Below are positions 1-64,000 of a stretch of DNA of 64,000 nucleotides, one piece after another. Origin of the DNA: Malacoraja senta (taxonomy: Eukaryota). Both the position numbers and the translations under genes were made by a program. Within the stretch, counting starts at the first letter, position 1. Every line of letters begins with the position of its first letter. The stretch is taken from NCBI GenBank assembly GCA_038087875.1, contig CM075993.1, positions 4,094,001-4,158,000 of the forward strand. The letters run 5' to 3'. A model generated the notes under the pieces. That model worked only from the letters and a program-made list of their open reading frames with translations. It made no database searches and was not told the DNA's origin.

Positions 1-389
1 AAGAGACATTTAGACAGACTTTGCAGCCAAAGACGAGAGTGAGGTGGACCATGTGCCGGCAGGTGGGATTATCTACATTGACATCATAGCCAGCACAGAC
101 ATGATGGTCTGAAGATCCTGCTCCTGTGGTATATTCCAATGTTCTTCTACAACTCCCCATCAGAAAGTTGGACGGCACAGTGGCACAGCAGTGGAGCTAG
201 CTACTGCCTTACAGCGCCAGAGACCCGGGCTCGATCCCGACTATGGGTGCTTGCCTGCACGTTCCCCCCCCCCCCCCCGCCGTGACTTGCTGTGGGGTTT
301 CTCCCAATATCTTCGGCTTCCTCCCACACGCCAGACGGACAGGTCGGTAGGTTCATCAGCTTGGTGTAAATGCCAAGACCAACTCTTTG

Positions 390-646
390 CCCGAGCCGGC
401 TGCCTGCCCCTTTTCCAGGGTCACGTCCAAGCCGGGTGCGGGTTAGAAAGGGAATACGCCCTGTCCACGGGAACCCGGGGGGAGTTCCGGGACCGCTGGG
501 TGTTGAATATGAGGATAGTAACATAGTTGTATTGTAGTTTATTAAGGATATATGTTTGTGTTGTATTATGGTGGTGGGTTCTGGTTTATTTTATTTTAAT
601 GTATTATTATTTTTTAATAATTGAATAAATTTGTCGATTAAAAAAA
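390..646 (+). mobile_element. Tx1/L1-clade LINE 3' end
   Basis: CLPLF.G.V...LERE.A.STGT...FRDRW C-terminus; A tail; TSD CAACT(C/A)TTTG (380-389 / 647-656). Confidence 0.6.
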
Positions 647-919
647 CAACTATTTGTGTGCCTACCCCGTAATCTACATCCCTCTGTAAGCAAAGATCAA
701 CACAAAGAGCTGACAGGTCAGGCAGCATCTTTGGAGAAAAAATGATGGGTGACATTTCGGACTCTTCTTCAGACTGAAAGTGGACTTTCCAGAGATGCTG
801 CCTGACCTGCTGAAGCCCTTTGCGTCTATCTTCAGTATAAACCAGTATCTACAGTTCCTTGTTCCTGCATTCCCTCCATATCCATATGCCTATCCAAAAG
901 TCTCTTAAACACCACTATC

Positions 920-1373
920 TCAAAATGTGGATTGCAAGTATGTTGGATACCGCACATTTTGAGGAAATGCGATTCCTCCTAATAGATAAATTTGACCAAT
1001 TCATAACGAGTTGGTCTCCATTTGTCGTCTTTTGGAAACATATGGTGGAACACAGGTGTAAAAGCTAATCCGTGACTGGGTGAGGGATGGTCAAGTGTAT
1101 AAATACGATCTCCTTACTTCTCTTTTCTTTTTCTTCTCTTTTCTTCTTTTACTCCTTTTCTTCTATTTTCTATTTCTTAACTTTCTTCTTTCCCTCTCTA
1201 TTTTTCTTTTTCACACACTATATATCTCACATTTTTCTATTCTTCATTATCTAATTTCTTTTTCTTTTTTATTACAAAATTAAAAAAATAAGAAGCTGTA
1301 CATAAAATGTATTATGAAAATATGATTGTATACAATTGTACTTACTTCTAATAAAAATAAAAATAAATAAAAA
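920..1373 (+). mobile_element. L1-clade LINE 3' end
   Basis: W...E.......F...WSPF C-terminal motif; T-rich UTR; A-rich tail; TSD ACCACTATC (911-919 / 1374-1382). Confidence 0.65.
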
Positions 1374-1727
1374 ACCACTATCATACTCGCCTCCACCACC
1401 ATCCCCAGCAAGGTAGTCACCACTCACTGTGTAAAAACAAAAATCGCCCTGCACATCCCCTTTAAATTTTGCCCCTCTCATCATAAAGCAATCCCTCCAG
1501 TCTTTGATACCGATTTATAACCCGAACATCCACGGATTACAATCACGGAGAAAAGGAATTAGTCCCAAAGTGGTGGGAAAAATCCCAGTATCACCACTAG
1601 TTAGTCACGGGAACACAAGGTGGTGAAAATTACTATTTAGCAGTTTTGTGGAGTATATCCGTGATGTATATTGTATTAAACAAACAATTCTTTGTTCACC
1701 GATTAGAAATATTTTTTAAAAGGTTAC

Positions 1728-1803
1728 CTGTGCAAAACCATCGACCTCATTAACATGGACAGGGTGAAACAGCAGGAGGTAGCGACGGCACAGATGTAAC
1801 AGA
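1728..1803 (-). CDS. STRA6: STRA6 coding exon 11 (VCYICAVATSCCFTLSMLMRSMVLHR); gene continues beyond the window start
   Basis: Resembles [26 protein letters not shown]; 76 nt, phase 1 to 2. Confidence 0.95.
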
Positions 1804-2617
1804 CTGCAGGAAGAAAAATGAACAGTGATCTTTCATCACTAATATTATACCGATAAAGCACAGAACAGGGGTGGCATGTTGGCGCAACGGTAAGGTACTG
1901 CCTCACAGCGCCAGAGACCCGGGTTCCATCCTGGCTATCGGTGCTGCCTCTACGGAGTCTGCATGTTTTCCCCCCGTGACCTGTGTGGGTTTTCCCTGAG
2001 ATCTTTGGTTTCTTCCCACACTCCACAGATCTGTAGGCTAATTGGATGGTATCAATGTAAAATTGTCCCGAGTGTGTGTGTGTAGGGTAGTGTCAGTGTG
2101 CGGGCATCGCTGTCGGTGCGGACTTGGTGGGCCGAAGGGCCTGTTTTCCCGCTGTAACACTACAGCCACGGAACAGGCCCTTCATCCCAGTCTGTGCCAT
2201 ACATAATAAAATATAGCAATCCCATCTGCCTACACGTGATCTATATCTCTCCATTCCCCACATGCTGATACAAAAGCCTCTTAAGCCACACTCTCATATC
2301 AGCCTCCACCACCAACCCTGTTAGTGTGTTCCAGGCACCCATCACCCTCTCAAAGCTTCCCCCCACAAATCTCCTTTAAAATGTGCCCTTCTCACCTTAA
2401 CGCTAAGTCCCCTATTCATTGACATTTCCATCCTGTGAAAAAGGTTTCGACTGTCTACCCTATCTATGTCTCTCATAATTTTATATACTTCTACCAGGTC
2501 TCCCCGCAATCTTTTGGTATTCCAGGGAAAACAATCCAAGTTTTGTCCAAACCTCTCTTTATAACTAAAACAACCAGACAGCAAGAGATCAAAAATGCAT
2601 TTCGTACGAGTCAGTTA

Positions 2618-3320
2618 ACACAGACACAAAATGCTGGAGTAACTCAGCAGCATCTCTGGAGAGAAGGAATGGGTGACGTTTTCGGGTCGAGACCCTTCTT
2701 CAGACTGAGAGTCAGGGGAGAGGGAGACACAGAGATATGGAAGGCCGAGGTGTGAAAGCGAGACATCAAAGGGGACGAAGTTCAAGGAAAATGTAGAATA
2801 GATCATTGTTAGCTAGGGGGAAGGTGATAAAGCATAGGAAGATAACATTTAACCAGGATTAAATTAAAATATAACTTAATCTACTGTATACGCTGTTCCA
2901 GGTGTGGACTCCTATATATTGGCAAGACGAAGCACAGGCTCGGTGATCGTTCGCTGAACACCTCCGCTCAGTCCGCCTAAACCTACCTGATCTCCCGGTT
3001 GCTAAACATTTTAACTCCCCCTCCCATTCCTACACTGACCTTTCTGTCCTGGGCCTCCTCCATTGTCAGAGTGAGGCCCAACGCAAATTGGAGGAACAGC
3101 ACCACACATTTCACTTGGGCAGCTTATACCCCAGCGGTTGGACTTCTCTAACTTCAAGTAGCCCTTGCTTCCCCCCCTCTCTCTCCAACCTCTCCTCTAT
3201 CCTAGATCTCAGACACGTTGCCTATTTCCTTCGCTCCGTAGATGCTGCCTCACCCACTGGGTTTCTCCAGCATTTTTATCTACCATAGATTTTTCCAGCA
3301 TCTGCAGTTCCTTTTTAAAC
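2618..3320. mobile_element. Penelope-like remnants in inverted arrangement
   Basis: Minus-strand terminal repeat with HHR at about 2675-2703; plus-strand GIY-YIG remnant at about 2884-3170, then the terminal repeat tail. Confidence 0.75.
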
Positions 3321-3373
3321 AAATGCTCGGGGTGATAGTTTCTCCATTTCAAAACCGTACAAAACGCTGCTAC

Positions 3374-3536
3374 CTTCCATGATCCAAAAGTAATATTTGA
3401 CAATTCGGATCACTTCGGCCCTCTTATCTGACAAGTTGATCCCAAACCCTTCCAGTATGTAGGAGAATTCTTCATGGACTCCAGCTCGCATCTTCTGCAG
3501 GGTTGGGACCACGTCCACTACAAGCAGAAGGGCAAC
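3374..3536 (-). CDS. STRA6: STRA6 coding exon 10 (VALLLVVDVVPTLQKMRAGVHEEFSYILEGFGINLSDKRAEVIRIVKYYFWIME)
   Basis: Strong match to [20 protein letters not shown]...GFGIVLSED (RBP-binding region); 163 nt, phase 0 to 1. Confidence 0.96.
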
Positions 3537-3685
3537 CTGCCGGGGGGCAAAGAGAGCAAGAGCTACTTAAAAAAGGTGACAGATAATATACGATTGTTGG
3601 CGTCATGTTTGTTGATCGCTGATGCCAAAAACTCCCATGTCTGTCGATAGTTGCTAACGCAAGCATTAAAACCATCTCTACCAAA

Positions 3686-3969
3686 TGGGCCTGCCCCACT
3701 CACGCGACTTTTTCAGCCGACTGCCGGCACCCGTCGCCGAAAATTTTCAACATGTTGAAAATCCAGTGGCAACCAGAAAGACGCCACGACTCTTTGGGCG
3801 ACTGAGGAGACGACTCACGACCATACAGGCGACATGTCGCGGGCTGAAGCCTGTATGGTCGTGAGTAGTCCCCAAAGAGTCGCTGGATTTTCAACATGTT
3901 GAAAATTTTCGGCGACCTATGACGGGTGCTGGCAGTCGCCGAAAAAGTCGCGCAAGTGGGACAGGCCCA
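3686..3969. mobile_element. PIF/Harbinger-type MITE
   Basis: TIR TGGGCCTG(C/T)CCCACT; internal palindrome TTTTCAACATGTTGAAAA twice. Confidence 0.75.
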
Positions 3970-5296
3970 TTAGTCTTTCACCTTAAACCCATATACCCAC
4001 CACCCTCTGAGTGAAAAAAGGTTCCTTTTAAATACATGTACTTTTTATCTTGCCCCTCTCACCTTAAGCCTACGTCTTGTGGTTTTTGATTCCTCGACTC
4101 TGGTAAAAGACTCTGCATTTATCCTATCCATACCCCACATTGTTTTACATATCTCTGCAAGATTCCCCAGCGTCCCAAGGAACAAAGCCCTGGCCTGCCT
4201 AACCTCTCCCTGCCTAATTAGGCTCAGACCCTCAAGTCCTGGCAACACCCTTGCAAATCTTCTCTGCACTCTTCCCAACTGAATGGATCCCTTCCTATCG
4301 CAGGGCGACTACAGTGGCCTCACTAACGTCTCGATTATTGCTGCAATGTTGGAAACAAAGACAAATGTCAACTAGCAAGCACAAAAGCAATCATAGATCG
4401 GATAATTAGATTAGCAATGTTAATTGAAGGGCATATAACTAACCCACAACTGAGGTCTTGACTTATTGTCTCATTTGAAAAGGCACATGTGCGTGCACAT
4501 AGACTGCTAATACAAACAATTCAAGTTAATGGGACTGGCTCTGCTGCCGTGACATAGAACAGTACAGGATCAGGCCCTTCGGCCCACAATGTCCGTACCA
4601 ACCGTGATGCCACGACCAACTCTTGCACTTAATCCCTATTCCTTTTTCTCACAGAGAGTGGTGCGTCGGTGGAATTCTCTGCCTCAGAGGGCGGTGGAGG
4701 CCGGTTCTCTGGATGCTTTCAAGAGAGAGCTAGATAGGGCTCTTAAAAATAGCGGAGTCAGGGGATATGGGGAAAAGGCAGGAACGGGGTACTGATTGGG
4801 GATGATCAGCCAATTAAGAGGGAGATAGATGTGGCCTTTGTGGCTAAAGGGATCAGGGGGTATGGAGAGATGGCAGGTACAGGATACTGTGTTGGATGAT
4901 CAGCCATGATCATATTGAATGGCGGTGCAGGCTCGAAGGGCCGAATGGCCTACTCCTGCACCTATTGTCTATTGTCCTTTATTCCATGCATATCCATGTG
5001 CCTATCCAAAAGCCTCCTAAATGCCATATTGTATCAGCCTCCACCACCACCCCAGGCAGTGTTCCAGGCACCCACCACCCTCTGTGTATGAAAACTTGCT
5101 TCCCACGTCTCCTTTGAGTTTTGCCCCACTTCGCTTAGCGCCATGACTTCTAGTCTTTGACAACTCCAACCCGGGATGAAGGTTCTGCCTGTCTACCCTA
5201 TCCGTGCCTCTGCTTGGAATAAAGACAACGTGTCCAAACGTGTGGATGATTCAGGTGCTGCAGAGTCAAGACCAAGGTTTGAATGAATAGAACTAC

Positions 5297-5358
5297 CTGA
5301 TAGATGGTCACCAGAGCCACCATCATAGACACAGTTAACTTTGGTGGAATTCTGAAAC
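5297..5358 (-). CDS. STRA6: STRA6 coding exon 9 (GFRIPPKLTVSMMVALVTIYQ)
   Basis: Resembles GFHLPLKLVLS...IYQ; 62 nt, phase 1 to 0. Confidence 0.92.
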
Positions 5359-5472
5359 CTGCATTAAAAAGAAAAAGGAGAAATCGGTTAAAGAAAATTG
5401 GTTATCACGTTCTTCACCAAACGTTCTTCACCAAAAGGAACTCTCAGTTGATAATTCTGAAGCATTTATACT

Positions 5473-6082
5473 ACATAGATACATAGAAAATAGGTGCAGG
5501 AGTAGGCCATTCAATATGATCATCCAACTCAGTATCCCGTACCTGCCTTCTCTCCATACCCCCTGATCCCTTTAGCCACAAGGGCCACATCTAACTCCCT
5601 CTTAAATATAGCCAATGAACTGGCCTCAACTACCCTCTGTGGCAGAGAGTTCCAGAGACTCACCACTCTGTGTGAAAAAGTTTTTCCTCATCTCGGTCTT
5701 AAAGGATTTCCCCCTTATCCTTAAGCTGTGACCCCTTGTCCTGGACTTCCCCAACATCGGGAACAATCTTCCTGCATCTAGCCTGTCCAACCCCATAAGA
5801 ATTTTGTACGTTTCTATAAGATCCCCTCTCAATCTCCTAAATTCTAGCGAGTATAAGCCAAGTCTATCCAGTCTTTCTTCATATGAAAGTCCTGACATCC
5901 CAGGAATCAGTCTGGTGAACCTTCTCTGCACTCCCTCTATGGCTATAATGTCCTTCCTCAGATTTGGAGACCAAAACTGTACGCAATACTCCAGGTGTGG
6001 TCTCACCAAGACCCTGTACAACTGCAGTAGAACCTCCCTGCTCCTATACTCAAATCCTTTTGCTATGAAAGCTAACATACCA
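5473..6082 (-). mobile_element. CR1 (HER1-like) LINE 3' fragment
   Basis: LYRVLVRPHLEYCVQFWSP...VQRRFTRLIPG...RRLRGDLIETYK...RTRGH; (CTATGTAT) tail. Confidence 0.93.
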
Positions 6083-6569
6083 TACTATTCCAAGGTCACG
6101 GACCCGGCAGCTATTCTTTGCAATACAAGCGATTCCTTGTTTAAACATAGAAAAGGAAACAGGCAGTAACCTTGAACTGGAAGATTTCACAGCTGCAGGC
6201 AATTGTTTTGCTGTTATCAAGACAGGGAACTGCAACTCAAAATTGGGGGGGGGGGGGGGGGGGGGGGGAGAGAAATAGTGTGGAAAGAACTCAGATTCAA
6301 GATTTCAGCCAAGATGCTTCTTTAAAAAGTCAGAACTTCCAAATGGTCAAGGAATAGGGTGGCACAGTGGTAGAGCTGCTGCCTCACAGCGCCAGAGACC
6401 TGGGTTCGATCCTGACTGCGGGTGTTGCCTGTACGGAGTTTGTACGCTCTCCCCGCGACCTGCGTGGGTTTTCTCTGGTTTCCTCCCACACTCCAAAGAC
6501 GCAAGAGTTGGTCGGTTAATTGGCTTGGTGAAATTGGAAATGGTCCCCAGTGTGTGTAGGATAGCGTTA

Positions 6570-7531
6570 AGGGCCCTGTCCCACTTACGCGACCTTTACA
6601 GGCGACTGGCGGCACGTGTCATAGGTGGCCGAAATTTTCAACATGTTGAAAATTCAGCGGCGACCAGAAAGACGCTACGACTCTTTGGAGACCTCTCACG
6701 ACCATAGGCTGTACGGTCGTGAGAGATCTCCTATGGTCGTGAGAGGTCTCCTATGGTCGTGAGAGATCTCCTATGGTCGTGAGAGATCTCCTATGGTCGT
6801 GAGAGATCTCCTATGGTCGTGAGAGATCTCCTAGCGTCATGAGAGGTCTCCTATGGTCCCGAGAGGTCTCCTATGGTCCCGAGAGGTCTCCTATGGTCCC
6901 GAGAGGTCTCCTATGGTCCCGAGAGGTCTCCTATGGTCCCGAGAGGTCTCCTATGGTCCCGAGAGGTCTCCTATGGTCGTGAGAGGTCTCCTATGGTCGT
7001 GAGAGGTCTCCTATGGTCGTGAGAGAGCTCCTATGGTCGTGAGAGGTCTCCTATGGTCGTGAGAGGTCTCCTATGGTCGTGAGAGGTCTCCTATGGTCGT
7101 GAGAGGTCTCCTATGGTCGTGAGAGGTCACCCTCAACATGTCGCCAGGGGTCGCCTGTATGGTCGTGAGAGGTCTCCTATGGTCGTGAGAGGTCTCCTGT
7201 GGTCGTGAGAGATCTCCTGTGGTCGTGAGAGGTCTCCTATGGTCCTGAGAGGTCTCCTATGGTCCTGAGAGGTCTCCTATGGTCCTGAGAGGTCTCCTAT
7301 GGTCCTGAGAGGTCTCCTATGGTCCTGAGAGGTCTCCTATGGTCCTGAGAGGTCTCCTATGGTCCTGAGAGGTCTCCTATGGTCCTGAGAGGTCTCCTAT
7401 GGTCCTGAGAGGTCTCCAAAGAGTCGTAGCGTCTTTCTGGTCGCCGCTGAATTTTCAACGTTGAAAATTTCAGCAACCTATGACGGGTGCCTGCAGTCGC
7501 CTGTAAAGGTCGCGCAAGTGGGACAGGCCCT
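6570..7531. mobile_element. PIF/Harbinger-type MITE with internal 20-bp minisatellite, inserted in a V-SINE
   Basis: TIR AGGGCC(C)TGTCCCACT...AGTGGGACAGGCCCT; TSD TTA. Confidence 0.85.
6715..7417. repeat. 20-bp minisatellite (GGTCGTGAGAGGTCTCCTAT)n, about 33-34 units
   Basis: Direct tandem units with block-wise variants; one interruption at about 7131-7160. Confidence 0.95.
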
Positions 7532-8248
7532 TTAGTGTGTGTGGGGATCGCTGGTCGATACGGACTCGGTGGGCCAAATGGGTCCGTTTCCACGCGGTAT
7601 CTCCAAACAAAACAAAATGGAAGTTCCCATTTGATCCAAGTTCCTGCAGGCAGGATGGAGTCAAACGTCTCAATGCGCTTCGCCCTCCCAAAAGGAGAGC
7701 TGGCGCATTTATGAAGTGCTCAGTACTCTGTGAAGTTGGGGGATGAGGTGGGCTGGAGTCTACTTTCTAATTGAGGTGGAATGTTGTGATCAGAATGCAT
7801 CGTGGAAACAGATGCAATTGTAACTTTACATAAAGGGTGTGGAAGATTAGCGGGACATAGTTGGAACACATCCAATGGGCCAAATGGCAGTTTTATTTTA
7901 TTCTAAGAGATAAAAAGGGAGCAGAAGTAACAAACTACTGGAGGAACCTAGAGGATTAGACATCATCTGTTGAGGGAAATGGTCAGACAAGAATTGTTGT
8001 ACAACTGGAGGAGATGAAGCAGCAATTGAATGTTGAGCATAAGTGAAACAGCTGAAGGCACTCAACGGGTCAGGCGGCATCCGTGGAGGGAATGGACAGA
8101 CGTTTCATGGACCTTCCCTCCACAGATGCTACCTGACCCACTCGAGTTCCTCCAGCACGTTGCCTTTTTTGCTCAAGATTCCAGCACCTGCAGTTTCTTG
8201 CATCTCCGTCAAGTTGGAAAGAGACCAGTTTGAGCTTCAGGCTTTTAC

Positions 8249-8325
8249 CTTTCATCGGAATGTAGATATAGGATCTCAATAAAGCCCTGACTTTGGACGT
8301 GATGCACGACTCATCTGTGCGCGCA
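8249..8325 (-). CDS. STRA6: STRA6 coding exon 8 (ARTDESCITSKVRALLRSYIYIPMK)
   Basis: 77 nt, phase 2 to 1; resembles LRHCIYTPQPG; AG acceptor, GTAAAA donor. Confidence 0.88.
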
Positions 8326-8449
8326 CTAAAGGGGAAGATCGGAAGGAAAAACAGTACAGTAAGCTCTTGGAATGAGTTGAATCAACTCTGAACAATTATT
8401 AAACTCTGTTTCCATGACGGTGCAGTAACTTGAAAAGTTATTCCCAAAC

Positions 8450-8517
8450 CTGTTCTTGGATGGTCTTTTCTTCAACAAGACTCTCAAGTAGTCCATGTAG
8501 TATTCGTCGGCTTGCCA
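8450..8517 (-). CDS. STRA6: STRA6 coding exon 7 (WQADEYYMDYLRVLLKKRPSKN)
   Basis: Resembles YSEEYLRNLLCRK; 68 nt, phase 0 to 2; long pyrimidine tract. Confidence 0.9.
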
Positions 8518-9597
8518 CTGAAAGTTGGGTAGGAAGGAAGAAGAGGGATATAGGGATAAATACCCAGCAGAACTCCAGTAATTTCCAACTCATCAGGCAA
8601 CAACTGCTGTCTGATGAAACGTGAAACATACTGCTGACCACATTGCACTTCATCAGTGAGGCATGGGCAGAGAAGAAAACCATTCTCTACTCAGACATGA
8701 AGGAAGACCCAAACATAGAAACCAGTTGCAAGAGTAGGCCCATTCGGCCCGTCGAACCATTCAATATGATCATGGCTGAAAATCAGTGCATCGTTCCCGG
8801 TTTCTCCCCATATCCCTTGATTCCGTTAAAGGCCTGTCCTAGGCGACTGCCGAATGGCCTACTCCTGCACCTATTGTCTATTGTCAAAACGTCACCTACT
8901 CAACGCTTTCCGGAGATGCTGCCTGACCTGTTGAGTTACGCCAGCAGATTGTAAACCAGAATGTGCAGTTCCTTGGGTCTGCATCTGCAGGCAAGGTGTT
9001 CCAGATTCTCACCACAATTTGCACGAAAGACGGATAAAGAAATCCCCAAATACGGTCGCATTACTATGGCTAGTTATTATTATTTTTTAATTAATTAAAT
9101 TCCTGGGTTAGCCCATAAAATCACCCTTTGACGTTAGACACAAAAAGCTGGAGTAACTCAGCGGGTCAGACTGCATCTCTGGAGAGAAGGAACAGGTGAC
9201 GTTTCAGATTGTCGCTTTGTTGGTGCCCTTTATGTGTTGACTATTGGCATACCTTGTGAATGCAAGTAAAGAATTTCACTATGACTTGACATAGATACAT
9301 AGAAAATAGGTGCAGGAGTAGGCCATTCGGCCCTTCGAGCCTGCACCGCCATTCAATATGATCATGGCTGATCATCCAACTCAGTGACAATAAAGTATTC
9401 ATTCATTCATTATCTTGTTGAGTGTCATTGAAGTCATAATCCTGTTTCCCCCAACTCTCAGTCTGAAGAAGGGCCTTGACCCAAAACGTCACCTATTCCT
9501 ATTCTCCAGAGATGCCGTCTAACCCGCTGAGTTACTCCAGCTTTTTATGTCAATCTCCGGTTTAAACCAGCATCTGCGGTTCCTTCCTGCACCCTTA

Positions 9598-9980
9598 AGC
9601 CCCTGTCCCACTTAGGAGACCTAAACAGCAACCTCTGGTGACCTTGCCTGCCACCCATGGTTTCCATGAGGTCACCGGAGGTTTTGGTCACTCTCCCTAA
9701 TGGTCGAAAGTGGTTTCCGTGTGGTCGAGGCTTCATCTAGGTTGCTGCTATTTTCTCATCGTGATTAAAACCGGCCTCGACTAAAAATAGGTTGCCGTTT
9801 AAAAAAAATTTTAGTCGCAGCTCAAGTCGAAGCCGGTTTTCTTCATAGTCGAGGAAGGTTTTCAACATACGTGTGGGAGGTGGTAGGAGGTTGCAGGTCA
9901 CCTCGACCTTGATTTTTTTTTGGGTGGCGGGCAAGGTCACCAGAGGTTGCCGTTTAGGTCTCCTAAGTGGGACAGGGGCT
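9598..9980. mobile_element. PIF/Harbinger-type MITE
   Basis: Long TIR AGCCCCTGTCCCACTTAGGAGACCTAAAC; TSD TTA. Confidence 0.85.
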
Positions 9981-10038
9981 TTAGATGTTAAGTCGCCAAC
10001 CGATCCCACACCACCCTCAGTGAATTGCCGACACTTAC

Positions 10039-10164
10039 CCAATGCAACGTCGAATTCCTCGACTTCTCACCATTCCTCAGTAACAAAACAGGGTAAACGA
10101 CACTTAGATACCCCAGACACAGGAACTGCGGGAGGCTTCTCAGCAGGGTATAGTATTTGTATTG
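10039..10164 (-). CDS. STRA6: STRA6 coding exon 6 (QYKYYTLLRSLPQFLCLGYLSVVYPVLLLRNGEKSRNSTLHW)
   Basis: Resembles [25 protein letters not shown]; 126 nt, phase 0 to 0; GTAAGT donor. Confidence 0.95.
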
Positions 10165-10619
10165 CTGGGTTGCAAAACAAGGCAAGAGATTAAATATTTT
10201 AATTAGTTTTAACATTCAACAAACCACTGGCTTCTCCCATTTTCCTCGCTACTTTTTAAGGTCATAAGTGATAGGAGCAGAATAAGGCCATTCTGCCCAT
10301 TGTCCATTCAATCATGGCTAATCATTGTCCATTCAATCATCCAGACCTGGAGCGGGGCCTTGCATCGCCCGGCGTTAATGGCCACGGGACTTATTTTCCA
10401 TCGCCGGCCGGGGGCTCTGACTCTGACATCGGGAGGAGAATGGGGAGTGCAGGGGAGAGATAAGACTTTGCCTTCCATCACAGCGAGGAGATTCGCTGTG
10501 ATGGATGTTTGTGTAAATTGTGTTGTGTCTGGGTTCTTTTTACTTGTTTGTATGACTGCAGAAACCAAATTTCGTTTGAACTTAATTTGAGGTTCAAATG
10601 ACAATAAATGGTATTGTAT

Positions 10620-11240
10620 TGTATCTATCTCTCCCTCCTAGTCCCATTCTCCTGCCTTCTCCCCATAACCCCCGACACCAGTCCTAATCAAGAATCTATC
10701 TATCTCTGCCTTAAATATATCCACTGACTTGGCCTCCACAGCCTTCTGTGGCAAAGAATTCCACAGATTCACCACCCTCTGACTAAAGAAATTCTTCCTC
10801 ATCTCCTTCCTAAAGGAACATCCTTTAATTCTGAGGCTATGACCTCTGGTCCTAGACTCTCCCACAAGGGGAAACATCCTCTCCACCTCCACTCTATCCA
10901 AGCCTTTCATTCTGTACATTTCAATGAGGTCCCCCCTCATTCTTCTAAACTCCAGCGAGTACAGGCCCAGTGCCGTCAAATGTTCATCATGTTAACCTAC
11001 TAATTCCTGGGATCATTCTCGTAAAAGAGTCTGAAGAAGGGTGTTGACCAGAAACGTCACCCATTCCTTCTCTCCAGAGACGCTGCCTGTCCCGCTGAGT
11101 TACTCCAGCTTTTTCCGTCTATCCTCGGTCTTAACCAGCATCTGCAGTTCCTTCCTACATCATTCCTGTTAACCTCCTCTGGACTCTCCAGAGCCAGCAC
11201 ATCCTTCCTCAGATACGGTGCCCAAAATTGCTCACAATTT
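10620..11240 (-). mobile_element. CR1 LINE 3' fragment with nested Penelope unit
   Basis: LGLYSLEFRRMRGDLIE...WNSLPQKAVEA; PLE unit at about 11026-11160. Confidence 0.88.
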
Positions 11241-11464
11241 GTGCTTTATGGAAACCAAGTCAAGGCAGCAGAACGGAGAGATCTCGGCACTGAAGCCGAA
11301 CAAGCTACTTCTTCAGATAACAAGGCAAAATAGGGACCATTGTCCCGGTTTTAATACAAATCACTTCAAGCTTCCACAATAGTGATACTGTTTACACGGT
11401 TCTTAAGGACAGAATTAAATCTCCAATTAAAACTTAAGGCTGTTGCATAAGCAGAAATAATTAC

Positions 11465-11631
11465 CTCTCGTGATAAGGGGCATTCAACTTTCTGCCAGAT
11501 GAGAACTCCAGTGTGCAGCCAGGACAGCAGACTTCCAAGCGCGAAGCCCACTTTGTTTTTGACCGTTGCACAAGCGAGCAGGGGGTAGTACAGAGCAGGG
11601 TAGTAGAGTAATGCAGCTATCTTCCAGTACT
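11465..11631 (-). CDS. STRA6: STRA6 coding exon 5 ([56 protein letters not shown])
   Basis: WKI...YYPL.ACAT...LGS.LSW.H.GV..WQ..ECP signature; 167 nt, phase 1 to 0; AG/GT ends. Confidence 0.96.
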
Positions 11632-11838
11632 CTACGGGGTAGAATTAGACAGGACAGACAGAATCATGGTTACAGTACTGCAGCCAACAGGAACAAGATT
11701 CATGAAAGGACTCAGAGTGCTGGAGTAACTGGACTCAGAGTGCTGGACAAAGAGTAATGGTAGGTTTAGAGATACAGCGCAGAAAGAGGCCCCTTCCACC
11801 CACCGAGTCCGCGCCGACCAGCGATCCCCGTACACTAA

Positions 11839-12171
11839 AAGCCCTGTCCCACTGTACGAGTTCATTCAAGAATTCTCCCCGAGCTTGCCCCGATTCGAAC
11901 TCGGAGATTTACCGCAATGGCCACTCGTCGGTACTCGGGGCTCTCGTGGACATTTTGCAACATGTTGAAAAATCTTCACGAGTCTTCCCGAGCTTACCTG
12001 CCGTTGTTAGCGAGTCTTCCCGAGTACCTGCCGTTAGCGTTACGAGCCGCTAAGAGACGTCCCCGAGCTCCGACGTACCCGCTACGTTCATTCTCCGTGC
12101 TTACCACGAGTTTGTTTTTTTTTAAAACTCGGGAGAGCTCTTGAATGAACTCGTATAGTGGGACAGGGCTA
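11839..12171. mobile_element. PIF/Harbinger-type MITE inside a minus-strand V-SINE
   Basis: TIR AGCCCTGTCCCAC; TSD TAA; same subfamily as the 58700 copy, opposite orientation. Confidence 0.85.
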
Positions 12172-12927
12172 TAACACTATTCTGCACACTACGGGTAATT
12201 TACATTTTTTACCCAAGCCTAATTAACCTACAAACCTGTACGTCTTTGGAGTGTGGGAGGAAACCGCAGAAAACCCACGTAGTCACAAGAAGAACATACA
12301 AACTAATAGGCTAACAATTTGTGTTCTTTTCTTAAATATAAACTAGCAACTGCAATTCCTTGTTGCTACAGTGTTCACGAGTTATGTCCTTAATTATTCA
12401 TACAGGTTTTTGGTCTCCGTGACATTTATAGGCAATCTTCAAATGCCCCTTAGAAAGATGACAGGTTATCCAAGAACTGCTGCATGGTGTGGTGAAGATG
12501 TCTTCCCACATCCCCAAGACGTGCCGCTTTGTAGGCCAATTGGCCTCTGTAAATTGCCACTAGTGTGTCTGGAGCGGGTGAGAAAGTGGGAGAACACAGA
12601 AATAGCGTGTACAGGTGAAGAAGGGTCTCGACCCGAAACGTCACCCATTCCTTCTCTCCAGAGATGCTGCCTGTCCCGCTGAGTTACTCCAGCTTTTTGT
12701 GTCTATGAACGGGTGATCGATGGTTCGAGTGGACTTCACGGGCTGAAGCGTGCAGGAAGGAACTGCAGATGCTGGTTTAAACCGAAGATGGGCAAAAAAA
12801 GCTGGAGTAACTCTGCGGGTCAGACAGCATCTGTGGGGTGAGAAAATATATTTCAACTCACCAGATAGTTTTTTTAATTTCAGAATTAGTGGCAGCATGG
12901 TGGCGTCACGATAAACCTACAGCCTAA

Positions 12928-12997
12928 AGGGCCTGTCCCACTTGGGCGTCATTTGCGCGTTACGCAAGCGTCGTGACGCGCAAATGAGACAGGCCCT
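12928..12997. mobile_element. 70-bp PIF/Harbinger-type MITE in a V-SINE head
   Basis: TIR AGGGCCTGTC; related partial copy at about 19038-19193. Confidence 0.7.
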
Positions 12998-13479
12998 TTA
13001 GAGCGCCAGAGACTAATGTTCGAACCCGACTGTGGGGGCTTGTCTGTACGGAGTCTGTACATTCTCCCCGTGACCCATGTAGGTTTTCTCCAAGATCATC
13101 GGTTTCCTCCCACAATGCAAAAACGTACAGGTTTGGAGGTTAATTGGCTTGGTATAAATGTAAATGGTCCCTAGTTTGTGTAGGACAGTGTTAATGTGCG
13201 GGGATCGCCTGTTGGTGCAGACTAGGTGGGCAGAAGAGCCTGTTTCCGCACTGTATCTCTAAAGAATACTAAGCAATGACTCATTCCTGCACTCAACACT
13301 TCTTAACAATGGAGGACCTGGCGTAGGGGGACCGCCGTGATGAAGGGGGGCTTGGGGAGAACAAAGGTGGGTCTGGCGCAGGATACTTTGTATCTTTTTC
13401 AGCACCCTTTATGTGGCAACTATTTGCATACCTTGGGAATGTATGCAAAGAATTTCACTGTGACAATAAAGTATTGTAT

Positions 13480-13727
13480 TGGAACAGCATCCCTCTTCCC
13501 ATCCGAACTGCCCCCTCCATCGATTCTTTTAAGTCGAGACTTAAAACTCATCTTTACTCCCAAGCCTTTCCTGACGTCCTCCGAGGGAGGGCTATATGTA
13601 TGTACTTATGTATGTACTTAATCTATGAACCACTGTTGTATAATGTTAGTACCTCCACCAATGTAAAGCACTTTGGTCAACGAGAGTTGTTTTTTAAATG
13701 TGCTATAGAAATAAAAGTGACTTGACT
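13480..13727 (+). mobile_element. L2-clade LINE 3' end
   Basis: WNSIPLPIRTAPSIDSFKSRLKTHLYSQAF; GTAAAGCACTTTG...AATAAA tail. Confidence 0.75.
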
Positions 13728-13965
13728 ATTCATTCATTCATAAACTTGGTAAGAGTGTCACTGAAGTCATAATCTTGTTTCCTTTGACTCTCAGTCTGAA
13801 GAAGTGCCTCGACCCGAAACGTCACCCATTCCTTTTTCTCCAGAGATGCTGTGTGACCCGCTGAGTTACTCCAGCTTTTTGTGTCTATCTCCATCACCTT
13901 CGGTCCGGGTTTTGGGGATTTCCTCCACCGTGTGGGGCGGGAAATGAAACAATTTGTCCCCTTAC

Positions 13966-14105
13966 CTTTGGTCTCCTTGGAGTATGCCAGGCCAATGGTC
14001 AGGGGAGTGCTGTCAATGGCCACACTACACACGGAACAGACAAGAACTCCAAACACAGCGGCAGCAATCCCTCGATGACAGTCGCTCTCCAGGAACCCGG
14101 CTGGA
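13966..14105 (-). CDS. STRA6: STRA6 coding exon 4 (PAGFLESDCHRGIAAAVFGVLVCSVCSVAIDSTPLTIGLAYSKETK)
   Basis: ttttccag acceptor, GTAAG donor; 140 nt, phase 2 to 1; resembles PVDFL...AAVF. Confidence 0.9.
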
Positions 14106-16116
14106 CTGGAAAACAGAGCATCAGACCCATGTTAAAATAGCAGCCGACACCGAACACAACCTATTCCAAGCATCTTGATCAAATACCGTTAGCAATTAGT
14201 TTCAGTTTGGTCTATTGTCATATGTACCGAGATACAGCGAATAGCTTTTGTTGCCTGCTAACCAGTCTGCGGAAAGACAACACATGATTACAATCGAGCC
14301 GTTTACAGTGTATAGATACATGATAAGGGAGTAACGTTTAGCACAAGGTAAAGTCAGCAAAGTCCGGTCAAGGATAGTCCGAGGGTCACCAAAGAGGTAG
14401 ACAGTAGTTCATTAGTAATAGGTAGATAAGATTAGACAGTCTTTGAAGGCAAATACAGTTAATAGAACCATTGATCTCAGTCTAAAGAATGGTTTGGGAC
14501 CAAAATATTTAGCCATGTCCTTCTGGGATGCTTCCTGACCTGTTGTTACTCCAGCTTTGCAGTGATCTTGTGCAACTGGCAAGGAGAGGAAAAACAACCA
14601 TAATAGCATTTTTCAGAGGCTTCATTCAACAGGTTGATATTTAGTGTTACATCTACAGGCATTGAGGCGTTTTCTGCGAACAGCTCCGACACCAACATGG
14701 AGGAGGGTAATTTGGTGCAGCTGGTATAGGTGCTGCCTCCCATGCCAGGGGCCCGGGTTCAATCCCGACCTCAGATGCTGTCTGTGTGGAGATTGCACAT
14801 TCTCCGTGTGACTGTGTGGATGTCCTTCGGGTGCTCATGTTCGTAAGTTATAGGAGCAGAATTAGGCCATTCAGCCCATCAGGTTTCCTTTGCCATTCAA
14901 TGATGGCTGGTCTATCTTTCCCTCTCAACCCCATTCTCCTGCCTTCTCCCTATAACCCGATACTAATCAAGAATCCGTCAATCTCCGCCTTACAAAATAT
15001 CCATTGACTTGGCCTCCACAGTTTTGGGACTCAAATGATGCGATAGTCCCTGCCTCAACTACCTCCTCTGGCAACTTGTTCCATACATCCACCACCCTTT
15101 GCGTGAAGAAGTTACCCCTCAGATTCCCCTCCAGGATGCTCCGTTTTCCTTCCATCTTCAAAGACCTGCAGGGTTATCGATCAATTGGCCTCTAAAATTG
15201 CCCCTGGTTCGCAGGGGGTGCATGAGAAAGTGCTGACTGGAGAGCGTGCAAGAAAAGCTTGTCACCGTACCTTGGTAAACGTGACAAGCTAAACTCAACA
15301 CAACTGTATCTCATCTCTTTGGATAGCATACAAGAGGGGGAAAAAACCTTTTCACAGTACTTCAGCACACGGGACAATAATTAACGTAAACTCGGACTGG
15401 CGTTGCCAAGTGGCGAAATGGAACACCAAACAGAAAAGCACTTCGCAACAACAGGAAACTTGGATAGTCCAAATACTACTTGTGATAACAGATCCAAATT
15501 CTGAGCGGGAGGCGAGTGAAAAGAAAGGAATGAAAGCCTTGTATGGATTTTTGAACAGCGTTCGGAATAAGGATCAGTTGCAAGGACCATTACAGAATAC
15601 AGTCACACATTCCTAGTGGGGATTAACCTAGTTAATTTTTAAAGAAAAAGAAAAAGATCCCTCAGCAAAATCCCAATTTAATGAGCGCGAGACTGGTTCA
15701 CTGGGGGGTGGAGGGCTTAGGAGATTTTCATTGGGGGGGGGGGGGGCCCAGAAAGGTACAAGTGAGAAAAAAATACCACTTTGGACAATGAAGAGGAAAT
15801 CAAAAAGTTATCCTTTTCCAGGGAGTTGCTACACTTCCAGTTTATATGTTCCATGTATTAAGTGTTTTTATAACTGTTGGCAGATCAATTTGCCTCCTGA
15901 GGTAAAATAAAATTCGATCGTATATATTCGGGAATGGGAGCTTAAAAGTACTTTGGGACTGTTTTTGGTCGGATGTTGGTTTAAAGGAACACAGACTAGG
16001 CAGGCTTGCTTGTTTAAACAGGACGGGGGTGAGAAGGTCTTGGTACTGCTGGCTCGTCAGGCGGGGATGCATCTACACCCAGTGTCAAGGCTCTGACCTC
16101 AGGAATTCCGCAGCCT

Positions 16117-16133
16117 GGTTCACTCAGGGTTCA
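16117..16133 (+). promoter_or_regulatory. Candidate DR5 retinoic acid response element in STRA6 intron
   Basis: GGTTCA-CTCAG-GGTTCA, exact RGKTCA-N5-RGKTCA; extra half-site TGACCT at 16094-16099. Confidence 0.55.
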
Positions 16134-16171
16134 GGCAGCGAGCGGGGGGGGGGGGGGAGGAGACACTTAAC

Positions 16172-16257
16172 TGCAACAGGCCGGGAGCTCCACCGCAGCA
16201 ACTCCTCCACATCCACCTGCGCTTCACAAAGAGCGACAGGAACACAAGCACCACAAC
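16172..16257 (-). CDS. STRA6: STRA6 coding exon 3 (VVVLVFLSLFVKRRWMWRSCCGGAPGLL)
   Basis: Good acceptor; 86 nt, phase 0 to 2, fits both neighbours; resembles [27 protein letters not shown]; atypical donor GTTAAG. Confidence 0.85.
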
Positions 16258-17173
16258 CTGCAACAGAGAACGCAGAAACAAACTCAGTCACTCCGTCCCC
16301 GGGCACCTCCGTGGTTGCATTAATCACAGCCTCCTCCACCACCACCCAGGGAATCACTATTTCGAGTGAGAGATGGGGTGCACCGTTCAATTAGATCATC
16401 ATTATTCTACATCCAGTCCAATTCGCCACCTTTGCTCCTACTTTAAAGAAAAGCCATTGATTTTAGAAGATAGGACCTACGGATGTCCCACTGGATTACA
16501 GGTTTACGACATGTTGTCCTTGTCATAAGCGTCTTACACCGTGGAAACAGGCCTTTCGGCCCAACTTGCCCGCATCAGCCAACCTGTCCCATCTACACTT
16601 GTCCCACCTGCTGCGTTTGGTCCATATCCCTCCAAACCGGTCCCATCCATGTACCCATTTCTTAAATGTTGTGATAGTCCCAGCCTCAACTACCTCCTCT
16701 GGCAGCTTGTTCCATACACCCACCAACCTTTGTGTGAAAAAGTTACCCCACAGATTCCTATTAAATCTCTTCCCCTTCTCCTTAAACCTATGTCCTCTGG
16801 TCCTTGATTCGCCTACTCTGGGCAAGAGACTGTGTGCATCTGCCCGATCGGTCGGCATGGGCAGCTTGTTCCATACACCCACCGCCCATTGTGTGAAAAA
16901 GTTACCCACCAGATTCTTATTAAATCTCCCCCCCTCCCACTCACTTTAAACCTCTCTGCTTCTCGATTCCCCTACTCTGTACGTCTACTCGATCTATTCA
17001 TCTCATGATCTAATACACCTCTATAAAGATCACACATCATCCTCCTAGAGTCCCAACCTGCTCAACCTCTCCCTATAGCTCAGGCCCTCGAGTCCTGGCA
17101 ACATCCTGGGAAATCTCCTCTGAGCCCTTTCCTATAACATGGTGCCCAGAAACTGAACACAATACTCTAAATT

Positions 17174-17921
17174 GTTTAAGAAGGAACTGCTGATGCTGGA
17201 AAATCGAAGGTAGACAAAAATGCTGGAGAAACTCAGCGGGTGAGGCAGCATCTATGGAGCGAAGGAAATAGGCAACGTTTCGGGTCGAGACCCTTCTTCA
17301 GACTGATGTGAGGGTGGGGGAGGGGGAAGAAGAAAGGAAGAGACGGAGACAGCGGGCTGAGGGAGAGCTGAGAAGGGGAGGAGAAAGCAAGGACTACCTG
17401 AAATTAGAGAAGTCAATGTTCATACCGCTGGGGTGTAAACTACCCAAGCGAAATATGAGGCGCTGCTCCTCCAGTTTACGGTGGGACTCACTCTGGCCAC
17501 GGATGAGGCCCTGGACAGAAAGGTCAGATTCAGAATGGGAGGGGGAGTTGAAGTGCTGAGCCACCCCGGGAGATCAGGTTGGTTATTGCGAACCAAGGTG
17601 GTGGGCGAAGCGATCGCCGAGCGTACGCTTGGTCTCACCGATGTAGAGCAGCGGATGCAATAGATGAGGTTGGAGGAGGTGCTAGTGAACCTCTGCCGCA
17701 CCTGGAAAGTCTTTTCAGTTAACACCCGAACATTGACTTCCCTAATTTCAGGTAGTCCCGGCTTTCTCTTCCCCTTCTCAGCTCTCCCTCAGCCCACTAT
17801 CTCCGCCTCTTCCTTCCTTCCTTCTTCCCGCCCTCCCTCCCCCCACACACACTCACATCAGTCTGAAGAAGGGTCTCAACCCGAAACGTTGCCTATTTTC
17901 TTCGCTCCATAGATGCTGCCT
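17174..17921 (-). mobile_element. Penelope-like insertion with inverted duplicated 3' end
   Basis: Degenerate GIY-YIG at 17420-17705 (-); inverted 3'UTR/HHR copy at about 17725-17921 (+); TSD CACAATACTCTAAATT (17158-17173 / 17922-17937). Confidence 0.88.
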
Positions 17922-18459
17922 CACAATACTCTAAATTTATATTGTGAAGCCCTGTTGGCCATCTTGATTAAACCAATTATCCCAAGCATGGGAAGAGGCC
18001 ACGCTGTCCTCAAAACTAAAGCAAACGGAAGGAACTGCAGATGCTGAATATAGACAAAATGCTGGAGTAACTCAACAGGCCAGGCAGCATCTCTGGAGAG
18101 AAGGAATGGGTGACGTTTCAGGTCGAGACCCTTCTGAAGACTTTAGACTAACAAATAAATTCTTCGTACCTGGTTATCAATCCCATATTACCACACCTTA
18201 CCGTTGGATTTTCTGGTGAAGTTATCATGACAGGCTGCTCCCAGCATAGTTTTAAATCCCACTCATAGGATTGCCGGTTTGGGGGCAGAATCTTTGATAC
18301 AGATATCACCGTTTGCTTTTAATAGTCCAACCACATCCAGGGTAAAAACAAACTTGCCGTTGGTGAAGCCATCTATTACACCCACAGCCAGTCAATTACT
18401 TTGAAGTTAGCCCCGGCCACAACAGCCCCATGGAGCGCAAATGGGAAAAATCCAAGATA

Positions 18460-18710
18460 GACACAAAATGCTGGAGTAACTCAGCGGGACAGGCAGCATC
18501 TCTGGAGAGAAGGATGTGGGTGACACAAAATGCTGGAGTAACTCAGCGGGACAGGCAGCATCTCTGGAGAGAAGGAATGGGTGACACAAAATGCTGGAGT
18601 AACTCAGCGGGACAGGCAGCATCTCTGGAGAGAAGGATGTGGGCGACACAAAATGCTGGAGTAACTCAGCGGGACAGGCAGCATCTCTGGAGAGAAGGAA
18701 TGGGTGACAC
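18460..18710 (-). repeat. Four tandem ~62-bp copies of the Penelope terminal-repeat tail
   Basis: GACACAAAATGCTGGAGTAACTCAGCGGGACAGGCAGCATCTCTGGAGAGAAGG... x4, alternating two variants. Confidence 0.9.
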
Positions 18711-20404
18711 AATAATTTTCAAGTGTTGGAGGAAGGGTATACAGGAGCTTGGACCCGGAGATTTTTTCCCCAACATAGTGCTGCTTGATTGAAAGGCATC
18801 CGAGGTGCAGATGTGATTTGTGTTAACTATCCTGTTCAACAATGCAGAATGCTCCCCAAAACCTGGGCACCGAATTCCTAAACACAGCAGGGATATGCCC
18901 TTCAGTCCACAATATCTGCGCAGAACACGATAAGACACAAGATGCTGGAGTAACTCAGCGGGACAGGCAGCATCCATGGAGCGAAGGAACGGGTTGTCGA
19001 CCCAAAACGTCACCCATTCTTTCTCGCCAGGGATGCTGCCTGTCCCACTTGGGCGTCATTTACGCGACATCATTTACGTGTCACGACGCACACGTGGTGC
19101 GCATTACGCGTGCGTGGTGACGCTAGGCGCCCCAAGACTTTTGGGATGTATAAAATCTTCGCGCGTGCCATCTGCGTGACGCGCAAGTGAGACGCGTTTT
19201 GCATTTTGCACCTATCGTCGGCGTAGACCAGCACCTGTAGTTCCTTCCTACACGAATTAGAGGGACATCAAGTCAAGATTATTCGTCACATACACATACG
19301 AGATGTACAGTGAAATGAGAAGGGGCAATGCTTGCGGATTGTGCAAAAAAACAAACACAAACTACAAACAGAATCACATGTTACATATTTGTGGGAGGAA
19401 AGAAAAAGGAAAAAACAGCAATTGTAATAAACATTTGAAATGGCACAGTAAATAAAGTTAGTCCCTGGTGAGATAGGGACTAACTTTAACTCCTTCTCAT
19501 CCTCTCCGCTCTCACAGCATGGCAACGGAGGCGTCTGCCTGACTAGCTAAACGCAGACTAATGTAGATGGGACACCGTGGGCAGAGGGGTCGGTTTCCAT
19601 GCTGTATGACACCATGATGTTAAATTACACTAGTCCCTTTCATCCACACACCAACCAGGTCCCTTCATTCCCCGACTAAAAGCCTCTTAATTGCCGTTAT
19701 CTTATCTCCTTCAAGCATCAACTCAGGCATCACATTCCCAGGATCTACAATGGCAAAGCAGTAAGAAATCATGGTGCAACCTCACACCAAGGGACATTTA
19801 TAATTTACTTTAAGAAGCTGTTCAAAAAGGAACTGCAGATGCTGGAAAATCGAAGGTAGACAAAAGTGCTGGAGAAACCCAGCGGGTGAGGCAGCATCTA
19901 TGGAGCGAAGGAAATAGGCAACGTTTCGGGCCGAAACCCTGAAGGAAATAGGCAACGTTTCGGGCCGAAACCCGGAAGGGTTTCGTCCCGAGACGTTGCC
20001 TATTTCTTTCGCTCCATAGATGCTGCCTCACCCGCTGAGTTTCTCCAGCATTTTTGTCTACCTTCGATTTTCCAGCATCTGCAGTTCCTTCTTGGACAGC
20101 TTCTTAAAGTAAATTATAAATGTCCCTTGGTGTGGATTTCGGCCCGAAACGTTGCCTATTTCCTTCAGGGGTTTTCAGCCCGAAACGTTGCCTATTTCCT
20201 TCGCTCCATAGATGCTGCCGCACCAGAGGGCTGAATAATTTATTAATTTTTCAGCCCTCGCCTTTCACTGGGAGAAAGAAATATATAGTACAACGGGGGA
20301 GATAGGGGAGAGCAATTAATTAGGCTAGAAAAGGCGTACAATGCTCCCCACCCCCCCCACCACACTTGAAAAAACACGCGTTACAAGTGGGGTTGTAAAC
20401 TTAC

Positions 20405-20468
20405 AGAGACGCCTGCCGCAGTGATATGAAACAAATCAACTCGGATAATGGGATTGCACGGAACTAAC
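20405..20468 (-). CDS. STRA6: STRA6 coding exon 2 (ELVPCNPIIRVDLFHITAAGVS)
   Basis: Pyrimidine tract plus CAG acceptor, GTAAGT donor; 64 nt, phase 2 to 0; resembles [21 protein letters not shown]. Confidence 0.88.
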
Positions 20469-20563
20469 CTGCAGATGAAAGGAAAAGCACAAGAGAAATG
20501 AAGGCAAAACCATTACTGAAAAAACAAACTCAATTATCTATATAAAACAGAAGGCAAACATAC

Positions 20564-20646
20564 TCAGCGGGAAGAGTCGTGTCCACAGGATCATCGATAT
20601 ACCAGTCTGTATAATCCATATAGTTCACTTCGTCTTTGGACTCCAT
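20564..20646 (-). CDS. STRA6: STRA6 coding exon 1 (MESKDEVNYMDYTDWYIDDPVDTTLPA)
   Basis: ATG at 20646; DYxxWYID motif resembles the STRA6 N-terminus (DYSYGSWYIDEP); donor GTATGT; 83 nt, ends phase 2. Confidence 0.88.
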
Positions 20647-21532
20647 TGCGTGTTCGTTACCTGGATTACAATGCGGCTCTGATCCTCGAGCTGCTTGCTG
20701 TATTTTAAATCTCGGGTACCTTGTTGCTCCGAGTCCCTGGTGCAGTAATCCAGATCAGATCAGTGCAAGTGTTCCACAAGTCTGCTTTGATGAATGGATT
20801 TCTCTGCGCCTCCTACTTCTGGGCTAATACCTTTGGGACAAGCTTTGAGGTGGTTCACACTGTGGGAGGGGGTGGGGGAGGAGAAAAGAAAACAAATGGG
20901 CTGGTCACAGTTTGAGATGAGAGCCACAGAAAACAACAGTTTCTCTTAAACCGGCACATTGGCTGCAGGCAAGATCAGAAAAAAAAAATCTTGCATTTCG
21001 CTAAGATTTTTTTTTTTTTAAACTGGTTTATTAACAAAACACTATTGTAAAGCCAACACACAACTTGGCAAAGAGGTTTGCTGCTTCTAAGGAGTTGGAT
21101 TGAAAATACTTTGCAATAAAAAGACTGCAGAACAGCAATTGCAGAGTGAAACCAAGTCTTGTAAAATTGCACATTAAGCCACAAATTACAATGCCATGTA
21201 GAGGAGGAAAACAAACCTCCAGAGTAGGGTTTTGAAATAACGCTAAAGTCCAATTGCGTTATGAGCATCGAGCTAGATTGCCGAGCTGGCTGGCTCCATG
21301 CTAACCAACTCAGCAGGAGGCCAACAGGAGTGGAGGCATCCAAACAGATGGCTAATCACCTCTCTCAGCCCACCAGGTAGTCTTGGAGCAGAGTGTTCCA
21401 GTTAACACAAACACAAGTGAATACACGAACGTGCATTTACCAAACATTTTATTTCACTTCCCGAGGTCATTGGTGCGCAGGGTTTGCAGGCAAAATGGCA
21501 ACAGCAGAGTCCCAGACATGAGATAAATGACA

Positions 21533-22143
21533 GGTACACAAAAATGCTGGAGAAACTCAGCGGGTGCAGCAGCATCTATGGAGCGAAGGAAATAGGTAAC
21601 GTTTCGGGCCGAAACCCTTCTTCAGACTGATAGGGGGTGGGGAGAAGAAAGGAAAAAAGGAAAAAGGCGGAGGAGGAGCCCGAGGGCTGGGGGAGGGGAG
21701 GAGACAACCAGAGGGCTGATGAAGGGGAGGGGACAGCAAGGGCTAGCAGAATTGGGAGAATTCAATGTTCAAACCCCCAGGATGTAGACTGCCCAAGCGG
21801 AATATGAGGTGCATTTCCTCCAATTTACGGTGTTGCTCGCTGTGGCCATGGAGGAGACCCAGGACAGAGAGGTCAGATACGGAATGGGAGGGGGAGTTGA
21901 AGTGCTGAGCCACCGGGAGTTCAGGTTGGTTATTGCGGACCGACCGGAGGTGTTCGGCGAAACGATCGCCAAGCCTCCGCCTGCTCTCACCGATGTAGAT
22001 CAGCTGGCATCTAGAGCAGCGAATGCAATAGATGAGGTTGGAGGAGATGCAGGTGAACCTCTGTCGCACCTGGAACGACTGCTTGGGTCCTTGAATGGAG
22101 TGGAGGGGGGAGGTGAAGGGACAAGTGTTGCATCTCTTGCGGT
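21533..22143 (-). mobile_element. Penelope-like element 3' fragment: GIY-YIG endonuclease C-terminus, 3'UTR and hammerhead-bearing terminal repeat
   Basis: FTCISSNLIYCIRCSRCQLIYIGES...RFAEH...VAQHFN...E...GLN; HHR motif at 21598-21625; TSD AGATAAATGAC (21521-21531 / 22152-22162). Confidence 0.9.
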
Positions 22144-25100
22144 AAATGACAAGATAAATGACCACTTGTGAACTGGGAGCAGGAGAAAGCCACCCAGCCC
22201 CTCTACCCTGCTCTGCTATTCCAACAATATCTAGGTTGCTGGAGTATCTCAGTGGGACAAGCAGCATCTCTGGAGAAAAGGAATGGGTGACGTTTCAGGT
22301 CTTCAGTCTGAAGAAGGGCCACAACCCGAAACGTAGTAAATTCCAATAGACACTAGGTGCAGGAGTAGGCCATTCGGCCCTTCAAGCCAGCACCGCCATT
22401 CAATGTGATCACAGCTGATCATCCTCAATCAGTACCCCGTTCCTGCCTTCTCCCCATATCCCCCGACTCCGCTATCTTTAAGAGCTCTATCTAGCTCTCT
22501 CTTGAAAGTATCCAGAGAACTGGCCTCCACTGCCCTCCGAGGCAAATTCCTTCTCTCCAGAGATGCTGCTTGTCCCGCTGAGTTACTCCAGCATTTTGTA
22601 TCTATCTTCGGTGTAAACCAGCATCTGCAGTTCCTTCCTACACAAGATCTAGGCTGCTCCAGTCACAACTGCTTTCCTTTCTGTAATCAATCTTAAATAT
22701 TCAAAAGCCAACTAAGTTGCTGGATGGGGGAGGAATGGCTAAAAGGGTAGACAAGTTCATTTCGCCAGCTACCCTACACTCTGGCAACAAGTGGGATCAA
22801 TCACAATCACAATAATACAAGTTTGTGTAAATGTCTTCTGGTTTGTTTTATGTGGGGGGAGGGGGAAACTTTTATTTCGGTTTCTTACCTTGCCGGAGAT
22901 GCGATTAATTTCCCGGATCGCATCTCCAGTCACTCTGCCCCAAACGTCACCCATTCTTTCTATCCAGAAATGCTGCCTGTCCCACTGAGTTACTCCAGCT
23001 TTCTCGTCTCTCCTTCTCACTTCCATTTGTCTTTTCATCTCTGGCCTTTATCCAACCATTTGCCAATCAATACCTCCCCCTCACCTGTATCCATCAATCA
23101 GATGCTAGGCTTTGTCTCAACTCCACCTTACTATCTAAAGAAGGGTCTCGGTCCAAAGCGTCACCCATTCCTTCTCTCCAGAGATGCTGCCTGACCTGCT
23201 GAGTTACTCCAGCACTTTGAGTCTTTTTTTGTAAACCAACATCTGCAGCTACTTGTGTCCACATCAACGGCTTGTTCCCAAGTGACTAGGAAACAGACTC
23301 AAACTGGGATGCAAGAACAGAGTACGTGTAGGAAGGAACTGCAGATGCTGGTTTACACCAGAGATAAGACACAAAATGCTGGAGTAACTCAGCGGGACAG
23401 GCAGCATCTCTGGAGAGAAGGAATGGGCGATGTTTTGGGTCGAGACCCATCTTCAGATTTATGTGATGGGACCAACACAAGATATCTGCTCTCATTTCTC
23501 ATCCAGAGTAAGTTCATAAGTGCAGTATTAGGCCATTCAGCCCATCGAGCTTACTCCTGGCTGATCCATCTTTCCCTCATCTCCCTTCTCCTGCCTTCTC
23601 CCCATAAGCCCCGACACCCATGCTAATCAAGAATCTGTAAATCTCTGCCTTAAAAGTACCCAATGACTTGGCCTCCACAGCCGTCTGCGGCAATGAATTC
23701 CACAGATTCACCACCCCCGACTGAAGAATCTCATCTGATTTCTAAAGGAACATCTATTTATTCCGAGGCTGTGCCCTCTGGTCCTGGACTCTCCCACTAG
23801 TGGAAACCTCCTCTCCACATCCACTCTATCCAGGCCATTCGCTATGCGGTAAATTTCATTAAGCCAGTCCCTCCTCATCCTTCTAAACTAAGATTGCCCT
23901 GGTCACGCCAGTATCCACATTCCTGGCAGCTTCAATGGAATTCGCCCATTGGGAAATTCATCCTGAATGGAGTCATTCCCACAAAGCTCCCGAATCCGTC
24001 GATCCACCTCCTCCAGTCACTCATTTCCTCTCAGTAATTCCCAGTCCAACATCTTCTGTCTTGACTCATCTTTTTACCAGCATCCATGGGCTCAAAGAGT
24101 CCCATTACGTAAGCAGTGATTGAACTGCACTTTTTTTCCTCCAGCTGTGTGTTTTATGTCCAGATCGTAGCCTTCTCTGAACTGGAGAAACCAAATATCA
24201 CCGGTTGCACTGTAAATAGCTCGTTCTAAGCTTCCCCCCAGTCTAGTTTCAGTCAAAAACCACATAATCAAGCGCTTGATTAAACACAATTACAGTTCAA
24301 CTACTATACCTAACCACCGCAGGTTCGATCCTTGTATCTGCCTGTTCAAGCCCTCTAGAATCTAGATCAAGTGTCTCAAACAGAGACACTCCAGAAGGTC
24401 AAGCAGTCCCAAGATTTCTCTCAGAAGATCAATGCAGGACCTCGTGGGAGCAGTCTTTTATGGGTCCCCGAACCTTGAGGGGCCAAACCACTTGGGGGTG
24501 GTCTCTTTACGATCCAATTACAGATATCGATTAACCCCATACATGACAGACATTTCCCTAACCCAATAACACAGTGGCTAATACATTGTATTCAAACAGT
24601 GTTTCTCAAACAGGAAGCAAACCTCGCAACATCTACCCTGATATGCAAGAAAACCAGTCAAGGCTCAATACCTCATCCAATCAACATTCAGCAAAGTAAA
24701 GCTTTGCAACATTATTTACAAGGTGTAGGTCTGGTTTGCAGTCATCCAATCCATTCTACGCATTTTGCACACAATTGTCAGGGTCTGCAGATGTTCCCAT
24801 TCTCTTCCTGCAGCTCAGATCTGGGCTCTAGACAAACTGGCACCATTCTGCAGCTTGTCCCAGTTCTGCACTTTCAAATTGACCAAATGGCCTAGCAGCC
24901 CTGAAGCCTTTACTCAATTTTAGAGTCCTAGCCTCCCCAATCTGGCCAGGATTAACAGCACAACAAATAATGCTGGCGTCTCATAGCTTCAGGGACTGGG
25001 GTCCAATCCTGACCTCCAGCAAGGCCCATTTAAAGTCTGTATATGTTCCCTGTGACCGTTTGGATTTCCTCCAGGTGTGCCGGCTTCTTCCCTCATCCTA

Positions 25101-26983
25101 AAGACCGCAAGGCGGTAGAGTTGCTGCTTTACCGCACTTACAGCACCGGAGACCCGGGTTCGATCCCGGCTACGGGTGCTGTCTGTACAGAGTTTGTACG
25201 TTCTCCCCGTGAGGGTCCACCCACACTCCAAATACGTACAGGTTTATAGGCTAATTTGCTTGTGATAAATGCAAATTGTCCCTAGTAGTGTGTGTAGGAT
25301 GGTGTTAGTGTGCGGAGATCGCTGGTCAGTGTGAACTTGGTGGGCCGAAGGGCCAGTTTCCACGCTGTATCTCTAAACTAAAGACACGTGGGTGGGTCGG
25401 ACGCTCCTCGTGTTAAATTGCCTGTAGTACTCAGGGGAGTGGTCGGAGAATGGGAGGGGGGGCGGATAAAATCTAATGGCTTGAGAAAAACAGGTTATAG
25501 CGAAGTGGAGGGATTAGCATCGATGGAAGGGTTTGAAATCATAGTTGTGGATTGAATGGCCTCCTATGTTGCAAGGACATATGAAATTGGGTGAGCGCTT
25601 TGCAGAACACCTCTGTTCAGTTTCTCCAGCATTTTTGTCTACCTCAGGAATTTCTTTCTCAGATTTAAAATACATTCATTTTCTCACTTTTCCAGCCGAC
25701 GATGACTCAAATATTCACCCCCTTTCTCCTCCTGCCAGCGGCTTCCCATTCGAATTAAGTGGTCTGGGTTGCATCCACAATTCTCTGCATAATTCCCGTA
25801 AATGCAGTTTTTCCTGCGTCTGTCTCTTTTGTGTGCCTCTGTCACCTAATCAGCATCCAGTACAGTGCAAAACAATGCGGAGATGATGCCGAGAAATAAT
25901 GCCACATGTTCAGATCCAGTTGCGAGTTCACCTCCCCCTCCACCTCCAATGTCCAACAACCCCCACCCCCCCTCCAAAAAGCACTTTTGGATTTCCAATC
26001 ATTGCTTCAGCTCTGCTTTTAACAGCCAAGATCCCAAGCTCTGGAATTCCATCCCCTGCTTCCTTCAAAAGACACATTGAAACTTCTGGCAAAGTGGCTC
26101 CAACTCAGATTAAGTGGTTCTTCCGTTGCTAAATCTAGGATTTAACCACGTTGGTGCCTGATAAAACTGCAACTCGCACTGAGACAGAGGTCACAATGAA
26201 TGTCCATTAAACCATTTACCACCACTCCCCCCACCCCACCCTCTCCAAACCAAAGGATCTTTCACTCTGCAGAAGGATTCCCAAATAATAAATATCTTGT
26301 CACCAGAGATAAATGAGTGACCTTTCAAAACGTTTATGAAGACATTCTCCAGATTACTCAGCAAATATTTCCATTAGCGACCATTCGCGCTGCCTGCCAA
26401 GATGAAGGCAAACCAGGGGACAAACAGTCCCCCCCCTGCTGATACTTTAAACAATTGCCTGGTCGCATTGCAAACACACCCTTTGAAAGATCATGTTGCA
26501 TTCTCATTACTCCCGGCCCCCACCCCCCCCCCCCCCTCACCGAGGTGAAAGGGAAAGACAAATCCAGATAAATGCAGAAGGACAAATTAAAATGTGTAGG
26601 AAGGAACTGCAGATGCTGGTTTAAACCAAAAGCGAGACACACAATGCTGGGGTAGCCCAGCGGATCAGGCAGCATCTCTGGAGAGAGGGAATGGGTGACG
26701 TTTCGGGGTCGATACCCTTCTTCAGACAAATCAAAATCTCCGAGTAGCTTTTAAAATAAAGCTGTACGGCCATCTTTCAAGTGGAGGCGCCCTTAACCCA
26801 TGTCACATTATCTCACCCTTGTCCCTTCGTTCTCTCTGCTCCCATCGGGCTGAAGATACAGAAGCATGAAGTGAGCACTATCAGAAGCAGGAACAGCTTC
26901 TTCCCCTCTGTTATCATTCTTCTGACAGGTCCTTCTATAAGCTGGGGTACTGCCCGATTCACCTCTGCCCCATTGTGGCCATT

Positions 26984-27525
26984 TAGGGTTGCCAACTGTC
27001 CCGTATATTGGGCTAAATTGGTTGTCCCGTACGCGACCGCCCTTGTCCCGTATTTGACTGCTACTACCCGGGTCGAGGGGACTGTCGGGTCGGAGCGCCA
27101 TGTCTGGCCCCGTCCCGACGTAGTGCAGCCCATGGAGTGCAGCAGCAGCAGCAGCGCCTCGCCCGTGGCCCCGTCGGTCGGTCGGCAGCCCGGCCAGCTG
27201 TCCGACCTTCGGACCTTCGCTTGCCGCCGACACCACCACCACCTTCTCATGGCCGATCATCGGTTCACGAGTTGGACGGGGTGCCGGACTTTGCATGCAC
27301 CAGAACACAAAGCCCAGCCGGCGGGCCAGCTGAGGAGTTTTGGCCTGGGCCGCGCGACGTCACACGCAAAGTCCGGCTGGGCTTTGTGTGTAGTCCAGCA
27401 CCCGGGCCAACTCATCGTTCACCCACCCAGCCACGGCCGAGTCGGTCAACGAATCGCCGTCAGGAATTAGTCCCGTATTTTGACCTTTTGTCCCTTATTT
27501 GGGAGTGAGAAAGTTGGCAACCCCA
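26984..27525. mobile_element. hAT-type non-autonomous DNA transposon inserted in a LINE tail
   Basis: TIR TAGGGTTGCCAACT / AGTTGGCAACCC; repeated subterminal TGTCCCGTA motifs; GC-rich core; degenerate 8-bp flanks. Confidence 0.7.
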
Positions 27526-29234
27526 CTGACATTGGACTTTGTCTATGGAACTGATGAGCTAAAATGTTAAGAACTATATCCTGCATTCTGTATCGTCCCC
27601 TTTGCTCTACCTATTGTACTGGAGTTCGGCTCGAGTGTATTTATGTACAGCATTATCTGATCTGATTGCATAGCACGGAAAACAAAGCTTTTCACGGAAC
27701 TTCGGTACATACAACAATAATAAACCAAAACCTAACAGTCCTGATGAAGTAATACAGATTAATTGAACCAAAAACACAGGACAAAACCCATCACCATGCT
27801 GAGGAAGAAAATACAAGGCAGGAGATTAATATCCTGTCAACAGCTCAATGTTAAGAAACAACTAAAGGATAAATGGGCGGCATGGTGGCAGGGCCAGAGG
27901 CCCAGGTTCAATCCTGACTACGGGTGCTGTCTGTACGGAGTTTGTACATTCTCCCCGTCACCTGCATGGGTTTTCCTCCGAGATCTTTGGTTTTCTCCCA
28001 CACTCCAAAGACGTACAGGTTTGTAGGTTAATTGGCTTGGTCATAAATGTAATGTTGTGCGTGTGTGTGTGTTAGTGTTAGCGTGTGCGTGTGTTAGTGT
28101 TAGTGTGTTAGTGTTAATGCACAGGGATCGCTGGTCAGTGCGAACTCGGTGGGCCAATGGGCTTGTTTCCACGCTACATCTCTAAACTAAAACTACACTC
28201 GAAAAAAGTTGAGTGAGTTCCACAAAAGAAAAAGGCCATTTCACTTGTGCAAGAAAACGCCCAATAATCTGGCACACTCAGAAGGTGCAAATTTCTGGAC
28301 AATTGGATGTTATTACTCCTAACATTTTAACACACTTATTTGTTTTTATTGAAGTTACACAGCAAATACTTCTGCAAACTGGACAAGTTTAAAGGGAGGT
28401 ACACAAAAATGCTGGAGAAACTCAGCGGGTGCAGCAGCATCTATGGAGCGAAGGAAATAGGCAACGTTTCGCGCCGAAACCCTTCTTCAGACTGTGTAGG
28501 ATGGTGTTAAGTTTAAAGGGAGCACGGGAGCCGTGCTTCCCGATCAGTGGGAAGGGAGTACATTATCATTGATCCAGTCGCTGAACCATTGGGATTTCGG
28601 AATAGCTTGATAGCAGATTAGTTTTATTGTAGTGGTTCCCATTAGGTTGATCCTCTCAATCCCAATTGTCCAATTCTCTTTTGGAAAAGGATAGTATCAC
28701 AGTTCTTAGCCTTCTAATTAACAGTTTGCAAAGTGCAGGACTAGGTAACCGTGCTGTCTTGGAATAATCGCATGAGACTTGTTGCAGAATATGGGCACAT
28801 GCATTGCTCCACTTTCGTGCAGAAGCCCATCAGTGTTTCCGCACAAATCGCGCTGGAGTAACTCAGCGGGTCGGGCACCATCGCTGGAGGACGTGCATGA
28901 GCGACGTTCCGGGTAGAGACCCTTCATCAGACTGGCACAGTTTACGTGCATCTGTAATACTAGACTAACTCAGTGCCAGAACAACTCAGCAGGCCAGGTA
29001 ACATTTGTGGAAGGAATGGACAGACCACGTTTCAGGTTGGGACCCTTCTTCGGATTCATTGCTTCACTGCTCAGAGTCACAAGACATACACTAAAAAAAT
29101 CTTGCTGCGCAAATAGTTGCTGCCTTACAGCGCTGGAGACCCAGGTTCGATCCCGACTATGTCTGTACGGAGTTTGTACGTTCTCCCCATGGGTTTTCTC
29201 CGAGATCTTCGGTTGCCTCCCGCACTCCAAGTTA

Positions 29235-29409
29235 AGGGCCTGTCCCACGTTCACGACCTCTGCCGAGTTTGCCCTTGACTCATACTCGCAGCATGGTCGT
29301 CACGAGGTCGTAATGCTAGTCGTAGGTACTCGTGGCATCAAGTAGGTCGGGGCGTTTTTTCACGAGTAAAAAAGGTCGTGAATTAGGTCGTGAAGGTGGG
29401 ACAGGCCCT
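29235..29409. mobile_element. PIF/Harbinger-type MITE inside a V-SINE
   Basis: TIR AGGGCCTGTCCCAC; TSD TTA; deleted relative of the 60263 copy. Confidence 0.85.
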
Positions 29410-30171
29410 TTAGACGTACAGGTTTGCAGGTTAATTGGCTTGACGTATGTGTAAAATTGTCCCCGATGGTGTTAATGTGCAGGGATCGCTGGTCGGTGCG
29501 GACTCAGTGGGCCGAAGGGCTTGTTTCCGCACTGTATCTCGAAACAAAACCATGCTAAATACAAAGTAGTACTATCAAACATAGTTTTACCGTCGTTGAT
29601 TGGACAAGCAATTGTTATAAGTGTCAGGCTTTGACACAACTCCCAAACTAGTATCTTAACTAGAATTAAAGGTGCTGACAAATTCATTGAACACTACGTT
29701 TGTGCCCAGCATAATGCCAAGATAAACTAATCTCATCTGCCAGCACTTTATCCATATCCCTCCATATCTAATGTGTGGGAAGGAATTACAGATACTGGTT
29801 TACACCAAAGATAAGACACAAAAAGCTGGAGTAACTCAGCGGGACGGGCAGCATCACTGGAGAGAAGGAATGGGTAGAGTCTGAGCAGGATCTCGACCCG
29901 AAACGTCTCCCGCTGAGTTGCTCCAGCACTTTGTGTCTCCCTCCATAGTTATGTGGCTATCTACAAGCCTCACAAACGCCACCACCTCTGGCAGCATGTT
30001 CAAGGCACCCACCGCCCTGTGTAAAAGAAAATTACCCCATGCGTCTCTTTTAAACTGTGCCCACCCCCCTCAACTTAAAGCTATGCACTCTAGTCTTCGA
30101 CATGTCCACCCTGGAAACTTCAGAGTTGGCCAACTAACAGGGACAATCCCACCAAACGTTGTGTACTTGGC

Positions 30172-30620
30172 GGTAGACAAAAATGCTGGAGAAACTTAGC
30201 GGGTGAGGCAGCGTCTATGGAGCGAAGGAATAGGCGACGTTTCGGGTCGAGACCCTTCTTCAGACTGATGTGAGGGGGGAGGTGGGGGGGAGAAAGAAGA
30301 AAGGAAGAGGTGGAGCCAGTGGGATGAGGGAGAGCTGAGAAGGGGAGGAGAAAGTAAGGACTACCTGAATGTTCATACCGCTGGGGTGTAAACTGCCCAA
30401 GTGGAATATGAGGTGCTGCTCATCCAATTTGCGGTGAGCCTCACTCTGGCCATGGAAGAGGAGGCCAGGAAAGAAAGGTCGGATTCGGAATGGGAGGGGG
30501 AGCTGGGCCACCGGGAGATCAGGTTGGTTATTGCGAACCGAGCGGAGGTGTTGAGCGAAGCGATCGCCAAGCCTACGCTTGGTCTCACCGATGTAGAGCA
30601 GCTGACATCTAGAGCAGCGG
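30172..30620 (-). mobile_element. Penelope-like 3' fragment (GIY-YIG plus HHR)
   Basis: RCSRCQLLYIGETKRRLGDRFAQH; HHR motif at 30236-30263. Confidence 0.85.
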
Positions 30621-33464
30621 CTCTTGGCTCCCATTTTCTCTGCACTCAATGCAATATTTTTGCGACCAGTTCAGCCAGTTGGAACTTTGGCAGAACACAT
30701 TTGCAGAAGTAACCTTTCCAGAGCACAGGGTACGCAGACTGGCTGTAGCCAGGCCAATTACAAATCCATTACCATATCCAATATTTGGCTTACACTGCAT
30801 AATTCTGGACCCTACATGATAAGTAAAAGCTGAAGTGGGACTTAACAAAAGATGAAAATAATTCGCAAGGTCAATTTCAGAGCAATTTCCAGAAAGGGAA
30901 AAATCTAAATTTGCAAAACAATGAAATTCTGAAGCAGTTTGATGTATAGTTACAGGAAAGTTTACTTCCATTAAACACTTCCTGCCTTCCCACCTGCCTT
31001 CCCAATAGGACAAAAATGCTCTTCGGGGTGCTCGAAAAAACATTAGTGCTGTGATACTAACAGAGGGAGTAGATTCATGAAGAAAACCCTACAGCCTCCA
31101 GACAGCATTCTTTGTATTTTAGCTTTTCCCAGAAGCAGCTTACCAGCAAATTCCACACAAAACCTCAATACAGCAACATGGATAAATGTTGATAAACTGA
31201 AACTGAAGAGTTTAAGAATAAGGGGTAAGCCATTTAGAACAGAGACAGGGAAACAATTTTTCTCACAGAGAGTTGTGAGTCTGTGGAATTCTCTGCCTCA
31301 GAGGGAGGCTGGTCCTCTGGATACTTTCAAGAGAGAGTTAGATAGGGCTCTTAAAGGTAGCGGAGTCAGGGGATGTGGGGAGAAGGCAGGAACGGGGTAC
31401 TGATTGGGGATGATCAGCCATGATCACATTGAATGGCGGTGCTGGCTCAAAGGGCTGAATGGCCTACTCCTGCACCTATTGTCTATTGAAGCCACTTTAG
31501 GAAGGTTAAATATTGTCACGTGCGGTGAAAAACTTTTGTTGCGTGCTAACCGGCCAAGGGTCTGACCCTTCTTCTGAAGAATGGCCCCGACCCAAAATGT
31601 CACCTATCCCTTTTCTCCAAAGATGCCATTTGACTCGCTGAGTTACTCCAGCATTTCTGTGCCTATCTTTGGTATAAACCAGCGTCTGCAGTTCCTTTTA
31701 TTTACGCATTTGGAATATTGCGTGTGCTTCTGGTCACCCCAATACAGGAAGGATGCGGAGGCTTTGAAGAGGATGCAGACGAGATGCTGCCTGAGCCGCT
31801 GAGTAACTCCAGTACTTTGTGTCTTCTCAAGCACACCGAGCTGTCGAGCCAAACATCCCATTGATTTGTAGGAAGGAACTGCAGGTGCTGGTTTAAACCG
31901 TAGACACATAATGCTGGAGTAACTCAGGGGGTCAGACAGCATCTCTGGAGAAAAGGACTAGGTGACGTCTGAAGAAGGGCCGCGACCCGAAACGTCACCT
32001 ATTCCTTTTCTCCAGAGATGCTGCCTGACCCGTTGAGTTACTCCAGCATTTTGTGTCTATCCCATTGATTTGTTACAGATGCATAATTCACACCCACAAC
32101 CCAAGTCCCGTTCCCCAGGGAGGGTATTGTAACTTCCAATTACATCTAACATTAGAAATGTCTTAAAAAACTCTGTCTGAGGAAGGGTCCTGACTAGGAA
32201 CATCATCAGTGATGCAGCGGTAGAGTTGCTGCCTTTTAGCACCAGAGACCCGGGTTCGATCCTGACTATGGGTGCTGTCTGTACCTTCTCCTGTGAGGGT
32301 GTGGGTTTTCTCCGGGAACGTCGGTTTCCTCCCACATTCCAAAGGCGGATAGGTTTGTAAGCTAATTGCCTTGGTAAAATGGTACATTGTCCCTATGCGT
32401 AGAATAGTGTTAATGTGCGGGGATCGCTGGCCGGCGCAGACTCGGTGGGCCGAAGGGCCTGTTTCTGCGCTGTATCTCTAAACTAAACTAAATCCATGTT
32501 CTCCAGGGATGCTGCCTGACCCGCTGAGTTACTCCAGCACTATGTGCCTCCCTTGATAAACCGGCATCTGCAGTTCCTTGTTTCTACATTCTAAAAAGCC
32601 CTTCACAGGAATGATCCCAAACAAATTTCTTCAGTGGAATCGCAAGGTTGGAGAATCATGAGCCAGAGACCATAGGTTTAAGGTGGGGGGGGGGGGGGAC
32701 AAGATGTAATGGGAACTTGAGGGGCAACTTTTCCACACAGAGGGTGGCGGGTATATCGAACGAGTTGCCAGAGGAGGTCTATAGGAAGGAACCGCAGATG
32801 CTGGTTTAAACCAAAGACAGACACAAAAAGCTGGAGTAACTCAGCAGGTCAGACAGCATCTCTGGAGAAAAGGACTAGGTGACGTTTCGGGTCAACACCC
32901 TTCTTCAGACCAGAGGAGGTCATTGAGGCAGATACTCTAACAACATCTAAACGCCAACTGGATCGGTAAATGGATAAGAAAGGTTTTGAGAGACATGGGC
33001 CAAAGGCGGGCAGGTGGGACTAGTGTAGATGGGGCATCTTGGTCAGCCTGGACCAGTTGGGCCGAAGGGCCAGTTTCCGTGCTGAATGATACTGCAACTG
33101 TAAGTGATATCAACATTTTAAAGGCAATTGGACCGGTAAATGGATAGGAAAGGTTTAGAGAGATATGGGCCTGTTTCCGTGCTGGATGATGCTATGATTC
33201 TAACATTTAAATGGCAATTGGTAGATAACCAGAAAATCAGTCTAAAGGAAACATCACTAAACATAAACTAAGTAGCAAAAAAAATGAAAAGGAGCGACCG
33301 CATCTACTAGCGGAGGGTGAGCAAGAGGCTGGAACTAGACCTCAAGTAGACCAGACAACTTATCTCCATGGGCTCCCCAGAACAAATATGTAGATAAGAA
33401 AAGATGGGTGCAAGAATTTGAACACAAGATGGATGAATAAAACACATTTATTTCCAGGCTACCA

Positions 33465-33858
33465 AACATTTTAATTCCCCTTCCCATTCCCACACCGACC
33501 TCTCTCCATTGTCAGTGAGGCCCAGCGCAAATTGGAGGCACAGCATCTGATATTTTGCTTGGGCAGCTCACAACCCAGTGGTGTGACTATTGATTTCTCT
33601 AACCTCAAGTTTCGGCCCGAAACGTTGCCTATTTCCTTCGCTCCATGGATGCTGCTGCACCCGCTGAGTTTCTCCAGCGTTTTTGTGTACCTGCATTCCA
33701 ACTCTCTCTCCATTCCCTCCCCCACCCAAGTCGTGCCAGCTTCATAGTTGTCTTTGTCGAGTCTCATTGTCTCTGCTCGTTCTCACCTAAGCCCCAGTAA
33801 CAATGAGCCGTTTCCTTTATCACCGTCACTTTTTTTTGCATATCTTTCATTCATTTGT

Positions 33859-33920
<62 letters not shown>

Positions 33921-34215
33921 ACAAATATATATAGGACAAATATATATAGGACAAATATATATAGGACATATATATATAGGACATATATAGGACAAATGAA
34001 TGAAAGATATATATATATATCTATCTATCTTTCTCTCTCTACACATCACCCTCTATATCTATCGTTTCCCTCCACCCCGACTCTCAGTCTGAAGAAGGGT
34101 TTCGGCCCGAAACGTTACCTATTTCCTTCGCTCCATAGATGCTGCTGCACCCGCTGAGTTTCTCCAGCACTTTTGTCTACCTTCGATTTTCCAGCATCTG
34201 CAGATCCTTCTTTAA
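33465..34215 (+). mobile_element. Penelope-like 3' fragment with internal (TA)n fold-back
   Basis: EAQHLIFCLGS..P.G...DFSN; HHR motif at 34089-34116. Confidence 0.75.
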
Positions 34216-34770
34216 CAACATGTTTGTGCTGTCCCGCTGAGTTCCTCCAGCATTTTTTGCAAGACTATTCGAAGACCTGCCGCACATTTTCACTACTGCA
34301 CAATTCACGAAACACAGAACAAGCCAAATTACAGCCACATAGCTCACGGTTTACCAGCAAATACATGGCTCGGGACCTTTGATTTAAATCGGAGAACGCA
34401 GACGAGGAGGGAGGGAGGGAGGGAGGTGAATCTCTAAAAAGGTTACATTTCCACTCCCGACTAAAACTGCACAGACTGAGCCTCCTCGGTTCAGTTTTCC
34501 CGTTGAACTGTGGAACAAGTTAACCCGAGATTGATCAAGAGACGCCAGAGGGTGAGAATCGAAAAGTTAAGAAAAAGTTAGAAAAACTCACACAAACTTT
34601 TGTGAAAGTTTGTCTCTTTACACACACAGAGAGAATCTCGACCTGCTGTGTTTTCGAGTTGATATATATCAGGTCGGGGTCCCTGGAATGTGCAGCCAGA
34701 AGAGATAGTCGTATAAATAATGAACTCCGCCACATAAAACCAAACTAACCAGCTTCTAACCTTCGCTTAC

Positions 34771-34963
34771 CTGTCGGTGTATCGTTGCTACATGCGGGCA
34801 CGGCCATTCCTGGCTCAGTGCTTTGATGCGGGCTTTTTTTTTTGGACGCCAATCGACTGGTCTGCCTGCCCAGTTTAAAGACAACAAAAAAAAGTTCTTG
34901 CAAAGTTATTTGTTATCTCGCAGATAGAGGGGGAATGGGCCCTGGAATGGGCCCTTTAATTGG
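34771..34963 (-). promoter_or_regulatory. Possible STRA6 promoter and non-coding first exon
   Basis: Unique DNA; on minus strand CCAAT (34959-34963), TTTAAA (34874-34879), then strong donor CAG|GTAAGC at 34770. Confidence 0.3.
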
Positions 34964-35156
34964 ATGTGAACACATGCCCAGGTGCACCGCCTCTTCCAAT
35001 GTTCACTCGCTGGAGAGGCTTGTGAAATTTTCAATGGACATTAGGGTAGACCAAACATTTCTTGGGTGTTCGCTCCCGCCCGCTCTCTTCATATAGATTG
35101 TTAAAATAACTCTGAAGTCAACAACTGCATTTTTTGTTTTGGCAGAAGATCTGGGA

Positions 35157-35520
35157 TAGAAACATAGAAACATAGAAATTAGGTGCAGGAGTAGGCCATT
35201 CGGCCCTTCGAGCCTGCATCGCCATTCAATATGATCATGGCTGATCATCCAACTCAGTATCCCGTACCTGCCTTCTCTCCATACCCTCTGATCCCTTTAG
35301 CCACAAGGGCCACAACTAACTCCCTCTTAAATATAGCCAATGAACTGGCCTCGACTACCCTCTGTGGCAGAGAGTTCCAGAGATTCACCACTCTCTGTGT
35401 GAAAACAGTTCTTCTCATCTCAGTTTTAAAGGATTTCCCCCTTATCCTTAAGCTGTGACCCCTTGTCCTGGACTTCCCCAACATCGGGAGCAATCTTCCT
35501 GCATCTAGCCTGTCCAACCC
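35157..35520 (-). mobile_element. CR1 LINE 3' fragment
   Basis: SRTRGHSLRIRG...FTQRVVNLWNSLP. Confidence 0.9.
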
Positions 35521-36298
35521 TTAAGGGATGTAGATGTGAGACGGGTTTATCAGCTTTCGGTTTTAACCCAAACTAGTATCTTATGTACAGTGTAAGAAAG
35601 AACTGCAGATGCTGGTTTAAATCAAAGGTAGACACAGCGATGACACAGGGTAGTATAGTAACTCAGCGGGACAGGCAGCATCTCTGGAGAGGAGGAATGG
35701 GACGAGGTTTCGGGTCGAGACCCTTCTTCAGATTGAGGAAGGGTCTGGATCCAAAACGTCGCCATTCCCTCTCTCCATAGATGCTGCCTCACCCGCTGAG
35801 TCACTCCAGCATTTTGTGACTACCTGCTTATGTGTAGTGAAGAAGGGTTCACCATACATGTATGTCTGAAGAAGGGTTTCGGCCAGAAACGTTGCCTATT
35901 TCCTTCGCTCCATAGATGCTGCCTCACCCGCTGAGTTTCTCCAGCATTTTTGTCTACCTATGTATAGAGATATGTACTGAACGGTATACAAAGATGAATT
36001 TCACTGAACCTCGATAAATGTGACAAATAAGGTACCATACCATACACTGAGTTATTCCAGCACTTTGGTTCTTTTTTAGTATAAGCCAGGCCCAGTTTGA
36101 CTTTGTTTAAGATAGACACAAAATGCTGGAGTAACTCAGTGGGACAGGCAGCATCTCTGGAGAGAATGAATGGGTAGGAAAGAACTGCAGATGCTGGTTT
36201 AAACTGAAGATAGACACAAAGTGCTGGAGTAACTCAGCGGGGCGAGATCCTTCTTAAAAACTTTTGTTACGTTGGTGAAAGGACAATATTTATCTTCC

Positions 36299-36426
36299 AG
36301 TCTGAAGAAGGGTTTCGGCCCGAAACGTTGCCTATTTTCTTCGCTCCATAGATGCTGCTGCACCCGCTGAGTTTCTCCAGCATTTTTGTGTACCTTCGAT
36401 TTTCCAGCATCTGCAGTTCCTTCTTA
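36299..36426 (+). mobile_element. Stand-alone ~128-bp Penelope terminal-repeat unit headed by a minimal hammerhead
   Basis: CTGAAGA-AGGGTTTCGGCCC-GAAACGTT at 36302-36329; TSD AATATTTATCTTCC (36285-36298 / 36427-36440). Confidence 0.85.
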
Positions 36427-37649
36427 AATATTTATCTTCCTCCCGTTATAACACGGAGGTACGCATAACACAGACATCAAATGCTCACAAACATAAATAC
36501 AGAGAAACCTACACACAAGCCTAGGCACAGAGATATGTGAACAGATACAACGTCGCAAACAGATAAAGTGTAGGAAAGAACTGCAGATGTTGGTTTAAAT
36601 CGAAGGTAGACACAAAATGCTGGAGTAACCCAGCGAGACAGGCGGCATCTCTGGATAGAAGGAACGGGTTGAGACCTTTCTTGAAGAATATCACCCATTC
36701 CTTCTCTCCAGAGATGCTGCCTGTCCCGCTGAGTTACACAAACAAATCAATATAGATACAAACATATTAATACTATATCGACATGCAACACAAACAAGTG
36801 TAAATACAAAAACTCACAGACCTATAAACAAATTTACTGAGACAAACTCAAACACAGTGAGCATAAAAGCAGACATCCAGGTACACACAAATGTTTATTA
36901 CTTATTTACTCCAGCATTTTGTGTCTATCTTTGTTTAAGCCAGCATCTGCAGTTCCTTCCTACACCTCTCGGTGACACAAGTGGCGTGGTGACGTCTGAA
37001 GGACCAAGGATGGAAGTGACAGTAATTGAAGGTTTAGTGCATCCCGCTGTGGTGGAAGGGCTCTCAGTTGCCAATGCCTAGTAGAGATTTTTTGGCAAAC
37101 TAGAAAGCTCCAAAGGTTTTGTCATGCTGTCTTGCAGATGATTGAAGATTCCGTCATTAATATACATTCACGATATTAAGGGTAACTAAGGGTGCCCAAT
37201 ATCCTAAAAGTAGTACAGATGGATAGTTTAATTAGTTTGTGTAGGTGAGTAAAATTATAAAAGGACTGGACAAGCTAGATGTAGGGAAATTTTTCCCAAT
37301 GTTGGGCGAGTCCAGAACCAGGGGCCACAGTCATCGAATAAAGGGGAGGCCATTCAAGACTGAGGTGAGAAAAAGCAGAGAGTTGTGAATTTAAGGAATT
37401 CCCTGCCACAGAGGGCAGTGGAGGCCAAATCACTGGATGGATTTAAGAGAGAGTTAGATAGAGCTCTAGGGGCTGGTGGAGTCAAGGGATATGGGGAGAA
37501 GGCAGGCACGGGTTACTGATTGGGGACAATCAGCCATGATCGCAATGAATGGCGGTGCTGGCTCGAAGGGCCGAATGGCCTCCTCCTGCACCTATTTTCT
37601 ATGTTTCTATGTTTCTATGAGAGGTAGAGCTCCAGGGTGGAGAACAAAT

Positions 37650-38161
37650 TATAGCCATAGAGGGAGTGCAGAGAAGGTTCACCAGACTGATTCCTGGGAT
37701 GTCAGGACTTTCATATGAAGAAAGACTGGATAGACTAGGCTTATACTCGCTAGAATTTAGGAGATTGAGAGGGGATCTTATAGAAACGTACACAATTCTT
37801 ATGGGGTTGGACAGGCTAGATGCAGGAAGATTGTTCCCGATGTTGGGAAGTCCAGGACAAGGGGTCACAGCTTAAGGATAAGGGGGAAATCCTTTAAGAC
37901 CGAGATGAGGGAAAACTTTTTCACACAGAGAGTGGTGAATCTCTGGAACTCTCTGCCACAGAGGGTAGTTGAGGCCAGTTCATTGGCTATATTTAAGAGG
38001 GAGTTAGATGTGGCCCTTGTGGCTAAAGGGATCAGGGGGTATGGAGAGAAGGCAGGTACGGGATACTGAGTTGGATGATCAGCCATGATCATATTGAATG
38101 GCGGTGCAGGCTCGAAGGGCCGAATGGCCTACTCCTGCACCTATTTTCTATGTATCTATGT
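37650..38161 (+). mobile_element. CR1 LINE 3' fragment, young subfamily
   Basis: Near-identical to the 5473-5945 and 35157-35520 copies. Confidence 0.92.
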
Positions 38162-38621
38162 AAATTGTGTTTGTGATTGAGTTAATGGGTGCTTAATGGC
38201 CACTCAGTGGGTTGAAGGGCCTGTTTCTAAGTTGTAAGGCCGTTGTAAGTTTTAAACTAGCAAAGCTAAAATCACAACGCAGCTTGTGTAAGAACACAGT
38301 TGGTCAGGCAGTATCTGGGGAAGGAATTGACGGGCCACGTTTTGGGTCAGGTCCCATCTTCAGACTCAGTGTCCAGTGTCCCGACACAAAACATCACCAG
38401 GTGCTGCCTGATCCACCGAGTACTTCCAGCACTCTGTGCTCTGTTAAAAAAAATCCAACATCTGCAATTCCTCGAGTCTCGAAAGATAAAACCACTTGCC
38501 TAAGTTTTAGATTAGTTCAGAGTTTAGCGATACAGCCTGGAAACAGGCGCTTCGGCCCACCGAGTTCAAGCTGACCACCGATCACCGATTCACTATAGTT
38601 CTACTTCCCATCCATTTGTCC

Positions 38622-39500
38622 AATTCTACACGTAGAGTCCATCGTAGAGTCTGTTCTCACCTTCTCCATCATGGTCTGGTTTGGCTCAGCCACCAAGCAC
38701 GACACCTGGAGGCTGCAGCGAATCGTCCGATCAGCAGAGAAGGTTATTGGCTGCAACCTTCCCACCATTGACGAACTGTACACTGCAAGGGCCAGGAAGC
38801 GAGCGGGCAAGATCATCTCTGACCCCTCTCACCCTGGCCACAAACTCTTTGAACCACTTCCCTCTGGAAGGCGACTCCGGACTGTCAAAGCTGCCACAGC
38901 CAGACATAAAAACAGTTTTTATCCACGAGTAGTTGCTCTACTCAACAGCCAAAAATCTGTAGCCTCCCTTTGATCTAAGCGGAAGCTCAGAGGGGATAGA
39001 GCCTTCTCTGTTGCTGCTCCTGCACTCTGGAACACCCTGCCGTTGCACATCAGACAGGCCCCCCCCTCACTGTCCATCTTCAAAACCAGTATTAAAACAC
39101 ATTTATATTCCTTGGCTTTTGACACTGCTTGAGACTTTGCTCCTGTTTTTAGTGCTTTTAATGTTTTTAATTTTATTGTTTTTACTCTTTCGTTTAATGT
39201 TTTTATTGTTATGTAATAATTTCTTGTCCATGATTAGTCACGTAGAGCACTTTGTTGCAACTGCGGTTGTTTTTAAAGTCTCTATAATAAAGTTATTATT
39301 CGTATTGATCTGGGTATTTGTTGGTTCACATGCTTGATCAATGGTGTTTTATCATGAATGTCTTATTATTATTAATGTTTAGTGTTTTCTGAGTTCATTC
39401 GTAACTGTTACTGTATGTCATATTGTTACTTGTGGGCAGAGCACCAAGGCAAATTCCTTGTATGTGAATATTTGGCCAATAAACATACTTACTTACTTAC
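38622..39500 (+). mobile_element. Rex1/Babar LINE 3' fragment interrupted by an L2 tail
   Basis: VWFGSA...LQRIVRSAEK...DPSHPGH...SGRR; (ACTT)n tail; uninterrupted 3'UTR copy at about 45007-45212. Confidence 0.85.
38977..39305 (+). mobile_element. L2-clade LINE 3' end
   Basis: RGDRAFSVAAPALWNTLP...FK...KTHLY..AF; TSD TGATCT. Confidence 0.75.
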
Positions 39501-40242
39501 TTTCCTGCACATGGGGGGAGGGGGCAATTTATAAAGGCCAATTAATGCACAAAGCCCTACATCATTTTAAAGGAGGAAATTGAATGTTTAACTGTGTGGA
39601 ACTGGAAGCTGATATGTCTCGAATGTACCCGTGGCAGGTGAAAGAGGTGTCATTGTATACCATGCACCTTGGCTATTACAATATGTCTAATCCATTGACT
39701 TTGAAGTGTGTTTTCTGCATCGGTGTGATTGGTTCCTGGTTGCTGCTCAGACTCTCGACAACAAACTGAACAGGTTGTGACAACTGCACTCCCTAAAGCC
39801 AAGAGGACGTGAGAATAAAGCTTGCATTCAGATGCCAAGACAAAGTGGCCATTTATCTTCAGAGAAGGCAGGCTTCGGGTCGCGAAGGTAAACGCTGCAG
39901 ATTCCACTGCCTTTCTTGCAAACAAAACAGCAGGGTGGAAAACCATTCAGGTTGGTGAACCCCAAGAAGCTTGGTCAAGTGTCTGAAGAAGGGTCTGGAC
40001 CAGAGGTGTCGCCCATTCCTTCACTCCAGAGATGCTGCCTCTCCCTCAGAGTTACTCCAGTCTATCCTAAATTTGCTGCTCCTCTGAGCTTGCATTGGGT
40101 GTCGAATTAGAAAAAAACCCAAAGGGAGTTGAATCAGGAGTCCAGCAAGAAACATTTTGACAAAACTTTTCAAGCTAACTTAGTTTTACCTCAGCCCTTG
40201 TTGACTCCCTTCCAGACGTTGGTGGGACGTGGAAGAAAGGAA

Positions 40243-40512
40243 ATGCACCGATCCGGGCTGGAAATTGAAAACAAGGAGCTGGACTTCGACTTTGAGATCG
40301 TCAACGTGCAGTTTAACCAGCTGGGCCGCTATGTGTTGAGGCTGGAGGTGGAGAACCCGCTGCTGGAGGGCTCGGCGGCGGCGTCAGGCTGCGGCTCAAT
40401 GGCGGCAAGGCCCAGTGTACCAGCGCCGCCATCACCGACGTGGTGGCCCAGACCGCCCTCGGAGACATCCACTCGCCCGCCAGCAGGAGATTCCTCTTCA
40501 CGCTTCCCAAAG
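40243..40512 (+). CDS. CCDC33: CCDC33 first recognisable coding exon (one apparent 1-nt deletion near 40373)
   Basis: ELDFDFEIVNVQFNQLGRYVLRLEVENPLL, then in shifted frame VRLRLNGG...AITDVVAQ...FLFTLPKG, resembling CCDC33 [28 protein letters not shown]...ITDVIEQ...FIFTLPKG; acceptor at 40214-40215, donor at 40513. Confidence 0.9.
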
Positions 40513-40720
40513 GTACAAACATTTAAACAACAAACCTCCTCATTTTAGGGTGAGTGTGTGTGTGTGTGTGTGAGAGTGAGTGTGGGAGAGTGAGTGTGTG
40601 AGAGAGAGAGTGAGTGTGTGAGATGATTGCTGCGGCCTGGGGGTTTCCAGTCGGTTGGGGTGTGGAGTTTTGGGCGTCGAGTGGAAGGTGGGAGGCCTGG
40701 AGCTGTGATCAAAATCTAGT

Positions 40721-41240
40721 CTCCTCCCTTCCCTCTCCTCTCCTCCCTCCCCTCTTCCTTCCTTCCCTCTTCCTTCCTTCCCCTCTTCCTTCCTTCCCCC
40801 CTTCCTTCCTTCCCCCCTTCCTTCCTTCCTTCCTCCCTCCCTTCCTCCCTTCCTCCCTTCTTCCCCCCTTCCCCCCTTTTCCCCCCTTTCCCCTTCCCCT
40901 TTCTTTCCCTTCCTTCCTTCCTTTCCTTCCCTTCCTTTCCCTCCCCCCCTTCCCTTCCCTTCCTTCCTTTCCCTTCCTTCCTTTATCTTCCTTCCTTCCT
41001 TCCTTCCTTCCTTCCTTCCTCCCTTCCTTCCTTCCTTCCTTCCTTCCTTCCTTTCTTCCTTCCTTCCTTCCTTCCTCCCTTTCCCTTCCTTCGCACTCTC
41101 TCCTCCTTTTTCCCCACTCCTCTCTCCCTTGGCTTTTCCTTCCCTCTCTTCTTTCTTCCCTTTCCTTCTTCCCTCTCGCCTTCCTTCTCTTTCCTACTCT
41201 TCCCCTTCCCTCTCTCCTTCCCCCCCTCCTCTCTCCTTGC
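40721..41240. repeat. Polypyrimidine (CCTT)n-type low-complexity tract
   Basis: About 520 bp almost exclusively C/T. Confidence 0.95.
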
Positions 41241-42066
41241 CAGCACTTCTCAGTTTCCTTTTAAATCTTTCCCGTATCACCTGGTGCCCTCTAGTTCTTC
41301 ACTCCAGTACCCAAGATAAAAGACTGTACATTCAGCCTATCTATTCCCCTCATGATTTTATACACCTCTATAATATCAACCCTCTGGAACTACCCTTTGC
41401 TTTGTCCTTGCTAAGGTCCATGGCACTAGTTACAGCTAAAACATTGCTTATTTCACGGCCAATTTCTGAAATCTTATGTGATCAAATTGGCTGCAATATG
41501 TAAACATGGTAGCCATTGGCTACAACTTTGAATATGGAACAATATGTTATGGTAACAGGCCCTTTGGCCCACCATGTCTGTGCTGGACATTTTGCCAAGA
41601 TAAACTGCCTGGACATGATCCATGTTCCTTCATGCTCTCCACATCCATATGCCTATTTAAAAGCCTCTCAAACGCCGCAATGTTATCTGCCTCCACCACT
41701 ACCCCAGGTAATGTGTTCCAGGCACAGTGGCGCAGCGGTAGAGTTGCTGAATTACAGTGCTGTCTGTACGGAGTTTGTACGTTCTCCCTGTGAATGACTA
41801 AATGCTTTCAGGGTGCTGCTCCGTCCACGTAGGCTTTCTCAGAGATCTTCAATTTCCTCCCACACTCCAAAGACATACAGGCTATGTAGCTTAATTGGTA
41901 TAAAATGTTAAATTGTTAAACTAAACTTTACTAAGACTCCACCTGTGTGAGTAATATAAACAACTTGCCCCACACCTTTGCCCTTTGAGCATTGTCCCTC
42001 TCACCATGGGACGTGCATCGGGATGTTTGCATGCTATATAATTGTATCCCTTTCTTCCGTTTAAAG

Positions 42067-42495
42067 GTTACTGCCAAAATGATAAAAACCATGATGTGAG
42101 GCTGCACATCGAGGCCTTTCGGGTGACTGGCTCGTCGCTGAAGGGGGGCAGAAGGCAGGGGAAGCTTTCTTCGCCATCTACCCACGGACAGACGCGCCCA
42201 GGATAAACATTTTGGCCAAGGACGACGAGGACTTTTACTGCTACAGCAGCATCATGGCTTTGCTCAGGGTGCAGGACGACGCGCTGTCCATGCATTGCGG
42301 GAGGATGGCCTACAAGGTGCGTTTCCATGAGACCCCGCCACTGAGGACTGAATCCCCCCGCCAGCGAGCAGAGGCCGAGCTCCCACCCAACCCATTAGCC
42401 CAACCTTACCGCCAGTGGCAGCTCGCAAATCGACCCCCAACCCGTTGATGAAGCAGCGCGCGCCATCTCCACCATCGTCTTCACCTGTTCCACAG
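42067..42495 (+). CDS. CCDC33: CCDC33 next coding exon (two apparent 1-nt deletions, in G6 at 42143-42148 and C6 at 42354-42359)
   Basis: GYCQNDKNHDVRLHIEAF / KAGEAFFAIYPRTDAPRIN...EDFYCY...HCGRMAYKVRFH resembles GFCKNDGQHDAQLHVEAL...GEAIFPIYPRPDQPRMN...HCGSLAYSVAFH; 3' end CAG|GTGGGT less certain. Confidence 0.85.
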
Positions 42496-43267
42496 GTGGG
42501 TAAAGAAACCAATACAATTAGACTTTTTAAAAGACATTTGGACAGGTATATAGATAGGACGGGTTGAGAGGGATATGGACCAAATGCAGGCAAATGGGAT
42601 TAGCCCAGAATGTTCAAGAGTTAGATAGGGCTCTTAAAATAGCAGAGTCAGGGGATATGGGGAGAAGGCAGGAACGGGGTACTGATTGGGGATGATCAAT
42701 CATGATCACAATGAATGGCGGTGCTGGCTCGAAGGGCTAAATGGCCTACTCCTGCACCTAATGTCTATTGTCTATTCAAGATTCAAGAGAGTTTATTGTT
42801 ATGTGTCCCAGATAGGACAATGAAATTCTTGCTTTGCTTCAGCACAACAAAATATAATAGGCATGAATACAGAACAGATCAGTGTGTCCATATACCATTG
42901 TATAAATATATACACACAAGAATAAATAAACAGATAAAGTGTAAATAAACAGATAATGGGCTATTAATGTTCAGAGTTTTGTTGAGTTGAGTTTAATAGC
43001 CTGATGGCTGTGGGGAAGCAGCTATTCCTGAACCTGGTCGTTGCAGTTTTCAGGGCTCCTGTACCTTCTACCTGAAGGTAGCGGGGAGATGAGTGTGTGG
43101 CCAGGATGGTGTGGGTCCTTGATGATGCTGCCAGCCTTTTAGAGGCAGCGACAGGATGGCAGGGACAGGATGGGATGGAGGGTCTGTTTCCGTGCTGTAC
43201 AGATCAGAGACACAGCATGGAAAGAGCCCACCCAGAACACTTGGTCAGGTATTATTAATCTGGGTGG

Positions 43268-43543
43268 TGTGGGGTCAGCTGATAGTCAGACCACTTGCGG
43301 TCGAACCCTCGTCAGTGGTTACGAGGGCTGTGACATGACGTCATGGGTTAAGGGGAGTGTCCTGCTACATAAGCAGATCTCACCTGGAGATCATCAGTTG
43401 ACAGGTAGCTGAGCTCGAGACAACACCCTCGCTCAGCTACAGCAGCAATGACAATATGTTAGAGGACCCAAACGTGTATGTATTTCGAACCTATTATGTC
43501 TGAATAAAGCAACTGTTTATTCACCACGTTTGGTAACACTACA
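43268..43543 (+). mobile_element. Solo LTR (Gypsy/ERV-type) using a tRNA-Trp primer
   Basis: TGT...ACA termini; CRE TGACGTCA at 43336-43343; TATA-like TACATAAG; AATAAA at 43503-43508; followed by TGGTGACCCCGACGTGAT; flanking (G)GTGG duplication. Confidence 0.8.
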
Positions 43544-43544
43544 T

Positions 43545-43581
43545 TGGTGACCCCGACGTGATTCGAATGCGCAGCCTTCTG
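43545..43581 (-). tRNA. Copy of the 3' half of mature tRNA-Trp including CCA (extended PBS, not a tRNA gene)
   Basis: Reverse complement CAGAAGGCTGCGCATTCGAATCACGTCGGGGTCACCA matches the recalled vertebrate tRNA-Trp 3' end with about 2 mismatches. Confidence 0.85.
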
Positions 43582-44169
43582 GTGGTTTAATCTGTGACCA
43601 TTAGGCTATTCAATACTGCAACCTCCAAATATGCTAAAACTACATCAACTATTATTGCACTATTATTGTTTGTTGCACTATGAAAGGCTTGGATAGAGTG
43701 GATGTGGGGATGTTGTTTCCGCTCGTGGGAGAGTCCAGGACTAGAGGTCTTAGCTTCAGAATTAAAGGACGTTCCTTTAGCAAGGAGATGAGGAGGAATT
43801 TCTCCAGTCAGAGGGTGGTGAATCTGTGGAATTCGTTGCCGCAGAAGGCTGTGGAGGCCAAGTCAATAGATATTTTCAAGGCAGAGATAGATAGATTCTT
43901 AATTAGTACGGGTGTCAGGGGCAATGGGGAGAAGGCAGGGCAATGGGGTTAGGAGGGAGAGATAGATCAGCTGTGATTGAATGGCGGAGTAGACTTGTTG
44001 GGCCGAATGGCCTAATTCTGCTCCTATCACTTACGACCTTATGTTTAAGAAGGAACTGCAGATGCTGGAAAAATCGAAGGTAGACAAAAATGCTGGAGAA
44101 ACTCAGCGGGTGAGGCCTCACCCGCTGAGTTTCTCCCGCATTTTTGTCTACCTAGGACTTGTGTTTGTT

Positions 44170-44294
44170 TGTTATGTGTATGTACGTGTGCATGTGTGTG
44201 GGTATATATACATATGTGTGTGTATGTATATATAAATATGTATATGTGTGTGTATGTGTATGTGTGTGAGTATATATATGTGTGTATATATATT

Positions 44295-44336
<42 letters not shown>

Positions 44337-44380
44337 TGTGTGTGTATATATATATATATGTATGTGTGTGTATATATATT

Positions 44381-44443
<63 letters not shown>

Positions 44444-44452
44444 ATATATATA
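44170..44452. repeat. Compound (TG)n/(TA)n microsatellite
   Basis: Direct observation. Confidence 0.95.
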
Positions 44453-44613
44453 CTGAACTTTTATTTCTCGTTTATTATATTGCTTACAGTGTACTATGTT
44501 TACATATTCTGTTGAATAGCCTATTGGTCTCAAAGAATTTAATTGTTCTATCTGGGACATAGGACAATAAAACACTCTTGTCTCAATTTTTTCTCTCCAT
44601 CAATTACCAACAG

Positions 44614-44796
44614 CAGACTGAACCCAAGGGGGAAACTGACCCTGAACCTTTGCCTGAGGCCCCCGAGGGAAGCTCATCTCCTAACCCAGTGGCTGACAAT
44701 CCCCCGCATCAGCGGCAATCCAGTGATTCCAGCTTTCGTCTATCGTCTCCGGAGCACATCCCCGCAAGAAGTTTTGAAAGGCATCCCTCCTCGCAC
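44614..44796 (+). CDS. CCDC33: Probable CCDC33 Pro/Ser-rich linker exon (QTEPKGETDPEPLPEAPEG...HPSSH)
   Basis: Unique sequence; pyrimidine tract plus CAG; GTGAGT donor; 183 nt open, phase 0 to 0; no recalled homology. Confidence 0.55.
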
Positions 44797-45514
44797 GTGA
44801 GTACAGATAACACTGGAAATCTCTACCACTGAAGGCAGTGGAGGCCAACTCACTGGATGTTTTCAAGGGAGAGCTAGATTCAGCTCTTGGAGCTAATGGA
44901 ATCAAGGGATATGGGGAGAAAGCAGGAACAGGGTACTGATTTTAGATGATCAACCTTGATCATATTGAATGGCGGTGCTGGCTCGAAGGGCCGAATGGCC
45001 CACTATTGTAGCATCCCTTTGATCTGGTATTTTGTTGGTTCACATGCTTGATCAATGGTGTTTTATCACTAAATGTTTTATTATTATTCATGTTTAGTGT
45101 TTTCTGAGTCATTCGTAACTGTATGTCATGTTGTTACTTGTGGGCGGAGCACCAAGGCAAATTCCTTGTATGTGAATACTTGGCCAATAAACTTACTTAC
45201 TTACTTACTTACTGCACCTATTTTCTCTGTTTCTATGTTATAAAGGACCATAAGAGCAGGGGGGAATTATGTCCGTTATTGATGACTTTTCACTGTGACT
45301 GAGTAAGGGTCCCCCCCCCCAAACACATTTTTTACGTGGATGTTGCTAGGACTCGAGGGCCTGAGCTATTGAGAGAGGTTGAGCAGCCTAGGTCTCTATT
45401 CCTTGGAGCGCTGGAGGATGAGGGATAACCTTATAGAGGTGTATAAAATCATGAGTGGAAGAGATCGGGTAGATGCAAGTAGAGTCTCTTGCCCAGAGTA
45501 GGGGAATTTCAACG

Positions 45515-46190
45515 GGTCGATGGTTGAAAGGGTCAAGAGCTTCAAATTCCTGGACGTGCACATCTCTGAAGATCTTTCCTGGTCCGAGAACACTGATACC
45601 ATTTTTAAGAAAGCACATCAGCGCCACTACTTCCTGAGAAGATTACGGAGAGTCGGTTTGTCAAGGAGGACTCTCTCTAACTTCTACAGGTGCACAGTAG
45701 AGAGCATGCTGACCGGTTGCATCGTGGCTTGGTTCGGCAACTTGAGCGCCCTGGAGAGGAAAAGACTACAAAAAGTAATAAACACTGCCCAGTCCATCAT
45801 CGGCTCTGACCTCCCTTCCATCGAGGGGATCTATCGCAGTCGCTGCCTCGAAAAGGCTGGCAGCATCATCAAGGACCCACACCATCCTGGCCACACACTT
45901 TCAGGTAGAAGGTACAGGAGCCTGAAGACTGCAACGACCAGGTTCAGGAATAGCTACTTCCCCACAGCCATCAATCAGGCTATTAAACCTGGCTCGGACA
46001 AAACACTGAACTTTATTAGCCAATACTGTTATTTGCACTTTACCAGTATATTGATTCATGTGTGTATATATTTATAGAATGCCTTGTAGTCAATGCCTAC
46101 TATGTTCTGTTGTGCTGAAGCAAAGGAAGAATGTCATTGTCCTATCAGGGACACATGACAATAAACTCACTTGACTTGTCTTGACTTGAA
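45515..46190 (+). mobile_element. Rex1/Babar LINE 3' fragment, nested in a CR1
   Basis: VERVKSFKFL...KKAHQRHYFLRRL...SGRRYRS...RNSYFP; AATAAA and (ACTTG)n tail. Confidence 0.88.
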
Positions 46191-46421
46191 TCGAGAATCA
46201 GAGGACATGGGTTCAAGGTGACGGGCGAAAGATTTAATAAGAACCTGAAGAGTAACGTTTTCACACAAAGGGCGGTGGGTGTATGGAACGAGCTGCCAGA
46301 GCAGGTAGCTGAGGCTGGGACTATCTCCGGGTGCTCCGTTTCCTCCCACGTTCCAAAGACGTGCAGGTTTGGAGATTAATTAGCATCTGTAAATTGCCTC
46401 CTAATGTGTGGGATTACATAT

Positions 46422-46735
46422 GGGCAGCACGGTGGCGCAGCGGTAGAGTCGCTGCCTCACGGCGCCTGGGGTCACAGGTTCGATCCTGACGACGGGCGCT
46501 GTCTGTACGGAGTTTGTACGTTCTCCCCGTGACCTGCGTGGGTTTTCTCCGAGATCTTCAGTTTCCCCCCACACTCCGAAGGCGTACAGGTTTGTAGGTT
46601 AATCGCCTTGGTGTAAATGTGTAAATTGTCCCTAGTGTGCGTGTGGGATAGTGTCAATGTGCGGGGATCGCTGGGCGGTGCGGACTCGGTGGGCCGAAGG
46701 GCCTGTTTCCGTACTGTATCTCTAAACTAAACTAA
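46422..46735 (+). mobile_element. tRNA-derived V-SINE (HE1-like), full length
   Basis: A box TGGCGCAGCGG; B box GGTTCGATCC; V-domain GGAGTTTGTACGTTCTCCCCGTG; CR1-like tail; (TAAAC)n. Further copies near 173, 1870, 6357, 11760(-), 12890, 25110, 27875, 29110, 32208, 41720, 59195(-), 62523. Confidence 0.9.
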
Positions 46736-47741
46736 TGGTCCAAAAGAGAGTGGCTCACAATGACCTTCTTGAAGGCTGTAGGAGACAGTCAATAAATGCT
46801 GACCTTTCAAACAAAGGGCTCATCCAGTGTGAATGAGAAAAGGTACAGTACAGCCCTAAAGGGCTGATTGGCCTCCCCCCCTCCCCCCCCACCAAAACAT
46901 TTCAGAAACCCTAGGTACACAAAAATGCTGGAGAAACTCAGCGAGTGCAGCAGCATCTATGGAGCGAAGGAAATAGGCAATTAAAACGTCACCTATCTCC
47001 TTCACTCCATAGATGCTGCTGCACCCGCTGAGTTCCTCCAGCATTTTTGTGTGCCTTCGATTTTCCAGCATCTGCAGTTCCTTCTTTAACATTTCAGAAA
47101 CCCTGACAGATTAATGGAGGTTTCTGACACGCATTTGGCGTGTTAATAGATCGCAACGAAACAAGTTTGTGGCAGAACATAACAAGCCATTAACTACAGC
47201 CGTGCGTTTCCTTTAGTAGCTCAGTGTACCCGATTCAGGCAGCATGATAAACACTGACAGGAGCTCAGAAGACAGGATTGTTTAATGAGGTGAAGCATTG
47301 GCGAACAAGCCATTGAAAATTCTCTTTCAAAGCGGCTGCTGAACCCAGACAGCTCGTGGATAAGAAAATGGCTGCTTTCTTTTACTGGTTCGTAGGTTCT
47401 GGCCCCAGAGGAACAGATCCACCAGACTTGGCTCACTGTCAACCTACTTAAAAAATGCTCCGATGTTTCAAGCTCGGTGCATTGTTTCTTGAATGGGTTT
47501 AAGAAGGAACTGCAGATGCTGCAAAATCGAAGGTAGACAAAAGTGCTGGAGAAACTCAGCGGGTGCAGTAGCATCTATGGAGCGAAGGAAATAGGCAACG
47601 CTTCGGGCCAAAACCCTTCTTCATATTGATGGGTACTTGAGGCGATGGCTCTCCACACCAAGGATAGGACAGGAGAGGCAAAGGGCTGCTTGCTATCCTT
47701 TGTCAATTCAGCAAGTGTTTGGTTCATAAGGCCACAAGTGA

Positions 47742-48398
47742 TGATTGATTGATTTTTACTTTATTAATCCCCTTATTCAGGGGAAATTCTGATGTCCTTG
47801 CAGCACACTAATAAAATACAACATAGCATTAAGAAGTTTAACATTAAACATAAAAACAACCCCCCACAATGGTTCCCACTGTGGGGGAAGGCACAAAGTC
47901 CAGTCCCCATCCCCATGTCCACCCATAGTCGGGCCTATTGAGGCCTCCACAGTCGCCACTACGAAGGCCCGATGTTCCTGGCTGTTCTCGCCGGGTGATG
48001 GTACTCCGGCGTCGGGAGAACCCTCTCAGCGGCTTGGGGTGCCAGGAACGGCCGCCTTCTTACTGGAGACCGCAGCTTCCAAGCCAACAGGCCACTCTGG
48101 ACGGAGCTGCACATACTGGCGATCTCGGCGAGAGATCCCAGGCTCCGCGATGTTAAAGTCAGCGCCGCCGCCCGCAGCTGGCCGCTCCACAGACCCGCGA
48201 TGTTTCTATCGGCGGTCCCCGCAGCTGGCCGCTCCACAGACCCGCGGCTCCGTGATGTTTTTGTCGGCGGTCCCAGCATACCGGAGTTCCAGCATGGCGA
48301 CCCAGACAAGGCATCGCCCGCTCCGCGATAGCGCTCCAGCGCTGTGCCGCCGCCGAAGCCGAGGTTCTGGCCAGGTCCCCTCAGGAAACGCCGCTCCA
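47742..48398 (-). mobile_element. GC-rich unclassified non-autonomous retroposon
   Basis: On minus strand ends in AATAAA and (ATCA)n; shares a GACTTTG..CCTTCC..CACAG motif with copies at about 10345-10620 and 57260-57590. Confidence 0.4.
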
Positions 48399-50019
48399 GT
48401 GATGGGAGCAGAATTAGGCCATTCGGCCCATCAAGTCTATTCTGCCCTTCAATCATGGCCGATCTATCTCTCCCTCCTAACCCCATTCTTCTGGCCTTCT
48501 CCCCATAACCCCTGACACCCGTACTAATTGGGAATCTACCTATCTTTGCCTTAAAAATATCTATTGACTTGGCCTCCACAGCATTCTGTGGCAAAGAATT
48601 CCACAGATTCACCACCCTCTGACTCAAGAAATTCCTCCTCATCCCCTTCATATAGGAAAGTCCCTTAATTTCTTTGTTTCTATTAGAGCTCTCGGGGCTA
48701 GAGGAGTCAGGGGATATGGGGAGAAGGCAGGCACGGGTTATTGATAGGGGACGATGAGCCATGATCGCAATGAATGGCGGTGCTGTCTCGAAGGGCCGAA
48801 TGGCCTCCTCCTGCACCTATTTCCTATGTTTCTATGTTTCTATGTTAATTCTGAGGCTATGCCCTCTAGTCATAGACTCTCCCACTAGTGGAAACAGTGG
48901 GGAATTTGCAAACTCCACACAGACAGCACCGGAGATCGGGATCAATCCCAGATTACCGGAACAGCGAGGCAGCAGCACCACCTGCTGTGCCACTCTGCCG
49001 ACTAGGTCTCGTGTCTTGCACTGCGTGATGTCACTTCAGCTACCTGCCAAAGAAGCATAAACCTTTTGAATATTCCAGCATTTACACTGCGTTTAGTCGT
49101 GCAGACTGTCCCCTCTGTGACCAGAATCTATGAGCAGCGATAAAATATTCAACACCTGTCTTTCAGTTGCGTTTCAGACTGGAAGGAAGCCTTCTAGGAA
49201 TTTTCTCCAGTTTCCCCTGCTTCCTTCAGAGAGAACAGCTTCTGTAGTTTTGCTTCTGGAGTCTGCAGCGGAGATCTCAGAGTAACACAAAGTCCTGGAG
49301 TAACTCAGCGGGTCAGACAGCATCACTGCGGGGCATAGATTGCAGTTGTTTCAGATCGGGACCCTCCTTCAGACCGATTGTACTGGGTTGAGGGGGGGGG
49401 GGGGGTGGAAGGTGGGGCAAGACAAAGCCTGGCAAGTGATAGGTGGATACAGATGAGGGAGATGCACAGTCTCTTGCCCAGGGTAAGAGATTTGAGAACC
49501 AGAGGATATTAATAGGAATCTGAGGGACTAACTTTTTCACACAAAGTGTGGTGGGTGTATGGAACCAACTGCCAGAGGAGATGGTGGAGGCTGGGACTAT
49601 CCCAACATTTAAGAAACAGTTAGACAGATACATGGATAGGACAGGTTTGAGGGATATGGACCAAACGCAGGCAGGTGGGACTAGTGTGGGACATGACTTC
49701 TGAAGAAGGGTTTCGACCCGAAACGTTGCCTATTTCCTTCGCTCCATAGATGCTGCCTCACCCGCTGAGATTCTCCAGCATTTTTGTCTCCCTAGTGAGG
49801 GACATGTTGGCCGGTGTGGTCAAGTTGGGCTGAAGGGCCTGTTTCCACTATGACTGTGACATGGGTTTAAAGTGAGGGGGGGGAAGATTTAATAGGTATC
49901 TGTGGGGTAACTGTTTCACACAAAGGGTGGTGGATGTGTGGAACGAGCTGCCAGTGGATGAAGGCTGCAGATGAAAAGGAGACAAAAGATCGTGAGATAA
50001 GAAGAGAAGGCACAAAGAG

Positions 50020-50335
50020 GCAGCGGCAGAGTTGTTGCCTTACAGCGCTTGCAGCGCTGGAGACCCGGGTTCGATCCCGACTACGGGTGCTGTCTGTACG
50101 GAGTTTGTACCTTCTCCCCGTGACCTGCGTGGGATTTCTCCGAGATGTTCGGTTTCCTCCCACACTCCGAAAACGTACAGGCTTGTAGGTTAATTGGCTT
50201 GGTGAAGAAGTGTAAATCACCCCTAATGTGTGTAGGATAGTGTTAATGTGCGCGGATCGCTGATCGGTGCGGACTCGGTGAACCGAAAGGCCTGTTTCCG
50301 CGCTGTATGGAACTAAACTAAACTAAACTAAACGG
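50020..50335 (+). mobile_element. V-SINE (HE1-like)
   Basis: B box, V-domain, (AACTA)n tail. Confidence 0.88.
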
Positions 50336-51207
50336 AACTAATACTAAGAAGCGTGAAATGTAAAGCCAAGGGGAGTGATCTAAGTGGAAGAGGACGAGGG
50401 GGGTGGAGAGGAGAGGAGAGGAGGGGGGGGGTGCGCGCGAAGATAGGAGAAATGAATGCCGACTGGCGATGGGTGGGGGGCAGAGGAAATGTTGTTACCT
50501 AAAATTAGAGAAATCATTGTTCATACCACACGGAGGTGTGTTAGCAGAGTCTGCAAAATGAAAGGCTCGACATTAGCTGATTGCGGAACCTTTCCATTCC
50601 CCGCTGCTGTAATGTGCAGAACGCTGCCTGCTCAATTCAGGAGGCCAAATGTAGCCCTATCTGTAAACAAGTCCGCACAGCAAGATAACATCAGCAGGAT
50701 CAATATTGAGTCTGGTGCTCACACTTTGTGCATTCAGCAAGTCCAAGGTATTGAGTTCCATCCTCAGCGAAATCCCTCACTGCTGTGACCTCTCAGTCCT
50801 CACTTGACCTCAAGCTGACTATATACGCACACAGAGTCGCTTGCCCAGAAGAGGGGAATCAGGAACTAGAGGACGTTGGTTTAAAGTGAGGGGGAAAGAT
50901 TTTATAGGTTACTGAGATTTTATAGGTAACTTTTTCGCACAAAGGGTGGTGGCGGGTGTATGGAACGAGCTGCCGGAGGACGTAGTTGAGGCTGGGTAGT
51001 GTCACAGGCAGCATCTCTGGAGAGAAGGAATGGGTGACGTTTCGGGTCGAGACTCTTCCACAGACTGAGAGTCAGGGGAGATAGCAGTGAGAGAGGGCGT
51101 TTGCAGAAGTCTCGTTGGAGAGGGGAGGAGAACTGAGGAAGGATTTGAAGACAGGTCTCGACCCGAAAGGTCACCCGTTCCTTCTCTCCAGAGATGCTGC
51201 CTGTCCC

Positions 51208-51716
51208 CTTGCTATTGAGGGAGTGCAGCGTAGGTTTACAAGGTTAATTCCCGGGTTGGCGGGACTGTCATATGCTGAGAGAATGGAGCAGCTGGGCTTG
51301 TACACTCTGGAGTTTAGAAGGATGAGAGGATATCTCATTGAAACATATAAGATTGTTAAGGGCTTGGACACACTAGAGGCAGGAATCATGTTGGGGGAGT
51401 CCAGAACCAGGGGCCACACACAGTTTAAGAATATGGAGTAAGCCATTTAGAATGGAGACGAGGAAACACTTTTTCTCACAGAGAGTGGTGAGTCTGTGGA
51501 ATTCTCTGCCTCAGAGGGCGGTGGAGGCAGGTTCTCTGGATGCTTTCAAGAGAGAGCTAGATAGGGCTCTTAAAGATAGCGGAGTCAGGGGATATGGGGA
51601 GAAGGCAGGAACGGGGTACTGATTGGGGATGATCAGCCATGATCACATTGAATGGCGGTGCTGGCTCGAAGGGCCAAATGGCCTACTCCTGCACCTATTG
51701 TCTATTGTCTATTGTC
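51208..51716 (+). mobile_element. CR1 LINE 3' fragment
   Basis: AIEGVQRRFTRLIPG...; (CTATTGT)n tail. Confidence 0.9.
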
Positions 51717-52504
51717 CCAAATGCTGAGTTACTCCAGCATTTGGCGTCTAATGTACATGGGGCCCTGTCCGTGGTGTGGGCTGGGGCTGGGGCTGGGCTG
51801 CGGTGTCCCAGCCCCGGTACTGGAGCGGCGAGGAGCTGACGTAAGGTGGCCGGGGATTTGATCGACAGAAGGAGCGCCACAAAGAAGGGAGAAGCGCCGG
51901 AGACGCAAACATGTCGATGGAAATTGGAAGCGGTGGAACATTTGCAGGGAAGCAAGGTGAATTAATTGCAAAAGCTAAATGGCTAAAGGCTGAACGATTT
52001 TGGCAGGGGACCATCCCTGGGAAGTCGGGGATTGCAGAGAAACTTGATCAGGGCGGCCGTGAACTACGGCGGATTTTTAAAGCCCGCTGACATGAGAATA
52101 ATTGTTACACTGACAAGTACATTATCTCACGGAAAATCTGCTTATAAAAGCCATCTGAATTAGTTCCAATTGATGGTATGTACCTCCAGGGCATTTCTGT
52201 TCCTTCCTCGACACATCTGCCTGTATCAACTTACTACCAAGAGACTCCAGTAATGCTTGTTGAAAGAATATGGACATAACCGTGTGTGGCAGTTCTGAGG
52301 CTTGTTGTTCTGTGTCAATGACTGCTCTTGTAACGACTTGAATTAAAAAATTCTTGTCCTTCTTTTCAAACCCCTCCCTATCTCCGTCATGTCCCTTGTC
52401 ACCAGTGTGAGCCTCCTCGGCAGTATTGGAGATAGTGCAGACAGCTCGGAATTCCCTCCCCCAAACTCCCCCACCGCACACGCCACCCAGTCCAGAGCAA
52501 TCAG

Positions 52505-53260
52505 GGCATTGTCTATCCATGCCATAGGGTCATACAGCACGGATTCTGGCTTTTCGGCCCTTCTTGACCATGCCGACCAAGGTGCCCCATCTAAGCTGGT
52601 CCCGTTTGTCTGCATTTAGCCAGTGTCCCTCTCATCCTTTCCCATCTAAGCATCTTTTAAATGTCGTTATAGTCCCTGCCTCAACTTTCTCCTCTGGCAG
52701 CTTGTTCCATACACCCACCACCCTCTGTGTGAACCCCACCCCTCCCCCACCCCTCCCCTCCCCTCCCCCCAGGTTCCTATTAAATCTTGCTCCTCTCAAC
52801 TTAAACCTATGCCCTCTGGTTTTTGATTCCCCTGCTCTGGATAAAAGACTGCATTCGCCCTATTAATTCCCCTCATGATTTTATACATCTCTATAAGGTC
52901 ATCCCACGGCCTTCTAAGTTCCAAGGAATAAAGACCTGTCTTGCCTAACCTCAGCCTCTTGAGTCCTGGCAACAACCTGTAAATCTTCTTTATACTTTAT
53001 ACTTTCGACTTGTCTGCATTGTTTCCAAGTTAAAGACATCCTTCCTGTAGCAGGGTGACCACAACTGAACACAGAACCCAAATGTGGCCTTACCAACGTC
53101 TGGTCCAACTGTAACTTGACTTCTATACTCAATACCCTGACTGATGAAGGCTAATGTACCCAAAGCCTTCCTCGCCAACCTAGATACCTGTGATGCCACT
53201 TTCAAGGAACAACGTACCTGTGCCTGCTAGATCCCTCGGTTCTACAACACTAGCATTCAC
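52505..53260 (-). mobile_element. Older CR1 LINE 3' fragment
   Basis: KVASQV...LAFISQGIEYRS...LVRPHL, frameshifted. Confidence 0.82.
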
Positions 53261-53419
53261 TGTCCTTCAGAGATGCTGCCTGGCCCGCTGAGTTACTGCA
53301 GCAATTTGTGTTGGGTGCAAGTTTCCAGCATCTGCAGTTCCTTGTGTTTCTGTGGACAATACAGGTCAGTCGCACTTGAGACTAAAGTCTCCTTCTCTCC
53401 ACAGACAAAGCCACTCTAA

Positions 53420-53737
53420 AGGGCCTGTCCCACTTTCGCGACCTTCACAGGCGACTGCGGGCACCGTCATAGGCTGCCGAAATTTTCAACATGTTGAAAA
53501 TTCAGTGGCCACCAGAAAAACGCTACGTCTCTTTGGAGACCTCTCACGACCATAGGAGACCTCTCATGACCATACAGCCTATATAGTCATGAAAGGTCTC
53601 CTCTGGTCATGTGAGGTCTCCAAAGAGTCGGAGCGTCTTTCTGGTCGCCGCTGAATTTTCAACATGTTGAACATTTTGCCGCCCTATCACGGGTGCCGGC
53701 AGTCACCTGTAAAGGTCGTGTAAGTGGGACAGGGCCT
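53420..53737. mobile_element. PIF/Harbinger-type MITE (unexpanded relative of the 6570 copy)
   Basis: Same TIR and arms as the 6570 copy; TSD TAA. Confidence 0.85.
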
Positions 53738-53824
53738 TAACACCTTGCACCAAGTCCTAACTAAGGAAGAATTTCATTGTCCTATCTGGGACACATGACA
53801 GTAAACTCTCTTGACTTGATTTGA

Positions 53825-53928
53825 CTAACTAGTACCAATTCCTAACTAGTACCAAGTCCTAACTAGTACCAAGTCCTAACTAGTACTAAGTCCTAACTAG
53901 TACCAATTCCTAACTAGTACTAAGTCCT
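53825..53928. repeat. 17-bp tandem repeat x6 (CTAACTAGTACCAAGTC)
   Basis: Direct observation; seed motif also present at about 53749-53763, before a short LINE tail. Confidence 0.9.
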
Positions 53929-54404
53929 GTTTACCCAGCACCTCTGTGGCTTTAGCATAACATCAATGACTGAATTTTAAAATTGTTCTAAAGAAATCCT
54001 CAGAGATTGGAGAGGATAAGGCAACTTTGTCGATATAAAAGGGCTGTGTATTTACTGGAGAGTAACGGTGACAGAACTGACTTGTGTCAGTTTGTACAAA
54101 GGCTTCCTTTTTTCAATTAAAAATGTGGCCTTGAAATATTTCTGTGGTGTTATCAAAATTTCTGCCAACAATGAGGGAGTGCTTGATATTCCTTGAAGCT
54201 GTTTTGTTGCGGCTAATTTACCGTCTAAATTGCAATCAATGAGCCTTGAGACAGTAATTTACAAAATAATTGGTTATATGGGCTGGATATTCTGCCATGT
54301 CCTGTTCTGTTTTCTAATTAAAGTTGAATCTTGTTATCTTGTTGTTTATTGTGGTCCACGTCCTTCCAGTCTCTGCCTATTTATGTGTCTGTGTAAATGC
54401 CCAG

Positions 54405-54895
54405 AGTCATAGAGTCTTCCAGCGTGCAAACAGGCCCTTCGGCCCAACTTGCCCACGCCGACCAACATGCCCCATCTACACTAGTCCCACCTGCCTGCAT
54501 TTGGCCCATATCCTTATAAACCTTTTCTCTCCATGTACCTGTCCAAATGTCTTATAAACAGTGGGATCGTTCCTGCCTCAACTACCTCGTCTGGCAGTTC
54601 GTTCCATATACCCACCACCCTTTCTGTGAAAAAAGTTACCCCTCAGGATCCTATTAAATCTTTCCCTCTCTCACCATAAACTCATGTCCTCTGGTTCCTG
54701 ACTCCCCTACTCTGGGTAAAAGACTGTGCATTTACCCCATCTATTCCCTTCATGATCTTATACACCTCCATAAGATCGATCCTCATCATCCTGCGCTCCA
54801 AGTAATAGAGTCCCAGCCTGCTCAACCTCTCCCTATAACTCAGGCCCTCAAGTCCTGGCAGCATCTTCATAAATCTTCCCTGCACTCTTTCCAGC
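54405..54895 (-). mobile_element. CR1/HER1 LINE 3' fragment whose tail is shared with the SINE
   Basis: KLERVQ.RF..MLPGLEGLSYRERL; 3' end GGGCCGAAGGGCCTGTT. Confidence 0.85.
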
Positions 54896-55342
54896 TTTTG
54901 TACATTGGGCCGCACATCGACGGGTTGCTGAAATGTTGCCCGTCAATGTTTGGGCTCAGCGATGCACAGCCTGCAACTGTGGATGAGGATTCCATGGTAA
55001 AGCCTTGAAAAGAAGCATAGTCGCAAGGGCTGAGGGATTGATTGGAGAGCACTTTCAATGATGAGCTCGATCAGATAACTTGGTCGGCATGGCTGAGGGG
55101 CTGAAGTGCATTTCTTGATTAGTGCGGGTGTCAGGGGTTATGGGAGAAGGCAGGAGAATGGGGTTGAGAGGGAAAAATATTTCAGCCATGATTGAATGGC
55201 GGAGCAGACTTGATGGGCTGAATGCACTAATTCTGCTCCTATAACCTATGAACTTATGTGAGCCAGCACTGGCAGAATGGGCCGAATAGCCTCTTTCAGA
55301 GAGCTTCAATAATTCACTCAATATCTGTTGAGAATCTGTCCC

Positions 55343-55655
55343 GGCATGGTGGCGTAGCGGTAGAGATACTTCCTCACGGTGCCAGTGACCCGGGTTTGCT
55401 CCCGACTACGGGTCTTATCCGTGCGGAGTTTGCACGTTCTCCCCGTGACCTGCCTGCGCCGATTTTCTCCGAGATCTTCGGTCTCCTCCCACGCTCCAAA
55501 GTCGTTCAGGTTTGCAGGTTAATTGGCTTGGTATAAGTGTAAAATTGTCCCTAGAATGTGTAGGGTAGTGTCAATGTGCGGGGATCGCTGGTCGGTGCGG
55601 ACTTGGGCCGCCGAAGGGCCTGTTTCAGCGCCGTATCTCTAAACTAAACTAAACT
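55343..55655 (+). mobile_element. V-SINE (HE1-like)
   Basis: A/B boxes, V-domain, (TAAAC)n tail. Confidence 0.85.
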
Positions 55656-56185
55656 TTAGAATGGGAAAGAGGAGAGGGTAAGGTTAATGTTCCAAGTCAG
55701 TGACCTCTCACCAGACCATGCGTAGGGTGAGTTTATATATTCTATCTGTCAACAGGGACAATGAAAGTTACCACGCGCCTATTCTGGGTCGAGCAGTAAA
55801 TTGCTGCTATTAACCGCTGCAGAAGTTCAATGCTATAAACTAGGGTTCAAAGGTTGTTTATAAATGACTAATGGTGTTCTCTCTTGGTTTTACGATCTTG
55901 TACAAAACAGCTTTCAATACCTGAGCATTATCTCTCATTATCTTCATAATTAAGCCTCGTGACAGCTGAAACACTGAAAGCCGTTTCACTTCTACACTCA
56001 GAGAGGGCACCAAAACAGTACTTAATCACAGCAGCTATGGAAACAATCAGGAGAGACGCACTTCAAGAGTCAAGGGTGTTTTATTGTCATGTCCCAGATA
56101 GAACAATGAAATTCTGAATATGTAAACATGTAACAGAATATGTAAACATATTACACTCTAAACAATGTAATAAACGAGAAAAGAA

Positions 56186-56348
<163 letters not shown>

Positions 56349-56569
56349 TTTTTTTTAAATGTTGTTGTTTTTTTTGTTCTTTTTTTCCTTGTCACAACCT
56401 GAAACGTCGACCATTCCTTAGCTCCGGAGATGCTACCTGTCCCGCTGAGTTACTCCAGCTTCTTGTGTCTATCTTCCAATGATGGAACATCAAATCTGGT
56501 TCAGAGCACACGTGCTATAATACTGAGCGAAGCATCTTGCCATGGGGGGAATATTTAGATGTTTCATAA

Positions 56570-57250
56570 GTTCATAGAAAAATAGGTGCAGGAGTAGTCC
56601 ATTCGGCCCTTTGAGTCAGCACCGCCATTCAATATGATCATGGCTGATCATTTAAAATCAGTACCCCGTTCCTGCTTTTGCCCCATATCCCTTGATTCCT
56701 TAAGCCCAAAGAGCTACATTTAACCATCTTGAAACCATCCAGTGATTCGGCCTCCACTGCCGTCTGTGGCAGAGAATTCCACAGATTCACAACTCCCCGG
56801 GTGTAAAAGTTTTTCCTCATCTCAGTCCTAAATGGCCGACCCCTTATTCTTAAACTGTGTCCCCTGGTTCTGGACTCCCCCAACATTGGGAACATTTTTC
56901 CTGCATCTAGCCTGTCCAATCCTTTAAGAATTTTATATGTTGCTATGAGATGCCCTCTCATCCTTCGAAATTGCCGTGAATTTTGGAGCAGAATTAGGCC
57001 ATTCGGCCCAATGAGCCAACTCCGCCATTCAATCATGGCTGATCTATCTCTCCCTCTCAACCCCATTCTCCTGCCCTCACCCTGTAACCTTTGATGCTCA
57101 TACTAATCAGAAATCTATCAATCTCCGCTTTACAAATACCCAAAGACGGCCTCCATAGCCGTCTGTGGCAACGAGTTCCACAGATTCACCACCCTCTGGT
57201 GTGAATTCTTCCTCATCTCCTTTCTAAAGATATGTTCTTTTATTCTGTGG
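56570..57250 (-). mobile_element. Two adjacent CR1 3' fragments
   Basis: RRMRGHLI..YKILKGLDRLDAG...RTRGH; two tail types. Confidence 0.82.
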
Positions 57251-58129
57251 CTGATGTTGATGACCTAAGATCTTGCTGGGCCAAAGAGTATAAGGTGGCG
57301 GCCGATTCAGAGGTCCAGGATGTTCTTCTGCCCGTAGCAGCGACTGCGGGGGGCTCGGGAGGCCACGACCACGGGCGAACATCGGGGAACATCAGCGAGG
57401 AGGTTGACTGGACTTTGGTTCCTTCCCCTACAGTGGGGAACATTTGGTGCCGCTGTGGGGATGTATGTGTTGTGGACTATTGTGTTCTGTGTTTTATCCA
57501 TTTATTTATTTATTCATTCGTATGACTGTATGGGAAATAGCATTTCGTTGTCTCTTGAAGACAATGAGAATTGAATTGAATCAAATCAAATCAGTGTCTC
57601 CATATGGTATCTCTCTCTGTGAACAACAGAGAAAGAAATAGAATTAATATGAATCAAATTAAGTACAGAAAGAGTAGGAAAGTTTTCAAGACGGGGGGAA
57701 AAGCAACAAAAGTCAATAAAAATTAAAAATTAAAAATAGCATTTCAATATTGAATTTGAAAAAGTGTCTGACAGCGTTCGCTACCTGTGGGACTGACATT
57801 AGACCATTCAAATCATTTCTTATTTCGGCTTGAGATTACAGTAATAATATTCTCCTCAGTGTGATGTTCCTTGCACTAATAAGTGGCAGGTCTAACCTGA
57901 AGGCAGAATCAATAGTACCTTTCTGAAGGGAATTGGATAATTAGGTTGTTATCAGCAACTAGGGTTGGAAATTGTGAAATGTTAGTGTCACAGCACAGAT
58001 GTACAAGGCCTTTAATATGGGAAGATGGCCTTTTGTTTGCCTGTAATGCCATTTGGTTGATTGATTGAAAGATACAGCGCGGAAACAGGCCCTTCGGCCC
58101 ATCGGGTCCGCACCGACCGGCGATCCCTG

Positions 58130-59185
58130 CTTCCAAATTTGAGGAAGGACATTCTTGCTATTGAGGGAGTGCAGTGTAGGTTCACCAGGTTAATTCCCGG
58201 GATGGCGGGACTGTCATATGTTGAAAGAGTGAAGCGACTGGGCTTGTACACACTGGAATTTAGAAGGATGAGAGGGAATCTAATTGAAACATATAAGATT
58301 ATTAACGGTAGACAGAAATGCTGGAGAAACTCAGCGGGTGCAGCAGCATCTATGGAGCGACTCTAACCCTAACCCAAAACATTGCCTATTTCCCTCGCTC
58401 CATAGATGCTGCTGCACCCGCTGAGTTTCTCCAGCATTTTTGTCTACCTTCGATTTTCCAGCATCTGCAGTTCCTTCTTAAACAAGATTATTAAGGGATT
58501 GGACACGCTAGAGGCAGGAAACGTGTTCCCAATGTTGTGGGAGTCCAGAACCAGGGGCCACAGTTTAAGAATAAAGGGTAGGCCATTTAGAACGGAGATG
58601 AGAAAAAGCTTTTTCACCCAGAGGGTTGTGAATCTGTGGAATTCTCTGCCTCAGAATGCAGTGGAGGCCAATTCTCTGGATGCTTTCAAGAGAGAGTTAA
58701 AGCCCTGTCCCACGGTACGAGTTCATTCCAAGAGCTCTCCTGAGTTTAAAAAAAATCAAACTCGTGGTAAGCACGGAGAATGAACGTAGCGGGTACGTCA
58801 GAGTTCGGGAACGTCTCTTAGCGGCTCGTAACGCTAACTGCAGGTACTCGGGAAGACTCGTTAATGGCAGGTAATCACGGGAAGACTCGTGAAGATTTTT
58901 CAACATGTTGAAAAATGTCCACGAGAGCCCCGAGTACCGACGAGTGGCCATTACCGTAAATCTCCGAGTTCGAATCAGGGCAAACTCGGGAGGGCTCTTG
59001 GAATGAACTCGTACCGTGGGACAAGGCTATTAGATAGAGCTCTTAAAGATAGTGGAGTCAAGGGATATGGGGAGAAGGCAGGAACAGGGCACTGATTGTG
59101 GATGATCAGCCATGATCACAGTGAATGGCGGTGCTGGCTCTAAGTGCCGATAGGCCTACTCCTGCACCTATTGTCTATTGTCTGT
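58130..59185 (+). mobile_element. CR1 3' fragment interrupted by a Penelope hairpin unit and a MITE
   Basis: PNLRKDILAIEGVQ...; resumes after 58494 and after 59029. Confidence 0.88.
58700..59029. mobile_element. PIF/Harbinger-type MITE inside a CR1 fragment
   Basis: TIR AGCCCTGTCCCACGGTACGAGTTCATTCCAAGAG; TSD TTA splits AGAGAGTTA/GATAG. Confidence 0.85.
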
Positions 59186-59623
59186 TAATGCTGCCCTATA
59201 CACACTAGGGACAATTTTACATTTATTCCAAGCCAATTAACCTACAAACCTGTATGTCTTTCGAGTGTGGGAGGAAACTGAAGATCTCGGAAAAAATCCA
59301 CGCGGTCACGGGGAGAAATTACAAACTCCATGCAGACAGTGCCCGCAGTCGGGATCGAACCCGGGTCTCCGGCGCCGAAAGCGCTAAAAGGCAGCAACTC
59401 TACCGCTGCGCCACCGTGTTCTATGCTATCCCACTTTTACATCCCTACACACTAGAGGCGAAGTAACCCGGACATCTTTGGGATGTGGGGAGAAACCAGA
59501 GCACTCGGCGGACAACCCGCGAGAACGTGCAAACTCCACACGCGGACAGCACCCGAGGCCAGGATCGAACCCAGCTCTCTGGCGCTGTGAGGCTGTGTGA
59601 AAGGGACTCTTTAAATGTACGTG

Positions 59624-60001
59624 CAGGTCCCACCACCAATTTTCTGGCACTCTTGGTTCCAGAGCCTTGCTGGATTATCCGTTTTGCCGGACCACCAGAG
59701 GTCACAGCCTTGGGGGGGGGGGGGCTGGGATACCGGCCCGCAAAGTTGGCCGCAGGAGTCGACAATGGGAGCGTATCTGCCGGCTCCAGCTGGGCCGGAG
59801 TTCCAGAGCTTCGACCCAACGATCAGATGTCCCGCCCGCCGCGGAAGTCCTGATGAGGACGAGATCGGCCGCCTTATCCAGCCTAGACGCCACTTTTTCG
59901 GGGGGAATTGTGGGGGAGATTTCAAGTGCGCTCTTGTCATCTTGCCTGGATTGAAGGAGGTGGCGGACCACCAGTTTGCCGGAAAATCAGCGGTGGACCT
60001 C
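59624..60001. mobile_element. Tc1/pogo-like MITE
   Basis: Imperfect TIRs CAGGTCCCACCACCAATTTTCTGGC / GCCGGAAAATCAGCGGTGGACCT. Confidence 0.5.
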
Positions 60002-60025
60002 TCGTTTCCCTAATCCCTAACCAGT

Positions 60026-60053
60026 CTGAAGAAGGGTCTCGACCCGAAACGTC
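60026..60053 (+). ncRNA. Minimal type-I hammerhead ribozyme motif (representative intact copy)
   Basis: CUGAAGA, stem II GGGU-CUCG-ACCC, then GAA-ACGU-C; palindromic ACGU replaces helix III as in PLE minimal hammerheads. Confidence 0.7.
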
Positions 60054-60262
60054 ACCCATTCCTTCTCTCCAGAGACGCTGCCTGTCCCGCTGAGTTAATC
60101 CAGCTATTTGTGTCTATCTCCGGTATTACTTTAACATATCTTCATTATTGTCATGGGGTGGGAGATTGCAACCTTCACGTGGTCCACCCTGTTTCGACGA
60201 ATGCAATCAACCTGGCCTGCACAAATAGAAGATCAAACAGAACAAGTTGTCTTACACCTTTA

Positions 60263-60495
60263 AGGGCCTGTCCCACTTTCACGACCTAATTCACGACCTC
60301 TGCCGAGTTTGACGACTCTGACGACTCATACTCGCAGCATGGTCGTCACGAGGTCGTAGGAGGTCGTAGCAGGCCGTGATGCTAGTCGGAGGTACTCGTG
60401 GCACCAAGTAGGTCGGGGCGTTTTTTCTAGCCTGATGAAAAATGTCCACGAGTAAAAAAGGTTGTGAATTAGGTCTTGAAAGTGGGACAGGCCCT
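60263..60495. mobile_element. PIF/Harbinger-type MITE
   Basis: TIR AGGGCCTGTCCCACTTTCA; TSD TTA. Confidence 0.85.
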
Positions 60496-61222
60496 TTAGG
60501 CTGTGCACGCCATACACAAGAAGAAGATTATTGTCATCCATCAAACTTCCAAAGTGCAAGAAAGTCGGCTGCCATCTGCTTGCTCCCAGAGTGAACCTTG
60601 AACCACTCTCAGGATTTACAGCAGATGGGATAAAGGGGACGCCACCTCAATCACATTGGCTTTTGGCCCTCTCCTCCTCCACCAGTGACTGGGGCAGATG
60701 CACTCAATAGAGCCTTTATAATGAATCACCCCACTTTGCACAAGCTATCCAGGGTAGGGCTCTGGGCAATCAATTTGAGACATTTGAATGCAGAGTGGGG
60801 ATGCAAAATGTTTTCACTTTTCTGTGCTATGATGAACCAACTGAGGTTATACGAAGTGCAGTGTGAGAGCAGTCCTGATCTACCCCACAGGTGACCATTG
60901 GACCATCCTTTGTTTAAGAAATAACTGCAGATGCTGGAAAAAATCAAAGGTAGACAAAAATGCTGGGGAAACTCAGCGGGTGAGGCAGCATCTATGGAGC
61001 GAAGGAATAGGTGACGTTTCGGGTCGAGACCCTTCTTCAGACTGTTGTGTCTGCCAGGCCCTGGGCTCCATTTGGTGGGTGGTAGAGCAGGCACCTCTGG
61101 TCCTGGACTCTCCCACTAGTGGAGACATCCTTTCCACGTCCACTCCATCCAAGCCAAACGTTTACAGGGATATGAGCCAATGGCGGACAGGTGGGACTAG
61201 TATAGATAGGCAACTTAGTTGG

Positions 61223-61695
61223 TACACAAAAATGCTGGAGAAACTCAGCGGGTGCAGCAGCATCTATGGAGCGAAGGAAATAGGCAACGTTTCGGGCCGA
61301 AACCCTTCTTCAGACTGATAGGGGGTGGGGAGAAGAAAGGAAAAAAGGAAAAAGGCAGAGGAGGAGCCTGAGGGCTGGGGGAGGGGAGGAGACAACCAGA
61401 GGGCTGATGAAGGGGAGGGGACAGCAAGGGCTAGCAGAATTGGGAGAATTCAATGTTCAAGCCCCCAGGATGTAGACTGCCCAAGCGGAATATGAGGTGC
61501 ATTTCCTCCAATTTCCGGTGTTGCTCGCTGTGGCCATGGAGGAGACCCAGGAGAGAGAGGTCAGATACGGAATGGGAGGGGGAGTTGAAGCGCTGAGCCA
61601 CCGGGAGGTCAAGTTGGTTATTGCGGACCGGTGTTCGGCGAAACGATCGCCAAGCCTCCGCTTGGTCTCACCGATGTAGATCAGCTGGCATGTTG
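61223..61695 (-). mobile_element. Penelope-like element 3' fragment, same subfamily as the 21533 copy
   Basis: Near-identical to 21533-22010; TSD GGCAACTTAGTTGG (61209-61222 / 61696-61709); inserted in a CR1 tail. Confidence 0.88.
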
Positions 61696-62771
61696 GGCAA
61701 CTTAGTTGGCATGGGCAAGTTGGGCCGAGGGGCCTGTTTCCATGCTGTGTAACTCTATGTTAGCAGTCTGAACATAACAGTGAAATCTTCCCAACAAGTT
61801 CATGACACATAAAACCTCTTAAAGTAACATTCAGAATAATAAACTGACATATTAAGCACCACACATTAATATCTAGTGCAGTAATTTTGTTGGTAATGTC
61901 CCCATAATTCTATTCTGCCAGAATATTTTATTGGTCTGCTCTGTAGATGAAATACTGTATGGTGGTTTGGCTGTGTACCATTGATAATGGGAATGGGAAA
62001 GCAATCCTGTCTGCAACCATTTTGCAGTAACTACACATTTCATTCATCGTTTAGCAGACTAAGTGATTGTCTTTCTGAATTGATGATAATAGCATTTCTT
62101 GAAAGTGAGGGTCAAATTCATCGGTGTTGACAGCAACTGTATGGGGATAAACTGTAGACTTGTTCTCTATCTCTCTCTATATTCATTTGTTCTATATCTC
62201 TCCACATCACTATCTATTTCTCTCATTTCCCTTTCCCCAGACTAGTCTGCAGAAGGGTCTCGACCCAAATCGTCACCTATTCCTTCTCTCCAGGGGGTGT
62301 TTCCTGTCCCTCTGAGTTACTCCAGCATTTTGTGTCTCTTCGGTTTAAACCACCATCTGCAGTTCCTTCCTACACTATCCACCTGCAACCATTTTGCAGC
62401 AGCAGCATATATCATTCATAGTGTAGCAGACTAAGTGATTGTCTTTCTGAATTGATGTTAATAGCATTCTCTGAAAGTGAGGGTCGAATTCATCGGTGTT
62501 GACACCAACTTGTTGTTAGTGAGGTGACGGTGGCGCAGCGGTAGAGTTGCTGCCTTACAGCGAATGGAGCGCCGGAGACCCGGGTTCAATCCTGACTACG
62601 GGTGCTGTCTGTACGGAGTTTGTACGTTCTCCCCGTGATCTGCGTGGGTTTTCCCCCCACACTCCAAAGACGTACAGGTTTGTAGGTTAAATGGCTTGGT
62701 AAATGTAAAAATTGTCTCTTGTGGGTGTAGGATAGTGTTAATGTGTGGTGGGCCGAAGGGCCTGTTTCCAC

Positions 62772-64000
62772 GCTGTGCTGCGCAGCTGACAGACGTCTGG
62801 ACTGACATCTTCAACCTGTCACTTGCCCAAGCAGTTGTGCCCACGTGCCTTAACCCACCTCCATCGTGCCGGTGCCAAAACACTCCACTGCGGTGAGCCT
62901 CAACGACTTCCGCCCAGTTGCACTTACTCCCATCATCGCCAAGTGCCTCGAGAGGCTAGTCCTGGCACACCTCAAAGGCTGCCTACCCCCCACATTGGAT
63001 CCCTATCAGTTTGCCTACCGCAAGAACAGGAGTACGGGGATGCCATCTCAACGGCACTTCACTCCGCCCTCTCCCACCTCGACAACAGAGACACTTACGT
63101 AAGAATGCTGTTCATCGATTACAGCTCAGCATTCAACACCATCATACCCTCTAAACTGATCACCAAACTCGGTGACCTGGGCATTGACCCCTCCCTCTGC
63201 AACTGGATACTGGACTTTCTAACCAACAGACCCCAGTCTGTTAGGTTAGACAAGCAAACCTCTTCAACCCTCACCCTGAACACCGGCGTTCCACAGGGCT
63301 GTGTGCTGAGCCCCCTCCTCTACTCCTCTTCACCTACGACTGCACACCTGTACATGGTACTAACACCATCATCAAGTATGCAGATGATACAACGGTGATT
63401 GGCCTCATCAGCAACAACGATGAGTCGGCCTATAGGGAGGAGGTCCAGCTCCTAGCAGCATGGTGTGCTGACAACAACCTGGCCCTTAACTCCAAGAAGA
63501 CCAAGGAGCTCATTGTAGACTTCAGGAAGTCTAGGGGCGGCACGCACGCCCTCATCCACATTAACGAGCCGGAGGTGAACGTGTTTCCAGCTTCAGGTTC
63601 CTGGGGGGTCAACATCTCCGATGACCTCTCTTGGACCCACAATACCTCAACTCTGGTCAAGAAAGCTCACCAGCGTCTCTTCTTCCTGAGGAGACTAAAG
63701 AAGGTCCATCTGTCTCCTCAGATTCTGGTGAACTTCTACCGCTGCACCATCGAGAGCATCCTTACCAACTGCATCACAGTATGGTACGGCAACTGTCTCT
63801 GTCTCCAACCGGAAAGCACTGCAGAGGGTGGTGAAAACTGCCCAACGCATCACCGGTTTCTCACTCCCCTCCATTGAGTCTGTCCAAAGCAAGCGTTGTC
63901 TGCGAAGGGCGCTCAGCATCGCCAAGGACTGCTCTCACCCCAACCACAGACTGTTTACCCTCCTACCATCCGGGAGGCGCTACAGGTCTCTCCGTTGCCG
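62772..64000 (+). mobile_element. Rex1/Babar-clade LINE reverse transcriptase fragment, frameshifted, runs off the window end
   Basis: [48 protein letters not shown] motifs across frames. Confidence 0.92.

Follow-up and report, generated by a model that had tools for sequence, protein, structure and literature searches.

Hammerhead-bearing stumps of a Penelope-like element in a skate genomic window are probably run-off copies of uncleaved element RNA

What are the short ribozyme-bearing repeats that crowd this 64-kb window of skate DNA (the whole stretch analysed), and how were they made? A first-pass annotation described dense, ribozyme-bearing Penelope-derived units on both strands, and the counts agree with it. 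Searching the whole window on both strands with a strict hammerhead pattern gave 14 exact matches. All 12 coordinates named in the annotation were recovered, its minus-strand coordinates being the low ends of motifs, and the strict motif had no match in 100 dinucleotide-preserving resamples. Permitting up to 3 mismatches gave 33 matches, against zero in the reversed window. The repeat unit, motif plus tail, was modelled as a profile of about 135 nt. It yielded 87 hits in the window at E<=1, of which 83 passed E<=1e-3, and none in the reversed control; a second, sequence-only model likewise gave 83 hits. The 83 profile hits lie within 689..62378 on both strands and merge into 58 clusters (about 58 loci) covering 8,063 bases. 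Stumps are typically about 100-130 bases long. Positions are counted along the element, with C3 of CUGA as 0.

A Penelope-like element (PLE) origin, proposed earlier, is upheld by GIY-YIG ends upstream, two 3' ends, inverted pairs and target duplications. Six GIY-YIG endonuclease ends are found in the window. The motif had been placed just 3' of the ORF end, which is indeed 93-118 nt upstream of C3 in four copies (cores at 17301, 21625, 30263 and 61313, all minus). The further ends at 2864+ and 33440+ are joined to units with the ribozyme 5' half deleted. The unit plan is an ORF stop, a 93-118-nt pyrimidine tract, a minimal hammerhead, about 65 nt and a 3' end at about +93. An optional extension of about 35 nt, which is the PLE ‘tail’, carries the unit on to about +128. 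The longest fragment (21532..22153, minus) contains a Zn-linker CxxC and GIY-YIG end (22141-21743), the pyrimidine tract, an intact minimal hammerhead (C3 21625) and the short 3' end at +94. Its subfamily is shared by the fragment at 61221..61720 (minus), which matches it at 95% over 393 nt and has an intact motif at C3 61313 and a short 3' end at +93. The fragment at 30172..30664 (minus) has a GIY-YIG end, an intact motif at C3 30263 and a short end at +93.

The Pfam GIY-YIG family matches one of 16 ORFs below its cut-off (E 5.5e-4), and the GIY-YIG ORF has 53 homologues at E<=1e-3. In the alignment, two cysteines are located between GIY and YIG of the domain linked to the repeat. The window piece retains the CxxC of the CX2-5CxxC linker, the first cysteine being beyond the truncation; the full CX4CxxC linker is present in 5/6 aligned relatives. 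Neither a PLE RT nor a full-length copy is found within the 64-kb window, and RVT_1 matches 3/5 relatives scanned, below its cut-off. These comparisons indicate that the units are the 3' ends (pseudo-LTRs, pLTRs) of several Neptune-type PLE subfamilies, the clade being assigned from linker and domain order alone. EN+ Neptune and Nematis PLEs share with the skate units a C-terminal GIY-YIG with internal CxxC, the CX2-5CxxC linker, heavy 5' truncation with an inverted truncated partner, a 30-40-bp tail at one end and target duplications. Tail, inversion and truncation are known for PLEs (PMC8557442, PMC3846280).

The annotation held that the same ~100-nt tail follows every copy. Instead, the 3' ends vary, with two main sites about 35 nt apart: 24/75 units end at +88..98, 33/75 at +120..136, three between these and 15 earlier. 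Fifteen pairs are arranged head to head. Exactly one arm is tailed in 14 of them (p about 4e-4, hand calculation), one of the 14 being counted through a weak continuation (E=0.016). Target duplications scoring at least 9 flank 6/15 pairs, compared to 3/210 controls (1.4%), and 6/29 solo copies, compared to 0.6% of 812 controls. They are 10-17 bp long; the other 23 solo copies have no clear duplication.

The inverted insertion at 17171..17924 is bounded by a 16-bp duplication (17158-17173 and 17922-17937). Its minus arm consists of a GIY-YIG end (17716-17397), the pyrimidine tract, an intact minimal hammerhead (C3 17301) and a tail reaching +130; its plus arm is a shorter copy with an intact hammerhead (C3 17863) ending at +62. 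In the pair at 31870..32058 (15-bp duplication) the minus arm is tailed (+129), and the untailed plus arm (C3 31969) starts at -2. In the pair at 29767..29937 (10 bp) the tailed minus arm starts at +28 and the untailed plus arm at -3. One tailed arm is also found in the pairs at 46913..47087 (17 bp), which has no ribozyme 5' half, and 58309..58483 (14 bp, 1 mismatch). The pair at 22236..22641 (plus arm C3 22308; 12 bp, 1 mismatch) is split by a later insertion of about 210 nt directly 3' of the 22308+ motif. At 35587..35826 the duplication is just 7 bp, and the arms carry 3 subfamily-diagnostic differences, with 16/88 columns differing. Telomere-like hexamers are present at the 58309..58483 junction.

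The 14 exact copies and their column table confirm the annotated anatomy, a minimal type-I hammerhead in which a palindromic ACGU replaces helix III. The core CUGANGA...GAAA, the extra base 9/10.1, G10.1-C11.1, ACGU and NUH are all present in them. Helix I is 2 bp by the column table and pairing analysis, as had been stated. Stem II, annotated with GGG/CCC pairs and a 6-nt loop, mostly has 4 bp and a 4-nt loop, with U-A or U·G as the fourth pair (paired in 21/25). The loop CCACAA resembles CCGCGA after CpG decay. According to PMC4209133 (Cervera & de la Peña 2014), metazoan PLE minimal hammerheads are similar: type I core, unpaired base A9/G10.1, G10.1-C11.1, palindromic 15.2-16.2 with no helix III loop, location in the pLTR mostly as motifs that are dispersed singly and linked to truncated PLEs, and pairs on opposite strands. 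No shark or skate example is in the parts consulted. The skate units differ in having a helix II of 3-4 bp, versus 7-8 in Schistosoma, and a helix I of 2 bp, versus 4-5 typically and 2 in D. virilis.

The 5' ends are the distinctive feature. Twenty-one of 39 core-bearing copies begin within a few bases of the motif 5' edge, where 2.3 are expected (p 5e-16), and the pile-up is sharp, at -4..+1. The duplication abuts this boundary within a few bases in four copies, so later decay does not account for it. Among the short units, that at 36299..36426 (plus) starts exactly at A(-3) and has a long tail and a 14-bp duplication. Long tails are also present at 32780..32910 (minus; starts -2/-1, 12-bp duplication) and 26594..26727 (minus; starts -2..+1, 13 bp, 1 mismatch), and the unit at 49699..49791 (plus) starts near -1, ends at +92 and has a 15-bp duplication (1 mismatch). 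The unit at 28399..28508 (minus; 3' end +92, 14-bp duplication) carries a 15-nt filler before A(-3), ending in an 8-mer resembling the B-family tail end, a possible template jump. Near the cleavage site, at +25..29, 6/60 copies begin where 2.6 are expected (p 0.045); this excess is slight and not significant in two further windows tried. No such sharp pile-up at the ribozyme edge is seen in the portions of Craig et al. 2021 and Arkhipova et al. 2013 consulted. The start before the ribozyme, not at the cut site, hints at the RNA start of the element.

The bases at the boundary also fit an AG acceptor with its pyrimidine tract. The pile-up would then mark the 3' splice site of a pLTR intron, with AG at -3/-2, in an element of the same PLE origin, RT either stalling at bound splicing factors or copying spliced RNA. 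In 10/10 long copies examined, pyrimidines make up 68-87% of the final 60 nt upstream, with YAG at the end of most; further 5' ends form a diffuse second group inside the tract, at -15..-57. The unit at 34066..34218 (plus; intact motif, C3 34089) retains about 50 nt of this tract and a long tail. In D. virilis, the 5' end of helix I is where the pLTR intron ends (PMC4209133). However, the 21 short-boundary copies have no common upstream sequence that could be a shared exon, and the 36302 copy retains the AG right after its target duplication, where splicing would have removed it. We consider the splice site unlikely.

We compared public contigs across 17130-17730 in four runs (X1, X6, X18 and X20); contig depth is not copy number here, and X18 may be the window's own sample. 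The pile-up recurs in 3/4 runs. Among the rows listed, loose ends with unrelated flanks are found at -2 in X18 (341) and X20 (464) and at -3 in X1 (78); a -2/-3 row is absent among the six listed for X6. None of the 15 joints listed is a clean GT..AG joint, which also argues against splicing. Head-to-tail joints from -1/-2 to +94, with a period of 96-97, are among those listed in all four runs. Such joints could be produced by retrozymes, whose tandems are cleaved by dimeric hammerheads, circularised and rolling-circle copied. A 62-bp tandem at 18460..18712 (minus; 4.1 copies of segment +25/28..+90) starts at the cleavage triplet, its junction falling on GUC, also a microhomology. Non-LTR retrozymes, reported from one chondrichthyan genome, resemble the skate units in being short, non-coding, pLTR-derived type I units, often monomers, but are defined by at least 2 consecutive tandem units with complete ribozymes (bioRxiv 10.64898/2026.07.22.740005). 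No tandem with two complete ribozymes is found in the window, and the 62-bp array has no core. Copying from a circle would permute the ends or place them at +28 instead of at -3..-1, and no loose end at +28 is among the 24 rows listed. That the stumps are retrozyme monomers is very improbable.

SINEs are short, non-coding, present at high copy number and reliant on the RT of another element, as the skate units appear to be. The annotation described a ribozyme-headed SINE-like family; such a family would propagate itself from a promoter inside the unit, with the PLE mobilising it in trans. The fixed 5' end and high density fit this reading, as do the internal Penelope promoter (PMC2377424), the ability of pLTRs to act in trans (PMC3846280) and the loop variant TGTTGA, which in the window occurs only in short or truncated copies (11031, 32908 and 18992). 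Unlike SINEs, the units lack a tRNA head and an A-rich or simple-repeat 3' tail, and the window gives no sign of independent masters. Pol III A and B boxes in order are absent from 12/12 intact copies (up to 1 mismatch), and ARAGORN finds 0 tRNA genes. Short copies share subfamilies with long copies, and both 3' end types and inverted pairs are found in short and long copies alike. Since short copies end at +93 or +128, their transcripts would not include RNA beyond the RT start, which the anole enzyme needs (PMC11167929). We regard a self-propagating family as improbable, and the PLE insertion marks do not sustain the SINE-like label.

The named host genes are confirmed. Of the 665 residues of STRA6 (1727..20646, minus), 1-371 are covered by coding exons in the window, the remainder being beyond the left end. 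For CCDC33 (40243..44799, plus), the first three coding exons detected cover residues 1-302 of about 1100; no later CCDC33 exons are found in the window. Within the genes the units are not predominantly in sense orientation, as ‘many’ had been said to be: 21/42 hits, 7/15 whole-core and 3/6 intact copies are sense. Gene membership is not established for the 36/78 hits between the two start codons.

We propose, with a probability of about 0.7, that the stumps are dead-on-arrival run-off cDNAs of uncleaved PLE RNA, made by the element's own RT/GIY-YIG protein. By analogy with the anole PLE, this protein would nick both target strands and prime reverse transcription at one of two internal RNA sites. 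This would account for both 3' ends and for inverted pairs in which only one arm is tailed. We put only slightly better than even odds on the next part. The RNA 5' end would be at about -3, as an initiator-like TCAGT or a trimmed end, and the enzyme would prime on the 5'-most pLTR. RT would copy just ~95 or ~130 nt before running off the RNA end, and the short cDNA would be integrated as a stump, like strong-stop cDNA. Most templates would be uncleaved because the stumps retain the whole motif. Once inserted, the stumps would be dead on arrival and decay neutrally.

In PAc, a Poseidon element of the anole (Frangieh et al. 2024, PMC11167929), the tail is explained by two RT start sites inside the RNA, both strands are nicked, uncleaved RNA is the RT template, and the ribozyme, inactive as naked RNA, needs protein. 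The dead-on-arrival argument leans on this Poseidon-clade element, which is of a different clade from the skate one. Its ORF starts at stem II, whereas no conserved start codon is seen there in the skate units, and its data are in vitro, whereas the skate evidence is a genomic record. Penelope's promoter lies inside the pLTR; the D. virilis start site is 46 nt plus a 75-nt intron upstream (PMC2377424, PMC4209133), which counts against a skate start at about -3. The skate RNA 5' end is not seen directly because the window contains no PLE RT or full-length copy.

Predictions bear out the annotation's doubt about monomer activity. In five copies folded with native 3' context, the stem II pairing probability is 0-0.03 in four and 0.31 in the fifth. 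For 37-nt cores, dimers with helices II and III are predicted at -12.7 to -15.3 kcal/mol, versus dimer minima of -19.7 to -25.0, and the active dimer fold is not the minimum-energy fold in 15/15 constructs. The predicted consensus fold is a locked hairpin competing with the core, and both subfamily changes inside it keep pairing. The unit proposed earlier for assay (60008..60120, plus; C3 60026, B-subfamily, ~27 nt of upstream tract) is also predicted to form a core-sequestering hairpin, not a hammerhead. Because the core is predicted to be locked in this way when the RNA is naked, cleavage, if any, would require the ACGU dimer and protein help. The best natural cis-dimer candidate is antisense to CCDC33. 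It would pair the 61313 core with that of a short unit 273 nt away on the same strand (60910..61044, minus; starts near -4, intact motif at C3 61040, long tail).

The motif may no longer be a working ribozyme in this lineage, being kept as a pLTR promoter or protein-binding signal. This reading is compatible with run-off copying, and we consider it rather unlikely, though less so than the splice site. The 2-bp helix I and the weak predicted active dimer point towards it, as do 8/9 Xenopus dimers that did not cleave when assayed (bioRxiv 10.64898/2026.07.22.740005). The covariation that the annotation suggested looking for is not found: two-sided compensatory change occurs in 0/6 pairs. Helices I and II are paired in 88.7% of 150 cells, with only one-sided U-A/U·G changes, not above shuffles. 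None of the 29 Rfam matches at E<=1 is to a hammerhead family, as expected for minimal variants. On the other side, the 9 differences between the A and B consensuses spare the invariant core and the G-C pairs of stem II, and one of them swaps C and U at H17. Kept between subfamilies are every core position, the additional base that follows A9, G10.1-C11.1, ACGU and H17 (U/C). The claim that GGG/CCC and core are kept is correct at this level, and fails within copies after insertion, where the essential G12, within a CpG, is changed in 14/46. CpG mismatch is 21% in the core and 17% in the tail (p 0.66); G12 decays at the CpG rate. Non-CpG mismatch is lower in the core than in the tail (3.4% versus 7.1%, p 0.015), a comparison in which ascertainment favours the core. 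A 2-bp helix I is also described for D. virilis (PMC4209133), and the anole ribozyme does cleave with protein (PMC11167929).

PLE stumps with a hammerhead are mostly ordinary; the new detail is their start at the motif 5' edge. We tentatively suggest, at somewhat less than even odds, that the RNA of a skate Neptune-type PLE starts at the first bases of its ribozyme, and that frequent priming on the 5'-most repeat makes the 95- or 130-nt stump the commonest product. If so, the RNA start and both RT start sites would be recorded in the genome in very many copies. So would template jumps at the 5' end of the RNA and a hammerhead that is normally uncut, and the role of PLE ribozymes could be tested by comparing how many ends fall at -3 and at +28.

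The strict hammerhead motif has 14 matches in the window, among them all 12 sites named in the first-pass annotation, and none in 100 dinucleotide-preserving resamples. With up to three mismatches permitted, 33 matches are found, and none in the reversed window. Each motif belongs to a unit of ~135 nt, the 3' end (pLTR) of a Penelope-like element (PLE) with the hammerhead motif and a tail. A unit profile made from 15 copies gave 87 hits, 83 with E<=1e-3; the reversed control yielded no hit. A second model gave 83 hits in the same window. The hits merge into 58 clusters covering 8,063 bases. A boundary was called for all but 6 of the 83 hits and a subfamily for all but 12, and the 39 core-bearing and 29 solo copies counted below were selected by hand. 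Two to three members of a 62-bp array and two duplicated pieces were left out of the counts. An Rfam search of the window returned no hammerhead family; all 29 of its matches score under the gathering cut-offs and are noise from hairpins or microsatellites. Skate genomes carry PLE ends densely, at 58 loci per 64 kb in this window.

Six GIY-YIG open reading frame ends are found in the window, and no PLE reverse transcriptase (RT). Four of the ends precede an intact motif by 93-118 nt, with a pyrimidine-rich tract between. The longest GIY-YIG piece, which includes the CxxC of a linker, has 53 homologues, the best of them from skates, rays and sharks. Passages of PMC8557442 give a CX2-5CxxC linker and a C-terminal endonuclease as the mark of Neptune/Nematis. 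These sequence features mark the element as a putative member of that clade, a call made from linker and endonuclease. Its endonuclease, tail, inversion and duplication place it among the EN+ PLEs. At 33440-33697 (+) and 2864-3322 (+), GIY-YIG ends are fused to units that lack the ribozyme 5' half; the former also lacks the pyrimidine tract, as in a near, not exact, GT..AG excision. Frameshifted RT pieces at 62790-63877 (+) belong to another retrotransposon (RVT_1 and ALKBH8_N hits) unrelated to the PLE.

The 3' ends of 75 units fall at +88..98 in 24 and at +120..136 in 33, with three between and 15 earlier (position 0 is C3 of CUGA; predicted cleavage is between +27 and +28). The ~35-nt gap between the two ends matches the PLE tail, which passages of Frangieh et al. 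(PMC11167929) attribute to a pair of internal RT start sites. There are 15 head-to-head pairs. Exactly one arm is tailed in 14, in one of these via a weak continuation, and the remaining pair is an inverted duplication reaching into flanking DNA. Target duplications of 10-17 bp flank 6 of the 15 pairs (controls 3/210); of the 29 solo copies, six are so flanked, against 0.6% of 812 controls. The same pattern of tail, inverted pairs and target duplications is described for EN+ PLEs in passages of PMC8557442 and PMC3846280. Together with the GIY-YIG linkage, it bears out the Penelope derivation proposed at first pass. We excluded 36168/36434 (copies are named by a window coordinate) from the pairs because 36302 carries its own target duplication. 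Two RNAs may be considered as the source of inverted arms; the six pairs with strong target duplications show no clear case, four having no diagnostic arm differences and two having changes explicable by decay. The clearest mixed-arm pairs, 2617/3322 and 35589/35826, have no strong target duplication.

Several junctions have additional features. At 19800-20110 a tailed unit is duplicated in inverse, flanks included, with a 34-bp internal repeat. A 15-nt filler at 28494-28508 (-) separates a target duplication from A(-3) and ends in an 8-mer resembling the B-family tail end, possibly reflecting a template jump. CCCTAA-type telomere-like hexamers are found where the two arms of one inverted pair meet (58360-58372) and immediately upstream of the 60026 copy (60008-60022). 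At 22933-23254 (+), a partial head-to-tail tandem consists of a short-ended unit and, after it, another copy that has ~120 nt from a different upstream region, partly common to the 49372 copy. The motif CCAGCAU precedes each of the two 3' ends (unit +48..55, +77..85, +107..115). In predicted folds both motifs are able to pair with the same upstream AGAUGCUG, and the alternative pairing could be a structural switch selecting the RT start site. A 4.1 x 62-bp tandem of unit segment +25/28..+90 is located at 18460-18712 (-). Its junction falls on the cleavage triplet, itself a 3-nt microhomology, and alternate copies have variants in common (period 123). A 20-bp minisatellite of ~35 copies occupies 6715-7417.

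The 5' ends pile up at the ribozyme edge. Among the 39 copies reaching the core start, 21 have no upstream sequence in common with other copies past -5, where 2.3 are expected from the truncation rate at +5..+69 (p 5e-16); two of the 21, 14482 and 23135, may be somewhat longer. Five further copies show upstream likeness to their inverted partner arm alone. Later loss of the tract fails to explain the boundary, since a target duplication is located within a few bases of it in 36302, 32908, 26725 and 49700. Host exons spliced onto an acceptor are ruled out for copies with a target duplication adjoining the boundary. In 6 of 7 intact copies keeping upstream sequence, the boundary coincides with TCAGTCT, which we take to be an initiator-type sequence; the seventh has CCAGTCT. 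At +28..33 from A(-3), a DPE was set aside: G-W-Y-V of the consensus fits and the first base does not. The AG of a putative 3' splice site falls at the boundary equally well, and a roadblock at that site could produce the pile-up, an explanation that we consider rather improbable.

Contigs of four public sequencing runs (X1, X6, X18 and X20) aligned to 17130-17730 show the same 5' edge; X18 may come from the window's own sample, X6 is RNA by guess only, and contigs are unable to show RNA ends. In X18, summed depth drops ~27-fold from motif to tract; depth is no measure of copy number here, and the tract is itself divergent. Among the rows listed, loose ends with unrelated flanks are found at -2 (X18 341, X20 464), at -3 (X1 78) and at +93 (X1 56, X6 26), with no -2/-3 row for X6. 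Head-to-tail joints from -1/-2 to +94 occur in all four runs among the joints listed. Near the cleavage site, 5' ends are weakly enriched at +25..29 (6/60, expected 2.6, p 0.045) and not significantly at +26..30 or +27..29. No loose end at +28 is among the 24 rows listed for the public contigs.

The short units are linked to PLEs, end at two 3' sites, occur in inverted pairs and with target duplications, show the 5' pile-up and decay neutrally; they are probably PLE by-products (probability roughly 0.7). By analogy with the anole Poseidon PLE, PAc, priming would occur at two internal sites, from either nicked strand, on an uncleaved RNA template. We tentatively place the 5' end of the element RNA at about -3. 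Priming on the 5'-most repeat would then end in run-off and leave stumps ~95 or ~130 nt long, and jumps at the RNA 5' end would create head-to-tail joints and fillers such as that at 28490. We favor the run-off step slightly. According to passages of PMC2377424, the Penelope promoter is internal to the pLTR, though transcription in the fly starts far 5' of the ribozyme and an intron lies in between. PAc requires RNA past its RT start sites (PMC11167929). Stumps should not re-transpose if the analogy holds, because such RNA would never be copied into them. The first-pass annotation proposed a ribozyme-headed SINE-like family; the units fail the SINE promoter test, and we regard a self-propagating family of this kind as unlikely. 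Retrozymes are reported in one chondrichthyan in passages of bioRxiv 10.64898/2026.07.22.740005. The units also fail the retrozyme tandem test in the window, and we regard an origin from retrozyme circles as very improbable.

The motif fits the minimal hammerhead descriptor at the sequence level and shows every feature listed for PLE minimal hammerheads in passages of Cervera and de la Peña (PMC4209133). Helix II comprises three G-C pairs and U-A or U·G, and helix I spans 2 bp and includes U-A or U·G. In 25 copies 88.7% of cells pair; the suggested covariation check gave one-sided changes only; two-sided changes were absent, and no signal exceeded the shuffles. Inspection found no extended helix I formed via upstream sequence or a spliced exon. 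As to the claimed conservation of the core, the consensuses of the two main subfamilies, A and B, differ at nine positions, one being H17 (U or C), and none in the invariant core. The claim does not extend to individual copies, where 14 of 46 have an altered G12, a base within a CpG. Non-CpG mismatch is 3.4% for core positions and 7.1% for tail positions (p 0.015, a comparison subject to ascertainment bias). We interpret these patterns as the result of selection acting on the master elements, with inserted copies decaying neutrally.

In native context, the 5' core and stem II left arm are predicted to pair with bases 3' of the cleavage site, and this competing pairing is the consensus fold. 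Predicted stem II probability is 0-0.03 in four of five copies and 0.31 in the fifth. The ACGU dimer is the minimum-energy fold in 0 of 15 constructs, and folding z-scores of seven units (-1.09 to 0.73) indicate no unusual stability. The predicted core-locking fold would be consistent with a protein-assisted ribozyme like that of PAc. Published PLE ribozymes cleave slowly as dimers (passages of PMC4209133; Lünse et al. as cited in PMC6765202), and cleavage is reported for one of nine Xenopus dimers (bioRxiv 10.64898/2026.07.22.740005). A catalytically dead motif would be compatible with the by-product reading; we consider it possible, at well under even odds. Two intact cores on one strand, 61040 and 61313 (-), 273 nt apart and the sole such pair spaced by under 2 kb, are a candidate natural cis-dimer.

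STRA6 lies on the minus strand and runs from 20646 leftward out of the window, as placed by exon matches to skate proteins (most ~80-100%); these best hits suggest a skate-like host. CCDC33, on the plus strand, begins at 40243 by protein match; its exons 40243-40514 and 42054-42438 (+) need three frame changes against the Pristis protein, either assembly indels or gene decay. Taking the span past 44799 as CCDC33 intron, an assumption, 21 of 42 hits within the two gene spans are sense, as are 7 of 15 whole-core and 3 of 6 intact copies. Orientation is even, and the suggestion that many copies are in sense within these introns was rejected. Since orientation is even and the core decays at the CpG rate, the copies look neutral for the host. 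Intronic self-cleavage is therefore unlikely to matter much for it.

PLE pLTRs with minimal hammerheads, most copies being single truncated motifs, are already known; lone minimal hammerheads derived from truncated PLEs were published in large numbers as early as 2014 (passages of PMC4209133). Our literature search found no description of this family in skates, sharks or cartilaginous fish, apart from the chondrichthyan retrozymes noted above; Repbase, Dfam and paper supplements may hold one. One testable mechanistic detail, the 5' pile-up at the ribozyme edge, is not described in the PLE passages searched. The role of PLE ribozymes is still open in passages of PMC8557442 and PMC11167929. If the pile-up marks an RNA start, it would report on the PLE replication cycle in vivo, and it would argue that most insertions need no cleavage.
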